Notes: generated by a model not told the origin, from the letters alone. 57,848 bases of DNA from Eubacteriales bacterium (GCA_045577755.1 JAZNJA010000246.1:1-57848); one strand, 5' to 3'. Counted from the stretch's first letter, positions 1 through 57,848 are shown. Numbers and translations: made by a program.

Positions 1-2
1 GC

Positions 3-175
3 ATATCGAATCCCGAAGGGATATATCGAGTGCCGCAAGGCACATATCGAGTCCCGAAGGGACATATCGACTCAGAGTTTTTGTCGATATACACCCTTCG
101 GGTGTTCGATATGCCTCCGGCATAGGCCTTCGGCTCGATATGCCGCTTTCGCGGCTCGATATGCGCCTTTGGCGC
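3..175. repeat. Inverted array of ATATCGA motifs separated by short GC-rich hairpins (REP/MITE-like; probably truncated by window start)
   Basis: ATATCGA at 3, 23, 44, 64 and its complement TCGATAT at 84, 106, 135, 156; intervening hairpins such as GTGCC-GCAA-GGCAC, GTCCC-GAA-GGGAC, ACACCC-TTC-GGGTGT, GCCGC-TTTC-GCGGC. Confidence 0.8.
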
Positions 176-227
176 AAGAACCCACCGAAAATTTGAAAAA
201 AACAACAACATAACAAAGGAGCACATC

Positions 228-863
228 ATGAACCTGCAAGGCAAGATCATCAACGTCCTGGGCGACAGCATCACCCAGGGACACGGCACCTCCGGTCCCG
301 AGCATTTCTACGTCAAGGTCCTGGGCGACCTCCTGGGCGCTTCCGAGGTCCGCAACTTCGGCATCGGCGGTACCCGCCTGGCCCGCCAGTACGGCGCGGA
401 TAACTACCCCTGGCCCTTCACCGAGCGCTACAAGGATATGCCCGACGACGCCGATCTCGTCCTGGTCTTCGGCGGCACCAACGACTATGGCCACGGCGAC
501 GCACCCTTCGGTGACTTCTCCGACCGCACCAACGACACCTATATCGGCGCCTGCCACTTCCTCTTCTCCGAGCTCATCAAGAAGTACCCCGCCGCCCGCA
601 TCGTGGTCATGACCCCCTGCCAGAGGACCGGCGGGAATAACCCCTCCGCCGCTAACGGCAGACCCCTCATTGACTACGTGGACGCCATGGCCGAGGTGGC
701 CGCCTACTACTCCCTCCCCGTGCTGGACCTCTACCGCAAGGGCGGTATCTGCCCCGACATCGAGGCCCACAGAGCCGCCTTCATGCCCGACGGCCTCCAC
801 CCCAACGACGCGGGGGCTTATCGCTTGGCTGAGACTATGGCGGAGTTTCTGAAAGCCCTGTGA
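228..863 (+). CDS. SGNH/GDSL family esterase
   Basis: Block I GDSIT, block III GGTND, block V DGLHP; RBS AAGGAG. Confidence 0.9.
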   Translation: MNLQGKIINVLGDSITQGHGTSGPEHFYVKVLGDLLGASEVRNFGIGGTRLARQYGADNYPWPFTERYKDMPDDADLVLVFGGTNDYGHGDAPFGDFSDRTNDTYIGACHFLFSELIKKYPAARIVVMTPCQRTGGNNPSAANGRPLIDYVDAMAEVAAYYSLPVLDLYRKGGICPDIEAHRAAFMPDGLHPNDAGAYRLAETMAEFLKAL

Positions 864-897
864 TCTTGACTCCAAAACGAATAAGGAAACGGATATC

Positions 898-3800
898 ATG
901 AAAAAAGTATGGATCTTGACTGTTCTGCTGCTCTGCCTTCTGCTGATGGCCTGTGGCGGAAAGAATCTGCCAAAGGAGACTCTCCCTCCCGAGACCGAGG
1001 GGGGGACGATTCCCACAGCCCCCGATACCCAGGGTACCGAAGCCACCGATACCCAGACTCCCTCCGAGTCGACTCCCGATCGTGAGGAGAGCACGGAGGA
1101 GCCGCTCCCGGGCGGGATATCTGTTCCCCCCGTCTACCCCACCCCCATGGAGATCACAGTGGGGGATACCTACGTGGACCTCTCCAAGGCTTGCATACAC
1201 CGTTACGTACTGCTCTATGCCGATAAGCTGGAGGAGGAGGGAGTCCGATTCGATGAGAACGGCATCAACGTTTTTGCCGAGATCCGTGACCTCACCGAGT
1301 TTTCCTACGGTGCCGACGAGGGCTATATCCTCACGGTCAGCCCCGAGGAAGTCAAGATCGAGACACAGACCGCGCGCGGCCTCCATTACGCGATCATGAC
1401 TCTCCTTCAGCTCATCGAGGACGGCAAATGCCCCGCCGTTACGGTAAAGGATGCCCCCCGCAATCCCCTCCGCGGTGTCATCGAGGGCTTCTACGGCACC
1501 GCCTGGACCCATGATTACCGCAAGGATCTCTTCGAGTTCATGGGCGAGAACAAAATGAACGCCTACATCTACGCCCCCAAGGATGATCCCAAGCACCGCG
1601 CCCAGTGGCGTTCTCGCTACACGGGAGCCGAGCTTGAGCGCATGACCGACCTGATTACCACCGCCAATGACAACTACGTCAAGTTTATCTACGCCATCTC
1701 CCCCGGCGGTGACATCAACCTGGGGAGCGGGTACGAGGCCGATTTCAATAAGCTCGTGGCCAAATGTGAGCAGATCTACGAGCTGGGCTGCCGCGATTTC
1801 GCCATCTTCCTGGACGATATCCCCACCCTGGACGCCGAGGGACACGCCAAGCTCTTGAGCGATTTTCAGACAAGGTTCGTGGAGACCCACGAGGGGGTGA
1901 GCGATCTCATCGCCATCACCACCGAGTACACCGATCCCTTCCTGACTTCTTATACCGATAGGATCGCCCCCCTGATCCACAAGGATATCGAGCTGATGTG
2001 GACGGGCCCCGGTGTGGTCCCCGCATCCATCACCAACGCCAGCCTGCGTAATATCATCAAGAAGTATAACCGCAACGTCCTGATCTGGTGGAACTACCCC
2101 GTCAACGACGTGCTGGTCAATAACCTCTACATGGGAGCCTGCGAGGGACTGGAGAAGAACCTCTACAATTCCATCACGGGCCTCACCGCCAACCCCATGA
2201 ACCAGGGCTACGCCTCTATGGTGCCTCTGTTCACCACCGGCGACTACCTCTGGAATCCCGAGGCCTATGACAAGGAGGCCTCTTTGAAGGCCGCCTGCGA
2301 GGTTTTGATGCCCGATGCATCCGAGGCTCTGTTGGACTTCATCTCCATGACCTGCGCCTCTCCCATGAACAAGAACACCGACAGCGGCGAGCTGAAGGCT
2401 CTGCTGGATGCCTTCAAGAAGGAGAACAACGCCGACACCCGCGCCGCACTCAAGACCTACTTTGAGGACATGGTCGAAAGCGCCGACGCCATCCTCGCCT
2501 CCGCCAACCGGCCTATGGTGAGCGAGATTCGTGAGTGGATCGAGAAGTACCGCGCCTACGGCGAGATGGGCGTGGCCTATATGGAGATGGAGGAGGCTTA
2601 CGCGGCAGGGAAGGACATGAACGCCATCCTCCCCCTGCTGGGCAGCTACAAGAAGACCGAGGCCGCCATCGCAAACAACCCCCGCCTGGTCTCGAACTAC
2701 GTCATGACCCCCTTTCTCACCACCCTCACGAGCCGCTTCGGCGTGCTTCTGGGACTGTCGGGTGAGGTCACCTTCGCCCCCGCCAAGCCCTACACCAACT
2801 GCGACCACTACGAGGACTTCAAGGCCGACTACATGACCGACGGCGACGACTCCACCTACTTCTGGACCGCCGGCACCCTCACCCAGGCCTCAGGCGGGAA
2901 GCAGGGCTACTTCGGCGTGGACCTGGGCGAGGTCATTGAAGTGAAGAATATCTACGTCGCCACGGGCGTGGGCGGCAGCGACGTGCTGATCCAGGCCGCT
3001 GTTGAGTATTCCGCCGACGGAAAGAACTGGACCGAGCTGTTTGACGGCACCTGCAAAGCCGAGACCTTCCTCACAGGCCTTTCGGTCAAGGCCCGCTACA
3101 TCCGCATGAGAGGCACCGATGCCTCCAATACCAGCTGGACCAAGGTCCGCGCCTTTGAGGTCAACACCTCCCGCACCGTCGTGGAGGACGCTCCCGCCGC
3201 CTCCTCCGGTGTCACCACCAGCCTCCCCACCTACCAGACCTACCTCCCCGCCAACATGACCGACGGCGACCCCAACACCTACTTCTGGTCGGGCCGCGAG
3301 GGCCGCGCGGGGGACTACGTCGAGCTGGACCTGGGTGCTGTCATGGCGGTCACCCGCATCGTATTCAAGTCGGGTGTCCCCGCTCATGCCGCTGACTATA
3401 TCAACAATGGCGAGCTGTGCTGGTCCGCCGACGGAAGCACCTGGACCAAGATCTGCGCCATCAATAGCCGCGATACCGTCAAGGACGTGGATATCATGGC
3501 CCGCTATATCCGCGTCAACGTCAAGGCTAACCAGACCAGTTGGATCACGGTTTCCGAGTTCTCCGCCGTCAGCGAGGACAACGTCTCCGAGAATCTGACT
3601 TTGGATGAGTATTTCGTCCCCCGCGCCGAGCTGCTCAAGCTCACCGACGGCCACTACGTCTCCTACTTCGCCCCCGACAAGGCTGAGGGCCACAAGCTGA
3701 CCGTCACCGCCACCGATAACGGCAAGGTCACCCTGATCGCCCTGGCTCTCCCCGTGAGCGGCCTGACCGTCACCGTGAAGGACGCAAGCGGTAAGGAGAT

Positions 3801-3906
3801 CAAGACCGTTGATCTTGCCTACGTCACCGAGATCGAGGCCCCCGCCGGATCGGTCATTGAGATCCCCCTCGGAAACCGTCTCATGCTGGCCGAGGTCATC
3901 TGGTAA
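898..3906 (+). CDS. Lipoprotein GH84 beta-N-acetylglucosaminidase with two C-terminal F5/8 (CBM32-like) domains
   Basis: Lipobox LMA-C19, Thr/Pro/Glu linker, GH20b-like N-domain, GVIEGFYG, YIYAPKDDP, catalytic FLDDI, WWNYPVND; two MTDGD..TYFW...DLG discoidin repeats. Confidence 0.9.
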   Translation: MKKVWILTVLLLCLLLMACGGKNLPKETLPPETEGGTIPTAPDTQGTEATDTQTPSESTPDREESTEEPLPGGISVPPVYPTPMEITVGDTYVDLSKACIHRYVLLYADKLEEEGVRFDENGINVFAEIRDLTEFSYGADEGYILTVSPEEVKIETQTARGLHYAIMTLLQLIEDGKCPAVTVKDAPRNPLRGVIEGFYGTAWTHDYRKDLFEFMGENKMNAYIYAPKDDPKHRAQWRSRYTGAELERMTDLITTANDNYVKFIYAISPGGDINLGSGYEADFNKLVAKCEQIYELGCRDFAIFLDDIPTLDAEGHAKLLSDFQTRFVETHEGVSDLIAITTEYTDPFLTSYTDRIAPLIHKDIELMWTGPGVVPASITNASLRNIIKKYNRNVLIWWNYPVNDVLVNNLYMGACEGLEKNLYNSITGLTANPMNQGYASMVPLFTTGDYLWNPEAYDKEASLKAACEVLMPDASEALLDFISMTCASPMNKNTDSGELKALLDAFKKENNADTRAALKTYFEDMVESADAILASANRPMVSEIREWIEKYRAYGEMGVAYMEMEEAYAAGKDMNAILPLLGSYKKTEAAIANNPRLVSNYVMTPFLTTLTSRFGVLLGLSGEVTFAPAKPYTNCDHYEDFKADYMTDGDDSTYFWTAGTLTQASGGKQGYFGVDLGEVIEVKNIYVATGVGGSDVLIQAAVEYSADGKNWTELFDGTCKAETFLTGLSVKARYIRMRGTDASNTSWTKVRAFEVNTSRTVVEDAPAASSGVTTSLPTYQTYLPANMTDGDPNTYFWSGREGRAGDYVELDLGAVMAVTRIVFKSGVPAHAADYINNGELCWSADGSTWTKICAINSRDTVKDVDIMARYIRVNVKANQTSWITVSEFSAVSEDNVSENLTLDEYFVPRAELLKLTDGHYVSYFAPDKAEGHKLTVTATDNGKVTLIALALPVSGLTVTVKDASGKEIKTVDLAYVTEIEAPAGSVIEIPLGNRLMLAEVIW

Positions 3907-3941
3907 GCCCCACTAATACCCACCACATAGAGGATCACACC

Positions 3942-5108
3942 ATGGAAAAGAACATCTACTGCGGAAGAGGCAACGCCGTCCCCTACGAGGAGCTGATGAG
4001 CGTGCTGAACACCTCCTTCGGCTTCTTCACCCCCGAGACCGAATTCCTCGGTCTCCTCCCCAAGCTCTACCGCGAGGAGTACCGCCCCCAGGATCAGAAC
4101 TGGGTGGTCACCGAGGACGGCGTCCTCGCCGCCGCCATCGGCGCCTACGATCACGAGATCATTGTCTGCGGCCGCCGTCTCCCCTGCCGCGGCATCGGCA
4201 ACGTGGCGGTCCACCCCGATCACCGTCACAAGGGCTACATGAAGCTGGCCATGAACCGGGCCATCGCCGATATGGTGGAGGACGGCATCGTCCTCTCCAC
4301 CCTGGGTGGCCGACGTCAGCGCTACCAGTACTTCGGCTACGATAAGGCAGGCCCCGCCTACCATTTCAGCATCTCTCGCGACAACATCCGCCACACCTAC
4401 GGGGACGCCCCCGCTCCCTTCACCGTCCGCGAGGTGACCGATCCCGCCGATCCCGTCATCAACGAGATCATCGCCCTCAGCGAAAAGGGCCGCTTTATCC
4501 CCACCCGCGACCGCGCCGTGTATCTGGATATCGCCAACACCTGGAAGGCACGCCTCCTGGCATTGTCCGACCCCGCCGAGGGTGAACGCTTCGTGGGCTA
4601 CTGCATATGTGACGGCGGCTCTCTGTCCGAGCTCCGCGTGGTCCGAGGCGAGGACTTCATGGGGCTGGTCCGCTCAGTCTTTGCTTATCTGGACAAGGGC
4701 TTCACCGTAGGCCTGCCCTCCTATGAGACAGAGCAGATCAAGGCCATCTCCCTCATCGCCGAGGGCATCGCCGTCCATCCCTCCATGATGTACCTCATCC
4801 TCAACTACGCCGCCACCATCGAGGCCTTCCTGGCTCTCAAGCTCACCTACGCTACCCTCCCCGACGGCGAGCTGACCCTCCTTATCCACGGTCATACAGG
4901 CGACGAGCGCCTCCGTATCACCGTTAAGGAAGGGAACCACACCGTGGAGACCGTCCCCGAGGACACCCCCGTGGACCTGGAGCTGGGCCATCTTGAGGCC
5001 ACCGAGCTGCTCTTCGGCTGTATCTCGGCCGACCGAGACACCGCCGCCCCCCTGCTCCGCGCCTGGTTTCCTCTGCCCCTGTGGATGTATCGGGCGGACG
5101 AGGTGTAA
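3942..5108 (+). CDS. GNAT (Eis-like) N-acetyltransferase
   Basis: IGNVAVHPDHRHKGYM acetyl-CoA motif, YQYFGY; 388 aa multi-domain length. Confidence 0.8.
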   Translation: MEKNIYCGRGNAVPYEELMSVLNTSFGFFTPETEFLGLLPKLYREEYRPQDQNWVVTEDGVLAAAIGAYDHEIIVCGRRLPCRGIGNVAVHPDHRHKGYMKLAMNRAIADMVEDGIVLSTLGGRRQRYQYFGYDKAGPAYHFSISRDNIRHTYGDAPAPFTVREVTDPADPVINEIIALSEKGRFIPTRDRAVYLDIANTWKARLLALSDPAEGERFVGYCICDGGSLSELRVVRGEDFMGLVRSVFAYLDKGFTVGLPSYETEQIKAISLIAEGIAVHPSMMYLILNYAATIEAFLALKLTYATLPDGELTLLIHGHTGDERLRITVKEGNHTVETVPEDTPVDLELGHLEATELLFGCISADRDTAAPLLRAWFPLPLWMYRADEV

Positions 5109-5113
5109 AGCAT

Positions 5114-5444
5114 TCCCATCGCAACCCAGACGATTGCATAATTAGAAAAATTGGGGTTTAACGGTCTGACGGAAAAGAGTGCCTCACTTCTCGTGATGAC
5201 TCCCCCACCCGCTTCGCGGGAGCCCCCTCGGAGAGGGAGCCTTTTGCCCAGACCCGCGGAAATTCGTTGCCCGACAAGCGATTCTTGCCCGCGCTCTTTA
5301 GGCTCCCTCCGGGAGGGAGCTCCCGCCCGCAGGCGGGTGAAGGAGAACGCGTATATAGAAATATGCAATTTGTTACGGGTAGCAAACTCCCCGACAAACC
5401 CAAATTTGAACATTTTGCAATCGCCTAAATCCCATCGCAACCCA
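5114..5444. mobile_element. MITE-like element with 15-bp flanking direct repeat, imperfect terminal IRs and an internal inverted REP-like pair
   Basis: TCCCATCGCAACCCA at 5114-5128 and 5430-5444; IR AGACGATTGCATAAT (5128-5142) / ATTTTGCAATCGCCT (5412-5426); GC-rich inverted units 5200-5241 and 5301-5345. Confidence 0.7.
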
Positions 5445-5463
5445 AAAAAGGAGTACCCCCAAA

Positions 5464-6309
5464 ATGACCGTCGGAATCATCGGCCTGGGCCTCATCGGAG
5501 CCTCTATGGCCGCTACCATTCATGAAAACACCCACGATACCGTCCTGGGACGGGATATCAACGAGAACACCATGCGGGCCGCCCTGGGACAGGGTACCGT
5601 GGACGGCACCCTCACCGACCAGAATACCCACGTCTGCGACCTGATCCTCATCGCCCTCTACCCCCGCGCCGCCCTCAAGGTCCTGGGGGAGATCGCTCCC
5701 CATATCCGCCGCGGCACCATCGTCATGGACTGCTGCGGTATCAAGCGCCCCATCTGCGCCGAGGGAAAGAAGCTCTCAGAGCAGTACGGCTTTACCTTCG
5801 TCGGCGGCCACCCCATGGCGGGCCGCGAGTGCTGGGGCTACGAATCCGCCAAGCCCGACCTCTACAAGGGCGCCTCCATGATCATAACCCCCGACCCCGA
5901 GGAGGCCAAGACCACGGTGGCCTATATCACCGACTACTTCCTCTCCCTGGGCTTCGGCCGTATCACCAAGGTCACCGCCGAGGAGCATGACGCCATCATC
6001 GCCTGCACCTCCCAGCTGGCCCACGTCCTCTCCTCCTCCTACATCCGCAGTGAGACCGCCGCAAGGCACGAGGGCCTCTCCGCCGGCTCCTTCCGGGACA
6101 TGACCCGTGTCGCCGCCCTGAACGACCGTATGTGGAGCGAGATCTTCCTGGACAACAAGGACAACCTCCTCTCCGAGATCGACGGCCTCATCGGCCACCT
6201 CCGGGACTACCGCGACGCCATCGCGAGGGACGACCTCGAGGCCATCTCCGAGATGATGCGGGATTCCACCCATAAGAGGGCGGTTTACTTCCATAATCAG
6301 ATGATCTGA
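5464..6309 (+). CDS. tyrA: Prephenate dehydrogenase
   Basis: IIGLGLIGAS Rossmann motif, FVGGHPMAG, HD..IACTSQLAH, SFRDMTRVA. Confidence 0.9.
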   Translation: MTVGIIGLGLIGASMAATIHENTHDTVLGRDINENTMRAALGQGTVDGTLTDQNTHVCDLILIALYPRAALKVLGEIAPHIRRGTIVMDCCGIKRPICAEGKKLSEQYGFTFVGGHPMAGRECWGYESAKPDLYKGASMIITPDPEEAKTTVAYITDYFLSLGFGRITKVTAEEHDAIIACTSQLAHVLSSSYIRSETAARHEGLSAGSFRDMTRVAALNDRMWSEIFLDNKDNLLSEIDGLIGHLRDYRDAIARDDLEAISEMMRDSTHKRAVYFHNQMI

Positions 6310-6427
6310 TCGAGAAAAGAGTCTCCTTTTTGGGTTGTTCGCGGTAAATCGCGTGCTAATCAAATCGCCCGCACACTTTTTCTCTTTTGTCAACCCCTTT
6401 TTCAAAAAATCTTTAACTTTTTTGCAA

Positions 6428-6463
6428 AAAAGAGCCAAGTCCTTTTCTGAACTTGGTTCTTTT
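6428..6463. terminator. Probable intrinsic terminator
   Basis: AAAAGAGCCAAGT / ACTTGGTTCTTTT stem with A/T tails downstream of tyrA. Confidence 0.55.
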
Positions 6464-6752
6464 CTTAACTGAATGACATTGCTCTGAGGAGGGGCTTTTT
6501 TTCTATGGTTCGAGGCCTGTGGGAGATCAGTCCCGACTCACCACGAGAACGGTTCGCGTGCTTCATCCTCACTTCACGGCGGTTTTAAACATAATTCAAA
6601 CAGCTTTGGTATACTCTATACAAAAAGAGGCGTTTGCGGCGGGATCAGACAGAGAGCGCGTGCCTTCACGACCAAAGGGCACGTCGCGTGTCGGGCATAG
6701 ATCCAGAGGTTTCCCAGTCAGCCGTCCCTGCCAAATAAGAAAGGAACCCATC

Positions 6753-7931
6753 ATGCCGAATCTCATGGATTATCTGGAGTGGCGGGAAGATCTGACCTTC
6801 TCCGAGGCCCCGCTCAACGAGGTGGACAATCTCCTGTTTTGCCTCCTATCCTACGTGGACCTGGACGGCATCGTGCCGAGCCATCAAAAGGGAAGGATCA
6901 CGGTGCGAGAGGCCGCCGCCGAGTATTTCTTCACCCACCCTCATACCGAAAAACACCCCCTGGGGCTGATCATCCCCGCCCATATCCTCACCCTCTTCCG
7001 CCGCATGGCGTTGGCCCCTCGCTTTCGGGATCTGGAGCTGACGGGGTTTGTCAACGAGGTCAGCGAGGCGAGGGAAACGCAATTCGCGGCGGTAACCGTC
7101 AGACTCCCCGCGGAGGGTTTGTTCGTGGCCTTCCGCGGTACCGACGACACCGTGGTGGGCTGGAAGGAGGATTTCAAGTTATCCTATATGGATCAGGTAC
7201 CCGCCCAGACGAATGCCGCCGCCTACCTCAACCGCCTGGACATGACCCCCGATACCCTTCTCTACGTGGGAGGACACTCCAAAGGGGGGAACCTGGCGGT
7301 CTGGGGAGCCGTGCACGCCGAGGAGCGGGTACGGGAGCGGATCGTACAGGTCTATTCCAACGACGGCCCGGGGTTTTCGGAGGGAACCGTCACCTCCGAG
7401 GCCTACAGGAGTCTCGCCCCCCGTATTCGGATACTCTTTCCCGAGGATTCCCTGGTGGGGCTTCTTCTGGAGCATGACAGCCGCTATACCGTGGTCAGAA
7501 GCAGCCGCCGCGGCCTCCTCCAGCACGACGGCCTTACCTGGGAGGTCATGGGCAGTCGTTTCCTCCGCGCTGAGGGCCTGTCTCGGACGGGGGTGCACAA
7601 TGACACCGTGGTGCGGGAGCGCATCGATCATATGACCCCCGACGAGCGGCGGGAATTCATCTCCTTGATGTTCTCCCTGCTGGAATCCACAGGAGCCAAG
7701 ACCCTGACCGAGCTGCACGAGGAACGCTTCAAGGCCGCCATCCACGTGCTGAAGGCCTTCCGCGAGCTTCCCAAGGAGCGCCAGGAGACTGCCGCCTATC
7801 TCTGGGATAAGCTCTTTGGCTCCGGGCTCGATTCCACGACGGCCCGCCGCAAGTCCACCGCAGCCCGCCAGCCGACGAAGAGTCCCCGCGGAGAGGTACG
7901 GGTAGAGCTTTTTCCCCGTCTCCGTCCCTGA
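6753..7931 (+). CDS. DUF2974 (Mbeg1-like) alpha/beta hydrolase/lipase
   Basis: Start reassigned to ATG 6753 (RBS AAGGA; MPNLMDYLEWR); VAFRGTDDT, GHSKGG nucleophile, DGPGF. Confidence 0.85.
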   Translation: MPNLMDYLEWREDLTFSEAPLNEVDNLLFCLLSYVDLDGIVPSHQKGRITVREAAAEYFFTHPHTEKHPLGLIIPAHILTLFRRMALAPRFRDLELTGFVNEVSEARETQFAAVTVRLPAEGLFVAFRGTDDTVVGWKEDFKLSYMDQVPAQTNAAAYLNRLDMTPDTLLYVGGHSKGGNLAVWGAVHAEERVRERIVQVYSNDGPGFSEGTVTSEAYRSLAPRIRILFPEDSLVGLLLEHDSRYTVVRSSRRGLLQHDGLTWEVMGSRFLRAEGLSRTGVHNDTVVRERIDHMTPDERREFISLMFSLLESTGAKTLTELHEERFKAAIHVLKAFRELPKERQETAAYLWDKLFGSGLDSTTARRKSTAARQPTKSPRGEVRVELFPRLRP

Positions 7932-8010
7932 CGCCCCGCCGCCCTCCTCAAAGTGAGCGCTACCGGGAGATCCCGTTTCCGCCCCGCGTATCCTGTCTGC
8001 CCATTGCCAC

Positions 8011-8039
8011 TTGACGGAATCAAGGATTTGTGGTATCAT
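8011..8039 (+). promoter_or_regulatory. sigma-A type promoter
   Basis: TTGACG-17-TATCAT with extended TG. Confidence 0.6.
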
Positions 8040-8071
8040 AATGGTAAGAACGACAGAGCAAGGGTAGGAAT

Positions 8072-8812
8072 ATGAAAGTAAAGCTCAACGCGAACCAACT
8101 GAAGCTGATCGCCATCGCGGCCATGACGGTAGACCATATCGCAGATCTTCTGTTCCCGGGATTCCCGACCCACCCCGCGGCGATCCTTATGCACGTGCTG
8201 GGACGGCTTACCGCTCCCATCATGTGGTTTTTCGTCTGCGAAGGCTTCCACTATACCCGCAACAGGATGAGGTATGCCCTGAGAATGCTGGTTTTCGCCC
8301 TCCTCTCTCATTTTGCCTACTGCTTTGCCTTCGGTATCGGATACGTGCCTCTGGAGGACGGGCTGTTCAATCAGACGAGCGTCATGTGGCCTCTCTTTCT
8401 GTCGGTCCTTGCCCTCGGGGTCGTGAACGGGCTGTCCCCCATCCGCCCGTGGCAGAAATACGCCTTGCTCATAGTCCTGTGTGTTCTGGCCTTTCCCGCC
8501 GACTGGAGCAGTATCGCGGTGATGGCGGTGGTGTTCATGTACAGCTATCGGGGAAACCCCGAAAAGCAGACGCTCAGCATGGCCTTTTGGGTGCTGATCT
8601 ACGCCGCCGTGTCCTTTTTCTGTGTCAGTCGGGTCTATGCCGTCGTCCAGGCGGGGGTCCTTTTGGTCTATCCCCTCTTCAAGACCTATAACGGCCAAAA
8701 GGGAAAGGGCGGCTTCATGAAATGGTTCTTCTACCTCTACTACCCTTTGCACCTGGTGGTGATCGGTCTTCTGCGTCTCCTGCTCTACGGGGATATCCCC
8801 CTCCTGTTCTGA
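8072..8812 (+). CDS. TraX family membrane protein
   Basis: LKLIAIAAMTVDH, GRLTAPI..FFVCEGFHYTRN, YNGQKG, FYLYYPLHL. Confidence 0.85.
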   Translation: MKVKLNANQLKLIAIAAMTVDHIADLLFPGFPTHPAAILMHVLGRLTAPIMWFFVCEGFHYTRNRMRYALRMLVFALLSHFAYCFAFGIGYVPLEDGLFNQTSVMWPLFLSVLALGVVNGLSPIRPWQKYALLIVLCVLAFPADWSSIAVMAVVFMYSYRGNPEKQTLSMAFWVLIYAAVSFFCVSRVYAVVQAGVLLVYPLFKTYNGQKGKGGFMKWFFYLYYPLHLVVIGLLRLLLYGDIPLLF

Positions 8813-8872
8813 GGTTTTGTCAGGCGGGACCCGCTCCTTCGGAGAACTTTTTGATATTTTTTCAAAACCCAC

Positions 8873-8901
8873 TTGACAATTCTCCAAAACCGTACTATAA
8901 T
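8873..8901 (+). promoter_or_regulatory. Consensus sigma-A promoter of the leuS leader
   Basis: TTGACA-17-TATAAT. Confidence 0.8.
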
Positions 8902-8929
8902 ATATCTGTTGTGCGAAAAGCACCCCAAA

Positions 8930-9164
8930 AACGCGTTGACGGGGAATCTCCCCGCTATGTTCGTGCAGAGAGCCGCCGTATGGTGCGAGGCGGTCGGACA
9001 GGCGATGAGTCTCACCCCCGAGCGGCGGATCTGACAGGGAAGCACCCCAAGGACCCGACGGCACCCCACCGTTACAGGGCATGAGCGGGCATGGTCTATT
9101 CATGCCAAGCAGAGTGGTACCGCGGAAATCATCCGTCTCTGTATGATGCAGGGACGGCTTTTTG
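8930..9164 (+). promoter_or_regulatory. T-box riboswitch (Leu specifier CUC)
   Basis: AGAGA box, GGTGCGA loop, CTC at 9011-9013, T-box AGAGTGGTACCGCG, terminator CCGTCTCTG..CAGGGACGG-CTTTTT; upstream of leuS. Confidence 0.92.
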
Positions 9165-9167
9165 TTA

Positions 9168-9372
9168 TGAATTCGTAATTGATAATTCGTAATTCGTAAT
9201 GAAGGAAGCCTTTCGCTTGCGCGAAAGCCAATATTGGTATGAGAGGCAGGCTAACCACGAGAAAGATCTCTGCCTCCTGAAAGATGCTTGTTGGACCACT
9301 TCGCTGTCCTCACATTTGGTGTGAAGACGACTCTCAACAATTACGAATTACGAATTACGAATTACGAATTCA
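9168..9372. repeat. Element bounded by inverted heptamer tandem repeats (AATTCGT)n / (ACGAATT)n with internal hairpins
   Basis: TGAATTCGTAATTGATAATTCGTAATTCGTAAT at left, AATTACGAATTACGAATTACGAATTACGAATTCA at right. Confidence 0.8.
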
Positions 9373-9420
9373 ACGCATCCACATTATTCTACGTAAATCA
9401 TAACCTGAAAGGATACAACC

Positions 9421-11823
9421 ATGAAGTACGATTTTTCCGCCATTGAAAAGAAATGGCAGCAGCGTTGGGACGACGCCAAGATCTTCTGCGCAGAAGACCA
9501 TAGCGATAAGCCCAAGTTCTACGGTCTCGTGGAGTTCCCCTACCCCTCGGGTATTGGTATGCACGTGGGCCACATCAAGGCCTACTCGGGCCTGGAGGTC
9601 ATCGGCCGTAAGAGAAGAATGCAGGGCTACAACGTCCTGTTCCCCATCGGCTTTGACGCCTTCGGTCTGCCCACCGAGAACTCCGCCATCAAGACGGGCA
9701 TCCACCCCCGTGAGCTGACCGACCGCAACATCAACAAGTTCACCTCCCAGCTCCGCCGCGTAGGCTTCTCCTTCGACTGGGACCGTGTCATCGACACCAC
9801 CGAGGAGGACTACTACAAGTGGACCCAGTTCATCTTCCTGAAGATGTTCGAGCAGGGCCTGGCCTTCCGTGACACCGCTATGGTCAACTACTGCCCCCAC
9901 TGTAAGGTGGTGCTCTCCAACGAGGACTCCCAGGGCGGTAAGTGCGACATCTGCCACTCCGACATCATCCAGAAGTCCAAGGACGTCTGGTACCTCCGCA
10001 TCACCGAGTATGCCGACAAGCTCCTCCAGGGCCTGGACGGGGTGGACTACCTCCCCAACATCAAGATGCAGCAGGTCAACTGGATCGGTAAGTCCCGCGG
10101 CGCGTTTGTCAACTTCGGCCTGACGAACACCGACGAGACCCTCCGCATCTACACCACCCGCCCCGACACCCTCTTCGGCGTGACCTTCATGGTCATAGCC
10201 CCCGAGCATCCCATCATCGAGAAGATGAAGGATCGCATCGAGAACATGGACGAGGTGGAGGCCTACCAGATTGAATGCACCAAGAAGACCGAGTTCGAGC
10301 GCACCCAGCTGGTCAAGGACAAGACCGGTGTCTGCCTGAAGGGTCTGAAGGGAATCAACCCCGTCAACGGCAAGGAGATCCCCATCTACATCGCCGACTA
10401 CGTCATGATGGGCTACGGTACCGGCGCTATCATGGCCGTCCCCGCCCACGACGAGCGCGATTACGACTTCGCCAAGAAGTTCGGCATCGACATCATCGAG
10501 GTCATCCGGGGCGGTAACATCGAGGAGGCCGCCTACACCGGCGACGGCCCTATGGTCAACTCCGAGTTCCTCAACGCCTACGATAACAAGGCCGACTCCA
10601 TCGCCGCCATGATCGAGTGGCTGCAGGAGAAGGGAATCGGCGAGGGCGGTGTTCAGTTCAAGATGAAGGACTGGGCCTTCAACCGCCAGCGTTACTGGGG
10701 CGAGCCTATTCCGATCGTCCATTGCCCCTCTTGTGGAATGGTCCCCGTCCCCTACGAGGAGCTGCCCCTGCGTCTGCCTCCCGTAACCGAGTTCGAGCCC
10801 GGTCAGGGCGGTGAGTCCCCTCTGGCCAAGCTGGACTATTTCGTCAACTGCAAGTGCCCCAAGTGCGGCGGCGACGCCAAGCGGGAGACCGACACCATGC
10901 CCCAGTGGGCAGGCTCCTCCTGGTACTTCCTGCGCTACGTCGACCCCCACAACTCCGAGGCCCTGGCCGATATGGACAAGCTCCGCTATTGGATGCCCGT
11001 TGACTGGTACAACGGCGGTATGGAGCACGTCACCCGCCACCTGATCTACTCCCGCTTCTGGCACCACTTCCTCTACGACCTGGGTCTGGTCCCCACCGCC
11101 GAGCCCTACGCCAAGCGCACCGCCCAGGGTCTGATCCTGGGTCCCGACGGCGAGAAAATGTCCAAGTCCCGCGGTAACGTGGTGGACCCCAACGACGTGG
11201 TGGACGATATGGGTGCCGACGTGCTTCGCGTCTACATCCTCTTCATGGGCGACTACGGCGCGGCTGCTCCCTGGTCGGATAACTCCATGAGAGGCTGTAA
11301 GCGCTTCCTGGAGCGCGTGGCCGACCTCCCCTCCCTGGTCAAGGGCGGCGAGGGCAACGCCAAACTGGAGTCCTCCTTCCACAAGACCTTAAAGAAGGTC
11401 ACCTCCGACATCGAGGAGATGAAGTTCAACACCGCCATCGCGGCCATGATGGGTCTCTTGAACGAGGTCTTCGAGGTTGGTTCCATCACCAAGGATCAGC
11501 TCTCCATGTTCGTCCGTATGCTCTGCCCCTTCGCGCCTCACCTCTGTGAGGAGATGTGGGAGAATATGGGTGGTAAGGGATTTGCCTCCATGGCTCAGTG
11601 GCCCGAGTTTGATGAGGCCAAGACCATTGATTCCACCATCGAGCTGGCCGTCCAGATCAACGGCAAGGTCCGCGGCAAGGTCACCCTGCCCATGAACGCC
11701 GATAAGGACACCGCTCTGGCCGCTGTCAAGACCGACGAGAAGCTCTTCGCGTTGATCGATGGCAAGACCGTGGTCAAGGAGATCGTGGTTCCCAACAAGA
11801 TCATCAACATCGTGGTCAAGTAA
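9421..11823 (+). CDS. leuS: Leucine--tRNA ligase
   Basis: FPYPSG..MHVGH, YTTRPDTLFG, GTGAIMAVPAHD editing domain, KMSKS; Leu T-box upstream. Confidence 0.97.
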   Translation: MKYDFSAIEKKWQQRWDDAKIFCAEDHSDKPKFYGLVEFPYPSGIGMHVGHIKAYSGLEVIGRKRRMQGYNVLFPIGFDAFGLPTENSAIKTGIHPRELTDRNINKFTSQLRRVGFSFDWDRVIDTTEEDYYKWTQFIFLKMFEQGLAFRDTAMVNYCPHCKVVLSNEDSQGGKCDICHSDIIQKSKDVWYLRITEYADKLLQGLDGVDYLPNIKMQQVNWIGKSRGAFVNFGLTNTDETLRIYTTRPDTLFGVTFMVIAPEHPIIEKMKDRIENMDEVEAYQIECTKKTEFERTQLVKDKTGVCLKGLKGINPVNGKEIPIYIADYVMMGYGTGAIMAVPAHDERDYDFAKKFGIDIIEVIRGGNIEEAAYTGDGPMVNSEFLNAYDNKADSIAAMIEWLQEKGIGEGGVQFKMKDWAFNRQRYWGEPIPIVHCPSCGMVPVPYEELPLRLPPVTEFEPGQGGESPLAKLDYFVNCKCPKCGGDAKRETDTMPQWAGSSWYFLRYVDPHNSEALADMDKLRYWMPVDWYNGGMEHVTRHLIYSRFWHHFLYDLGLVPTAEPYAKRTAQGLILGPDGEKMSKSRGNVVDPNDVVDDMGADVLRVYILFMGDYGAAAPWSDNSMRGCKRFLERVADLPSLVKGGEGNAKLESSFHKTLKKVTSDIEEMKFNTAIAAMMGLLNEVFEVGSITKDQLSMFVRMLCPFAPHLCEEMWENMGGKGFASMAQWPEFDEAKTIDSTIELAVQINGKVRGKVTLPMNADKDTALAAVKTDEKLFALIDGKTVVKEIVVPNKIINIVVK

Positions 11824-11835
11824 ATCACGGAATCG

Positions 11836-11866
11836 AAAACCCACAGGTCAGCGACCTGTGGGTTTT
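11836..11866. terminator. Bidirectional intrinsic terminator
   Basis: AAAACCCACAGGTC-AGC-GACCTGTGGGTTTT between convergent genes. Confidence 0.85.
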
Positions 11867-11881
11867 GTTGTGAGAAAGGTT

Positions 11882-12835
11882 TTACAGAGACACGATCCAT
11901 TGGGCGATCCACAGCACGATCGGCATGGTTCCAACCGAGAGCAGGGAGGAGGTTCCTACCGTCTGGGAGGCGTACCCCGCGTTCAGCCCGTAGAGCTCGG
12001 AGAACATGGTGATGGAGGAGGCCGCGGGCAAGGCCGCCTCCACCGTGGCGATCAGCACCATCTGGTCGGGAAGACCAATGAGCTTGCAGGCCACGCAGAC
12101 CACAAGGGGGATGGCGATGAGCTTGAGGAAGGAAAAGTAGTAGATCTTACCCGAGCCGAAGATCTGCTTGGCGGTTCTCGTGGCCAACAGGGCGCCCGTG
12201 ATCAGAAGGGAGATGGGGGTGCAGAGGTTGGAGAGGTACATCATGAACTTGGAAAGGAAGGCGGGAAGGGCGAAGCCGGGGAAGGGAATGGCCAGCATGT
12301 AGATCAGCAGACCGATCAGACAGGGGACCGAGCCCAGGTTGATGAAGATCTTCCGCACCGTCAGCTTGATATCCGACCGCTTGCGGGCCAGGATGGCGAT
12401 GCCCCAGGACCAGATAAAGAGGTGGAAGCTGATGTTGTAGAAGGCGGCCAGGAACAAACCCTTGGCGCCGAACAGAGCCTCCATGATGGGGAAGCCGATG
12501 AAGCCGCCGTTGGTGAACATGAGAGAGAACTCGGTGATCTTACGCTCGTCCGGATCCTTGAAGCCCTTGCAGAGGAAGAAGGCCATGACGCCCATGACGG
12601 TATGCAGGATCATACCCAGACCGATGATGATGAGGCCGTCGGTGAGGTTCTCATAGGAGAACTCCGCTTCGGTCAGGGCCGAGACGATCATCATGGGCTG
12701 GCCGATCTTGATGATGAGGGAGGAGAGCCGCTTGGAGGCCACGTCGTCGATGATCCCGCGCTTGCGGGCGAAGAAGCCGCAGGCCATGAGGAGAAACATG
12801 GTGGCGATGATGGTGAGTAATGCGGAGAAATTCAT
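11882..12835 (-). CDS. AEC family transporter
   Basis: About 10 hydrophobic segments, NGGFIGFPI, PISLLITGA, ALPAAS. Confidence 0.85.
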   Translation of the reverse strand: MNFSALLTIIATMFLLMACGFFARKRGIIDDVASKRLSSLIIKIGQPMMIVSALTEAEFSYENLTDGLIIIGLGMILHTVMGVMAFFLCKGFKDPDERKITEFSLMFTNGGFIGFPIMEALFGAKGLFLAAFYNISFHLFIWSWGIAILARKRSDIKLTVRKIFINLGSVPCLIGLLIYMLAIPFPGFALPAFLSKFMMYLSNLCTPISLLITGALLATRTAKQIFGSGKIYYFSFLKLIAIPLVVCVACKLIGLPDQMVLIATVEAALPAASSITMFSELYGLNAGYASQTVGTSSLLSVGTMPIVLWIAQWIVSL

Positions 12836-12856
12836 ATTCGTTTCCTTTCGGGGATA

Positions 12857-13423
12857 TTACGCTTTTGTCAATTGATCCAGCTGTTCCTTGATCCGCTCAA
12901 AGTCCAGAAGCATATCCTCCTTCTTCGCGCTGTCGCGGAGAAGGGCGGCGGGATGGTACACGGCGGTCATCAGCACTCCGCCCTTGCGGATAAACTGCCC
13001 ATGCTCGCGGGTGATACGGAAGTCGGGCTTGATCAACCGCATGGCCGAGATACGGCCCAGGCAGACGATGATCTTGGGCTGAATGAGCTTCACCTGCTCC
13101 CGAAGATACCCGATGCAGGCGTCCTCCTCTTCGGGGAGCGGGTCGCGGTTATGGGGAGGACGGCATTTGAGGACGTTGGCGATGTAGACCGACTCACGTG
13201 GAATGCCCACCGCAAAGAGGTAGCGGTCCAACAGCTTGCCCGCCGCGCCCACGAAGGGGATGCCCTGCTCGTCCTCGGCCTGTCCGGGCGCCTCGCCCAC
13301 GAACATGAGATCAGCCTCACGGCTCCCTACGCCGAAAACCAAATTGGTGCGGGTCTTGCCCAAGGGACAGCTTCGGCAGTCCTGACAGCGGGATTCCAAT
13401 TGATTCCATAATGCTTCGGACAT
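12857..13423 (-). CDS. Uracil-DNA glycosylase family 4
   Basis: CxxC Fe-S ligands, GEAPG, PFVG, KCRPP.NR, YHPAA; start at ATG after GGAGG. Confidence 0.92.
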
Positions 13424-13447
13424 GGCTACCTCCAAAAGTATTCCCCT

Positions 13448-14380
13448 TTAGGGGGATTTTTTCAGATTTTTCTCGTAAAACGCCATGACCTTCTCAAGCC
13501 GATGGTACACCCCCGACTTGGACACGGGCGGGAAGTGAAGCTCCGCCAGCTCGGAGAGGGTGATATCGGGGTTGTTCAGCCGCAGGCGGGCGGTGAACTG
13601 AAGCTCCTCCGGGAGGGCGGGGATAAGGTCATGATCCTCCAGGTACTGAATGGCGGCCAGGTGCTTAGCCCCCGTGCGGATGGCGCGGTTTATGTTCTCG
13701 GTGACGCAGTTGGTGGCGCGGTTCTCGTCGTTGCGGATGGAGCGCTCGATCTGGGCGTTGAAGAAATCGAACACCGAGGAGGTGGCGCCCACAAAGGCCA
13801 GAAGCTCCTGGATGGTGTTGCCGCTCTTGAAGAACAGACCTGCAAGGCCGCCGCGCATAGTCATCCCCGCCTCATAGCCCGATTCGGCCAGCAGGATGCG
13901 CAAAGGCTCCACCCGCCCGTCGGGGGAGAGCTTGATCTCCAGGTGGTATGACTTGGCGGGATCGTTGACGGTACCGCGGGCGATGAAGACCCCCCGCAAA
14001 AAGTGCGCGGCGCAGTGCTCACACCTGAAGCCCATGCAGCGGGTCAAGGTCTCGCACGCGGCCTCCTCCTCCGGCAGGTTCATCATGGAACGGAGATTCT
14101 TGGCGGCGGCCTTGTAGTCAAAGCTCACATGAGCGTAGCGGTGCGCCCCTCGGGACTCGTGGGTGACGGTGGCCTCGCGGGAAAACAGGGTATGTATGAG
14201 GCTGAGGGCCTGCTCATGGGGATGAGCGGAGGCGTCCTTGATCACGGGAAAGGTGGCGGTAACGGTCTCCCCCTCTGCCGCGGCATCATAGATGAGCCCG
14301 TACAGGTAGGCGCGGCGGCAGCACAGAGGCTTAATGGGCAAAAGCATCAGCTCGTCGCGGATCCTTGATGAAAAAGACAT
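13448..14380 (-). CDS. whiA: DNA-binding protein WhiA
   Basis: FLRGVF..RGTVNDP.KSYHLEI, NR.TNC...N, C-terminal HTH LSELAE...PVSKSGV.HRL. Confidence 0.9.
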   Translation of the reverse strand: MSFSSRIRDELMLLPIKPLCCRRAYLYGLIYDAAAEGETVTATFPVIKDASAHPHEQALSLIHTLFSREATVTHESRGAHRYAHVSFDYKAAAKNLRSMMNLPEEEAACETLTRCMGFRCEHCAAHFLRGVFIARGTVNDPAKSYHLEIKLSPDGRVEPLRILLAESGYEAGMTMRGGLAGLFFKSGNTIQELLAFVGATSSVFDFFNAQIERSIRNDENRATNCVTENINRAIRTGAKHLAAIQYLEDHDLIPALPEELQFTARLRLNNPDITLSELAELHFPPVSKSGVYHRLEKVMAFYEKNLKKSP

Positions 14381-14406
14381 GGTAACTCCTTTGCGGTGGA
14401 TGGCGG

Positions 14407-15405
14407 TCACCAGCCGGTGTCCCCGTCGGTGCCGTCACAGATGTAGCGGATCTCACATTCCAGGCGGTAGCGGTACAGCTCCTCCACCCGATCCTGGACA
14501 AAGCGCACCAGGGCGCGGACGTCCTCAGCGGTGGCGCCCCCCTCGTTGACGATGAAGCCCGCGTGCTTTCCCGATACGACGGCGCCGCCCACGCGGGATT
14601 CCTTCAGCCCGGCCTTGTCGATGAGACGGGCGGCATAATCGCCCACGGGGCGCTTGAACACGCTTCCCGCCGAGGGCTCCTTAGGCTGCTTTTCCGCGCG
14701 GCTTTTGCGGTTCTCGCGGATCTGGTTGCGGATGGCCTCACCGTTTCCGTAGGATAGGGAAAAGACACCGCTGAGCACGATCCAGTCGGGATGCTCCATG
14801 AAAATGCTGTGTCGGTAATCCAGCTGCATTTCGCTGTCCCGGAGCCGACCCACCTCACCGCTGGACAGATCAAAGTAATCGGCGGAGAGCAGGATGCGCT
14901 CCACGTCGGAGCCGTAGGCCCCCGCGTTCATGACGATGGCACCGCCCACCGAGCCCGGAATGCCGCAGGCGAACTCCAGCCCCGAAAGCTCCCGATCCGC
15001 GTCGGCGCAGACGTTGGAGAGCTGAACCAGGGAAACACCGCATTCGGCGTGGACCTGGCAGTGGCTGTGCCGGCGGCGGAACTGCTCGCGATCCGGGGCG
15101 GCGTCCTCCTCAAAGACGACGCGCTTGGCGCGGGAGGTCAGCACCATGAGTCCGCGGAAGCCCCGATCCGAGACCAGAACGTTGGAGCCTCTGCCCAGTA
15201 CGCAAAGAGGGCACCGATTGCCCAGCTCCCGCCACAGGGACAGGGTCAGGATCAGCTGGCTTCGTCCCGTGGGCCAGACGGCCAGAGCCGCGCTTCCGCC
15301 GATCCTGAAGGTGGTATGACGGGACATATCCTCGTCCCAGCTGCAGTGAATGCCATGGGCACGGAAGGCCTCGTACAGGGCTTCCAGCTCTTTTTGGTAC
15401 AGCAT
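14407..15405 (-). CDS. murB: UDP-N-acetylmuramate dehydrogenase
   Basis: HTTFRIGG, GRGSNVL, GIPGSVGGA..MNAGAYG, SAGSVFKRP, KHAGFIVN. Confidence 0.95.
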   Translation of the reverse strand: MLYQKELEALYEAFRAHGIHCSWDEDMSRHTTFRIGGSAALAVWPTGRSQLILTLSLWRELGNRCPLCVLGRGSNVLVSDRGFRGLMVLTSRAKRVVFEEDAAPDREQFRRRHSHCQVHAECGVSLVQLSNVCADADRELSGLEFACGIPGSVGGAIVMNAGAYGSDVERILLSADYFDLSSGEVGRLRDSEMQLDYRHSIFMEHPDWIVLSGVFSLSYGNGEAIRNQIRENRKSRAEKQPKEPSAGSVFKRPVGDYAARLIDKAGLKESRVGGAVVSGKHAGFIVNEGGATAEDVRALVRFVQDRVEELYRYRLECEIRYICDGTDGDTGW

Positions 15406-15496
15406 ACGGCTCCTTTCCCGCGCGGCGGCGCGTCATTTCGTACTTGTCTTGTCCGGATGGCCGTTATAGCGCGGCGCGGACGCCAGAGGCTGCCTC

Positions 15497-16183
15497 TCAG
15501 CCCAGGAGGATGGGCAGGATCTCACTCAGTCGGTTGACGGTATAGGTGATGGGCATATCGGGCGGGGCGGTCTTGCCGCGGGGGGTGAACCAACAGGTAT
15601 CCAGCCCCGCGTTGATGCCACCGCGGATGTCCGAGGACAGGGAATCACCGATAACGATGGCCTCTGCGGGATCGAAATCAGGGATCGCCGCCGCCACCTG
15701 ATCAAAGAAACGCTTTTCGGGCTTGGCACAGCCCATCTGCTCCGAGATGAAGCAATGGTCAAAGTAAGGGGCCAGCGAGCATCCGCTGAAGCGGCTCTGC
15801 TGTACCGCCGTGATGCCGTTGGTCACGATATACAGCCTGCATTTCCCGTGGAGAGCCCGGATCAGCTCCAAAGCACCCTCCAGAAGGCAGGTCTGCTGAC
15901 CCAAGGTGGCTTCGTAATCACGGGCCATTTGTACGGGGTCCCCGCCGTAGCCAATGGAGGCAAAGAAATCCCCGAACCGCTCGGTCTTGAGACGGTCGCG
16001 GGTGGTCAGACCCAGCTCCAGCCGCTTCCAGTGTCCGTCGTTGATGGCGGAATAGGCCGCTACGGTATCCTCGTCCCGAGGGAGTCCGCGGACAGCGAGA
16101 CAAGCGCAGAGAGCGTCGTGCTCGGCGCGGGTGAAGTCCAGAAGCGTGTTGTCAGCGTCGAATAAAGCGATGCGGTAGGGCAT
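15497..16183 (-). CDS. YjjG-family HAD nucleotidase
   Basis: FDADNTLLDF, VTNG, KP, IGDSLSSDIRGG. Confidence 0.88.
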   Translation of the reverse strand: MPYRIALFDADNTLLDFTRAEHDALCACLAVRGLPRDEDTVAAYSAINDGHWKRLELGLTTRDRLKTERFGDFFASIGYGGDPVQMARDYEATLGQQTCLLEGALELIRALHGKCRLYIVTNGITAVQQSRFSGCSLAPYFDHCFISEQMGCAKPEKRFFDQVAAAIPDFDPAEAIVIGDSLSSDIRGGINAGLDTCWFTPRGKTAPPDMPITYTVNRLSEILPILLG

Positions 16184-16339
16184 GGCGGCTCCTTTCCAAG
16201 GGTATGCTGCATGGGAAATGCGTGTGAATACTCATCTTATATGATACCACAAATCCTGTCGTTTTGCAAGGGCCTGAAGCGGAATTTCGGGGAGATTTAT
16301 CAAAAAAAACCACGGCCGCGATTTTCAAGCCCAAGTCCC

Positions 16340-16368
16340 TTGACAAAGCTCATCGGGCGTGATAGAAT
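16340..16368 (+). promoter_or_regulatory. sigma-A type promoter
   Basis: TTGACA-17-TAGAAT with TG extension. Confidence 0.65.
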
Positions 16369-16405
16369 AAAGAAGGCAGCCCCAATGAAAATGAAGGAGA
16401 AGCCT

Positions 16406-17377
16406 ATGTCCCGATCCTACTACCTGGCCGCCGACGGAGGCGGCAGTAAGCTGCAGATTATTCTGTACGACGAAAATTACCGCGTCATCCGCACAGGCCG
16501 GGTGGCAGGCGTCAATACCCTCTACAAGCCCGCCGAAACGGTGCGCGCCAATATCGAGGGGGTCATGGAGTCCCTGCTGCGGGGGGAGGACGGGGATGAG
16601 CCCGTCACCTCCCTCGCCGCCGCCGATCTCTGTATGCTGGGGGCAGGTGACGTGATGCGGGAGATCCTGTCCCGCCTGGATCGCGTGGGAGAGATCACCT
16701 TCCACAGCGAGCCCGTGATCGGTCTGGCCGCCTGCCTCCGCACCGATGGCGCCGTTGCCCTGTCGGGTACAGGCTCCGATGCCTTCTTCGTCAAGGATAG
16801 CCAATCAATCCAATCCGTCGGCGGCTGGGGCCCCCTCCTGGGAGACGAGGGGAGCGGCTACGATATCGGCCTCAACGCCCTGAAGGCCGCCATCTACTCC
16901 TACGACGGCCGCCGCGACAGATCCATGCTCTACGATCTGGTCATGGAGAGCTGGAGCCTGGACAGTCTCTGGGGCATCGTCCACCACCTGGCGGGAAACC
17001 CCGACGCCCGCCACGAGGTGGCCTCCGCCGCGCGGCTCTGCTCAAAGGCCGCCCACGCGGGTGATCGCGCCGCCCTCCGCATCTACGAGCACGCCGCTCT
17101 GGAGATGTTCCTCCAAGCCCGCACCGTCATCGAGCAGCACCGTAGCCGGTGGGACGGGACCGTGGTGGTCATGGGCGGAGCCTGGAAGGGCCATCCCCGT
17201 ATGTTTGAGGTCTTCCGAAGGGAAGTGGAGCTGCTGTTCCCCGAAGCCAGGGTATCCCTTCCCCTTTACGAGCCTGTGGTGGGCTGTGCCGTTCTGCGGG
17301 GACTTCGGGTCGGCAAGACCCTCCCCGAGCTTGAGACGCTCCTGGCCCGCGGATTCACCCAATTCCGATATCAGTAA
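16406..17377 (+). CDS. BadF/BcrAD-family sugar kinase (GlcNAc/MurNAc kinase-like)
   Basis: DGGGSK, SGTGS, GGWG.LLGDEGSG; start at ATG after AAGGAG. Confidence 0.85.
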   Translation: MSRSYYLAADGGGSKLQIILYDENYRVIRTGRVAGVNTLYKPAETVRANIEGVMESLLRGEDGDEPVTSLAAADLCMLGAGDVMREILSRLDRVGEITFHSEPVIGLAACLRTDGAVALSGTGSDAFFVKDSQSIQSVGGWGPLLGDEGSGYDIGLNALKAAIYSYDGRRDRSMLYDLVMESWSLDSLWGIVHHLAGNPDARHEVASAARLCSKAAHAGDRAALRIYEHAALEMFLQARTVIEQHRSRWDGTVVVMGGAWKGHPRMFEVFRREVELLFPEARVSLPLYEPVVGCAVLRGLRVGKTLPELETLLARGFTQFRYQ

Positions 17378-17392
17378 AGAGAGGTAACCGAT

Positions 17393-18136
17393 ATGTCCGT
17401 TATCCAAGAATACTACGACCGTATCAGCGAGATTTTGGCCGAGGTCTTCGACAAAGAGGCCGAGAACATGGAAAAGGCCGCCGAGGTCCTGGCCGCCGCC
17501 AACGAGGAGGGGCACTCCATCTTCGGCTTCGGCTGTAACCACGCAGGCCTCATCACTCTGGAGCTCTTCTACCGCACGGGGGGCATGGTGACCGTCAACC
17601 CCATCCGCGCCCCCGGCATGATGCTGGAGCTCTCTCCCCCCACCATGACCAGCGAGATGGAGCGCATCCCCGGGTACGGTAAGATCATTTTGAACAACGA
17701 GCCCTGTAAGGAGGGCGACGTCCTCATGATCCATTCGGTCTCAGGCCGAAACGCTGTTACCATCGACATGGCCGAGTGCGCCCGCGAGAAGGGAATGACC
17801 GTCATCGTGGTCACCAACATGAATACAGCCACCTCGGTCACATCCCGCCATCCCTCGGGGAAAATGCTCCACGACTTTGCCTCCATCCTCATCGACAACC
17901 ACGGCGACCGCGGTGACGCCACGGTACAGCTTCAGGGCTTTGAGCAGAAGCTGGCCTCCTCCTCCACCGTGGTGGGCGCCGCTATCCTCAACGCCGTCAC
18001 CGCCCGCGCCTCCGAGCTCCTCTGGGAGAAGGGCATCACGCCTCCCGTATTCATGAGCGGCAACATTGACGGCGGCGATGCCTACAATAAGGCCGTCATC
18101 GCCGCCCATAAGGACAATATTTTTTACGTGAGATAA
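17393..18136 (+). CDS. SIS-domain protein (UPF0309-like)
   Basis: FGCNHA, ELFYRTGG, HSVSGRN, SRHPSGK, PPVFMSGN. Confidence 0.85.
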   Translation: MSVIQEYYDRISEILAEVFDKEAENMEKAAEVLAAANEEGHSIFGFGCNHAGLITLELFYRTGGMVTVNPIRAPGMMLELSPPTMTSEMERIPGYGKIILNNEPCKEGDVLMIHSVSGRNAVTIDMAECAREKGMTVIVVTNMNTATSVTSRHPSGKMLHDFASILIDNHGDRGDATVQLQGFEQKLASSSTVVGAAILNAVTARASELLWEKGITPPVFMSGNIDGGDAYNKAVIAAHKDNIFYVR

Positions 18137-18149
18137 AGGAGAAACAATC

Positions 18150-18797
18150 ATGCTGATCGACCGATACCACGAAGCCGTAGAAAACCTCTTGAAAACTGTC
18201 CGCGAGACCCAGAGAGACGCCATCTTCAAGGCCGGCGAGCTGGTGGCCGATGCCGTCGAGCAGGGCCATAAGATCTACCTCGGCCACATCGTCCACGGCA
18301 TTGAGATGGACCTCATCTACCGCGGCGGCGGTCCTATCTTTTACAAGGAATACAAGCCCGGCGAGACCGAATTGAAGCCCGGTGACGTCCTCTTCGTCTC
18401 CTCCGTGTCGGGCCGCACCAAATCCGTGGTGGACCTGGCCTGGGACTGTATGCAGAAGGGGATCACCGTCATTGCCCTGACCTCCATGGTTTACGCCTCC
18501 AAGGTGGAGCCCGTCCACGAGTCGGGCAAGAAGCTCCATGAGTTCGTCACCCTCGCCCTGGATAACTGCGCCCCCGCCGCCGAGGCCATGCTGGAGGTGG
18601 AGGGGATCGAGGCCCACTACGCCGCCTCGTCCGGTATTGCCTCGGACTACATCATGTGGAGCCTGACCTCGGTCTGCGTGGAGAAGATGCTCGCGGACGG
18701 CTTCACCCCCGGTATCCTCAAGTCCGCCAACTTCCCCGGCGGCAACGACTACAACAAGCAGGTCGTGGAGCCTCACTACGACGAGTTCGGCTGGTGA
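18150..18797 (+). CDS. Second, divergent SIS-domain protein (UPF0309-like)
   Basis: YRGGG, SSVSGRT, HESGKKL, PGILKSAN.PGG parallel to upstream paralogue. Confidence 0.8.
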   Translation: MLIDRYHEAVENLLKTVRETQRDAIFKAGELVADAVEQGHKIYLGHIVHGIEMDLIYRGGGPIFYKEYKPGETELKPGDVLFVSSVSGRTKSVVDLAWDCMQKGITVIALTSMVYASKVEPVHESGKKLHEFVTLALDNCAPAAEAMLEVEGIEAHYAASSGIASDYIMWSLTSVCVEKMLADGFTPGILKSANFPGGNDYNKQVVEPHYDEFGW

Positions 18798-18931
18798 TCC
18801 CCCAATAGGACAGACAGTACTCCGCCCACGGGGCGGGGTGCTGTTTTGACGTACGGCCCGCACGCGGGATCCCGTGCGCTGTCTTTGTCCCGAATGAATT
18901 GTAAATAAACTGTAAACATTCAAAATATCTC

Positions 18932-18960
18932 TTGCGCTTTGAAGCGATGTATGTTATAAT
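18932..18960 (+). promoter_or_regulatory. rpsB promoter
   Basis: TTGCGC-17-TATAAT with extended TG. Confidence 0.7.
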
Positions 18961-18991
18961 ACACGATGTGCGCAAACCGCACAGTAAAAAT

Positions 18992-19072
18992 ACACACACA
19001 GACGCAATCGGCGGTTCGGTGTCCCGGGACAGTCTCCCGCGGATCAGCCCGCACGTGCCTCTGTGGTGGAAA
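18992..19072 (+). promoter_or_regulatory. Probable rpsB (S2/t44-like) autoregulatory leader
   Basis: ACACACAC...CGGTG...GTGGTGGA structured 5' UTR upstream of rpsB. Confidence 0.5.
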
Positions 19073-19094
19073 AAACCGAAGGAGGACATAGGAA

Positions 19095-19823
19095 ATGTCT
19101 ATCATCACCATCAAGCAGCTGCTGGAAGCAGGTGTGCATTTCGGCCACCATACCCGCCGCTGGAACCCCAAGATGCAGGAGTACATCTTCACCGAGAGAA
19201 ACGGCATCTACATCATCGACCTGCAGAAGACCGTCAAGAAGTTCGAGGAGGCTTACAACTTCGTCCGTGAGCTCTCCGCACAGGGCGGCACCGTTCTGTT
19301 CGTCGGCACCAAGAAGCAGGCAGCCGAGGCCATCAAGGAAGAGGCTGAGCGCTGCGGTCAGTACTACGTCAACGTCCGTTGGCCCGGTGGTATGCTGACC
19401 AACTTCAAGACCATCAAGCGTTCCATCAACCGCCTGAACCAGCTCAACAAGATGCAGGAGGACGGCACCTTCGATCTGCTCCCCAAGAAGGAGGTCGCAG
19501 GTCTGCAGAAGGAGATCTTCGACATGGAGAAGTCCTACGGCGGTATCAAGACCATGGACAAGCTGCCCGACGCCATCTTCATCGTTGACCCCCACAAGGA
19601 GCACATCGCTGTTCTCGAGGCCAAGAAGCTGGGTATCCCCGTGATTGCTATCGTGGACACCAACTGCGATCCCGATGACGCCGACTACGTCATTCCCGGT
19701 AACGACGACGCTATCCGCGCCATCAAGCTGATCTCCTCCGTTATGGCTGACGCCGTGATCGAGGGCCGTCAGGGCGAGCAGACCGCTGAGGCTGAGACCG
19801 TCGAGGCTACCGACGCTGAGTAA
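19095..19823 (+). CDS. rpsB: 30S ribosomal protein S2
   Basis: [26 protein letters not shown]. Confidence 0.98.
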
Positions 19824-19873
19824 TTTTCCGCGTTATTCCGCGCCCCTAAAATTCAATAAAGAGGTACAATATC

Positions 19874-20800
19874 ATGGCAAACATTTCCGCAAAGGACGTT
19901 GCCGAGCTGCGTAAGCAGACCGGTATCGGTATGATGGAGTGCAAGAAGGCACTCGTTGAGGCTGACGGCGACTTTGAGGCCGCTATCAAGCTGCTCCGCG
20001 AGAAGGGCGAGCTGAAGGCCGCTTCCAAGATCGCGAACCGCATCGCCGCTGACGGTGTCGTTGACATCATGAAGGACGGCGACCTGACCGCTATGATCGA
20101 GGTCAACTCTGAGACCGACTTCGTTGCTAAGAACGAGTCCTTCAAGGAGTTCGTCAAGAACCTGCTGAAGACCATCCTGACCACCAAGCCCGCAACCCTG
20201 GAGGAGCTCATGGCTGCTCAGTACGTTGACGGCGGCGTGACCGTTGAGGAGAAGGTCAAGGAAGAGATCTTCAAGATCGGTGAGAAGCTGAGCGTACGCC
20301 GCTTCGCCCTGGTCGAGGGTCTGACCGCTACCTACATCCACGGCGGCAGTTCCATCGGCGTCGTGGTCAAGTTCGACACTGACTGCGCAGATAACGAGGG
20401 CTTCGCTGAGTTCGCTAAGAACATCGCCCTCCAGATTGCTGCTTACCCCACCCCCTACCTGACCCGTGAGGACGTCCCCGCTTCCGTCATCGAGTCTGAG
20501 AAGGACATCATCAAGGTTCAGCTGTCCAACGATCCCAAGATGGCCAACAAGCCCGAGAAGGTTCTTGAGGGCATCATCATGGGTAAGCTGGGTAAGTTCT
20601 ACGAGGCTAACTGCCTGGTGGATATGGCATACGTCAAGGAGGACGACATGAAGGTCGGTCAGTACGTTGCCAAGACCGCGAAGGAGATGGGCGGCAAGAT
20701 CGCTATCGCATCCTTCTGCCGCTTCGAGAAGGGCGAGGGCATCCAGAAGAAGGAAGAGGACTTCGCTGCTGAGATCGAAAAGCTGGCTAGCGGCAAGTAA
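19874..20800 (+). CDS. tsf: Elongation factor Ts
   Basis: LRKQTGIGMMECKKAL, EVNSETDFVAKN. Confidence 0.98.
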   Translation: MANISAKDVAELRKQTGIGMMECKKALVEADGDFEAAIKLLREKGELKAASKIANRIAADGVVDIMKDGDLTAMIEVNSETDFVAKNESFKEFVKNLLKTILTTKPATLEELMAAQYVDGGVTVEEKVKEEIFKIGEKLSVRRFALVEGLTATYIHGGSSIGVVVKFDTDCADNEGFAEFAKNIALQIAAYPTPYLTREDVPASVIESEKDIIKVQLSNDPKMANKPEKVLEGIIMGKLGKFYEANCLVDMAYVKEDDMKVGQYVAKTAKEMGGKIAIASFCRFEKGEGIQKKEEDFAAEIEKLASGK

Positions 20801-20820
20801 TATCCCCTGCTGATCGCATG

Positions 20821-20853
20821 GACGCTGTGCTTCGGCACAGCGTCTTGCTTTTT
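20821..20853 (+). terminator. Intrinsic terminator of rpsB-tsf
   Basis: GACGCTGTGC-TTCG-GCACAGCGTC followed by T tract. Confidence 0.85.
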
Positions 20854-20887
20854 TATCGTCCTGGCGGCTGAATATTGCGCAAACCCC

Positions 20888-20916
20888 TTGACAAAACGGG
20901 GAAAAAAGTATATAAT
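20888..20916 (+). promoter_or_regulatory. Consensus sigma-A promoter
   Basis: TTGACA-17-TATAAT upstream of the BY-kinase gene. Confidence 0.75.
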
Positions 20917-21000
20917 AAACGCAGAGTGCTTTAGCGTGCGTATACCGCGTCGTCCGAACAGGCAAAGCAAACATCACACAAAAGGGAGATATTGTTTTTT

Positions 21001-23022
21001 ATGGCTAAGCATATTATCAAAGACACGCAAAAAAGCCAGATCGACGTCTACCTGCTCTGGAAGGTGTTTCAGGGCAACCTGATCAAGATCCTGGTCGTCG
21101 CCGTTCTGGCGGCGGGTATCGCGGGTCTCTATAGATATACCAATACGGTACCCTACTATTCCACCGACGTTTCCTTCATCGTGACGGGCGTCCAGATGGG
21201 ATACGACCTCTCGGGACAGCTGACCATCAATACCATCACTTCGGGCGGCGGTGTCGGCGCCAGTATCGCCTATAACGCCCCCTATATCATCAACGGTGAC
21301 CGCTCTCTGGATAATATCGTGGCTGTCATGCAGGAAATGAATCCCGATTCCTATACCGACGTTTCACGAAGGGGCATAGGAAGCATGATCAATATCAACG
21401 TGGACAACCAGGTGGTCACGGTGTCGGTAGTCAATACCAGCAAGCAGGTGGTCCTGGACGTGGCGTACGCCATCAAGGAGACCGTCCCCGTCTGCATGGA
21501 TTACTATTTCGGTATCGAAAACCCCGATGAGACCGAGAATATCGCCAGCGTCTGTAAGGCCATCAACAACGTCTCTGAGGAGAACGTGGTGCCCCACGGC
21601 CGTAAGACCGCTGTCTTTACCCTTATGGGCTTTTTGGTCGGCGCCGTTCTGGTCTATCTGCTCTGCCTGCTCCGCGCTTACTTCGACAATACCGTCTACA
21701 ACGAGGAGGACCTGAAGAGCCGTTTCGACATTCCCGTGATCGGTCAGATCCCCACCTGGGAGAACACCCAGTCGGGAGCAAAGGCCTTCAAGGACAAGTC
21801 CCGTAAGGACAGACATAAGGGTACCAAGGACGCCAAGGCGCCTGACGGCGGTAACCTCATGTCCGACCGTGACTACGAGGGACGTATCCTGAACAAGAAT
21901 ACCCCCTTCGCCATTACCGAGGCCTTCAAGCACCTCCGTACCAATATGTGCTATACCACCAAGGGCGAGAGCTGTGCCGTCTATGGCGTAACCTCCGCGT
22001 ACGTCAGCGCCGGTAAGTCCATGATCATCAGTAATACCGCCGTGTCCTTCTCCATGATGAATAAGAAGGTCCTGCTGGTGGATTGTGACCTCCGTTGCCC
22101 CGTGCAGCATAAGATCTTCAAGCTGGAGAACAAGGTCTACGGCATGAGTGACCTGCTGGGCGGTATCTGCAGAATCCAGGACGTGCCGCTGCGCCGTCTG
22201 GAGGGCTACGATAATCTGGATATCATCACCTCCGGGCGCATCCCCCCCAATCCCGCCGAGCTTCTGGCCTCGGACAATATGAAGAAGTTCATTGAGTACG
22301 CCAAGGCCCACTACGATATCGTCTTCATCGACCTGCCCCCCGTGTGCGAGGTCAGTGACGCCGGCATCATCTCGGATCTGGTCACCGGCTACACCTTCGT
22401 TGTCCGTTCCGGCTATTCCGACCGCCGCATGATCGAGGTCGCCGTAGAGACCATGGAGGCCTTCGACGCTTCCTTTGTGGGCTTCATCCTCAATGATATT
22501 GATATCAAGTCGGGTGACTACTACAAGAATAAGTACTACAGCAGCTACAGTAAGTACCGCTTCCGCTACGGTAAGCAGGGCTACTACCGTCACTTCAAGT
22601 ACGGCTACTACAAGGGCTACTACAACCGCGAGTACAAGAACGCTTACAACAGCAGCTACAGCAATAGCTACAAGAAGTCCATGGAGGAAGTCAACGCCAA
22701 TCCTCTGGATGCCATTCTGGCTGAGGACCGCGCCGTTGAGAGCGCTCCCGTGAAGCCCCTGACCCCCCGTGAGACGACCAATATCTTCGCCGAGTCCTTT
22801 ACGGAGACCACTTCTGAAACCAAGGCTCCCGCAGAGACAGCCCGGACGGCTGCCCCCGTGAAGAAGCCTCGCCGAAAAAAGCCCAGACCCGCTCCCGTGG
22901 AGGAAGAGGAGGTGCCCTTTCGTTCTGAGACCGAAAGCGGCAATGAGTACGAAGAGCTCCGAGACGACGTCTTCGGTACCTCTGTCGAGAATACCGAAGG
23001 CGGGGAGGACGAGACCTACTAA
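21001..23022 (+). CDS. Fused Wzc-type polysaccharide co-polymerase / BY tyrosine autokinase
   Basis: Two TM segments flanking an extracellular loop; EAFKHLRTN, Walker A SAGKS, A' LLVDCDLR, PPNPAELL, Walker B FIDLPP; Tyr cluster. Confidence 0.9.
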   Translation: MAKHIIKDTQKSQIDVYLLWKVFQGNLIKILVVAVLAAGIAGLYRYTNTVPYYSTDVSFIVTGVQMGYDLSGQLTINTITSGGGVGASIAYNAPYIINGDRSLDNIVAVMQEMNPDSYTDVSRRGIGSMININVDNQVVTVSVVNTSKQVVLDVAYAIKETVPVCMDYYFGIENPDETENIASVCKAINNVSEENVVPHGRKTAVFTLMGFLVGAVLVYLLCLLRAYFDNTVYNEEDLKSRFDIPVIGQIPTWENTQSGAKAFKDKSRKDRHKGTKDAKAPDGGNLMSDRDYEGRILNKNTPFAITEAFKHLRTNMCYTTKGESCAVYGVTSAYVSAGKSMIISNTAVSFSMMNKKVLLVDCDLRCPVQHKIFKLENKVYGMSDLLGGICRIQDVPLRRLEGYDNLDIITSGRIPPNPAELLASDNMKKFIEYAKAHYDIVFIDLPPVCEVSDAGIISDLVTGYTFVVRSGYSDRRMIEVAVETMEAFDASFVGFILNDIDIKSGDYYKNKYYSSYSKYRFRYGKQGYYRHFKYGYYKGYYNREYKNAYNSSYSNSYKKSMEEVNANPLDAILAEDRAVESAPVKPLTPRETTNIFAESFTETTSETKAPAETARTAAPVKKPRRKKPRPAPVEEEEVPFRSETESGNEYEELRDDVFGTSVENTEGGEDETY

Positions 23023-23241
23023 GGCTTACAGATCCTCCCGCACGAGACCTACGCGTCCCGTGGCCGAGCACGTCAAGCCCCGTAAGACCAAGCGAGCCAT
23101 GGCCGAGCTTCGGAAGAAGCAGCTGATGGAAGCCCTCGAGAGCTTGACGAACCTGACAAATCAACCCAAAGAGTGAGCCCGTGGCTCACGATCCCATGCC
23201 CGTCGGACAGGATCCTACGGATGGAATGAAAGGAACCGCAT

Positions 23242-23937
23242 ATGAAGGAGTTAATTGATTTTCATGCGCATATCATCCCGCACATGGATCATGGCTCCGC
23301 CAACACGCCAACAGCCCAGGCACAGCTTTCCATGATGCAGGCGGCAGGCGTGACCGACGTGTGCGCCACCTCCCATTTCTATCCCCAGGATATCCTGCCC
23401 GACGATTTTTTGAGCCATCGAGCCATCTGCTTTTCCCGTCTCCTGTCGGTTATGGGGAGTACCCCCCGCCCCCGTATTCTGCTGGGCGCAGAGGTGCTGG
23501 TCTGTAAGGGGATGGAGAACATGGAACGTCTGGAGGACCTCTGCTTTGAGGGAACCAACGTCCTGCTTCTGGAAATGCCCTTCAACGCCGATGCCTGGAC
23601 CGATAGCCTTTTCCATACCGTAGAGGAGATCGGTAAGCGAGGACTCCGCCCCGTCATGGCCCACGTGGACCGCTATCCCGCCCCCTTGGTGGAGGAGCTT
23701 TTCGAGATGGGCTTTTACGGCCAGATCAACGCCGAGTCGCTGGCGGGCCTCATGCGCCCCAAGCACCTTCTGCGCTGGATCGAGGAGGGAAGGATCACCG
23801 CCTTCGGCAGTGACTTGCACGGCTGTGCCCCCAAGGGCTACAAGGCCTTTGCCAGGCTCCAAAAGACCCTGCCCGCCCAAGTGGAGCAGGTCATGGCCTC
23901 CACAGCGGAGCTTTTGAAAAACGCGAAACGATACTGA
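23242..23937 (+). CDS. PHP-family protein-tyrosine phosphatase (CpsB/CapC/YwqE-like)
   Basis: DFHAHIIPHMDHGS, ATSH, GAEV, LLEMP, AHVDRY, GSDLH. Confidence 0.88.
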   Translation: MKELIDFHAHIIPHMDHGSANTPTAQAQLSMMQAAGVTDVCATSHFYPQDILPDDFLSHRAICFSRLLSVMGSTPRPRILLGAEVLVCKGMENMERLEDLCFEGTNVLLLEMPFNADAWTDSLFHTVEEIGKRGLRPVMAHVDRYPAPLVEELFEMGFYGQINAESLAGLMRPKHLLRWIEEGRITAFGSDLHGCAPKGYKAFARLQKTLPAQVEQVMASTAELLKNAKRY

Positions 23938-23992
23938 ACCATTCTCCCCATGGGCAGCCCCTGTGGGGATTTTTTTAAGGAGACAGAGCGGC

Positions 23993-24982
23993 ATGAAATA
24001 CTTTCTGGCATTGGACGGCGGCGGAACCAAGACCGAGGGTGTCCTGACAGACTCCCGCGGGCGCATTCTTGCCCATGCCCGCGGCAACGCCTCCAATCCC
24101 AATGACGTCACCCTCCCTGTGGCCGTGGGGATCCTGAAGGAGCTAACACTGTCCTTGATGGCGAAAGCGGGACTCGGAAGGGATGACCTCCCGGAGATCT
24201 CCCTGTTCGGCGGTATCTCGGGAGGGATCAATCACGGCCCCGCCCTGGAAAGAGAGCTGACCGCCTCCCTGGAGGGGATCGACTGCCTGGGAATCCGTTC
24301 CGACGTCCATATCCTCCTCTCCGCCGAGATCCCCGAAGGAGACGGTGCCTGCATCATCTGCGGAACCGGGAGCGCCTGCTTCCTCCGCAAAGGAAACGAG
24401 CTGCACCGCATCGGGGGCTGGGGCTATCTGCTGGATAGCGGCGGAAGCGGATACGACCTGGGCAGAGACGCCTTGGAGGCCGCCCTCCGCGACCACGACG
24501 GCCGCGGTCAGCCCACGGTGTTGTCCGAACTCCTGGCCCAAAAGCTGGGTAAGCCCGTCTGGCTCTCCATTACCGAGATCTACGGTGAGGGCAAACCCTA
24601 TATCGCCGCCTGCGCGCCCCTTGTCTTTGAGGCCGCCCGACAGGGAGACGCCGTGGCAGAGGCCATCCTGGACCGCAACGCGGCACGCCTGGCCGAATAC
24701 ATCAAGGCCGCCTGGAAGCGGCTGGACCGTCCCGCCGCTGAGGAGCTGATCACGGTCATGGGCGGCAGTATCTCGGTCAAGCAGTCCCCCGCTTGGCAGA
24801 AGCGTATCTGCCTGGCCCTGGAAGCCCTGACCGCGGGAGAATCCCCCGTCCCCCTGACTCTGCGGACCGCATCGGCACCGCCCGTCCTGGGGGCCGTCTA
24901 CGAAGCCATGAAACAGACCGCCCTGACTCCCGATAGCGCGGTCCGACAAGCCTTCCTCGCCTCGTATGATCCCACGCCGTAA
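23993..24982 (+). CDS. Second BadF/BcrAD-family sugar kinase (MurK-like)
   Basis: LDGGGTKT, CGTGS, IGGWGYLLD.GGSG; start after AAGGAG. Confidence 0.85.
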   Translation: MKYFLALDGGGTKTEGVLTDSRGRILAHARGNASNPNDVTLPVAVGILKELTLSLMAKAGLGRDDLPEISLFGGISGGINHGPALERELTASLEGIDCLGIRSDVHILLSAEIPEGDGACIICGTGSACFLRKGNELHRIGGWGYLLDSGGSGYDLGRDALEAALRDHDGRGQPTVLSELLAQKLGKPVWLSITEIYGEGKPYIAACAPLVFEAARQGDAVAEAILDRNAARLAEYIKAAWKRLDRPAAEELITVMGGSISVKQSPAWQKRICLALEALTAGESPVPLTLRTASAPPVLGAVYEAMKQTALTPDSAVRQAFLASYDPTP

Positions 24983-25084
24983 CCCCCGAAGCAGGTTTTC
25001 CCAAAAAGTTTTCCCAAACTACTTGAAATCTTCTCTATTTTGAGCTATACTGTATAGGAAAGAAACATAGAAAGGTCAATTCCC

Positions 25085-25873
25085 ATGCTCCAGACAGAAA
25101 CCACCGCAAAAGGGCTCTCGGCCAAGCGGGCGGCACGATTCATCCTTGCCGTCACCGCCATTGGCTTCGGGCTCAGCTGCTTCCTCATATCTCCCCTTTA
25201 CGCCCGCTTCGCCACAGACGCTCTTTACATGGATGAGTGGTGGGTATTCATCCTCTACGTCCTGGCCGAGGGCGGCATCGACCTGGCGGTCTTTTCCCTG
25301 TGCTATCCCGCTACCATCTACGCCATTTGGGCGGAAGGCGTCAAGGGTGCCCACAAGACCTACGTTGCCTTCGGGGTCATGACCCTTGTCAAGTATGTCC
25401 TCAACTATGTCATGACCTGCCTCACTGACAGCGCCGTGCCCAGCGGAAAGGATATCCTGACCGAGGACCTTCCCCTCATTGGCGGTATGTTCCTTCTGGA
25501 GCTGGGCCAGTACGCCCTGGTTATCCTGGCTGTCTGGCTGACCAAGCGCCGCGCCGAGCGCAAGTGGGCTCAGCAGAATCTGCGGGAAAGTCTGTCCGAG
25601 GAGACCTCCCGTCCCGCCCTTCTCCCCTTCAAAAAGCTTGCTAATCTCAAAAATCCTCTCCAGCGCAGTATCTTTTGGAGCGCCCTCCTGGTCTGGCTCT
25701 TCCGCGTTTACGCCCACGTCACCTACCAGATCACCATTTTCCTGTACAACGGGAACACCGAGGGCTTTGCCGTCATGTTCCTGGATTTCATCACCGACGT
25801 CATACTGGCCGTTGCCTTCTACTTCGTAGGCCTTCTGATCGTCTCCCGATTCCACGACAAGGGCAAGCAGTAA
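25085..25873 (+). CDS. Hypothetical multi-pass membrane protein
   Basis: About 6 hydrophobic segments, host-like codon usage, RBS GAAAGG. Confidence 0.7.
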   Translation: MLQTETTAKGLSAKRAARFILAVTAIGFGLSCFLISPLYARFATDALYMDEWWVFILYVLAEGGIDLAVFSLCYPATIYAIWAEGVKGAHKTYVAFGVMTLVKYVLNYVMTCLTDSAVPSGKDILTEDLPLIGGMFLLELGQYALVILAVWLTKRRAERKWAQQNLRESLSEETSRPALLPFKKLANLKNPLQRSIFWSALLVWLFRVYAHVTYQITIFLYNGNTEGFAVMFLDFITDVILAVAFYFVGLLIVSRFHDKGKQ

Positions 25874-25921
25874 AGCAACCGTAGCCTGATAGCCGTAAAC
25901 TGTAAGCCGTAAAAGCAAATT

Positions 25922-25945
25922 AAGAGGAGGCACCCGCCTCCTCTT
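25922..25945. terminator. Bidirectional terminator-like hairpin
   Basis: AAGAGGAGGC-ACCC-GCCTCCTCTT between convergent genes. Confidence 0.65.
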
Positions 25946-25968
25946 TGCCTTTCGGAGCTCTATGGCCG

Positions 25969-27603
25969 TCAGCCGAAGAACATCCGCTTGAAGTCCAGAA
26001 GCCGCTCCTTGCCCAGAACTCCCGTGGCTATACAGAGCAGGAGATAGAGGGCGGAGCAGAGGGAGATCCACAGGATCAATGCTCCCCGACTCCCGATGGA
26101 CAGTCCCGTGAAAGCCCCCGCGAGACGGCAAACAGCGGTGGAGCCCACCACACAAAGCAGGGGACCGAAGACCTGCCCCATGAGCCGCACGGGCATACGG
26201 CTCAGGCGGAGCATCCGACAAAGGGATAGGGTGGTGTTCAGGGTCTCGGTGACGTAGATCGCCACCACATAGCCCCACAGCCCTAACCGAGGCAGCAGCA
26301 GCCACACCAGCAGCACCGACACCCCCGCGTCCAGAATATTGACGTTCATGGAGTAGACCTGCTCCCCCATACCCTTGAGAAAGCCGTCTACCGAGCTGTC
26401 TACGTACATAATGGGGATCAGCGGAGCCAGTACCCGAATGTACAGCCCCGCCTCGCGACTGGAATAGATCGCCTCCCCCAGCTCATAGCCGAAGCAGGAC
26501 ATGATCCCCGCTACCCCGATGGAAAAGATCAGGGCGGGGGTGATGATCTTGTCAGCCAGACGGGCCACCCGATCTCCGTCCCCCCTCGCCCGCGATTCCG
26601 CCACCTCGGGAACCAGAAGCCCCGAAAAGGAGGAGATAAAGGCGGAGGGAAACAGAACCACGGGTAGAACCATGCCGTGCAAAACCCCGTAAGAGGACAG
26701 CGCCGCCTCCCAGCTGGCACCGCTTCGCTTCAGCCCGCGGGGAATGAGACTGTGCTGGAGGGTCAGAAGCCCTGACCGCAGACAGGCGCTGAGGGTCACG
26801 GGTACCGTGATCCCCAGAAGCTTGCGGGTGCCGCAAAGAGCGCTGTCGGGATACTCCGCTGCCGTGGAGGCGGCCAGGTACCGATGCCGCTCCCATAGGT
26901 AGGCGCAGAGGGTCAGGATCAGCCCACAGACCTCAGCAAGCGCCCCGCCCAGCACCAGGGCGAGACAGGTCATCTCCACCCCCTCGGGAAGCCACAGGGT
27001 CAGCAGGTAGGCGCAGAACCCGATGCGCAAAAACTGCGCCCCGATGCTGACGACCGCCGACTTGAGTACCCGCCGTACCGCTGTGAAATACCCGTTCAGA
27101 CAGGAACAGACCGCTATGGGCAACAGAGTCAGAGCCAGTACCCGCAGGGACAGCAACGTGCGGCCGTCCCCCAGCCAGACCTTTCCCACGAAGGGGGCTC
27201 CCAGAAAGAGCAAGCCCCCGGCCCCCGCCCCGCAGACAGCGCTGTAGAGCAGACACCGCGTCATCACCCGCCGTACCGCCCTTCGGCAGTCACCTCCAAG
27301 GGCTCCGACAGAAACGTCATCGCCCTCCCGAGGTTGATAATGCCCCAGTACGTCGGCGACCATACGGGTGGTGCCCAGTCCGATCCCGCCGCAGCCCAGA
27401 GTCATGGCCAGCCCGTAGACCCCCATGACAAGGGAATGGATCCCCATGACCTCCCCGCCCGCACGGGAGGACAGGTAGACGTTGAAGGACACCCCCACGG
27501 TGCGCATGAAGAGATTGACCCCGATGAGCAGCAGCGCGTTGAAGGCAAAGCGTCGTGCGGCGGTCGCCTTCCGACGGGGACGGGGCAGGGAAGAGGTCAC
27601 CAT
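25969..27603 (-). CDS. SpoVB-like MOP/MATE-superfamily flippase
   Basis: Start reassigned to ATG 27603 (RBS GAAAGGA); multiple TMs, CLNGYF, LIPRGL, YGVLHGMVLP..LFPS. Confidence 0.85.
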   Translation of the reverse strand: MVTSSLPRPRRKATAARRFAFNALLLIGVNLFMRTVGVSFNVYLSSRAGGEVMGIHSLVMGVYGLAMTLGCGGIGLGTTRMVADVLGHYQPREGDDVSVGALGGDCRRAVRRVMTRCLLYSAVCGAGAGGLLFLGAPFVGKVWLGDGRTLLSLRVLALTLLPIAVCSCLNGYFTAVRRVLKSAVVSIGAQFLRIGFCAYLLTLWLPEGVEMTCLALVLGGALAEVCGLILTLCAYLWERHRYLAASTAAEYPDSALCGTRKLLGITVPVTLSACLRSGLLTLQHSLIPRGLKRSGASWEAALSSYGVLHGMVLPVVLFPSAFISSFSGLLVPEVAESRARGDGDRVARLADKIITPALIFSIGVAGIMSCFGYELGEAIYSSREAGLYIRVLAPLIPIMYVDSSVDGFLKGMGEQVYSMNVNILDAGVSVLLVWLLLPRLGLWGYVVAIYVTETLNTTLSLCRMLRLSRMPVRLMGQVFGPLLCVVGSTAVCRLAGAFTGLSIGSRGALILWISLCSALYLLLCIATGVLGKERLLDFKRMFFG

Positions 27604-27807
27604 AGCATCATCCTTTCCATTGTCAGACAAGCTGGATTCCCTATACTCTATGAATCCCCGCGGCCGAATATGCGAGGAAGCCGCCGTGACCGCGGCCGAT
27701 TCGCCCCCGCCCAACGTCTCCTCCCCATAAACCGCCGCCCCCGTGGCGCGTTCCCCTGCCAATGCGCCCGCTATTCCCCGATCATCACCCATTTGAAAGG
27801 AGCCACC

Positions 27808-28944
27808 ATGAAGCAAACCGTACTCTGCGGCGTCGACCGCCAAAGCGAGCTGAAATCCCTTGTGTCGGGGCGTAGGACTGCCCTCCTCACCGCCGCCTCC
27901 GGCATCAGTAAGACGGGCATCCCGACCTACGGGATCCTGGCAGACCTGAGTGACCTCCGCATCCTTCTCGCCCCCGAACACGGCCTGGCCTCGGCCATGC
28001 AGGACGGCGGCTTTTCCAAGGAGGACGGCATCCCCCACGCTGAGACCGGCGCGGCTCTCTACGACGTTACCGCCCTGCGGGGAAGCGACCGCCTGACCGA
28101 GCTGCTCCGCGGTGTGGACCTGGCCGTCTACGACATTCAGGACGTGGGCGCTCGGTTCTACACCTATATATCCAACCTCTCCCAGCTCATGCGTGCCGCC
28201 AAGGCGGCGGGAAAGCCCGTTCTGGTGCTGGACCGTCCCAACCCCATCGGCAATAGGGCCTGTGAGGGCCTTATTCTGGACGAGAGCCGCCACAGCTCCT
28301 TTGTGGGGGAATACGCCGTCCCCACCCGCTACGCCCTGACAGTGGGCGAATACGCCCGCTACGTCAACGTCGAGAAGGGCATCGGCTGTGAACTCCACGT
28401 CCTGCCCTGTGAGGGCTGGGCGCCTCACGTCTACTACGATGAGACCGATCTTCTCTGGGTCAACCCCTCTCCCAATATTCCCACGGTAAATTGCGCCCTC
28501 AACTATATCGGCTCCTGCGTGTATGAGGCCACCAACCTTTCCGAGGGAAGGGGCACCACCCGCCCCTTTGACTGGCTGGGCGCTCCCTTCGTGGACGAAA
28601 AGGCCTTGGCCGGGGACATGAACGCCCTCTGTCTCCCCGGTGTCCTTTTCCGTCCCCTGGCCTTTACCCCTATGTTCAATAAGCACGCAGGCACCGTCTG
28701 CCGCGGCGTGGAGCTGCATATCACCGACCGGGATGCTTACCGTCCATTTGAGACCATGCTCCATATGCTCCGACATTTCAAGAAATACCCCGAGTTCACC
28801 GTGAACCGCTCATCCCTGGCCCTGCGGATCGGTCAGGATGTCCTGGCGGATGATTACGATCCCGCTACGGTGCTGACCCGGGCCGCTGAGGATACGAAGC
28901 GATTCTGTGAAAATGTTGAAAAATACCGCCTGTATCGCGGATGA
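27808..28944 (+). CDS. namZ: Exo-beta-N-acetylmuramidase NamZ (DUF1343/GH171)
   Basis: APEHG, YDIQDVGARFYTY, LDRPNPIG, PSPNIP, SEGRGTTRPF; start after AAAGGAG. Confidence 0.9.
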   Translation: MKQTVLCGVDRQSELKSLVSGRRTALLTAASGISKTGIPTYGILADLSDLRILLAPEHGLASAMQDGGFSKEDGIPHAETGAALYDVTALRGSDRLTELLRGVDLAVYDIQDVGARFYTYISNLSQLMRAAKAAGKPVLVLDRPNPIGNRACEGLILDESRHSSFVGEYAVPTRYALTVGEYARYVNVEKGIGCELHVLPCEGWAPHVYYDETDLLWVNPSPNIPTVNCALNYIGSCVYEATNLSEGRGTTRPFDWLGAPFVDEKALAGDMNALCLPGVLFRPLAFTPMFNKHAGTVCRGVELHITDRDAYRPFETMLHMLRHFKKYPEFTVNRSSLALRIGQDVLADDYDPATVLTRAAEDTKRFCENVEKYRLYRG

Positions 28945-29094
28945 AATTTGTTGAATCAAGAAAATTTCATGAAAAGTACAGAATACACTTGACAAAATCG
29001 ACTTCATGCTATATTATATACTACGGATATTTCGTGGGGCCTTGCTCTGTGACCCCGAGAAATGACGATCAACAAAGTGGAAGGAGGGAAAGGA

Positions 29095-29283
29095 ATGAGC
29101 GTATATGCTTGCGAGCTGTGCGGTTATGAATACCGTCCCGAGCTGGGTGACCCTGATAACGGTATCGATGAGGGTACTGATTTTGAGGATCTGCCCGCTG
29201 ATTGGGTGTGCCCCCTGTGCGGCGCGTCCAAGGAGGACTTCGATAAGGTCGACGGTGACGATTCGCTCCGCGACGACGACTGA
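29095..29283 (+). CDS. Rubredoxin
   Basis: CELCGY...[17 protein letters not shown]. Confidence 0.95.
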
Positions 29284-29397
29284 ATCAGCCAACTCTTGAC
29301 TTTTGGCAATTCGCCCGGTTCCATGCCTGTGAGGCATCCCCAAACGCTCTCCGTACCTTGGGTGCGAAGGGCGTTTTTCCGTTTTCGGGACAGACGG

Positions 29398-29426
29398 AAA
29401 AGAGCCACCCCGAGGGGTGGCTCTTT
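29398..29426. terminator. Bidirectional intrinsic terminator
   Basis: AAAAGAGCCACCC-CGAG-GGGTGGCTCTTT. Confidence 0.8.
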
Positions 29427-29432
29427 ACAGGC

Positions 29433-30308
29433 TCAGCCGTTGCAGCCGCACTTGTTGCGGTCGGCAGTGGGAAGAGGCATGGGGGCGGGGGTGAACTCGG
29501 CGATGGGAAAGGCCATGGAGCGGAAGAGCTCACAGGGATTGTCGGGGGTGGCGGTGACACACTCCTTGTCGGGAATGATGAATTCCGAGGCAGAGATGAG
29601 GTACTGGGCGGGACGCACCAGCCGCACCAGAGAGAAGATCCCCAGAGACACGACCAGGATCCGCTTGCCGTCGTGGCGGCAGTCGCCGTCCTCGGCCTCT
29701 ATGTAAAGAGGGGAGGAGAGGCAACCGGCGATGGAGGGGGGGACGTCACAGGCGCAGCAGCAGCAGCACACAGGCTCGGGGCAAGCGGGCTCCAGCACCC
29801 GGACGCCCAGCACGATGGGATCCACAGCCTCCACAACGGCGGTGGGGACACTGCGCTCCTTGTAGCAGGGCTCAGGCTCGGCGCAGAAGTCACCGCCATC
29901 GGCGCTGGAACGGAAGATGCTGACCGAGGACTCCCCGCCGAACAGAACAACCTGCTTTTCCAGCACCGCGATCCCATCGAACTCCTGGGAACGCCCCGCG
30001 CACACGCAGGCCTCCAGGATGAGCTTGATGTAAAAGCGGATATGGACGGCGTAGAAGCCGCGGTTGAACTGGACGGGATCGATGCCAATGTAGGTCCAGG
30101 CGATACAGGCATCCTTGACACGGACCTGGGTGGTGCGCTCGATCAGCTCTTCCCCGAGGTCGGTGAGAAAGACCCGCACGTTCTCAAAGCAGTCGCGGTC
30201 GCGGCAGGAATCCAGGATGCGGTTGGCCTCCACGCAAACGGTGCGGGGCTCGCCGCCCTTGCCGCAGCCTCCGTGGGAGGCGCAGGCATGCAAACGGTTT
30301 TCAGACAT
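29433..30308 (-). CDS. Cys-rich conserved protein, probably spore coat/exosporium
   Basis: Start after GGAGG; VCVEANRILDSCRDRDC, CCCCCAC run; sigma-E/K-like promoter upstream. Confidence 0.7.
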   Translation of the reverse strand: MSENRLHACASHGGCGKGGEPRTVCVEANRILDSCRDRDCFENVRVFLTDLGEELIERTTQVRVKDACIAWTYIGIDPVQFNRGFYAVHIRFYIKLILEACVCAGRSQEFDGIAVLEKQVVLFGGESSVSIFRSSADGGDFCAEPEPCYKERSVPTAVVEAVDPIVLGVRVLEPACPEPVCCCCCACDVPPSIAGCLSSPLYIEAEDGDCRHDGKRILVVSLGIFSLVRLVRPAQYLISASEFIIPDKECVTATPDNPCELFRSMAFPIAEFTPAPMPLPTADRNKCGCNG

Positions 30309-30365
30309 GATGGTAATACCTCCGTATGAAATTGAAAAGCGGGGAGAGAGCTCGCCGCTCATTCC

Positions 30366-30393
30366 ATCATATGCGCCCTCTCCCCGTTTTGAC
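30366..30393 (-). promoter_or_regulatory. Putative mother-cell sigma-E type promoter
   Basis: GTCAAAA...CATATGAT on minus strand. Confidence 0.45.
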
Positions 30394-30485
30394 AGGATTC
30401 TACAGGGAGAGAGGCAAAGGCGCGCAAGCGCGCGTGCGGCTCTGTGAGGGAAAGATGAAATTTGTAAAAAAATCGTTTGAGGGTA

Positions 30486-30514
30486 TTGCATTTTTCAGCG
30501 TAATATGGTATAAT
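30486..30514 (+). promoter_or_regulatory. sigma-A promoter of hup
   Basis: TTGCAT-17-TATAAT with TG extension. Confidence 0.7.
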
Positions 30515-30554
30515 AGCAATACCCAAATAACAACCTTAGATTGGAGTTTTTACA

Positions 30555-30827
30555 ATGAACAAGAGCCAACTGATCAAGGCAGTCGCCGAGAAGAGCGAAC
30601 TGTCCCAGAAGCAGGTCGCAGAGACCTGGAACCTCATTGAGGCAACCATCGTGGATACCCTGAACGCCGGCGAGAAGGTCCAGCTGTCCGGCTTCGGTAC
30701 CTTCGAGGTCCGTCAGCGCGCCGAGAGAAAGGGCCGTAACCCCAAGACCGGTGAGGTCGTTTCTGTTCCCGCCTGCAAGTATCTCGCATTCGTGTCCGCC
30801 AAGGCCGTCAAGGAGAACCTGAACTGA
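30555..30827 (+). CDS. hup: HU family DNA-binding protein
   Basis: MNKSQLI, GFGTFEVRQRAERKGRNPKTGE. Confidence 0.95.
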   Translation: MNKSQLIKAVAEKSELSQKQVAETWNLIEATIVDTLNAGEKVQLSGFGTFEVRQRAERKGRNPKTGEVVSVPACKYLAFVSAKAVKENLN

Positions 30828-30828
30828 T

Positions 30829-31074
30829 ATGCGCCTCGATAAGTACCTGAAGGTGACTCGCATCATCAAGCGCAGAACCGTGGCAAACGAGGCCTGCGAC
30901 GCCGCCCACGTGACGGTGAACAACCGCCCGGCTAAGGCATCCTACGACGTCAAGGTCGGCGATATCATTGAGGTCACCTTCGGTGCGAGAGCCCTGCGTA
31001 TTCGGGTGCTGGAGGTGAAGGAGACCGCCGGCAAGGACGCCGCCTCGACCCTCTATGAAGTAATCGAATCCTGA
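30829..31074 (+). CDS. yabO: S4-domain RNA-binding protein YabO/RqcP
   Basis: MRLDKYLKV.RIIKRRTVANEAC; synteny with yabP. Confidence 0.9.
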   Translation: MRLDKYLKVTRIIKRRTVANEACDAAHVTVNNRPAKASYDVKVGDIIEVTFGARALRIRVLEVKETAGKDAASTLYEVIES

Positions 31075-31109
31075 CCCTCACCGCACGGCCCGAAAGGGCC
31101 GTCCTTCCG

Positions 31110-31138
31110 TCATAAAGCCCTTGCCGCCCGCATAGTCT
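31110..31138 (+). promoter_or_regulatory. Putative sigma-E promoter of yabPQ
   Basis: TCATAAA-14-CATAGTCT, after hairpin 31085-31102; yabPQ is sigma-E controlled in B. subtilis. Confidence 0.6.
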
Positions 31139-31167
31139 CTGTCAAAGAACCGAGACGGAGGCAGGAT

Positions 31168-31494
31168 ATGTACGAAAACGACACAAACCGCGTAAACCAG
31201 ACCGAGCCCCATGGCCGCGGACACATCCTCCGCGCGGTGGACCGCCGAGAGATCACCGTGACCGGAGTCACCGAGGTGCTGAGCTTCGACGAGGCAAATG
31301 TCCGTCTGGTGACGGTCTGCGGCACCCTGGATCTGGAGGGCGAGGACCTGCGGGTGCACGTGCTGAACGTCAAGGACGGAACCGTTGCCGTTACGGGGAA
31401 TCTCTGCGGAGTCCTCTACGAGGATACCGAATCCCGTAAGTCCGATGATTCACGACCCCGAAAGCGGGGGCTTCGCCATCTGTTCGGCGGATGA
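31168..31494 (+). CDS. yabP: Sporulation protein YabP
   Basis: ITVTGVTEVLSFDE, G.L.LEGEDLRV; synteny. Confidence 0.88.
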   Translation: MYENDTNRVNQTEPHGRGHILRAVDRREITVTGVTEVLSFDEANVRLVTVCGTLDLEGEDLRVHVLNVKDGTVAVTGNLCGVLYEDTESRKSDDSRPRKRGLRHLFGG

Positions 31495-32279
31495 GCGGGC
31501 AGGATCTTCTCCTCTCCCAGGGCGCCCTCGCGGCCATGACAGCCGTGAGCCTGGGCGTGGGCCTTCTCCTGGGCGCGCTGTACAGCATTCTGCGCTGGCT
31601 TTCCACCTTTCTTGAGGCGGATACCTACCGCGCTCTACTGCGCCGCGTCTCTCAAAAATGGAAGACCGACCGCCGAAAAGGGACGGGATACCCCACCGAG
31701 GCGGTTTCCGACGGGATCCCCGAGGAAGACCCCAAGGAGTCCCCGACACCGCCCCTCTCCCCGTCCCGTTGGCCGCCGCTTCCCCCCGACGGGGACAGTG
31801 CCGCCCCATCAGGGGACGAGACCGTGACCGAGGGGGCCGTGCCCGCTTCCCGACAGCGGCCTACGCTGTCGTTGCCCCGATTCGGCAGCCTTGCGCAAGG
31901 GGTCACCGATTTCCTCTGGACCGTCATAGCCTGGATCGCCCTGATCCTGGTGCTGTACTATACCAACGACGGACAGTTCCGCGCTCCCGCGCCCGTCTGT
32001 ATGGCCGTCGGAGTCCTGCTCTACTCTGCCGTGCTCGGTAAATGGGCCGAAAAAGCACGTGTGCCCCTCGCCGTCGCGGTCCTGTATCCCCTTTGCGTTC
32101 TGCTGATCCCCCTGTGGCACGCCGCGAAAGTGCTGCGCGACACCGCGAAGCAAAGAGAAGGGATCGCAAGAAAGGCGAAGCAACCCACCGCGCTGACGGA
32201 GAAGACAGCCAACGAAGCGGAGACAGGGAATGACTCGGAAAAAATCCATCCGAAAAACGGGAAAAACCGTAAAAAATGA
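31491..32279 (+). CDS. yabQ: Spore cortex protein YabQ with low-complexity insertion
   Basis: GLLLGALY, DFLW, YYTNDGQFR; ATGA overlap with yabP. Confidence 0.8.
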   Translation: MSGQDLLLSQGALAAMTAVSLGVGLLLGALYSILRWLSTFLEADTYRALLRRVSQKWKTDRRKGTGYPTEAVSDGIPEEDPKESPTPPLSPSRWPPLPPDGDSAAPSGDETVTEGAVPASRQRPTLSLPRFGSLAQGVTDFLWTVIAWIALILVLYYTNDGQFRAPAPVCMAVGVLLYSAVLGKWAEKARVPLAVAVLYPLCVLLIPLWHAAKVLRDTAKQREGIARKAKQPTALTEKTANEAETGNDSEKIHPKNGKNRKK

Positions 32280-32376
32280 AAACAAGCCATAGACACGGTG
32301 GTAATCGCATATTCACCCTGAATCAGGGGAAGCATATGGACGGGAATACACCTTCCAAGGACGCAGAAAGGAGCGC

Positions 32377-32754
32377 ATGATGGCAAAAAGACCCGAAGAC
32401 AGGAACGTCAAGCCCGAGGTGCCGGACAGCGAAAGCCTGTTCACGACCCCGATCACCGCCGAGCGGGACCCTGAAAAACGGCTGGGTAAATCCATGCTCA
32501 TGAAGGCTGCGCTGGCCTCGGTGGTCATCGCGTCCTTGATCATCAGCATCACCTGCGTCATGCAGGCGAACCAGCTCCGTGCCCGTACCGACGAGCTGCA
32601 AGCCGAGATCGACGACTACAAGGAGAAGATCTCCCGCCTGCAGTACTATCTCAACCAGCCCGTGGACGACGAGTACATCATCGAGTACGCCCGCGAGTAC
32701 CTGGATATGTATTTTCCCGACGAGGACGTCTACTATAACGACGTCAACGAGTAA
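32377..32754 (+). CDS. divIC: Septum formation initiator (DivIC/FtsB)
   Basis: Single TM, coiled coil, DEYIIEYAREYL.M..PDE; synteny. Confidence 0.8.
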   Translation: MMAKRPEDRNVKPEVPDSESLFTTPITAERDPEKRLGKSMLMKAALASVVIASLIISITCVMQANQLRARTDELQAEIDDYKEKISRLQYYLNQPVDDEYIIEYAREYLDMYFPDEDVYYNDVNE

Positions 32755-32809
32755 ACTCACAAGAATACCGCCTCAAGCGACACGAAACCGAGGAAAGGAG
32801 GGCTCACCC

Positions 32810-33283
32810 ATGGCGGAAAAGCAGGGGATCAAGATCATCACCCAGAATAAAAAAGCATGGCACGACTACTTCGTGGATGAAAAGTACGAAGCGGGCATTG
32901 AGCTCTACGGCACCGAGGTCAAGAGCATCCGCGGCGGCGGCATCAACCTCAAGGACTCCTACTGTCACGTCAAGGACGGCGAGCTGTATGCCATCGGCAT
33001 CCACGTCAGCCCCTATGAGCACGGCAACATCTTCAACCGTGAGCCTCTGCGCGACCGTAAGCTCCTGATGCACAAGAAGGAGATCCTGAAGCTCCAGGGC
33101 CTCATGACCCAGAAGGGCTACACCCTGGTGCCCCTCCAGGTCTACTTCAAGGGCTCCCGCCTCAAGGTGGAGATCGGTCTCTGCCGAGGCAAAAAGCTCT
33201 ACGACAAGCGTGACTCCATCGCAAAGGCCGAATCTGACCGCGAGATCGAGCGCCGCATGAAGGACAAGACCTACCGCAACTGA
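32810..33283 (+). CDS. smpB: SsrA-binding protein
   Basis: NKKAWHDY, EAGIEL.GTEVKSIR, GKKLYDKR; start after AAGGAGG. Confidence 0.97.
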   Translation: MAEKQGIKIITQNKKAWHDYFVDEKYEAGIELYGTEVKSIRGGGINLKDSYCHVKDGELYAIGIHVSPYEHGNIFNREPLRDRKLLMHKKEILKLQGLMTQKGYTLVPLQVYFKGSRLKVEIGLCRGKKLYDKRDSIAKAESDREIERRMKDKTYRN

Positions 33284-33358
33284 ACTCGTTTCTCCGAGTT
33301 CCGCAAGGAACTCTACCGATTCTCTTTTCACTTTTCACTCTTCATTTTTCTCTTATCC

Positions 33359-33726
33359 GGGGGTGTACCGGTTTCGACGGGGATTGTGAAGTGCGATAAG
33401 CGGGCCGGGCCGGGTAACCCCGTCAAAATGCCCAACCTTAAAAATTAAACGACAACAACTCTGTTGCTCTGGCTGCCTAATTGGCAGTGCCGCGGCTCAT
33501 AATGCCGCCCGTTCCCCTTGGGAGTACCGCGACCCGAGGCTGAACGTCATGTAGCGGTGCCCGTGCATCGGTGGTTCGCCATTGAGCCGATCACGCAAAA
33601 AATGGCTGCCTGTGTCCGACCTTGCGCCTGAGGTCGTCCCCAGGGAGATCTGATCAGACGCTGCGCCCGGAGAAAGTCGCATGGATCGGTTTTCGGACAG
33701 GGGTTCGACTCCCCTCATCTCCACCA
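33359..33726 (+). ncRNA. ssrA: tmRNA; tag (A)DNNSVALAA*
   Basis: 5' GGGGGTG pairs with CATCTCC-A-CCA including G3-U; T arm GGGGTTCGACTCCCC; tag ORF 33451-33480; follows smpB. Confidence 0.96.
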
Positions 33727-33745
33727 TAGTAGAACCAGTCGAACC
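33702..33745 (+). other. attL of tmRNA-integrated island (core ATCTCCACCA 33717-33726)
   Basis: Core repeated at 52484-52493; GGTTCGA (33702) and TCGAACC (33739) flank it. Confidence 0.8.
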
Positions 33746-33766
33746 AAACGGTTTGGCTGGTTTTTC
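33733..33766 (+). terminator. Island-supplied terminator for ssrA, overlapping the att arm
   Basis: AACCAGTCGAACC-AAAC-GGTTTGGCTGGTT followed by T tract. Confidence 0.75.
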
Positions 33767-33767
33767 T

Positions 33768-35282
33768 TTATGTCCTGAAGTCGGCAGAGTAAATGATATG
33801 CCGATACGTTGCGGACATAACCTTCCCCGTAGGCAAACAGAAATCCCGACGGATCTCTTGTGAGATTTCGTCGGGATTATTGTTTTGCGAATATTTGTAG
33901 AAGATCTCGATCTTGTCATCGAACAGGATGATCTTATCTATGAGGGTGTCGATTAGTAGCTGCGGCTCTGCTTTCAGCGCGTCCATCAGGAACGTCTCCA
34001 CGTCCTCCTTGGTGATCAGATTGGCTTCCTTACACTCCTCGCTCAGGATCCGCCCATTCAGTTCGTCGATCTGAAGCTCCAATTCGGTGATTCGGTCTTT
34101 GGTGGTGGCGGTAAAGATACCGGCCTCCAGAGCCTTCATGAGATTGTTCAACGCCTTTTGCGCCTTGCTTCTCTCGTCCCGTAGGAGCGTCAGAACGGCT
34201 TGTTCGCGGGCACGCTTCCGATGTACCTCGATCACCTCTTCGGCGATTACAGACAGATTCTCGGGCTTATTCAGCAGCATGAGCGTCGTGTTCAGCACCA
34301 TGTCCTCCAAGTCGGCTTTTCGGATGCTTTCCTTGGAGCAGGAGTGGTGTTTTTTCCTGTTGGAGCATTTGTAATAGTACATGGTCGTCCCGTTCTGCGA
34401 CGTACCGCTTTCGCCGTTGATGGGTCTGCCGCAAATACCGCAGATGACCTTCTTTTTCAGCAAGAACGCCACTTCTCTGCTTGACGAACCAAGCTTGTTT
34501 TTTGCCAGCATCGTTTGCACACGGTTGAAAAGCTCGGTAGGAACGATCTGCGGATAAATGTTGGTAAACACCTCGTCGCCATGACGGTAGATGCCGATGT
34601 ACTTTTCAAGCCGTAGGATCTTGTATATGGTGTTAGCCTTAAACGGTTTGCCCATGTGTGTGATCCCTCGTGCGGTCAGCTCCTCGATGATCTCACGAAC
34701 GATCTTGCCGGTAGAATAGGACTGGTACATCCATCGCACGATCTCGGCGCGTTCTTCGTGTATGATGATCTTTTTGTTGGCCGTCGTGTACCCGTAAGGC
34801 ACCTTACCGCCTGCGAAGTTCCCCTTCAAGCGACTTTCATTCTGACCACGACGGATCTTCTGGGACAGCTCAGCGGAGTAGTATTCGGATAGACCGATCA
34901 GGACGTTCTCCAGGATGATGCCGTCCAGATTCTGCGTGCCGTCGATGTTCACGGATGTTCTCTGGGTAGCCGAGATCAGGATCTTGCCATTCTTCTGAAG
35001 TCGTTGCTTGTTGACCGCCACCTCTATGGAATTACGACCGAAGCGATCCAGTGCATACACCAACACGATCTCCCACGGTTGGGGTTTATCGCTGTCGGAG
35101 AGCATCTTCTGAAATGCCGCCCGGTTGTCGTTTGTGCCGGTCATGGCTCGGTCGATGTAGGTGTCGATGATCTTCAAATCGTTACGCTCGGCAAATTCGT
35201 GGCAAACACTGAGTTGACCCTCTATGGATTGCTCAGTCTGCCGTTCACTGGAATAACGTGCGTAAATAACTGCTGTTTTCAT
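33768..35282 (-). CDS. Large serine recombinase (integrase)
   Basis: YARYSS catalytic Ser, LDRFGRN, recombinase domain PYGY, Zn ribbon CGICG...YYYKC...C, coiled coil. Confidence 0.95.
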   Translation of the reverse strand: MKTAVIYARYSSERQTEQSIEGQLSVCHEFAERNDLKIIDTYIDRAMTGTNDNRAAFQKMLSDSDKPQPWEIVLVYALDRFGRNSIEVAVNKQRLQKNGKILISATQRTSVNIDGTQNLDGIILENVLIGLSEYYSAELSQKIRRGQNESRLKGNFAGGKVPYGYTTANKKIIIHEERAEIVRWMYQSYSTGKIVREIIEELTARGITHMGKPFKANTIYKILRLEKYIGIYRHGDEVFTNIYPQIVPTELFNRVQTMLAKNKLGSSSREVAFLLKKKVICGICGRPINGESGTSQNGTTMYYYKCSNRKKHHSCSKESIRKADLEDMVLNTTLMLLNKPENLSVIAEEVIEVHRKRAREQAVLTLLRDERSKAQKALNNLMKALEAGIFTATTKDRITELELQIDELNGRILSEECKEANLITKEDVETFLMDALKAEPQLLIDTLIDKIILFDDKIEIFYKYSQNNNPDEISQEIRRDFCLPTGKVMSATYRHIIYSADFRT

Positions 35283-35960
35283 TTTGTTTTTCCTTTCTTT
35301 TCAGTCTTTAGATTTGTCTTTCGACGGGAGCGGACCAAACGGAACCGCCCAAAGAGGTCAAGGGAAACAGAGAAATTTGTTGCATGATTGTCTGCCGCTT
35401 TCTGCTTTTCAGCGACAAATTTATCCCCTTGACCTCGACGGCGGTTTCGTTTACGCTCCACCAAGGCGAAAGACAGATTCATTCTTAGTAGCACAAAAAC
35501 AGGATAGCATACTGGATTTTGAATGTCAACTTACGGGGCTACCTGGTTTTGATTAACTACTGGACAAATCTGCCACGGAGATTGAAAGTGATGATACGAG
35601 GGCTGACAATTTCACACAGCGGCGCTCCAACAAACGGCCAAAAACGAAATCTATCCAAAAAGCTGCCGAGCGTGCTCGCGGATGTACGCCCAAGCGGCTC
35701 AGCGGGCGACTCCGCGACCGCTCGGCTTTGGATTTTTCTTTTCGCTTGTTTGCGGTGCTGGCGTGTGCTTGTCTCGGCGAGGCGAAGCCGAGCCGACTTG
35801 TATAAGACAAGCACACGCGAGGGTGCCAAAGTGGATTTTCCTTTGAAAAACTCAACTGCAAGTTGCATCCCCATCGACGAGTAAGTTATTGCTTTTTTCT
35901 CTCGCATCTGCTATAATAACATCAGAATCCGGATTCAATCTATTTTTACGAGGTACACAT

Positions 35961-37043
35961 ATGACCATCGGCGAACGAATCAAAGAACTGCGAAAGAAGA
36001 ATGATCTGACTCAGGAACGATTGGCAGACTACCTTTGCGTGTCCTATCAGGCGGTGTCCAAGTGGGAGTGCGGGCTGTCCTGCCCCGATTTTTCCATGAT
36101 CGTCCCTCTTGCCAAGATTCTGCACGTGACCACTGACGAGCTTTTGGGCATGAACGAAGTGGAAGTAAGCGAACGGCGGGCAGAGTTGGACGAGCATTGC
36201 GACCACTACTGGCTCTATGACGATCTGGAAAACTACGAGCTGGCCAAGCAAGCGGTCAGTGAGTATCCAGGAGATTACAAGTACCTCCATTGGCTAGCCT
36301 CCATGGAGTATTTCGTGGCCTACGACAACAAATTCCGCACCAATCCCAAAAAGCCTTATTCCATCGAGCTGATCGACAGCTCCATCAAGCACGACAGTAT
36401 GGTAGTAGAAGGGACGAAGGATCCCGAGCTGCGGCAAAGCGCGATCTGGAATATTATGCTGGCGTATCAATATACAGGTCGCCACGAGGAGGCCTTACAG
36501 TACGCCAATATGTTTCCCGAAAAGAAGCCCATTACCCGCATGAAGGCTCTTATGGAATGTCTGGAGGAACCGGGCAAGTCTACGGCCCGACAAGCTGTTA
36601 CACAAGAAGCCTTGAGTGATCTCTGTATGGGCTTTATGGAAGCGTACCGTTTCGCCGGAGAAAAGACTCCCGAGGTCATGGCCGCGTTGGACACCGAGGA
36701 GGCTGTACTCCGCGCTGTATTCCCCGACGGCCATTATGGCAGTTTCCATTGGAGTATGTACTGTGTGTATGAGAAGCGCACGCAACTGGAGATTGTTGTC
36801 GGAGACTTGGATAAAGCTATGGAATACGCCCAAACTGCCTGTCTCCACGCCAAGGCTTTTGACAAGCTCTGCAAAGGAGAGAAAATTGTCTATACCAATC
36901 CCGCATTCGCTCTGTGTTCGGGCGAGAAAATGAACTGGATCAACAATCCCTTTTGGGAGACTGTCAAGAAGGAGCTGATGACCGAGCCCCGGTATGCACC
37001 ACTCCACGAGCGAGAAGATTTTCAAATCCTCGTCAACTCTTAA
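35961..37043 (+). CDS. XRE-family HTH regulator with helical (TPR-like) C-terminus
   Basis: IGERIKELRKK..LTQERLA....VSYQAVSKWE; promoter TTGCTT-17-TATAAT at 35889-35917. Confidence 0.85.
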   Translation: MTIGERIKELRKKNDLTQERLADYLCVSYQAVSKWECGLSCPDFSMIVPLAKILHVTTDELLGMNEVEVSERRAELDEHCDHYWLYDDLENYELAKQAVSEYPGDYKYLHWLASMEYFVAYDNKFRTNPKKPYSIELIDSSIKHDSMVVEGTKDPELRQSAIWNIMLAYQYTGRHEEALQYANMFPEKKPITRMKALMECLEEPGKSTARQAVTQEALSDLCMGFMEAYRFAGEKTPEVMAALDTEEAVLRAVFPDGHYGSFHWSMYCVYEKRTQLEIVVGDLDKAMEYAQTACLHAKAFDKLCKGEKIVYTNPAFALCSGEKMNWINNPFWETVKKELMTEPRYAPLHEREDFQILVNS

Positions 37044-37131
37044 CTGCTACCCCGCCTCGTGCGGAGTTTCTCCATATCGCATAACTTTAGGGAGCCGCAA
37101 AGCTCCCTTTTGTGTTTATGTGTAAATCGGA

Positions 37132-37764
37132 TCAGTCTTGCATGACTATATATCGAAGGTACTTTTTCTGTATGCTCTTTCTTCTGCGCCAGACAGTCGT
37201 GTTATTGACATTCTGCATCTGCGCGATCTCAACGAATCCAAGTCCGGCCATGTAGTAATTCAAGGTTTCTTCTTCTACAATGGTCAGGCGCATTTGATGA
37301 ATAATCGTATCGACCTTGGTGTAATCCTCGATCTCATACTGGGTCTCGAAGTCAATCGAAGCATCGGCGGGCGAGCATTCTTCGATGCTGATCGTCTTGT
37401 AAACGGACAGATACTCCTTCTCGATGTACCGCAGGGCGTGACGGTAGCAAGCAAAGCGGACAGTCAGCAGTTCACCTTTACGATTCTGACAGGCAAGATC
37501 GTCCAGATTATAACCGATGTAATGGCAGAGGAAGCAGATCACTTCGGATGCGAGATCGTAACCGTCCGAAAAGGTCGTGTTGTAGCCTCGGTTGCCGTAG
37601 ATGTCCTCTACGAGGCCAGCGTAAAGCTTGTCAAGAGAACGTGGATGGTGTGCAAACCGCATCATTTTCTTGATGGCTGACAATGCGATACATTCACCGA
37701 TATGCTGGACGTTGTTTTCGGTGATTCTTACGTTTTCGTTTGTGATTCTTTCTGGGGTTTTCAT
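37132..37764 (-). CDS. Hypothetical protein with C-terminal sigma-r4/LuxR-like HTH
   Basis: LTIVEEETL.YYMAGLGFVEIAQ...VNNTTVWRRRKSI; RBS GGAGG. Confidence 0.65.
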   Translation of the reverse strand: MKTPERITNENVRITENNVQHIGECIALSAIKKMMRFAHHPRSLDKLYAGLVEDIYGNRGYNTTFSDGYDLASEVICFLCHYIGYNLDDLACQNRKGELLTVRFACYRHALRYIEKEYLSVYKTISIEECSPADASIDFETQYEIEDYTKVDTIIHQMRLTIVEEETLNYYMAGLGFVEIAQMQNVNNTTVWRRRKSIQKKYLRYIVMQD

Positions 37765-38215
37765 TTTCTATACCTCCCGATTTTTATTGAGCCTTTCGGC
37801 AGGGTCGGGGGAGCATAGGTCGGGTGTTGGGTATGCTCATTTGAGGTATAGTGTGCAGATGTCAACGAGAGGTATAGATGCTTTTCAGTACACGAAAAAA
37901 TATTGCGTGGGGATAAAGAAAAAGCCAAGTATTGCTACCCGGCTCTTCTGCTATTATTTCATTTTTCAGCGATAATTTTTCACGTTGACAGCTGCGAGAG
38001 CTATGCTACACTGGACACGCCGAGAGGCGAAAAATCGGGAATATTAACATTTTATATACATTTTATGTAAAATTACATGCTATAATCTTTATATTGAAAA
38101 CTTTTATAGAAAATTATGTAAAACAAAAAGTGTACTGTAGCAAATAGGTTTTTGACAACGCAAGTATGTTGTGGTGCAATCATAATAGAAAATCATTTTA
38201 TTGAGGAGCTTATGT

Positions 38216-39592
38216 ATGTGGGAGAATATCGAAATTGACAGGCATTATACAGGAGTATTTAACATATTCGATGATCAAATTTCTGGTGAGCTAATATATA
38301 ACAAGAAAAATGGTGTAATCCTTTTAAATCTTATTAAAGAGGTTGCATCCGAATCGTTTTTCGGAAAAAGTTATGGTTCACCTCAAATAATAACAGGAAA
38401 GTTAAATTCGGGCGCAATAGTAACATTGTTCAATAACAGATGTACAAACAATCATACACAAGCCTTTAGCTCTCAGCAATTGAATTTCATCTCTAATCGT
38501 ATGATTATTTCAAGTGCTGAAAAAACAAATTCAAAATACAATAAAATGGTGTGCATTTTGAAAAACGCCTATCTGTGGAGTTCTTTGTCTGCTTTTGAAG
38601 AAACGGAAGAAGGCATTAAGGCTAAGGATAAAACAGAAGAAAAAGTGTATAATTGGTTCGGTGCAAAAATTACTTTTTCAAGTTATTTAAACAACCCTTT
38701 ATATGTTCCTCCGCAGGAAGAAGAAACAAAAATTATACAGCGCCTTGTGGTTACAATAGAAACCGAAGAAAAGCAAGATTTAAAAAATTTTATCTCTACA
38801 AGAAATAAAATTTTGTCGTTAATATCTTTTGCTATTAAAAACAATGTGAATGTAGAGGAGCAATATCTGTGTGACTACGACGACTTTTATTTAATAGCAG
38901 ATAAATATAAGGAATATTGCAAGCATCACCTTTACACTTCCGAACCTACACTTGATATATTAAAAACGCGAAGCTGGGATTACAATTTTTGGCTTAAAGA
39001 CTTGCAGGAAGAAAAGGATCTTAATGTAGAATTAGAAAAATTAGAGCCTGTTTTCGGTCTGTATTTGTCTTTATTCAAGTACCAAGATATGCCGATCGAA
39101 ATGGTATTCCTAAATATAGTGCAAGCTTTAGAAACATTTCATTCAAGATTCTTTTATAACAACAAGAAAGATAAATACATAAAATCTGTTGAAACGCGTT
39201 TCGGGGAGTCAGAAAGATATAAAAAATTGCTCTTAAGTGACACACAGATGGATGAAAATTGCGGCTATATTATACTTGTTTCTCGCCTTAATGATTTGCT
39301 TATTGGAAGAAATGATGGACTGTTTTGCGAATACTATATAGAAAATGATGAATATGCACAGACTATTGCAGACACGCGGCATTACTACACCCATTATGGA
39401 AAATCCAAAGAAGCAAAAGCGTTGAAAGACAATGATTTGTTAGAAGCCATTTACATTTTACGGGTCTTGTTGGAATTTCACATCTGTCTTGTTTTAGGAA
39501 TAGACCGACGTGATGCCATAGCACAAGAATTAAATACACACAACCAATGGAAACAATTAAGCGAAGCACAGAATAAAAAACACGAGGGATAA
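38216..39592 (+). CDS. ApeA-like HEPN protein (putative anti-phage RNase)
   Basis: Beta-rich N-terminus, FLNIVQALE, Rx4H motif TRHYYTH; AT-rich gene. Confidence 0.8.
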   Translation: MWENIEIDRHYTGVFNIFDDQISGELIYNKKNGVILLNLIKEVASESFFGKSYGSPQIITGKLNSGAIVTLFNNRCTNNHTQAFSSQQLNFISNRMIISSAEKTNSKYNKMVCILKNAYLWSSLSAFEETEEGIKAKDKTEEKVYNWFGAKITFSSYLNNPLYVPPQEEETKIIQRLVVTIETEEKQDLKNFISTRNKILSLISFAIKNNVNVEEQYLCDYDDFYLIADKYKEYCKHHLYTSEPTLDILKTRSWDYNFWLKDLQEEKDLNVELEKLEPVFGLYLSLFKYQDMPIEMVFLNIVQALETFHSRFFYNNKKDKYIKSVETRFGESERYKKLLLSDTQMDENCGYIILVSRLNDLLIGRNDGLFCEYYIENDEYAQTIADTRHYYTHYGKSKEAKALKDNDLLEAIYILRVLLEFHICLVLGIDRRDAIAQELNTHNQWKQLSEAQNKKHEG

Positions 39593-39619
39593 GATTCTGT
39601 CATAATATTTTTGAACAAA

Positions 39620-39666
39620 CAAATCCGAACAGTTTCGTCAAACGTGACTGTTCGGATTTGCTTTTT
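39620..39666. terminator. Long hairpin/terminator after the HEPN gene
   Basis: CAAATCCGAACAG...CTGTTCGGATTTG followed by CTTTTT. Confidence 0.65.
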
Positions 39667-39866
39667 AGATCATGTATATCGAAAGACCGCACTAAAAACG
39701 TCCAACAGTGGCTACTTATAGCAACGCCATCGTAATCATGCTCTCATTTCATCTCAAGACAAGCATACGCCACGCTGCCAAAGATATAAATGCTACTGAT
39801 CGTTGCTCGACAAGACGGCAAAACTATGCTATAATATAGGCAACAGAAGCAGACGGAGGTGCTCCC

Positions 39867-40553
39867 ATGTTTGACACAATGAAATTCGGCAAGGCTCTTT
39901 CAACCCTGCGAAAGAAAGCAGATATGACACAAAACGAAGTGGCAGACAGGCTCAATCTGTCGCGTCAAGCGATCTCCAAATACGAGCGCGGTGAGAGTTT
40001 TCCGGATATCTCTGTTCTTGTTATGATTGCGGATCTATTTCATGTCACCCTCGATCAGCTGATCGGTTACGGAGAGCCGACACACGGTGAATCTCTAATA
40101 CTCGAAAACGTTGCTATGGGGAAATCGGATATTGTGGCCGAAAATATTGCCGATGTGGTCAATCTGGCTCCGCTCCTGAAGCCGAGTGTCCTCACAAAGC
40201 TATCACAGCAATTTGAAAAGAAAGGTATCGACATTTCCAACGTCGTTGTCCTGGCTGAATACTTGAATGACGAATCCGTCATAAAGCTGATTGAAAATGT
40301 GACCTTTGATGAGATCAGCGATGAGATCCTGGCGAAATTCGTACCGATACTCAGTTTTGAATCCAAGGAAGTCATTTTCCAAAAGATACTGGACGGAGAA
40401 ATGGATTGGCATTTTATCAAGGTGCTTCTGCCTTACGCAGGCTATATCACAACGCAAATTGAAGCTGCCGTGATGGAGGGCGTATTGCCGTGGGAGGTAC
40501 TGGATGTTCTGAGGAACTATTACTGGGACAGAAACAGATACCGTTCCATATGA
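39867..40553 (+). CDS. XRE-family HTH regulator
   Basis: LRKKADMTQNEVADRLNLSRQAISKYERGESFPD; RBS GGAGG. Confidence 0.88.
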   Translation: MFDTMKFGKALSTLRKKADMTQNEVADRLNLSRQAISKYERGESFPDISVLVMIADLFHVTLDQLIGYGEPTHGESLILENVAMGKSDIVAENIADVVNLAPLLKPSVLTKLSQQFEKKGIDISNVVVLAEYLNDESVIKLIENVTFDEISDEILAKFVPILSFESKEVIFQKILDGEMDWHFIKVLLPYAGYITTQIEAAVMEGVLPWEVLDVLRNYYWDRNRYRSI

Positions 40554-40590
40554 AGCAATTATAAGTATATTGGATAAACGGAGAATCTCT

Positions 40591-42105
40591 ATGTGTTCTG
40601 AAGTTTTTAATGGTTGTTTGCAGGATCATAAGCCCTTGCTTGCTGTGATGGGATCCTCCCATTGTCTTACCGAGCAAACGTGGCAGGATCTGCACCTGGA
40701 TGCGGTTTTGGGTGAACCGTTGCAGGTAAAGCCCTTTCTGATGCATCCCTGTGGGCGGGAAGAATTATCGGCAAGGCAAATGATTTTTGCGGCGATCCGA
40801 GACAGCGCGGACGATTCGGTATACAAGTCTATGGCAGCTTGCCGCACGGCGTTGTTCACGCTTCAGCACTCCTTGGATATTTGGAAGGACGCGAAAACGT
40901 ATATGGAGCAGATCTATTTGTTCGTGGAAGTGCTGCGGGCGTACCTGTCCGCGCGGCAATCACTCAAGGCATTACAGGGCGGTGGAAGGCTACGGGAGGT
41001 GGCCTTCCATTTTCAAAGCATGGATGATGCGCCGATTTCAAGTGCGATTGAAAAGGCACAGGCCATCATGGAGCGTATTTCTCACGCCTGTCTCTCCTAC
41101 GGTGAGAGACAATGGACGTTTGCGGCGGCGGGGTCACAAGACAACGGAACGCTCTTTGAGGAGTTGAGTGCCTGCGCGAAAGAATTGGGGCTGGCATTTG
41201 CCGTCAAGGAACGACGCCCCATATACCCGGATCCTTATATTTCCGAAGCGTTCCGCACCCTGTACAAGCGGGAGTTTGAGCAGCTGGAGCAGATCCTGAA
41301 CCCCCTCTCGAAGGAAAAATTCGGAGAGGTGTTGGACCATACACCGTCGTTGGATTTCTATCTGCAAATGGAGGATTTCTACCGTAAAGCCGAGGGGCGG
41401 GGACTTGTCCGTTGCATACCTGTTATTTCGGACGAAAAGCAATTCTGCTTGCAGGAGATGTACGATTTCACCCTGCTGTCCTCGGACACCCCGAGCATTG
41501 TTCCCAATTCAACCTATTTCACCTCCGAAGAGCCCTTTTTTTTCCTTGTGGGCGCAAACGGCGGTGGTAAAACCACCTACCTGCGCGCCATTGGCTGCAA
41601 TCTGGTATTGCTGATGGCAGGGTGTCCCATCATGGCGCGGAGCGGTGTCGGCTACCCCTTCACGACGGTGCAGACCCATTATCCCGCGGATGAGCGGTTT
41701 TCGGGTATGGGGCGGTTGGACGATGAACAACGGCGGGTGGATGAAATGCTGACGGGGGCGAACACAGACGGATTTTACTTGTTCAATGAGACCTTCAGCG
41801 GAGCGGACCATGAGAAAGGCTTCGCGTTGGCCATGAATTTAGCAGAACGCATGGGCGAGGACGGAGAGTTTGGCTTGTTCGTCACCCACTTTCACCAAGT
41901 CATTGGCAAAGCCTTTCCCGTACTGAGTGTCGGCACGGTCGCAGATGAACGCGAGGAAAACCCTTTGGAGGTTCACCACAGCCGTACCTATCGGGTATCC
42001 TATGCGGGAGCAAAAGCGTACTCCTATGCAGAGGACATTTTGCGTAAATACGGCATGGACAGGCAATCACTTCGGGCGCGTTTGGCAAGTGAGGAGGAGA
42101 CATAA
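40591..42105 (+). CDS. MutS domain V-like ATPase, subunit A
   Basis: VPN, GANGGGKTTYLR, GRLDDE, FYLFNETF, FVTHF, SYAEDI..KYG; lacks recognisable mismatch-binding domain. Confidence 0.8.
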   Translation: MCSEVFNGCLQDHKPLLAVMGSSHCLTEQTWQDLHLDAVLGEPLQVKPFLMHPCGREELSARQMIFAAIRDSADDSVYKSMAACRTALFTLQHSLDIWKDAKTYMEQIYLFVEVLRAYLSARQSLKALQGGGRLREVAFHFQSMDDAPISSAIEKAQAIMERISHACLSYGERQWTFAAAGSQDNGTLFEELSACAKELGLAFAVKERRPIYPDPYISEAFRTLYKREFEQLEQILNPLSKEKFGEVLDHTPSLDFYLQMEDFYRKAEGRGLVRCIPVISDEKQFCLQEMYDFTLLSSDTPSIVPNSTYFTSEEPFFFLVGANGGGKTTYLRAIGCNLVLLMAGCPIMARSGVGYPFTTVQTHYPADERFSGMGRLDDEQRRVDEMLTGANTDGFYLFNETFSGADHEKGFALAMNLAERMGEDGEFGLFVTHFHQVIGKAFPVLSVGTVADEREENPLEVHHSRTYRVSYAGAKAYSYAEDILRKYGMDRQSLRARLASEEET

Positions 42106-43607
42106 TGAAGCTGTGCAGCTTGTTACATATCACGGATGAGCCTTTAGGAGTCGTCGGAAAGAAGCTCCTATACCATCTGTCCTTGGATGCCACCTTCGCT
42201 GTTATCTGTCAAGGCTTGCCCGCCAATTTCCGCACCGCGTTTTTGGACGTATTGTCCGCGCCGCTCGTCAAGGAGGAGGACATAGCCTATCGACGGGAGA
42301 TCCTGCATGACTTCATGAAGCATCCCGTGCTACTGGACAGGATGGCGCAATCCCTCTCGGATTTTGAGCAAAGCAAGCAAGCGTTCCAAAAACTAAAAAA
42401 GGACATGCACGCACGCAACTTTGGTGTTACCCAATATGCGTTGGGCGGCTCCCGTGAGTCTGTACAGGAGGGGGCAGAGCTTCTTTTGGCTATGCTGGAT
42501 CACGTCAAGCGGTTGCGGGAGGTACTTGATCTGTATCCGTTATCCGCTCGTGGACTCTCCACCCTCGCCCGAGAGCTTGAGCAGTTGACAGACAACCGAG
42601 AGTTTCGTCACATGATCGCCCTGCTGCATCGGTTGGATCGGATGTGCGCCCCCGCGCCTCCCGTAATTGCCTTGACCTTGAACCCAAGCGGCCGCATTGT
42701 CGGTTGTCATTTAACGGAAATCACGTTCCCGTCAGTAGCGGAGAACAAGGCCAAAAAGCGCTTTTCTCTGAGCAAGCCCTCCCTCGGAGCTTCCGATCCT
42801 CCCGACCAAAACGGTACGAATGTAACCGTCCACATGAATCCTCCCATGATCCGCTCGGTTTGCCAAGGTCAGCTCCAAGCCTACCCCTATCTGGAGATGG
42901 AGGTGCTTTTGACCTCCCTTATGGCCGGGATCGTGGATGGCATGGGATCACTTTTCGGGGAGCTACGCTTCTACTTCGTAGCAAGAGAATATATATCATT
43001 CCTTCAAACGAAAAAAGTGCCCTATACCTACCCGAGCGTGGGAGAACAAAGCACCTTTCAGGATATGTGGGATCTGCGTTTGCTCACCGAGGGCGTCGAG
43101 ACCGTAGTGCCAAACGACTATTGCCCTTATGATCAGGATGGAGCGCTTTTGTTTGGAGACAACGGAAACGGGAAAACGGTGTTTTTGCGGAGTATTATGA
43201 GCTGTCAGCTTTTGGCGCAAGCGGGACTACCGATTCCTGCCCGTCATGGAACGGTCAAGCTGTATGTCTCCTTGCAAACACAATTTGCGGAGAGCGAAGA
43301 ACCAAGCGCGGCTAGGCAGCAGATGGGGCGATTCGAACAAGAGGTGCAGGAGCTTCATGCGATCATCGAATCCATGCCGGCTAATAGCTTGTTGATTCTC
43401 AACGAGGTCTTTCAAACCACTGCATATGCCGAGGGAGCGGTAGGGCTCTACTACATACTACGCTATCTGACGGAAAAGCGGATGGATTGGATCGCGGTTA
43501 CACACTTGACCGATCTGAAGCAGATCTTCCGTGGGCAAGGACATAATCAAGTGGTCATGTATGAAATGACGAAGGAACATAAGGCACTCCCGATTGATGG
43601 TCAGTAA
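42105..43607 (+). CDS. MutS domain V-like ATPase, subunit B
   Basis: PL...EDIAYRREIL.DF, VPND, GDNGNGKTVFLRS, GRFEQE, LILNEVFQTT, VTHL; TAATG coupling to subunit A. Confidence 0.8.
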   Translation: MKLCSLLHITDEPLGVVGKKLLYHLSLDATFAVICQGLPANFRTAFLDVLSAPLVKEEDIAYRREILHDFMKHPVLLDRMAQSLSDFEQSKQAFQKLKKDMHARNFGVTQYALGGSRESVQEGAELLLAMLDHVKRLREVLDLYPLSARGLSTLARELEQLTDNREFRHMIALLHRLDRMCAPAPPVIALTLNPSGRIVGCHLTEITFPSVAENKAKKRFSLSKPSLGASDPPDQNGTNVTVHMNPPMIRSVCQGQLQAYPYLEMEVLLTSLMAGIVDGMGSLFGELRFYFVAREYISFLQTKKVPYTYPSVGEQSTFQDMWDLRLLTEGVETVVPNDYCPYDQDGALLFGDNGNGKTVFLRSIMSCQLLAQAGLPIPARHGTVKLYVSLQTQFAESEEPSAARQQMGRFEQEVQELHAIIESMPANSLLILNEVFQTTAYAEGAVGLYYILRYLTEKRMDWIAVTHLTDLKQIFRGQGHNQVVMYEMTKEHKALPIDGQ

Positions 43608-43639
43608 GGAATAAACAGAAGAATATTCAGTCAAAAAAT

Positions 43640-43679
43640 GCCGAGAGTACCCGTAAAGGAATCTCTCGGCTGTATTTTT
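43640..43679. repeat. GCCGAGAG...CTCTCGGC hairpin, copy 1
   Basis: Related to hairpins at 48983 and 50185. Confidence 0.65.
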
Positions 43680-43963
43680 CACACTTATATTATACCACAA
43701 AATCAGCAAAAAATCAAGTCTTGTATTTGCCAATTTGATATGCTATAATTTAGAGAATCATAGAAAACAGCCGTATCCAACATATTCCACGCTCCGTGGA
43801 AAAAGACTTGCGAAGCGGTTTCTTTACTTTGCCTACAGGCATTGTTATAATAAGAGTGCAGTTTATGCAACCGTAAGTTTCTTGACTTGGATCACTGCAC
43901 ATGGTATACTTGTAAGTGCGATACCACCGGCTTTTAAAACGCAAATATGGGAAGGAGCCTCAG

Positions 43964-45115
43964 ATGAAAAAAATAACCGTAGGGCAAAATATCCGCCGCT
44001 TTCGTAAGGAGAAAAAGCTGACACAAAGCGAGCTTGCGGAACTTATCGGCGTTTCCGTCCAAGCCATTTCCAAATGGGAAACAGATGCGGGAATGCCCGA
44101 CATCTCCCAAATTGTCCCATTGGCACGGGTGTTGGAGGTATCCACCGATTGCCTGTTGGGCATGGAGGAAACCGAACAGGATGCCGTATTTGCAGAACTC
44201 AAATCGAGGGTTGGGACTTTCGATACATTTGCATTCGATTTTGCCAGAGAAGGTATGGATACCAAGAATTTGTACGAGATTTCGGTGTCCTATTTTGAAG
44301 AGCATCCCACGTTCCCGATGATTGCCTATTATTGCTTGCGTGGCTTGGCACAAATGATTACCGAGAATCCCGATTGGCGTGACAAAGCAAGCTTGATAGC
44401 CGAGGGTGAACGGTACGCCAACTGCATTTCCCGCTTTGAAACCGCTCCCGACCGACTTTTCCGAGCCTACTATGTTTTGGCGCGTATATATCGGGCACTG
44501 AATGAACCAGTCAAGGCCAAGGATGTAATGGCACAAATACCCGAGGTTTACGGAGACCGCGTGTATTTCGAGGCGGAGGTAGCTATGGCCGATGGCGACT
44601 ATGAAACTGCTCTGCAAAAATGCCGTGAAAGCTTTTCCACCAAGGCAAGATTCATGTCCAGATGTATCCGCATGGCATCACAAATCCATCATACATGGGA
44701 TAAAGGAAACAATGAGCGTGTAGTTATTTATAATGAGTATATGCTCAATGTACTGAATGCTTTGATGTCGGGTAGCGATTTTCTCCCCATGCGACAGACC
44801 TATCAAAAATATCTGATCCTGTATGCCCTTGTTACCGAGTATTTATTGCTGGGTAAAGCAGATGATGCTTTTAAACGGATGGAAGAACTGCTGGCTTTCC
44901 GAAAGGAAGTGGAGGTATATTTGAACATTTCCATCAAACCCGCTCATTTAATGCTGTTAGATTTGCCGGATGACAGGCATCATGTGGAGCATTGTGTGAA
45001 AGAAATGGACGAATACATCCAAAAAGCACTTGAAGCCATGACATCCTCTCCCCTGACCTCCCAGGATTCCCGCTTGCAAGAAATGAAGGAATCCTTCGCA
45101 AGCATAAACAAGTAA
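43964..45115 (+). CDS. XRE-family HTH regulator with TPR-like C-terminus
   Basis: LTQSELAELIGVSVQAISKWE...PD; helical repeats; start after AAGGAG. Confidence 0.85.
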   Translation: MKKITVGQNIRRFRKEKKLTQSELAELIGVSVQAISKWETDAGMPDISQIVPLARVLEVSTDCLLGMEETEQDAVFAELKSRVGTFDTFAFDFAREGMDTKNLYEISVSYFEEHPTFPMIAYYCLRGLAQMITENPDWRDKASLIAEGERYANCISRFETAPDRLFRAYYVLARIYRALNEPVKAKDVMAQIPEVYGDRVYFEAEVAMADGDYETALQKCRESFSTKARFMSRCIRMASQIHHTWDKGNNERVVIYNEYMLNVLNALMSGSDFLPMRQTYQKYLILYALVTEYLLLGKADDAFKRMEELLAFRKEVEVYLNISIKPAHLMLLDLPDDRHHVEHCVKEMDEYIQKALEAMTSSPLTSQDSRLQEMKESFASINK

Positions 45116-45141
45116 TATGTTTCAGGAAGGAGAATCTACAT

Positions 45142-47070
45142 ATGAGTCAATCATCATCCGATATGCCGAATAAAAAGAAGCGCAGAAAAAAGGAGAAGCC
45201 GCCGTACTCCCTGATGAGCAACACGGCTTATACGTTCCGCGAGATCTGGCGAAACAAAAAATCCGTGGCTATCACAGCCATTCTGCTCATTATTCTGCCG
45301 CCCGTTCTGTCCTTGCTGTATAGCCTGATTCCCTCGCTGGCCGTTTCGCTAGTGGAGCAGGGGGCAAGCGACACGCGGCTGGTTCTGGTTCTTTGCGGTG
45401 TCAGCCTTGCCGCCATGGCACTACAGATCTTCAGCACCGTGACCAGCACCCAAAACGAGAAGTATTACCTTGCGCTCAACTACACCTATCTGCTCAAGCT
45501 CAACCGCAAAGCCATGGTTGTGGATTACGCATACCTGGAGTCGCCCCACGGGCAGAACATGAAAAGCTTGGCTTTGGGGAATGTCAACCCTAACGACACC
45601 TACGGCAATTCCAATGCCGCCGTTCTTCCGTATCGTCTGATTTCCATGTTTTCGGGTCTCATCGGGCTGACGTCCTACGCCGCCATTCTGGCCATCCTCA
45701 ATCCCCTACTGATCACCGTATTGCTGGCGTCCTCCATTATCCCGTATCTGCTGAATCAATGGTTTAACAAGTATTGCCACGAGCGACGTGAGGAGGAAAG
45801 CGCGCTGACGCGAAAGTTGGTTTACACCACGACCACCAAAAGCGATCTGCGCTTGGTTAAGGACGCGATCTTCTACAAGACCGCCAATCTCTTGCTTTCG
45901 CTCTACTGGAAGGCGGTGCACGGTATCGTATCCTTGCGCCAAAAGCATATGCGCGTAGGATTCTTTCGCGTCGATATTGTCAGCGCGCTGCTGATTCTGC
46001 TTCAAAACGGAGCCGCCTACGCCATTCTGATCTACAGAGTGTTGGTGGCGGGCACCCTGGATCCTGCATCCTTCGTGTTTTACTTTTCGGTGATCACAGG
46101 CTTTGCGGGTTGGTTTCAGCGTTTTCTTTACAACCTTTCTGCTGCTCAGCAAAACAGCCGCCAATTCTGCGATCTGCGCGCCTATTTAGACCTGCCCGAT
46201 CGCTACAGTAAGCAGAACGATTCCGCCGCCCCCCTGCCCGAGGACACATGGTCGGTAGAATTTCGCGATGTTTCCTTCCACTATCCCGTTGAGCAAAAGC
46301 CGGGTGAGGAGACGGCAGAGCCCGAAGCGCAACAAGAGCTTGCGCCTTTGGTGCTGAACAACGTCAGCTTCCGCATCGAAAAGGGCGAAAAGTTGGCTCT
46401 TGTGGGCCTCAACGGTGCGGGAAAGACCACGCTGGTCAAGCTGTTGTGCGGTCTGCTTGAACCTACCGAGGGAATGATCTTGATCAATGACCGTCCCCTT
46501 GGCGACTACGACCGCGATGCCTATTTCAAGGCTCTCTCCGTCGTGTTTCAGGACATTTTCCTGTTACCTGTGACCGTGCGTCAGAACATCACGCTATGTC
46601 CGGAGAACAAAGTAGATGAGGAGCATCTGTCTTGGTGTCTGCGCGAGGCGAATATGGAGAGTTGGATTCACGAGCTGCCACAGGGGCTGGACACGTATCT
46701 TGTCAAGAGCGTGCGTGACGGAGCCGTGGATATGTCGGGCGGTCAGAAGCAAAAGCTGGCTCTCGCCCGTGCGCTGTACAAGGGCGGACGCATGATGATC
46801 CTGGACGAGCCCACCGCCGCCCTTGACCCCATCGCGGAAAACAAGATGTATCTGGAATACGACCGTTTGATTGGCGGCAATACCGCGCTGTTCATCTCCC
46901 ACCGCCTGTCCTCTACTCGTTTTTGTGACCGCATCCTACTCTTGGAAAACGGATGTGTGGCCGAGTCGGGGACACACGATCAGCTGATGACGCAGGGCGG
47001 TAAGTATGCCGACCTGTTTAATATCCAAGCGCATTACTACAGAGAGGAGGCAGCGGCAAATGAAACGTAA
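45142..47070 (+). CDS. ABC exporter, fused permease/ATPase (half 1)
   Basis: TM domain, GLNGAGKTT, MSGGQ, ILDEPT, ISHRL. Confidence 0.92.
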   Translation: MSQSSSDMPNKKKRRKKEKPPYSLMSNTAYTFREIWRNKKSVAITAILLIILPPVLSLLYSLIPSLAVSLVEQGASDTRLVLVLCGVSLAAMALQIFSTVTSTQNEKYYLALNYTYLLKLNRKAMVVDYAYLESPHGQNMKSLALGNVNPNDTYGNSNAAVLPYRLISMFSGLIGLTSYAAILAILNPLLITVLLASSIIPYLLNQWFNKYCHERREEESALTRKLVYTTTTKSDLRLVKDAIFYKTANLLLSLYWKAVHGIVSLRQKHMRVGFFRVDIVSALLILLQNGAAYAILIYRVLVAGTLDPASFVFYFSVITGFAGWFQRFLYNLSAAQQNSRQFCDLRAYLDLPDRYSKQNDSAAPLPEDTWSVEFRDVSFHYPVEQKPGEETAEPEAQQELAPLVLNNVSFRIEKGEKLALVGLNGAGKTTLVKLLCGLLEPTEGMILINDRPLGDYDRDAYFKALSVVFQDIFLLPVTVRQNITLCPENKVDEEHLSWCLREANMESWIHELPQGLDTYLVKSVRDGAVDMSGGQKQKLALARALYKGGRMMILDEPTAALDPIAENKMYLEYDRLIGGNTALFISHRLSSTRFCDRILLLENGCVAESGTHDQLMTQGGKYADLFNIQAHYYREEAAANET

Positions 47071-48970
47071 GAAAAATCAAAAGCCCGAAGGCTCGCGCAC
47101 GTTCGCGCAGGATATCAAGCTGTTTTGCCGCGGCATTGGCATCGTGCGCCGCGTTAGCCCGGGATACCTGACCCTACTTTTGGTCCGCACCTTCTTCAAT
47201 CGCCTCTCCCCCTTTATTAACCTGTACATGAGTGCCTTTATCCTGACCGAGCTCTTGGGAGAAGGACGCATTGACCGCCTGATTAAGCTGGTCTGTATCA
47301 CGCTGGTGCTGGATCTGATCGTGTATCTGATCGATTACGGTATGAGTCGCTACATCAACGGCGGCGGTCGCATATTCCTATTCTATCAGCAATTCGGCAT
47401 ACATAACGACATGAAAATGTTTGCTTTGGACTACGCATCCATCGAAGACCCCGAAACCCACCGCATGTTCAACCGCTATCAAGAGATGTTCACCAAAATG
47501 GGCGCAGGACTTCCCACCGTCACACAGGGTGTGGTAAATATTGCAGGGCATCTGATGACGATCTGCTTTTCCATAGGCATCATAACCGAACTTTTGGTGC
47601 TGGGCGTTTTCAGCGGCGGTTACGGCACCTCGTGGATCAATTCCATTCCCGCCGTTATTGTCATTTGTGTCTTGATGGTGGGCTTGTGTGTCCTGCGCAT
47701 CCTGTTCACCTCGTCCTCCACCCAAAAGAGCCAGAAGGCCGTGATGGACATGCTGCCCTTCAAGCGGATCTTCGAGTTTTACACCGCCGAATACGTGGGC
47801 AACTATCACGCAGGCAAGGATATCCGTTTGTACGACCAGCAGGAGCTGATCGAGCAGGATATGATGTCGGAATACCCTCGGATGCTCCGTGCCGCGGGAA
47901 AGATGCAAAACGGCATGGCAGCTCATAGAATCTCGGAGAGCATCATTGGCGGACTTAGTGACCTAGGCATCTACCTGTTGGTGGCCGTCCGTGCCGCCGC
48001 GGGTGCCGTTGGCATTGGCAACATCCTCAAATATGCCCAGGGTATCATACGCCTGACCAATGCGATCTCGGGGATATTGAACACCGTGAGCTACGTGCGT
48101 GCGCGCAACGAATGCCTGGCAGTGCTGTTTGAGTATTTGGATCTGCCCAACAAGATGGAGCAGGGAGACGGTAAGATTCAGCCTGACGAGCGCGGCGGCT
48201 ATACCTTTGAGTTCCGTAACGTGTCCTTCAAGTACCCGAATACCGAGCGATATGCTCTTGAAAACATCAATCTGACATTTCGCTCGGGCGAGCGCATGGC
48301 GGTGGTGGGTATGAACGGATCGGGCAAAACCACTTTGATTAAGCTCCTGTGCCGCCTGTACGACCCTACCGAAGGGGAGATCCTGCTCAATGGTGTGAAC
48401 ATCCGCACCCTGTCCTATCAAGACTATCTGGAGGTTTTTTCGGTGGTGTTCCAGGATTTCGGGCTATTCGCTCTGACGTTGGGACAAAACGTGACCATGT
48501 GCGAGTCCCCCGATGCAGACCAACGTCAAAGAGCCGAGGAATGCTTGCGTCTTGCCGGTTTTGGTGACAGGTTAGATACCTTCCCGGACGGTCTGGATAC
48601 CTATCTCTACCGTAAATACGATGAAAACGGCATTGAGATTTCGGGTGGCGAGGCGCAAAAGATCGCGTTGGCTCGTGCGCTGTATAAGTCCTCTCCCGTG
48701 TTGATATTGGACGAACCCACAGCAGCTCTTGACCCTGTGGCTGAATTTGAGATCTACAGCCAATTCGACCGGATCGTGGGCGATCGGACCGCTATCTTCA
48801 TTTCCCATCGCCTATCCTCCTGCCGTTTCTGCCGGGATATCGCGGTCTTTGACGATGGCCGGTTGGTCCAGCGAGGATCTCATGAAGAGTTGCTGGCTGA
48901 TATAGACGGCAAGTATCATGAGCTGTGGTATGCGCAGGCGCAGTATTACACAGAGCAAGGAACGACTTGA
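47060..48970 (+). CDS. ABC exporter, fused permease/ATPase (half 2)
   Basis: Start ATG 47060 after GAGGAGG; GMNGSGKTT, ISGGE, ILDEPT. Confidence 0.92.
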   Translation: MKRKKNQKPEGSRTFAQDIKLFCRGIGIVRRVSPGYLTLLLVRTFFNRLSPFINLYMSAFILTELLGEGRIDRLIKLVCITLVLDLIVYLIDYGMSRYINGGGRIFLFYQQFGIHNDMKMFALDYASIEDPETHRMFNRYQEMFTKMGAGLPTVTQGVVNIAGHLMTICFSIGIITELLVLGVFSGGYGTSWINSIPAVIVICVLMVGLCVLRILFTSSSTQKSQKAVMDMLPFKRIFEFYTAEYVGNYHAGKDIRLYDQQELIEQDMMSEYPRMLRAAGKMQNGMAAHRISESIIGGLSDLGIYLLVAVRAAAGAVGIGNILKYAQGIIRLTNAISGILNTVSYVRARNECLAVLFEYLDLPNKMEQGDGKIQPDERGGYTFEFRNVSFKYPNTERYALENINLTFRSGERMAVVGMNGSGKTTLIKLLCRLYDPTEGEILLNGVNIRTLSYQDYLEVFSVVFQDFGLFALTLGQNVTMCESPDADQRQRAEECLRLAGFGDRLDTFPDGLDTYLYRKYDENGIEISGGEAQKIALARALYKSSPVLILDEPTAALDPVAEFEIYSQFDRIVGDRTAIFISHRLSSCRFCRDIAVFDDGRLVQRGSHEELLADIDGKYHELWYAQAQYYTEQGTT

Positions 48971-48982
48971 TTTGAATAATTA

Positions 48983-49020
48983 CGCCGAGAGTGACCAATT
49001 ATGGTTGCTCTCGGCGGTGT
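48983..49020. repeat. 38-bp hairpin repeat, copy 2
   Basis: CGCCGAGAGTGACCAATTATGGTTGCTCTCGGCGGTGT. Confidence 0.85.
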
Positions 49021-49255
49021 TTTTACATAAATATCGATTTTCCCAAAATCGTATTCAAAAGGTATTGATTTAATTTTGAAAATGTGATATAATAATTTCA
49101 TGCTCATGGTGAGCTTGCTCGTTCGTGCAAAGATTTCGGTCAGCCATAATATGATAATATAATCTTTATTTTTAGGGTTTATTGTCAAAAAAAGATTACG
49201 AACGCATTTTCATTTGACAATAAATTCCACAAACAAAATAAGGAGAGTATTATTT

Positions 49256-50038
49256 ATGACAACCATCGATTTTTTCAAGCAGCAATCCAAAAGACTGTTA
49301 AAGGATTACGACACAAGAGTTTTCAACGAAAAACTGGGATTCTATGAGTATAGCCCTCAATATTTTCCAGACATTGACTATATTGTCATTCATTTCGACA
49401 TAAAAGAAGATGGTTCATTCACGCTAATGAATGCTCAACACGTTATTGCCCGTCTGTCTGGATTCTATAAGTGGAACGAGTTAATCAAAGCATCTGAACC
49501 AATATTGGAACTGGGGAAGCTTCTGTTAATTAATCGCGAGGTGTATCAGCAAAACCAAGGTGTACCTATCGTAGGGGATTGGAAATCCTATGAAAACCAG
49601 CATCTCCAAGATTTCGATGATGATACAAAACTGGAAATCTTCAAAAAAGTGTTTTTAGAGCAAGATTCTCCTAAAAAAAATGACACCTCCAATATGAAGG
49701 TGAACTTTAGATACAATATTGATGCTCAAGACATGCTGACGAAGATAATGCATGCAACGAACTTATCGCCAGAAAAAGCTTTACTGTCAACTATAACACA
49801 AAAAAATTTCGAGAGAATACTTTCGACTGGGTGGGCAGGAATTGCGGTATCTTTGTGGGGGCATGATAATCCAGATGCAGAACGTGAAGGCTTAGATAAT
49901 CCGACAATTGAGTTTCAATTGAGTAAAGACCAAGCCCGGCTTCTTCAAACTGTAATGGAAAAAGAAAGAATTCCTTTTCGCGAAGCAATTCTTTACTTTA
50001 TGATTTTTACGATGGAATCGTTGGGGTATCACATATAA
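49256..50038 (+). CDS. Hypothetical protein
   Basis: Start after AAGGAG; N-terminal FKQQSKRLLK...LMNAQHVIAR..GF..W motif; AT-rich. Confidence 0.7.
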   Translation: MTTIDFFKQQSKRLLKDYDTRVFNEKLGFYEYSPQYFPDIDYIVIHFDIKEDGSFTLMNAQHVIARLSGFYKWNELIKASEPILELGKLLLINREVYQQNQGVPIVGDWKSYENQHLQDFDDDTKLEIFKKVFLEQDSPKKNDTSNMKVNFRYNIDAQDMLTKIMHATNLSPEKALLSTITQKNFERILSTGWAGIAVSLWGHDNPDAEREGLDNPTIEFQLSKDQARLLQTVMEKERIPFREAILYFMIFTMESLGYHI

Positions 50039-50184
50039 TTAGCTTGCCCTAGCAGTTTGTTTTTTAACTGACGGATGATTTCTGCTTCTTTGTATTGTTA
50101 CACCTAAACAATGGCAAGTTAAAACTGTCTACTGAAGGACAAAAAACACTTGCTACGCTTATAGGACAAAACTAATAACACTAC

Positions 50185-50222
50185 CGCCGAGGGCGACCAA
50201 TTACGGTTACTCTCGGCGGTGT
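50185..50222. repeat. 38-bp hairpin repeat, copy 3
   Basis: CGCCGAGGGCGACCAATTACGGTTACTCTCGGCGGTGT, 34/38 identical to copy 2. Confidence 0.85.
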
Positions 50223-50547
50223 GATTTACAGATACATATACGCGTCAATGACAGTAGATGTCTTATCATTATAAACGAAACAGCCGTCGTTAGTGGCTTG
50301 CTTAACAATAAAACTACATCACGTAACGGATATAAAACATAAAGGTATCTTTAAACTAGGTCAAGTTCTATGCCAACTCCATATTATACAGTTTTTCTTC
50401 ATAAACAATGGCAAGAACGGGAAACCAATAAGAATTGGTTTTGAAGGATCATAGGAGTATCTTGACAAATATGGGGTCCTGTGTTATGATATAATCTGTT
50501 AGATGCATTGCAATATTATTATGAGTTAATACAAAAGAGGTGTTGTT

Positions 50548-52359
50548 ATGTATGTTAATTCCGAGTTTGAACAGCTTGTTTCTTATGTCAAGGATAATTG
50601 TTTGACCAGTATTCAACCACTAATTGATCAAATAAGTGATTTTTATAAAAAGATTAATTCCAAGATTGATAACTGCACTGAGAGATATAAAAATACTGTA
50701 ATGGCAATTTTAGATCAGTTCCCGATAAAAACATCAGTAGGAATTGATGGTCAAAAAAAGCTTTCTATTAATAATAAATCCATATCCGAAGTTGCTACTT
50801 TAGTTTCCGCGTTGATGGATTATATCGTTAGATTTGAATCGGTCGAATATTTGGACTTTCTCAGTGAAGAAAGAAGAAATGTTGTTTTTGTTGGTCCTAA
50901 TGGTTGTGGTAAAACCACGTTATTGAGAAAACTACAGCATGATACACAAGGCGCCAGTATTCAATATTTTCCTGCAGATCGAGTTTTACTTGTAAGTGAC
51001 AACTTCAACCCCAAGCGCTCTTATGAAGCCTTTAAGAAGGATTTTCATGAGAATTATCAACACTCAACCAATATTGATTATATTTGGCAAGGGAACGACA
51101 TTATTGCACAATTCGATTTTTTTGTTAACCTTCTTGAACGCGAACGTAATGAAGAGAATGAAAAGAGGATATATTCTGGTGTAACTGAAAAAATTATCAG
51201 AAAATGGCATGACCTCGTCAAAGATAGAGAACTATTTTTTGAGCACGGCCTTTGCATTAGACCACTAGGCGGGGAAAAATATCCTTTGAAGTATATGAGC
51301 AGTGGAGAAAAAGCAATTCTCTATTTTCTGATTGGAATATTGCTACAAGAGGAAAAAGATTTTTACTTTATTGATGAACCGGAAAACAATTTGAATCCTG
51401 CCATTGTTTCAAAATTATGGAACTTCATAGAACGAGAACGTCCCAATTCTGTTTTTGTCTATTTAACTCATGATAGTGATTTTGTTGCTTCAAGGGTAAA
51501 TTCTAAAATTTATTGGATTGAAAAGTACAGCGGTAAGAAATGGGAATGGAAACAACTGCAAGAGAACAAGGATCTACCTCAAGAACTAATGATCGAGTTA
51601 ATAGGAAGTAGAGAGCCAATTATATTTTGTGAATCAGAAAATGAATACAAGTATGACTCTAAAATTTTTAAGCTCATGTTTCCAGAATTCAAAGTAGTTT
51701 CATCTGGTGGATGTGAACAAGTAATAGCATCAATCAAAGCATATAAAACTACGGGGCTACCACAAAAAGTATATGGTATAGTAGATTGTGATTACAAGAT
51801 GGATGATTATTTGGACTCTTTGAAGAAGGACGGCATATATCACCTACCCTATTTTGAAATTGAGAACTTTCTATTATCTGAAGATATACTACGAATGATG
51901 ATCGATACCTACTGCCTTGATGAAGACAAAACAAAAGTAATTGAAGATGTGAAATGCCAAATATTCAGATTGTTTGTGGAACAGAAAGATGCGTGGGTGG
52001 CTAGACATGTAGCTTTTGATTTGCGAGACAAATTTGATTATCGTGGCAAAATTAAATCTTTAAAAGATATTGAAAACTTTAAAACTTTATACAATGCTGA
52101 ACGAAAAAGTGATGAGGACATTGATGTAATAGCCCAAAAATACATAACACTTCATTCGGAATTAGTTTCGAAAAATAATTATAATGAGCTCTTAAGGCAT
52201 TTGGATTTTAAAGGAATAATTACACAATATAGGCATCTATTTAAATTAGGGAAAGCAGTTCAGTATGAGCACCAGGTCTTTACTCTCATGAATTCTGATA
52301 AAGGTGATTCTTTATTACGCGCAATTAGGGATCAGTATTTGTCGGAAATTGTGCCGTAA
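50548..52359 (+). CDS. Fused ABC/AAA ATPase + DUF4435/TOPRIM-like nuclease (PARIS-fusion-like defence protein)
   Basis: GPNGCGKT, MSSGE, FIDEPE, LTHD; then IFCE, GGC, IVDCD, EIENF; promoter TTGACA-17-TATGAT at 50462-50490; AT-rich. Confidence 0.78.
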   Translation: MYVNSEFEQLVSYVKDNCLTSIQPLIDQISDFYKKINSKIDNCTERYKNTVMAILDQFPIKTSVGIDGQKKLSINNKSISEVATLVSALMDYIVRFESVEYLDFLSEERRNVVFVGPNGCGKTTLLRKLQHDTQGASIQYFPADRVLLVSDNFNPKRSYEAFKKDFHENYQHSTNIDYIWQGNDIIAQFDFFVNLLERERNEENEKRIYSGVTEKIIRKWHDLVKDRELFFEHGLCIRPLGGEKYPLKYMSSGEKAILYFLIGILLQEEKDFYFIDEPENNLNPAIVSKLWNFIERERPNSVFVYLTHDSDFVASRVNSKIYWIEKYSGKKWEWKQLQENKDLPQELMIELIGSREPIIFCESENEYKYDSKIFKLMFPEFKVVSSGGCEQVIASIKAYKTTGLPQKVYGIVDCDYKMDDYLDSLKKDGIYHLPYFEIENFLLSEDILRMMIDTYCLDEDKTKVIEDVKCQIFRLFVEQKDAWVARHVAFDLRDKFDYRGKIKSLKDIENFKTLYNAERKSDEDIDVIAQKYITLHSELVSKNNYNELLRHLDFKGIITQYRHLFKLGKAVQYEHQVFTLMNSDKGDSLLRAIRDQYLSEIVP

Positions 52360-52463
52360 ATTATCATTTTCTTTGCTAAATCAGTTGCTGTATTCAGAGA
52401 TAAAATAGTGCCAATTAACAATATTCATGATAGCATATAGGCTAACAAATTTCATCAAGGCAC

Positions 52464-52493
52464 GGTTCGATTTTGACCTATTTATCTCCACCA
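52464..52493 (+). other. attR of the tmRNA island
   Basis: GGTTCGA-13 nt-ATCTCCACCA duplicates the ssrA 3' end. Confidence 0.8.
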
Positions 52494-52522
52494 CTCACTT
52501 TCACGTAAGTGAAAACCTCAGA

Positions 52523-52572
52523 AAAACACCGGCATAGCCAAGCTTTACTGGCTATGTCGGTGTTTGCTTTTT
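52523..52572 (+). terminator. Terminator right of attR (candidate displaced ssrA terminator)
   Basis: AAACACCGGCATAGCCA...TGGCTATGTCGGTGTTT followed by GCTTTTT. Confidence 0.65.
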
Positions 52573-53053
52573 CTGGGCAGGATGGACTAGGCAAAACAAG
52601 GCTTGCAGGTTTCTGTCAAGTCAAGAGTCGCCGGAAAGGGAGCCCTGTAACGGATTTTAAGGCTCATACAGGCCTGTTTGATTTTGGCCAGGCAGGAGTG
52701 GCTAAATGGGGTATATGGGCGTTCTGGGAAGGATATGGAGGCTTGAAAGGGCAAGGGGAGGGAAGGATGGTTTGACCGAGGCTGGACTGGGCAGAAGCCT
52801 TGAAAACAAGATTTTCTGTCCTTGGAGCGGTTATGATAGGCAGGATTGACTGGCTAAGAGACGTGGGCACAGGTTTTGGTATGGCTATACTGGCTATTGC
52901 ATTGGAAAATTGAACGATTTTTGATGGGAAATGTGGGATGTGAAGGATGGACTGGACAGGATGGGCGAGCGCAACGGATGGGAATGATATGGAGGGAAAA
53001 GTATGTATATACACAAAAAAGATTCTTGCGTGCACAAAAACTTGACATATCCC

Positions 53054-53082
53054 TTTACAAATAAGGATTTTTATGCTACAAT
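53054..53082 (+). promoter_or_regulatory. Putative cas9 promoter
   Basis: TTTACA-17-TACAAT with TG extension. Confidence 0.6.
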
Positions 53083-53202
53083 AAAAATCAGAAGATATTG
53101 CCGTGAAATAAAGAACCGGAGGAAAGTATTATCTCAATTTTACCCATAGTAGCATGAACCGGTATGAATGGCATTATCAAATACGAAAAGGAGAGACAAC
53201 AC

Positions 53203-56200
53203 ATGAAGTACGCAATTGGATTGGACATTGGCATAGAATCCGTCGGTTACGCAGTCCTGGAAGTCAATTCCCATGACCAGCCCTTCCGCATTGAGCGGTT
53301 GGGAAGCCGTATTTTCGATCGTGCGGAGCATCCTAAGGATGGATCATCTCTGGCGGCCCCCAGAAGGGAAGCAAGAAGTGCCCGCCGCAGACTCCGCCGC
53401 CACCGTCACCGCTTGGAGCGGATCCGTGGCTTGATCGTTTCGAGCGGTATTCTTTCCGGAGAACAGTTGGAGACTCTTTACGATGGAGAATTGTCCGATG
53501 TTTACGAGCTTCGGACGAAGGCGTTGGACGAGCTCATTTCTCCCGAGGAGTTTGCGCGTATCCTGATCCATTTGTCGCAACGGCGTGGTTTTAAGTCAAA
53601 CCGTAAAGCGGTCGATGAGGCAGATAAGGAAGGTGGCCAGCTGTTAAAGGCTGTAGCAGCCAACAAGGAGCTGTGCGAGCAGAAGGGCTACCGCACCGTC
53701 GGTGAGATGTTCTATAAGGACGAGAAATTCACCGAATATAAGCGCAACAAGGCTGAAAATTATCGATGCACGGTGGATCGCGCGTCGGTAGAGGCTGAAG
53801 CGCGGATGATATTCGCGTCTCAAAGAGCATTCGGTGTCTCCTATGCTTCTGAAGAGGTCGAGGAGGCCTACCTGTCTATTCTTCTGAGTCAACGCTCCTT
53901 TGCCGAAGGCCCTGCGTGCGGCCCCTACAGCGGCAATCAGGTCGATCGGATGAGAGGGCCTTGCACGTTTGAGGAGGGACAGATTCGCGCGGCAAAGGCT
54001 ACCTACTCCTTCCAACTCTTCAATTTGTGGCAGCATATCAATCACATCCGCATTCTTCGGGACGGTGTGTCTACACCTTTGACCGACGAGGAGCGGTGGA
54101 GTATCTATCACCTTGCCCATGAAAAGCCCGAGATCAACTATGCCCAGCTTCGTAAGCATCTGAACCTGGGGGAGAATGATGATTTCGTGGGGATCTCTTA
54201 CAAGGACGGCGAGAGGGATAAGACCGAGAAGAGTCGAAAAATCAAGGATCTCTCCGTGTATCACGATATCCGTAAGTGCCTGGCAAAATCCGCTCCCAGT
54301 GTATTTGAGGCATTGAGCCATGATCAACTGGACGCGATCGGCGAGGCTCTTTCCAAGAATCTGTCCGACGAAGGGATCACGGCGGAACTGCTGAAGGCCG
54401 ATATTCCTTCCAATGGGATCGAAGCTCTGCTGAAACTTCCCAACTACTCGAAAAACGGACATTTGAGTATCATTGCCTGCAAGAAGATCATTCCTCACAT
54501 GGAGCTGGGGCTTACCTATGACAAGGCGTGCGTGGAGGCAGGCTATCAACAGCCTGAACAGACCGCGCAGATGTATCTACCTCCTGTCCCTCAGGATGAC
54601 AGCAGCATTACCAGCCCCGTTGTCCGTAGAGCGGTGTCCCAGACCATCAAGGTCATCAATGCCATCATTCGCGAAATGGGTACCAGTCCCGTATATATCA
54701 ATATCGAGCTTGCGCGGGAGCTGTCTCATGACAAGAAGGAGAGAGACAAGATCAAAAAGGCGCAGGACGATAACGCCGCCAGAAACGAAAGAGCCATGAA
54801 TCAGCTTCGTGAATACGTTGACGGTATGCCGAGCGGCCAGGATCTGGTCAAGTATAAGCTGTGGGAGGAGCAGCAGGGACGCTGTATGTATTCCGACGAG
54901 CCGATCCAACTGGAGCGGTTGACCGAGCCGGGCTACGTTGATGTGGATCACATTGTCCCCTACAGCATTTGCTTTGACGACCGTATGGCGAACAAGGTGC
55001 TGGTATTGGCACGGGAAAACCGTCAGAAGGGGAATCGTTTGCCCCTTCAGTATTTGAGCGGTCAGCGGCGGGATGACTATATCGTCCGTGTTCGGAATAT
55101 GCACATATCGTCTGCCAAGAGGAACCGCCTTCTGAAGGAATCCATCAGCGACGAGGCAGAATGGAAGCAGCGCAATTTACAGGACACCCAGCATATGGCC
55201 GCGTTCCTGCATCAGTACATCAGCGATCATCTTCTGTTCGCTTCCTCAGGGGTGGGACGCAAGCGCCGCGTGGTCACGGTCAACGGCGCCATTACCGCCT
55301 ATATGCGTAAGCGCTGGTGGATCAACAAGATCCGCGAGAACGGTGATTTGCACCATGCGGTGGATGCTGTTGTGATCGCCTGTGTGACCCAGGGCATGAT
55401 CAACCGTATCTCCAAATACTCCTACTACAAGGAGACCAAGGACAACGGTGATTTTGTTGTGGATCCCGAGACGGGAGAGGTCATTGACCGATTCCCCATG
55501 CCGTGGCCTCATTTTCGTGATGAGCTGGACATTCGCCTGACACAGGATGCCCGAAAGCTCCGCAAGCAGCTCTTTGACGTGAACTATGAGAGCTACGCTG
55601 ATATCGATCTGGATACTGTAGAGCCTCCATTTGTGTCCCGTATGAGTAATCACAAGGTAACGGGAGCGGCGCACAAGGAGACCGTGCGGAGCGGTAAGAT
55701 GGCGGATCGTGGTAAGACTATATCCAAGGTGCCTCTGACAGCCCTCAAGCTGGATAGCGAAGGTGAGATTGAGAACTACTACAATCCCGATAGCGACCGT
55801 CTGTTGTATGATGCCCTGCGTGATCGGTTGGCCGCTTGTGGAGGAAAGGGAGAAAAAGCGTTTGCGGAGGGCGAATTCCATAAGCCCAAGGCAGACGGAA
55901 CTCCCGGCCCTGTTGTCAAGAAGGTCAAGGTTGTCAGCGCGGCCTCTTCCATGGTCGAGGTACAGGATCATACGGGCGTGGCGGATAACGATGCTATGGT
56001 GCGATGCGACGTTTTCTACGTGGAAGGCGACGGGTACTACTTTGTCCCGATCTATGTGGCGGATACGGTGAATTATCATTTACCACTAAAGGCACCAACG
56101 GCCAATAAGGATCGAGATAACCGAAAAATATGGAAAACGATGAACCCTTCTGATTTTATCTTTTCACTTTATCCGAAGGATCTGATTCGCATATACGCTA

Positions 56201-56469
56201 AAAAAGAAATCTCGGTTAATCTTATACGCAAGAATAGCACCCTGCCACCGAAAATGACGATTCCCGGAGAAGAAGGTTTGTTCCTTTACTACTCAGGACT
56301 CGATGTTTCTTCTGCGGGAATGAGCGGTATCACGCACGATAATACATATGAGCACCGTTCCATCGGAAAAACCATGGTAAAGATTGAAAAATACGAGGTA
56401 GACGTCCTCGGAAATGTAAGGAAGGTTGGAACAGAAAAGAGACAGTCCTTTGACAAAAGGAAAAAGTGA
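53203..56469 (+). CDS. cas9: Type II-C CRISPR nuclease Cas9 (1088 aa)
   Basis: RuvC-I GLDIG, Arg-rich bridge helix, RuvC-II IELAR, HNH DVDHIVP...NKVLV, RuvC-III HHAVDA; start after AAGGAG. Confidence 0.97.
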   Translation: MKYAIGLDIGIESVGYAVLEVNSHDQPFRIERLGSRIFDRAEHPKDGSSLAAPRREARSARRRLRRHRHRLERIRGLIVSSGILSGEQLETLYDGELSDVYELRTKALDELISPEEFARILIHLSQRRGFKSNRKAVDEADKEGGQLLKAVAANKELCEQKGYRTVGEMFYKDEKFTEYKRNKAENYRCTVDRASVEAEARMIFASQRAFGVSYASEEVEEAYLSILLSQRSFAEGPACGPYSGNQVDRMRGPCTFEEGQIRAAKATYSFQLFNLWQHINHIRILRDGVSTPLTDEERWSIYHLAHEKPEINYAQLRKHLNLGENDDFVGISYKDGERDKTEKSRKIKDLSVYHDIRKCLAKSAPSVFEALSHDQLDAIGEALSKNLSDEGITAELLKADIPSNGIEALLKLPNYSKNGHLSIIACKKIIPHMELGLTYDKACVEAGYQQPEQTAQMYLPPVPQDDSSITSPVVRRAVSQTIKVINAIIREMGTSPVYINIELARELSHDKKERDKIKKAQDDNAARNERAMNQLREYVDGMPSGQDLVKYKLWEEQQGRCMYSDEPIQLERLTEPGYVDVDHIVPYSICFDDRMANKVLVLARENRQKGNRLPLQYLSGQRRDDYIVRVRNMHISSAKRNRLLKESISDEAEWKQRNLQDTQHMAAFLHQYISDHLLFASSGVGRKRRVVTVNGAITAYMRKRWWINKIRENGDLHHAVDAVVIACVTQGMINRISKYSYYKETKDNGDFVVDPETGEVIDRFPMPWPHFRDELDIRLTQDARKLRKQLFDVNYESYADIDLDTVEPPFVSRMSNHKVTGAAHKETVRSGKMADRGKTISKVPLTALKLDSEGEIENYYNPDSDRLLYDALRDRLAACGGKGEKAFAEGEFHKPKADGTPGPVVKKVKVVSAASSMVEVQDHTGVADNDAMVRCDVFYVEGDGYYFVPIYVADTVNYHLPLKAPTANKDRDNRKIWKTMNPSDFIFSLYPKDLIRIYAKKEISVNLIRKNSTLPPKMTIPGEEGLFLYYSGLDVSSAGMSGITHDNTYEHRSIGKTMVKIEKYEVDVLGNVRKVGTEKRQSFDKRKK

Positions 56470-56482
56470 ATAGGAGGCGCGC

Positions 56483-57388
56483 ATGGGCTATCGAAGTATC
56501 GTAATCTCTTCTGCCGTACGGCTGTCGGTCAAGAATCGGCAGTTGATCATTGAGGGCGAGGCAACGGGAACGGTACCCATTGAGGATATCCGTACCTTGA
56601 TGATCGAAAGCCGCGCGGCTTCCATTACTACGTATGCTCTCTCCATACTCTCCGAAGAGGGCGTATGCGTGTATATCTGTGATGAAAAGCACCTTCCCAG
56701 CGCGGTCCTGCAGCCCATTGGCCGATATAGTCGGCAAAGGAAGCAGATCCTGACTCAGATCGGGCAGAGCAAGCCGGCACTGAAGCGGATGTGGCAGGAT
56801 ATCGTGGAGGCCAAGATCACCAATCAAGCCGTCTGTCTTGCCCTGTGCGGAGTGGATGCGGAATATGCCAAGCAGGTGGGACATATGGTACTCAAGGTTC
56901 AGTCTGGCGACGCGACCAACGTGGAGGGGCAGGCCGCGGCGCTGTATTTTCCCTATCTGTTTGGGTATGGTTTTACCAGAAACGAGGAGAATGGGATCAA
57001 CGCGGCCTTGAACTACGGATACGCCATCGTGCGGGGATATATTGCACGTACCTTGGCAAACTATGGCTTTGAGCCCTGCATCGGGATCCATCATCACAGC
57101 GAGCTGAATAATTACAATCTGGCTGACGATCTCATTGAGCCGTTCCGACCTATGGTGGATCTTTTCGTGTTTCATCACATGGAGGACGAGGAGCTGTCTC
57201 CGTTCCACAAACGTGAGCTTTGCAACATTCTGAATTACGAAATGCTGTCGGGTGGTGAGCATCACAGCATGGCCTACGCCATTGAGCGTTTGGTGCATAG
57301 CTTTGAGCGTTGCCTGTATGATGAAGGGAAACAGGAACAACTACTGCTCCCGACGATAGAAGCGTTGAAACGCCACGAATATGAGTAA
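56483..57388 (+). CDS. cas1: Type II Cas1
   Basis: VPIEDI, NVEGQAA..YF, NAALNYGY, GIHH, NLADDLIEPFRP. Confidence 0.96.
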   Translation: MGYRSIVISSAVRLSVKNRQLIIEGEATGTVPIEDIRTLMIESRAASITTYALSILSEEGVCVYICDEKHLPSAVLQPIGRYSRQRKQILTQIGQSKPALKRMWQDIVEAKITNQAVCLALCGVDAEYAKQVGHMVLKVQSGDATNVEGQAAALYFPYLFGYGFTRNEENGINAALNYGYAIVRGYIARTLANYGFEPCIGIHHHSELNNYNLADDLIEPFRPMVDLFVFHHMEDEELSPFHKRELCNILNYEMLSGGEHHSMAYAIERLVHSFERCLYDEGKQEQLLLPTIEALKRHEYE

Positions 57389-57701
57389 GTTTATGAGAAT
57401 GATGGTATTTTTTGATCTACCCGTAAAAACGAAAGCCCAGCGGCGGGTCGCCACGGGCTTTCGGAACTTTCTTCTGAAGGACGGGTATCACATGATCCAG
57501 TATTCCCTGTACGCGCGAGTCTGTAACGGAAACGATGCTGTGGAAAAGCACGAAAAAAGGCTTCGTGCCGCTCTCCCCGATAACGGATCGGTCCGCTTGC
57601 TGGTCGTGACCGAGAAGCAATACGAATCCATTCGGGTTCTGGTTGGAAAACTGAAGGAAGAAGAGGAACGCCCGGCCGACGAACAGCTTTCCTTTTTCTG
57701 A
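57381..57701 (+). CDS. cas2: Cas2
   Basis: MMVFFDLPV, FRNFLLKDGY.MIQYS.YAR, TEKQY. Confidence 0.96.
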   Translation: MSKFMRMMVFFDLPVKTKAQRRVATGFRNFLLKDGYHMIQYSLYARVCNGNDAVEKHEKRLRAALPDNGSVRLLVVTEKQYESIRVLVGKLKEEEERPADEQLSFF

Positions 57702-57713
57702 AAAACAAAGAAA

Positions 57714-57763
57714 AAAGGGGCTGAGTCAAAAGCTTTTCAGAAAGCGAATGGCTCAGCCCTTTT
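57714..57763. terminator. Bidirectional terminator-like hairpin after cas2
   Basis: AAAGGGGCTGAGTCA...TGGCTCAGCCCTTTT. Confidence 0.65.
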
Positions 57764-57848
57764 CTATGTAAGCCAACACTTATAAGCCCCAACAAAAGAA
57801 AAAGCCTCCAAAAGAGGCCAAAATGAGTACGACAAAAAGAGGATCCCA

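Follow-up and report, generated by a model that had tools for sequence, protein, structure and literature searches.

A defence island at the 3' end of ssrA carrying a large serine recombinase that may read the tRNA T-loop

Large serine recombinases (LSRs) integrate unidirectionally, and excision requires a directionality factor. Their att sites are short (about 40–50 bp), the dyad symmetry of attP being imperfect and the crossover involving 2 central bp. The Listeria integrase targets comK, a protein-coding gene, and the integrases of SPbeta, Bxb1 and PhiC31 use attB sites that are quasi-symmetric and lie within or close to protein-coding genes. We know of no tDNA targets of the latter three enzymes; to our knowledge, the tRNA T-loop has so far been linked as a target with tyrosine integrases only. 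According to the text of the Rutherford-Van Duyne model of the Listeria integrase (PMC3783163), the zinc-ribbon-domain (ZD) motif comprises 9 bp and occupies positions 16–24 in attP and 11–19 in attB. The main text of Durrant et al. 2022 (PMC10083194) on multi-targeting LSRs (TndX/DUF4368-like) contains 0 occurrences of tRNA or tmRNA, and its analysis of targets deals with groups of protein-coding genes.

We analysed a stretch of 57,848 bases (hereafter the window), in which an island of 18.8 kb is positioned at the final 10 nt of ssrA, the tmRNA gene (Table 1). Positions 33727–52483 together with one core copy probably represent a defence integrative element that was inserted into the ssrA 3' end by its own LSR, with the T-loop read by the zinc ribbon. 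The locus resembles Islander-class islands (PMC4383910) in its insertion in the 3' part of a tDNA, the regeneration of the gene by element sequence, the displaced copy of the gene end at the far border, and the use of tDNA hot spots and tandem arrays; it differs from them in that the repeats of its family are 6–13 nt, against 17–24 nt at neighbouring insertions, and the element probably replaces only about 5 nt of the gene. An intact tDNA and a displaced fragment are present as in the Islander class, but the integrase is a serine recombinase and not a tyrosine recombinase. As in multi-targeting LSRs (TndX/DUF4368-like; Durrant et al. 2022, PMC10083194), one LSR at >90% identity is found at several loci; however, the loci of the window's group are three genes sharing a T-loop and a 9-nt end rather than loosely specified sites. 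Nor does the window LSR fit the DUF4368/TndX-like clade, which is marked by a DUF4368 domain and low sequence specificity: Pfam gave no DUF4368 match in the LSR, and its group has this shared target. The integrase of Listeria phage A118 and the L. innocua prophage (LI) has the same domain set and predicted fold as the window LSR (4kis, E 7e-16). The target differs, being a tRNA-type gene end and not a protein-coding gene, and, compared with the text of the Listeria model (PMC3783163), the likely ZD motif is the T-loop and lies in the left attB half only.

Table 1. Features of the ssrA island and its borders, in window coordinates
Feature	Position	Strand	Basis and remarks
tmRNA gene (ssrA), tag peptide DNNSVALAA	33359..33726	+	ARAGORN, complete after integration; left (B) half of target
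tmRNA T-arm/T-loop GGTTCGA (TTCGA 33704–33708)	33702..33708	+	8 nt before core; 18 nt before CCA end
attL core copy ATCTCCACCA	33717..33726	+	tRNA-type positions 67–76; read in sequence
P' arm: 12 nt, then TCGAACC (inverted T-loop motif)	33727..33745	+	read in sequence
Element-borne hairpin (15 pairs) and T run	33731..33772	+	terminator-like site 33731–33764; surrounds P' motif
Large serine recombinase, 504 aa	33768..35282	-	Pfam, PHROG, predicted fold
71-aa ORF overlapping LSR start	35279..35494	-	ORF list
HTH_3 (Cro/C1-type) regulator, 384 aa	35889..37043	+	Pfam; PHROG transcriptional regulator families
ApeA-like HEPN protein (PADLOC PDC-S58)	38201..39592	+	Pfam PF18862, PF18739; PADLOC 1.7e-41
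HTH protein ahead of MutS domain V pair	39867..40553		Pfam
Two adjacent MutS domain V ATPase proteins, 511 and 500 aa	40570..43607	+	Pfam
HTH-TPR protein ahead of ABC-type ATPases	43916..45115		Pfam
Two ABC-type ATPases, 642 and 654 aa, mad3-like	45142..48970	+	Pfam; PADLOC
Fused AAA_21 ATPase + DUF4435 protein (PADLOC AriAB, PARIS-like)	50548..52359	+	Pfam; PADLOC PDLC02982 2.6e-75
P arm: (GG)TTCGA, then 13 nt up to core	52464..52483	+	TTCGA 23 nt before CCA end
attR core copy ATCTCCACCA	52484..52493	+	read in sequence
Original ssrA chromosomal flank (B' side)	52494..52572	+	conserved downstream of tmRNA-end copies in genus

The LSR gene lies 41 nt from the first core copy. Its product matched PF00239 (Resolvase; 2e-23, residues 4–154), PF07508 (Recombinase; 5.4e-17, 176–262) and PF13408 (Zn_ribbon_recom; 8.4e-13, 274–331) in Pfam and the integrase family phrog_95 in PHROG (1.3e-102). 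The catalytic residues Y7, R9, S11, Q15, R45, D79, R80 and R83 and the zinc ribbon cysteines C281, C284, C306 and C315 were invariant across 16 homologues, and the catalytic domain could be aligned with that of TP901-1. Sequence identity to solved LSRs is 13–19%. The top Foldseek matches were LSR integrase-DNA complexes (E 1e-16 to 4e-19), aligned at full length, and the SPbeta, Bxb1, PhiC31 and Listeria integrase complexes were matched at E 4e-19 to 1e-15; the first three of these, whose synaptic complexes are solved, were the best whole-length structural matches, coiled-coil region included. In the model (pLDDT 77.8), long helices (340–359, 362–386 and 394–421) stand between zinc-ribbon strands, predicting a coiled-coil motif within the zinc ribbon domain. 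No tyrosine recombinase (Phage_integrase domain) was found among the 11 island ORFs >200 aa, and the island's sole recombinase is the LSR.

The first-pass annotation had supposed that the integrase might also accept tRNA genes. A survey of homologue insertion sites confirmed this: the same LSR group occurs at tmRNA, tRNA-Ala(GGC) and tRNA-Val(GAC), the natural insertions at the two tRNA genes belonging to LSRs 93–96% identical to that of the window. The close group was defined as 11 distinct loci with a 3' flank and LSRs 93–100% identical. Nine of the 11 lie at an intact convergent tDNA (3 tmRNA, 5 tRNA-Ala(GGC) and 1 tRNA-Val(GAC)), one lies at a 19-nt tmRNA end fragment and one has no tDNA; in a quick tree the three target types are interleaved. 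Only 3 of the 45 tDNAs in the window's own genome end in TCTCCACCA, namely tmRNA, tRNA-Ala(GGC) and tRNA-Val(GAC), exactly the close-group targets, and all close-group tDNA targets (10/10) read GGTTCGA, 8 nt, then [A/G]TCTCCACCA. The acceptor stem thus appears to set specificity, with the close group using only tDNAs that end in TCTCCACCA. The T-loop and CCA end, earlier proposed as the attB arm, are indeed shared by the targets, but the T-loop alone does not set specificity. Two loci (L049 and L058) have a common element end and different flanks, indicating recent mobility. A second tRNA-Val(GAC) insertion was seen at L044, where the LSR is reduced to its C-terminal 53 aa, and L022, with a 96% identical LSR, has a different 3' flank.

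The left junction reads GGTTCGA (33702–33708), 8 nt, ATCTCCACCA (33717–33726), 12 nt (33727–33738) and TCGAACC (33739–33745); the right junction reads GGTTCGA (52464–52470), 13 nt (52471–52483), ATCTCCACCA (52484–52493) and then the chromosomal flank. Both arms of the inverted repeat previously described as GGTTCGA/TCGAACC were therefore read; however, GG is not conserved in the far arm, and the motif is (G)TTCGA(C). The P' arm was identical or near-identical in 10 related junctions. In 7 related attR-type junctions (6 genomes), TTCGA, the 13 nt and the core were kept, and divergence began immediately outside TTCGA. Among distant LSRs (40–68% identity) with a convergent tDNA, [T/A][C/T]GAAC followed 12–13 nt after CCA in 13/13, and the hairpin sequences around the motif differed between lineages. 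As a control, the P' motif followed 6 of the 45 own-genome tDNAs versus about 0.09 expected by our own arithmetic. In every P arm recovered (6 lineages), the motif [T/A]TC[G/A]A preceded the CCA end by exactly 23 nt, i.e., in the window and 7 close junctions, L036 (located by a 12-nt repeat alone), L037 (by an 8-nt repeat alone), L091, L040, L038 and 4 loci of the L032/L034/L039/L071 lineage. In 43 of the 45 own-genome tDNAs, the T-loop TTCRA is found 18 nt ahead of the gene end; therefore, the 5-bp shift noticed in the window, with the T-loop motif further out in attP than in attB, holds across the family in every lineage with recovered arms, in the left half only. The six motif-bearing own-genome tDNAs include the window tmRNA and a tRNA-Ser adjoining a resolvase fragment, and ThsB-TIR or AbiH genes follow two others.

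The tDNAs at related LSRs are Glu, Met, Arg, Ser, Leu, Val(CAC) and Ala tRNA genes and another tmRNA, suggesting that the T-loop motif was kept while the core changed. For 30 of the 43 distant relatives, no intact downstream tDNA was called; a scan of these showed a tRNA-Ser cut by a contig end (L093) and fragment-like junctions (L098 and L115). No common motif was found in the attB right half among 7 recovered flanks, and the T-loop-like motif is absent from the window's own flank (52494–52572). The right half-site is not conserved, and the attB of the window LSR, with no shared right-half motif, differs from the quasi-symmetric attB of characterised LSRs.

The crossover can be narrowed from two sides. 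The identity blocks are TCACCA (71–76, tRNA-Glu), CCTCCA (68–73, the other tmRNA) and ATCTCCAC (67–74, L049), which overlap at 71–73, and the midpoint of the P and P' motifs is at 71 or between 71 and 72. We infer from these blocks and the symmetry that crossover occurs at tRNA positions 71–72, here CC at 33721–33722. In the close group, the P motif is 13 nt and the P' motif 12 nt from the core, leaving the att site 1 bp short of perfect symmetry; the two motifs are mutually inverted, and P-arm conservation ends 23–24 bp from the presumed centre. With crossover at 71–72, the putative ZD windows (16–24 in attP and 11–19 in attB) match those published for the Listeria integrase, whose positions we took from the text of PMC3783163 rather than its figure; depending on how positions are numbered there, the match could move by 1 bp.

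We propose that the tmRNA GGTTCGA serves as the ZD motif of the B half-site. An LSR dimer would bind an attB in which the tDNA itself makes up the left half. Its zinc ribbon domain would contact the T-loop and closing pair (tRNA 53–61, GTTCRANNC) at half-site positions 11–19, its recombinase domain would read the 3' strand of the acceptor stem, and a 2-bp crossover would take place at tRNA positions 71–72. The attP would carry a T-loop-like motif on both arms 5 bp further out (positions about 16–24), as (G)TTCGAC in the P arm and as the inverted copy GTCGAAC in the P' arm. Only N72-A73-CCA would be replaced by the element, and hence the gene would be regenerated, whereas the attB right half would be whatever follows the gene and would not be specifically read. 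The earlier suggestion that this LSR reads the tmRNA T-loop gains support from the LSR being the sole recombinase, from the tDNA insertions and from the 5-bp shift, with the contact itself deduced from sequence. Regeneration of ssrA, also claimed earlier, agrees with the ARAGORN call of a full tmRNA. The island arm was likewise said to supply a new ssrA terminator, and a 15-pair hairpin and T run are predicted directly after CCA (-23.9 kcal/mol, z -5.73; 0/200 shuffles as good); this island-borne hairpin apparently acts as the new terminator.

The hairpin bears on the main alternative, namely that the LSR integrates at tDNA ends but recognises only the acceptor-stem/CCA core, the arm motifs being by-products rather than contacts. 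In P' they would belong to a terminator stem, and in P they would reflect chance or remnant tDNA homology. Because TCGAAC in P' also forms part of the terminator stem, structural constraint could account for some of its conservation; the motif invariably falls within the 5' half of a hairpin with a T run behind it. By-product motifs would also fit with close-group specificity following the 9-nt end TCTCCACCA, an attB right half that needs no motif, and T-loop position 57 (G/A), which shows no covariation between target and arms. Yet the hairpins vary by lineage while the motif sequence and its distance from CCA are kept in 13/13 junctions; the P arm, although outside any terminator, shows the motif at an exact 23-nt spacing across 6 lineages; the similarity of related elements stops exactly at the outer edge of the P motif; and a tDNA vestige would be expected in register, not 5 bp out, nor inverted on the other arm. 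We therefore regard this explanation as unlikely.

It is considerably less probable that the island arrived by another route, through a tyrosine integrase that was lost or is encoded elsewhere or through homologous recombination with a tmRNA fragment, leaving the LSR as a passenger or invertase. The tmRNA flank is a hot spot, and the 17–24 nt repeats of relatives are typical of tyrosine-integrase islands. However, the island ORFs include no tyrosine recombinase, the repeat is only 10 bp, the distance from the LSR gene to the tDNA end is fixed at 37–52 nt (close group and tRNA-Glu lineage), and the same LSR and arm module stand at three different tDNAs. Integration by the resident LSR remains our preferred reading. 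The relatives with these 17–24 nt tmRNA-end repeats carry other insertions at the flank.

The two core copies annotated at 33717 and 52484 were confirmed by direct reading and by a 10-mer count over the 57,848-base window, in which the tmRNA 3' end and position 52484 are the sole exact copies of ATCTCCACCA; allowing ≤1 mismatch, there were 11 matches versus 3.9 expected. That the 10-bp repeat and the 7-bp inverted repeat arose by chance and the island borders lie elsewhere is scarcely credible, for although ten bases are short and the core is outside the 20 largest repeat families of the island, the window holds 2 exact copies only, the right flank, which starts right after CCA, shares homology with tmRNA flanks in relatives, and 6 other genomes have the same arms. 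G+C is about 0.59–0.64 left of the tmRNA and 0.31–0.56 within the island. The displaced tDNA fragment at the far border consists of the last 10 nt of the gene only, with the full tmRNA at the other border. A search of 28 further genomes from the genus recovered the flank starting at 52494 in 6; of 10 loci examined, 8 were anchor-matched, and in 7 of these 8 the flank directly followed some ...CTCCACCA copy, which independently supports the right island boundary. By visual inspection, a hairpin and T run in 52494–52572 were taken to be the native terminator, now displaced. A pristine empty ssrA site was found in none of the 28 other genomes, nor was a pristine empty tRNA-Ala site found. The excised circle and the empty site, put forward earlier as a check, did not appear: contigs of 4 public runs gave no circle junction and, among the joints listed, none between the attL and attR flanks. 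Several attR flanks resemble the P' arm of an element already in residence, pointing to tandem arrays, which are not predicted by the canonical LSR rule against attL-like partners.

At least ten kinds of tDNA are in use by this lineage. A broader reading, which we hold only tentatively, is that an LSR lineage of gut Clostridia uses the universally conserved tRNA T-loop as its ZD motif, crosses over at 71–72, specifically reads one attB half only, can enter sites occupied by relatives and is a main vehicle of defence islands. If true, a switch of tRNA species would require no more than a change in the few bases that the recombinase domain reads, and one enzyme would act on all tDNAs whose ends match. 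Entry into sites already held by a relative would bend the canonical rule of attP-attB recombination only. LSR elements would be a main defence-island vehicle in gut Clostridia, and the lineage would be a source of integrases whose landing pad is already present in most bacteria.

Judging from the Pfam and PADLOC matches (Table 1), the island cargo appears to consist of anti-phage defence genes. The 71-aa ORF at 35279–35494 had no Pfam or PHROG match; it might be the excision (directionality) factor, but this is a guess. The alignment of relatives to the window extends to 35474–35489; that is, the DNA of this ORF travels with the LSR gene.

The island integrase is a large serine recombinase (LSR) by every feature tested. 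Its 504-aa product carries Resolvase, Recombinase and zinc-ribbon domains and matched a PHROG integrase family (1.3e-102). A structure model based on 16 homologues (pLDDT 77.8) comprised a catalytic domain, a long helix E, a recombinase domain, zinc-ribbon strands and long helices at residues 340–421. The best Foldseek matches to this model were full-length serine integrases on att DNA (E 4e-19 to 1e-15), namely SPbeta-type integrase, Bxb1, PhiC31 and the Listeria LSR 4kis; a PDB sequence search returned matches limited to the catalytic domains. In its behaviour the element resembles an Islander-class island in a tDNA (tRNA or tmRNA gene), but the tyrosine integrase that defines this class is absent, as no tyrosine recombinase was found among the 11 island ORFs longer than 200 aa.

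Features of the island and its target gene, and tDNAs of the same genome (G000; C numbers denote contigs) with a related arm
Feature	Location	Strand	Remarks
smpB	32579-33283		precedes tmRNA gene
tmRNA gene (ssrA)	33359-33726		complete
Core, first copy	33717-33726		end of tmRNA gene
LSR ORF	33768-35282	minus	504 aa; 41 nt after first core copy
Core, second copy	52484-52493		far border
ApeA-like HEPN protein			cargo
Two MutS-V ATPases			cargo
Two ABC-type ATPases			cargo
Fused AriAB-like (PARIS-like) protein			cargo
Several HTH regulators			cargo
tRNA-Ser	C177 3127-3217		TCGAAC-like arm; adjoins resolvase fragment
tRNA-Pro	C36 5992-6067		TCGAAC-like arm; then two ThsB-TIR genes
tRNA-Glu	C170 8419-8493		TCGAAC-like arm; then AbiH
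tRNA-Gln	C59 18415-18489		TCGAAC-like motif 12-13 nt after CCA
tRNA-Asn	C113 13726-13801		TCGAAC-like motif 12-13 nt after CCA
tRNA-Glu	C12 16792-16866		seventh tDNA; variant TCGAAT; adjoins LSR C-terminus cut by contig end

The first-pass annotation had placed a core repeat at the tmRNA end and at the far border. Indeed, the last ten bases of the tmRNA gene, ATCTCCACCA, occurred exactly twice in the 57,848 bases. G+C content drops inside the island. The right flank from 52494 is chromosomal; of 28 further genomes from the genus, 6 carry it. The annotation had also proposed that insertion regenerates ssrA and that the att arm provides a terminator. Consistent with this, a complete tmRNA was called, and the island arm directly after its CCA forms a hairpin of 15 pairs followed by a T run (−23.9 kcal/mol, z −5.7), indicating that the element supplies the terminator for the regenerated gene.

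We surveyed the insertion sites of homologues, as had been proposed. Scanning a single genome from each species yielded 24 loci, and in a family-wide search 27 of 401 genomes had an LSR match with E 1e-100 or better. De-duplication left 11 loci with LSRs 93–100% identical and a 3′ flank present (the close group), inserted at tmRNA (three), tRNA-Ala(GGC) (five) and tRNA-Val(GAC) (one). Another lay at a 19-nt tmRNA end fragment, probably displaced when a later island inserted. The last (L022, identical to L114; LSR 96% identical) had its 3′ flank replaced, from position 3374 onward, by unrelated AT-rich DNA in which there was neither an att arm nor a tDNA. A twelfth locus (L044) retains just the terminal part of the LSR gene and lies at a second tRNA-Val(GAC). 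The element arm after the CCA was the same in all ten close-group tDNA junctions, and the gene side invariably read GGTTCGA, 8 nt, then A or G followed by TCTCCACCA. In a quick tree of the LSRs, the tmRNA, tRNA-Ala and tRNA-Val targets were interleaved, indicating one specificity rather than three sublineages. CCA is encoded in all 45 tDNAs of the island's own genome, and only three, tRNA-Val(GAC), tRNA-Ala(GGC) and tmRNA, end in TCTCCACCA; therefore, the natural target range corresponds to the genes carrying this end. The suggestion that the enzyme might accept tRNA genes was thus borne out by nearly identical LSRs at both tRNA genes. Viral contigs held no LSR relatives, and metagenome contigs contributed only 17 such loci, few of them informative.

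We then compared the terminal 134 bases at the far end of the island, containing the far (P) arm, with genomes holding close relatives and recovered seven junctions in six genomes. In each, TTCGA, 13 nt and the core preceded a flank unrelated to the others, in most cases a terminator, and similarity among the seven began exactly at TTCGA. Of the GGTTCGA motif originally assigned to this arm, TTCGA was retained and the GG was not conserved. Two of the loci (L049 and L058) had more than 100 nt of the element end in common with different flanks, indicating recent movement. The right flanks (B′) of the recovered junctions had no common motif.

In 43 of the 45 own-genome tDNAs, 18 nt follow the T-loop TTCRA up to the 3′ end; in every P arm recovered, 23 nt follow the corresponding motif. 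The 5-bp shift between attP and attB claimed for this island therefore holds family-wide, beyond the window. Arm and gene were identical over short blocks (tRNA-type numbering): TCACCA at positions 71–76 for tRNA-Glu, CCTCCA at 68–73 for another tmRNA and ATCTCCAC at 67–74 for L049; the three overlap at 71–73. The midpoint between the P motif and that of the P′ arm, which directly follows the CCA, was 71, or between 71 and 72. A crossover at 71–72 would place the tDNA motif G53–C61 (the T-loop and closing pair) at half-site positions 11–19 and the P-arm motif at positions 16–24. For the Listeria integrase, PMC3783163 gives a zinc-ribbon-domain motif at positions 11–19 in attB and 16–24 in attP; the two sets of windows would coincide, possibly off by 1 bp. 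We infer these DNA contacts and the crossover point from sequence comparison. The right half of attB was not conserved, P and P′ in the close group were 1 bp off symmetry, and we sought and found no covariation between the T-loop G/A (position 57) and the arm motifs. The interpretation of the protein as a T-loop-reading integrase is supported, and comparative sequence evidence has sharpened it.

More distant relatives (LSR identity 38–71%) occupied 43 distinct loci, and a convergent tDNA lay downstream in 13. The targets were tRNA-Glu (CTC, TTC), tRNA-Arg(ACG), tRNA-Met, tRNA-Val(CAC), tRNA-Ala(GGC), tRNA-Ser (GCT, TGA), tRNA-Leu(CAG) and another tmRNA. All 13 junctions showed the P′ motif TCGAAC (or ACGAAC, TTGAAC) 12–13 nt after the CCA, counted from the equivalent point in the tmRNA gene without an encoded CCA, within hairpins of otherwise differing sequence. 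The far junctions of L036 and L037 were located by a 12-nt and an 8-nt repeat alone, respectively, and their P arms carried GTTCGAC, in which the distance from TTCGA to the CCA end was exactly 23 nt. A motif-guided search gave junctions for L091 (tRNA-Glu), L040 (tmRNA) and L038 (TTCAA) with 23-nt spacing and 6–7-nt cores; by our own arithmetic, 0.01 or less would be expected by chance per junction. In the lineage of L032, L034, L039 and L071, the LSR gene lies at the opposite element end, and ATCGA occurs 23 nt before a sequence ending in TTCCACCA, within the 3′ end of the gene. The junctions of L034, L039 and L071 were considered as intact attP and rejected, since near-identical LSRs there have differing right flanks, which identifies them as attR junctions beside resident elements.

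A downstream intact tDNA was not called for 30 of the 43 distant relatives. Scanning their flanks revealed P′-like junctions in four (L093, L098, L115 and L103); at L093 the contig end truncates a tRNA-Ser, and the junctions at L098 and L115 resemble those with tDNA fragments. Several attR flanks look like P′ arms of resident elements, implying entry into occupied sites. A further P′-like arm was observed after the far junctions of L125 (genome G401, contig C7; ~8725 and ~8970), L119 (G448, C20; ~5218), L071, L039 and L034, which suggests that elements entered tDNAs where a relative was resident and so built up tandem arrays.

As a control, the P′ motif was sought at the 45 own-genome tDNAs and was present at six, against approximately 0.09 expected by chance: the island's tmRNA, tRNA-Ser, tRNA-Pro, tRNA-Glu and two with unassigned ORFs. 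Including the variant tRNA-Glu, up to seven of the 45 seem to hold an element of this kind or what is left of one.

The 3′ flank of tmRNA is an insertion hot spot. Ten right-flank loci were examined, the anchor being unmatched in two; in seven of the eight anchored loci, the flank from 52494 directly followed a copy ending in CTCCACCA, and these copies belong to various other insertions. In two same-genus genomes, the tmRNA was followed by a 147-nt remnant and a second tmRNA-end copy of ~19 nt (L002; G003, C19, 986–1500) or by a 183-nt remnant and a copy of ~17 nt (L004; G012, C168, 950–1500); both appear to be degraded long-repeat islands, as made by tyrosine integrases, that had inserted at this hot spot. 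No pristine ssrA site was found in the 28 other genomes of the genus, each examined right-flank copy following an insertion or tmRNA-end copy. Assembled metagenome contigs from four public runs were compared with 33200–53100. Cover was fragmentary, and many contigs departed at 33726, the tDNA end; neither a joint of 33726 to 52494 nor a circle junction was among the joints listed. An attR-flank search of 60 relatives of genome G042 for an empty tRNA-Ala site matched a repeated segment 87–260 nt into the query, not the junction.

Integration into tRNA and tmRNA genes has so far been treated as a hallmark of tyrosine integrases; the serine integrase family described here does the same. The main text of a large 2022 LSR survey (PMC10083194) does not mention tRNA or tmRNA, and a survey of Mycobacterium abscessus prophages attributes every one of its tRNA and tmRNA sites to tyrosine integrases. 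In the literature searched, no serine integrase specific for a tDNA was described; TIGER/Islander tables or supplements may contain cases. Given the site geometry, it can be tested whether the T-loop is a DNA-recognition motif of the zinc ribbon domain. If this proves correct, the family would offer a naturally occurring set of att sites in which to examine attP/attB discrimination by LSRs with one specific half-site, would explain the spread of defence islands among gut Clostridia, and would provide cofactor-independent integrases whose attB is already in many genomes.

Beyond the island (53164–57701), a Cas9 gene (1101 aa; HNH_4, RuvC_III and Cas9 lobes) starts 670 bp past its end and is followed by two ORFs of cas1/cas2 size (56483–57388 and 57381–57701); no CRISPR array was seen up to the window end. 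Within the cargo, two 38-nt palindromic direct repeats, 89% alike (48983–49020 and 50185–50222), bracket an AT-rich segment with an unassigned 274-aa ORF (49214–50038), and contigs from other samples join ~50220 to 37131 and 38102 to 50392; these repeats and joints may be module borders for cargo exchange. Beyond the LSR gene, segments 35491–35839 and 37050–38050 recur in several related elements at 80–92% identity in varying order and may belong to the element's core functions. They hold a 116-aa ORF (35557–35907) and a 210-aa ORF (37132–37764), the latter with a weak sigma-factor-like PHROG match.
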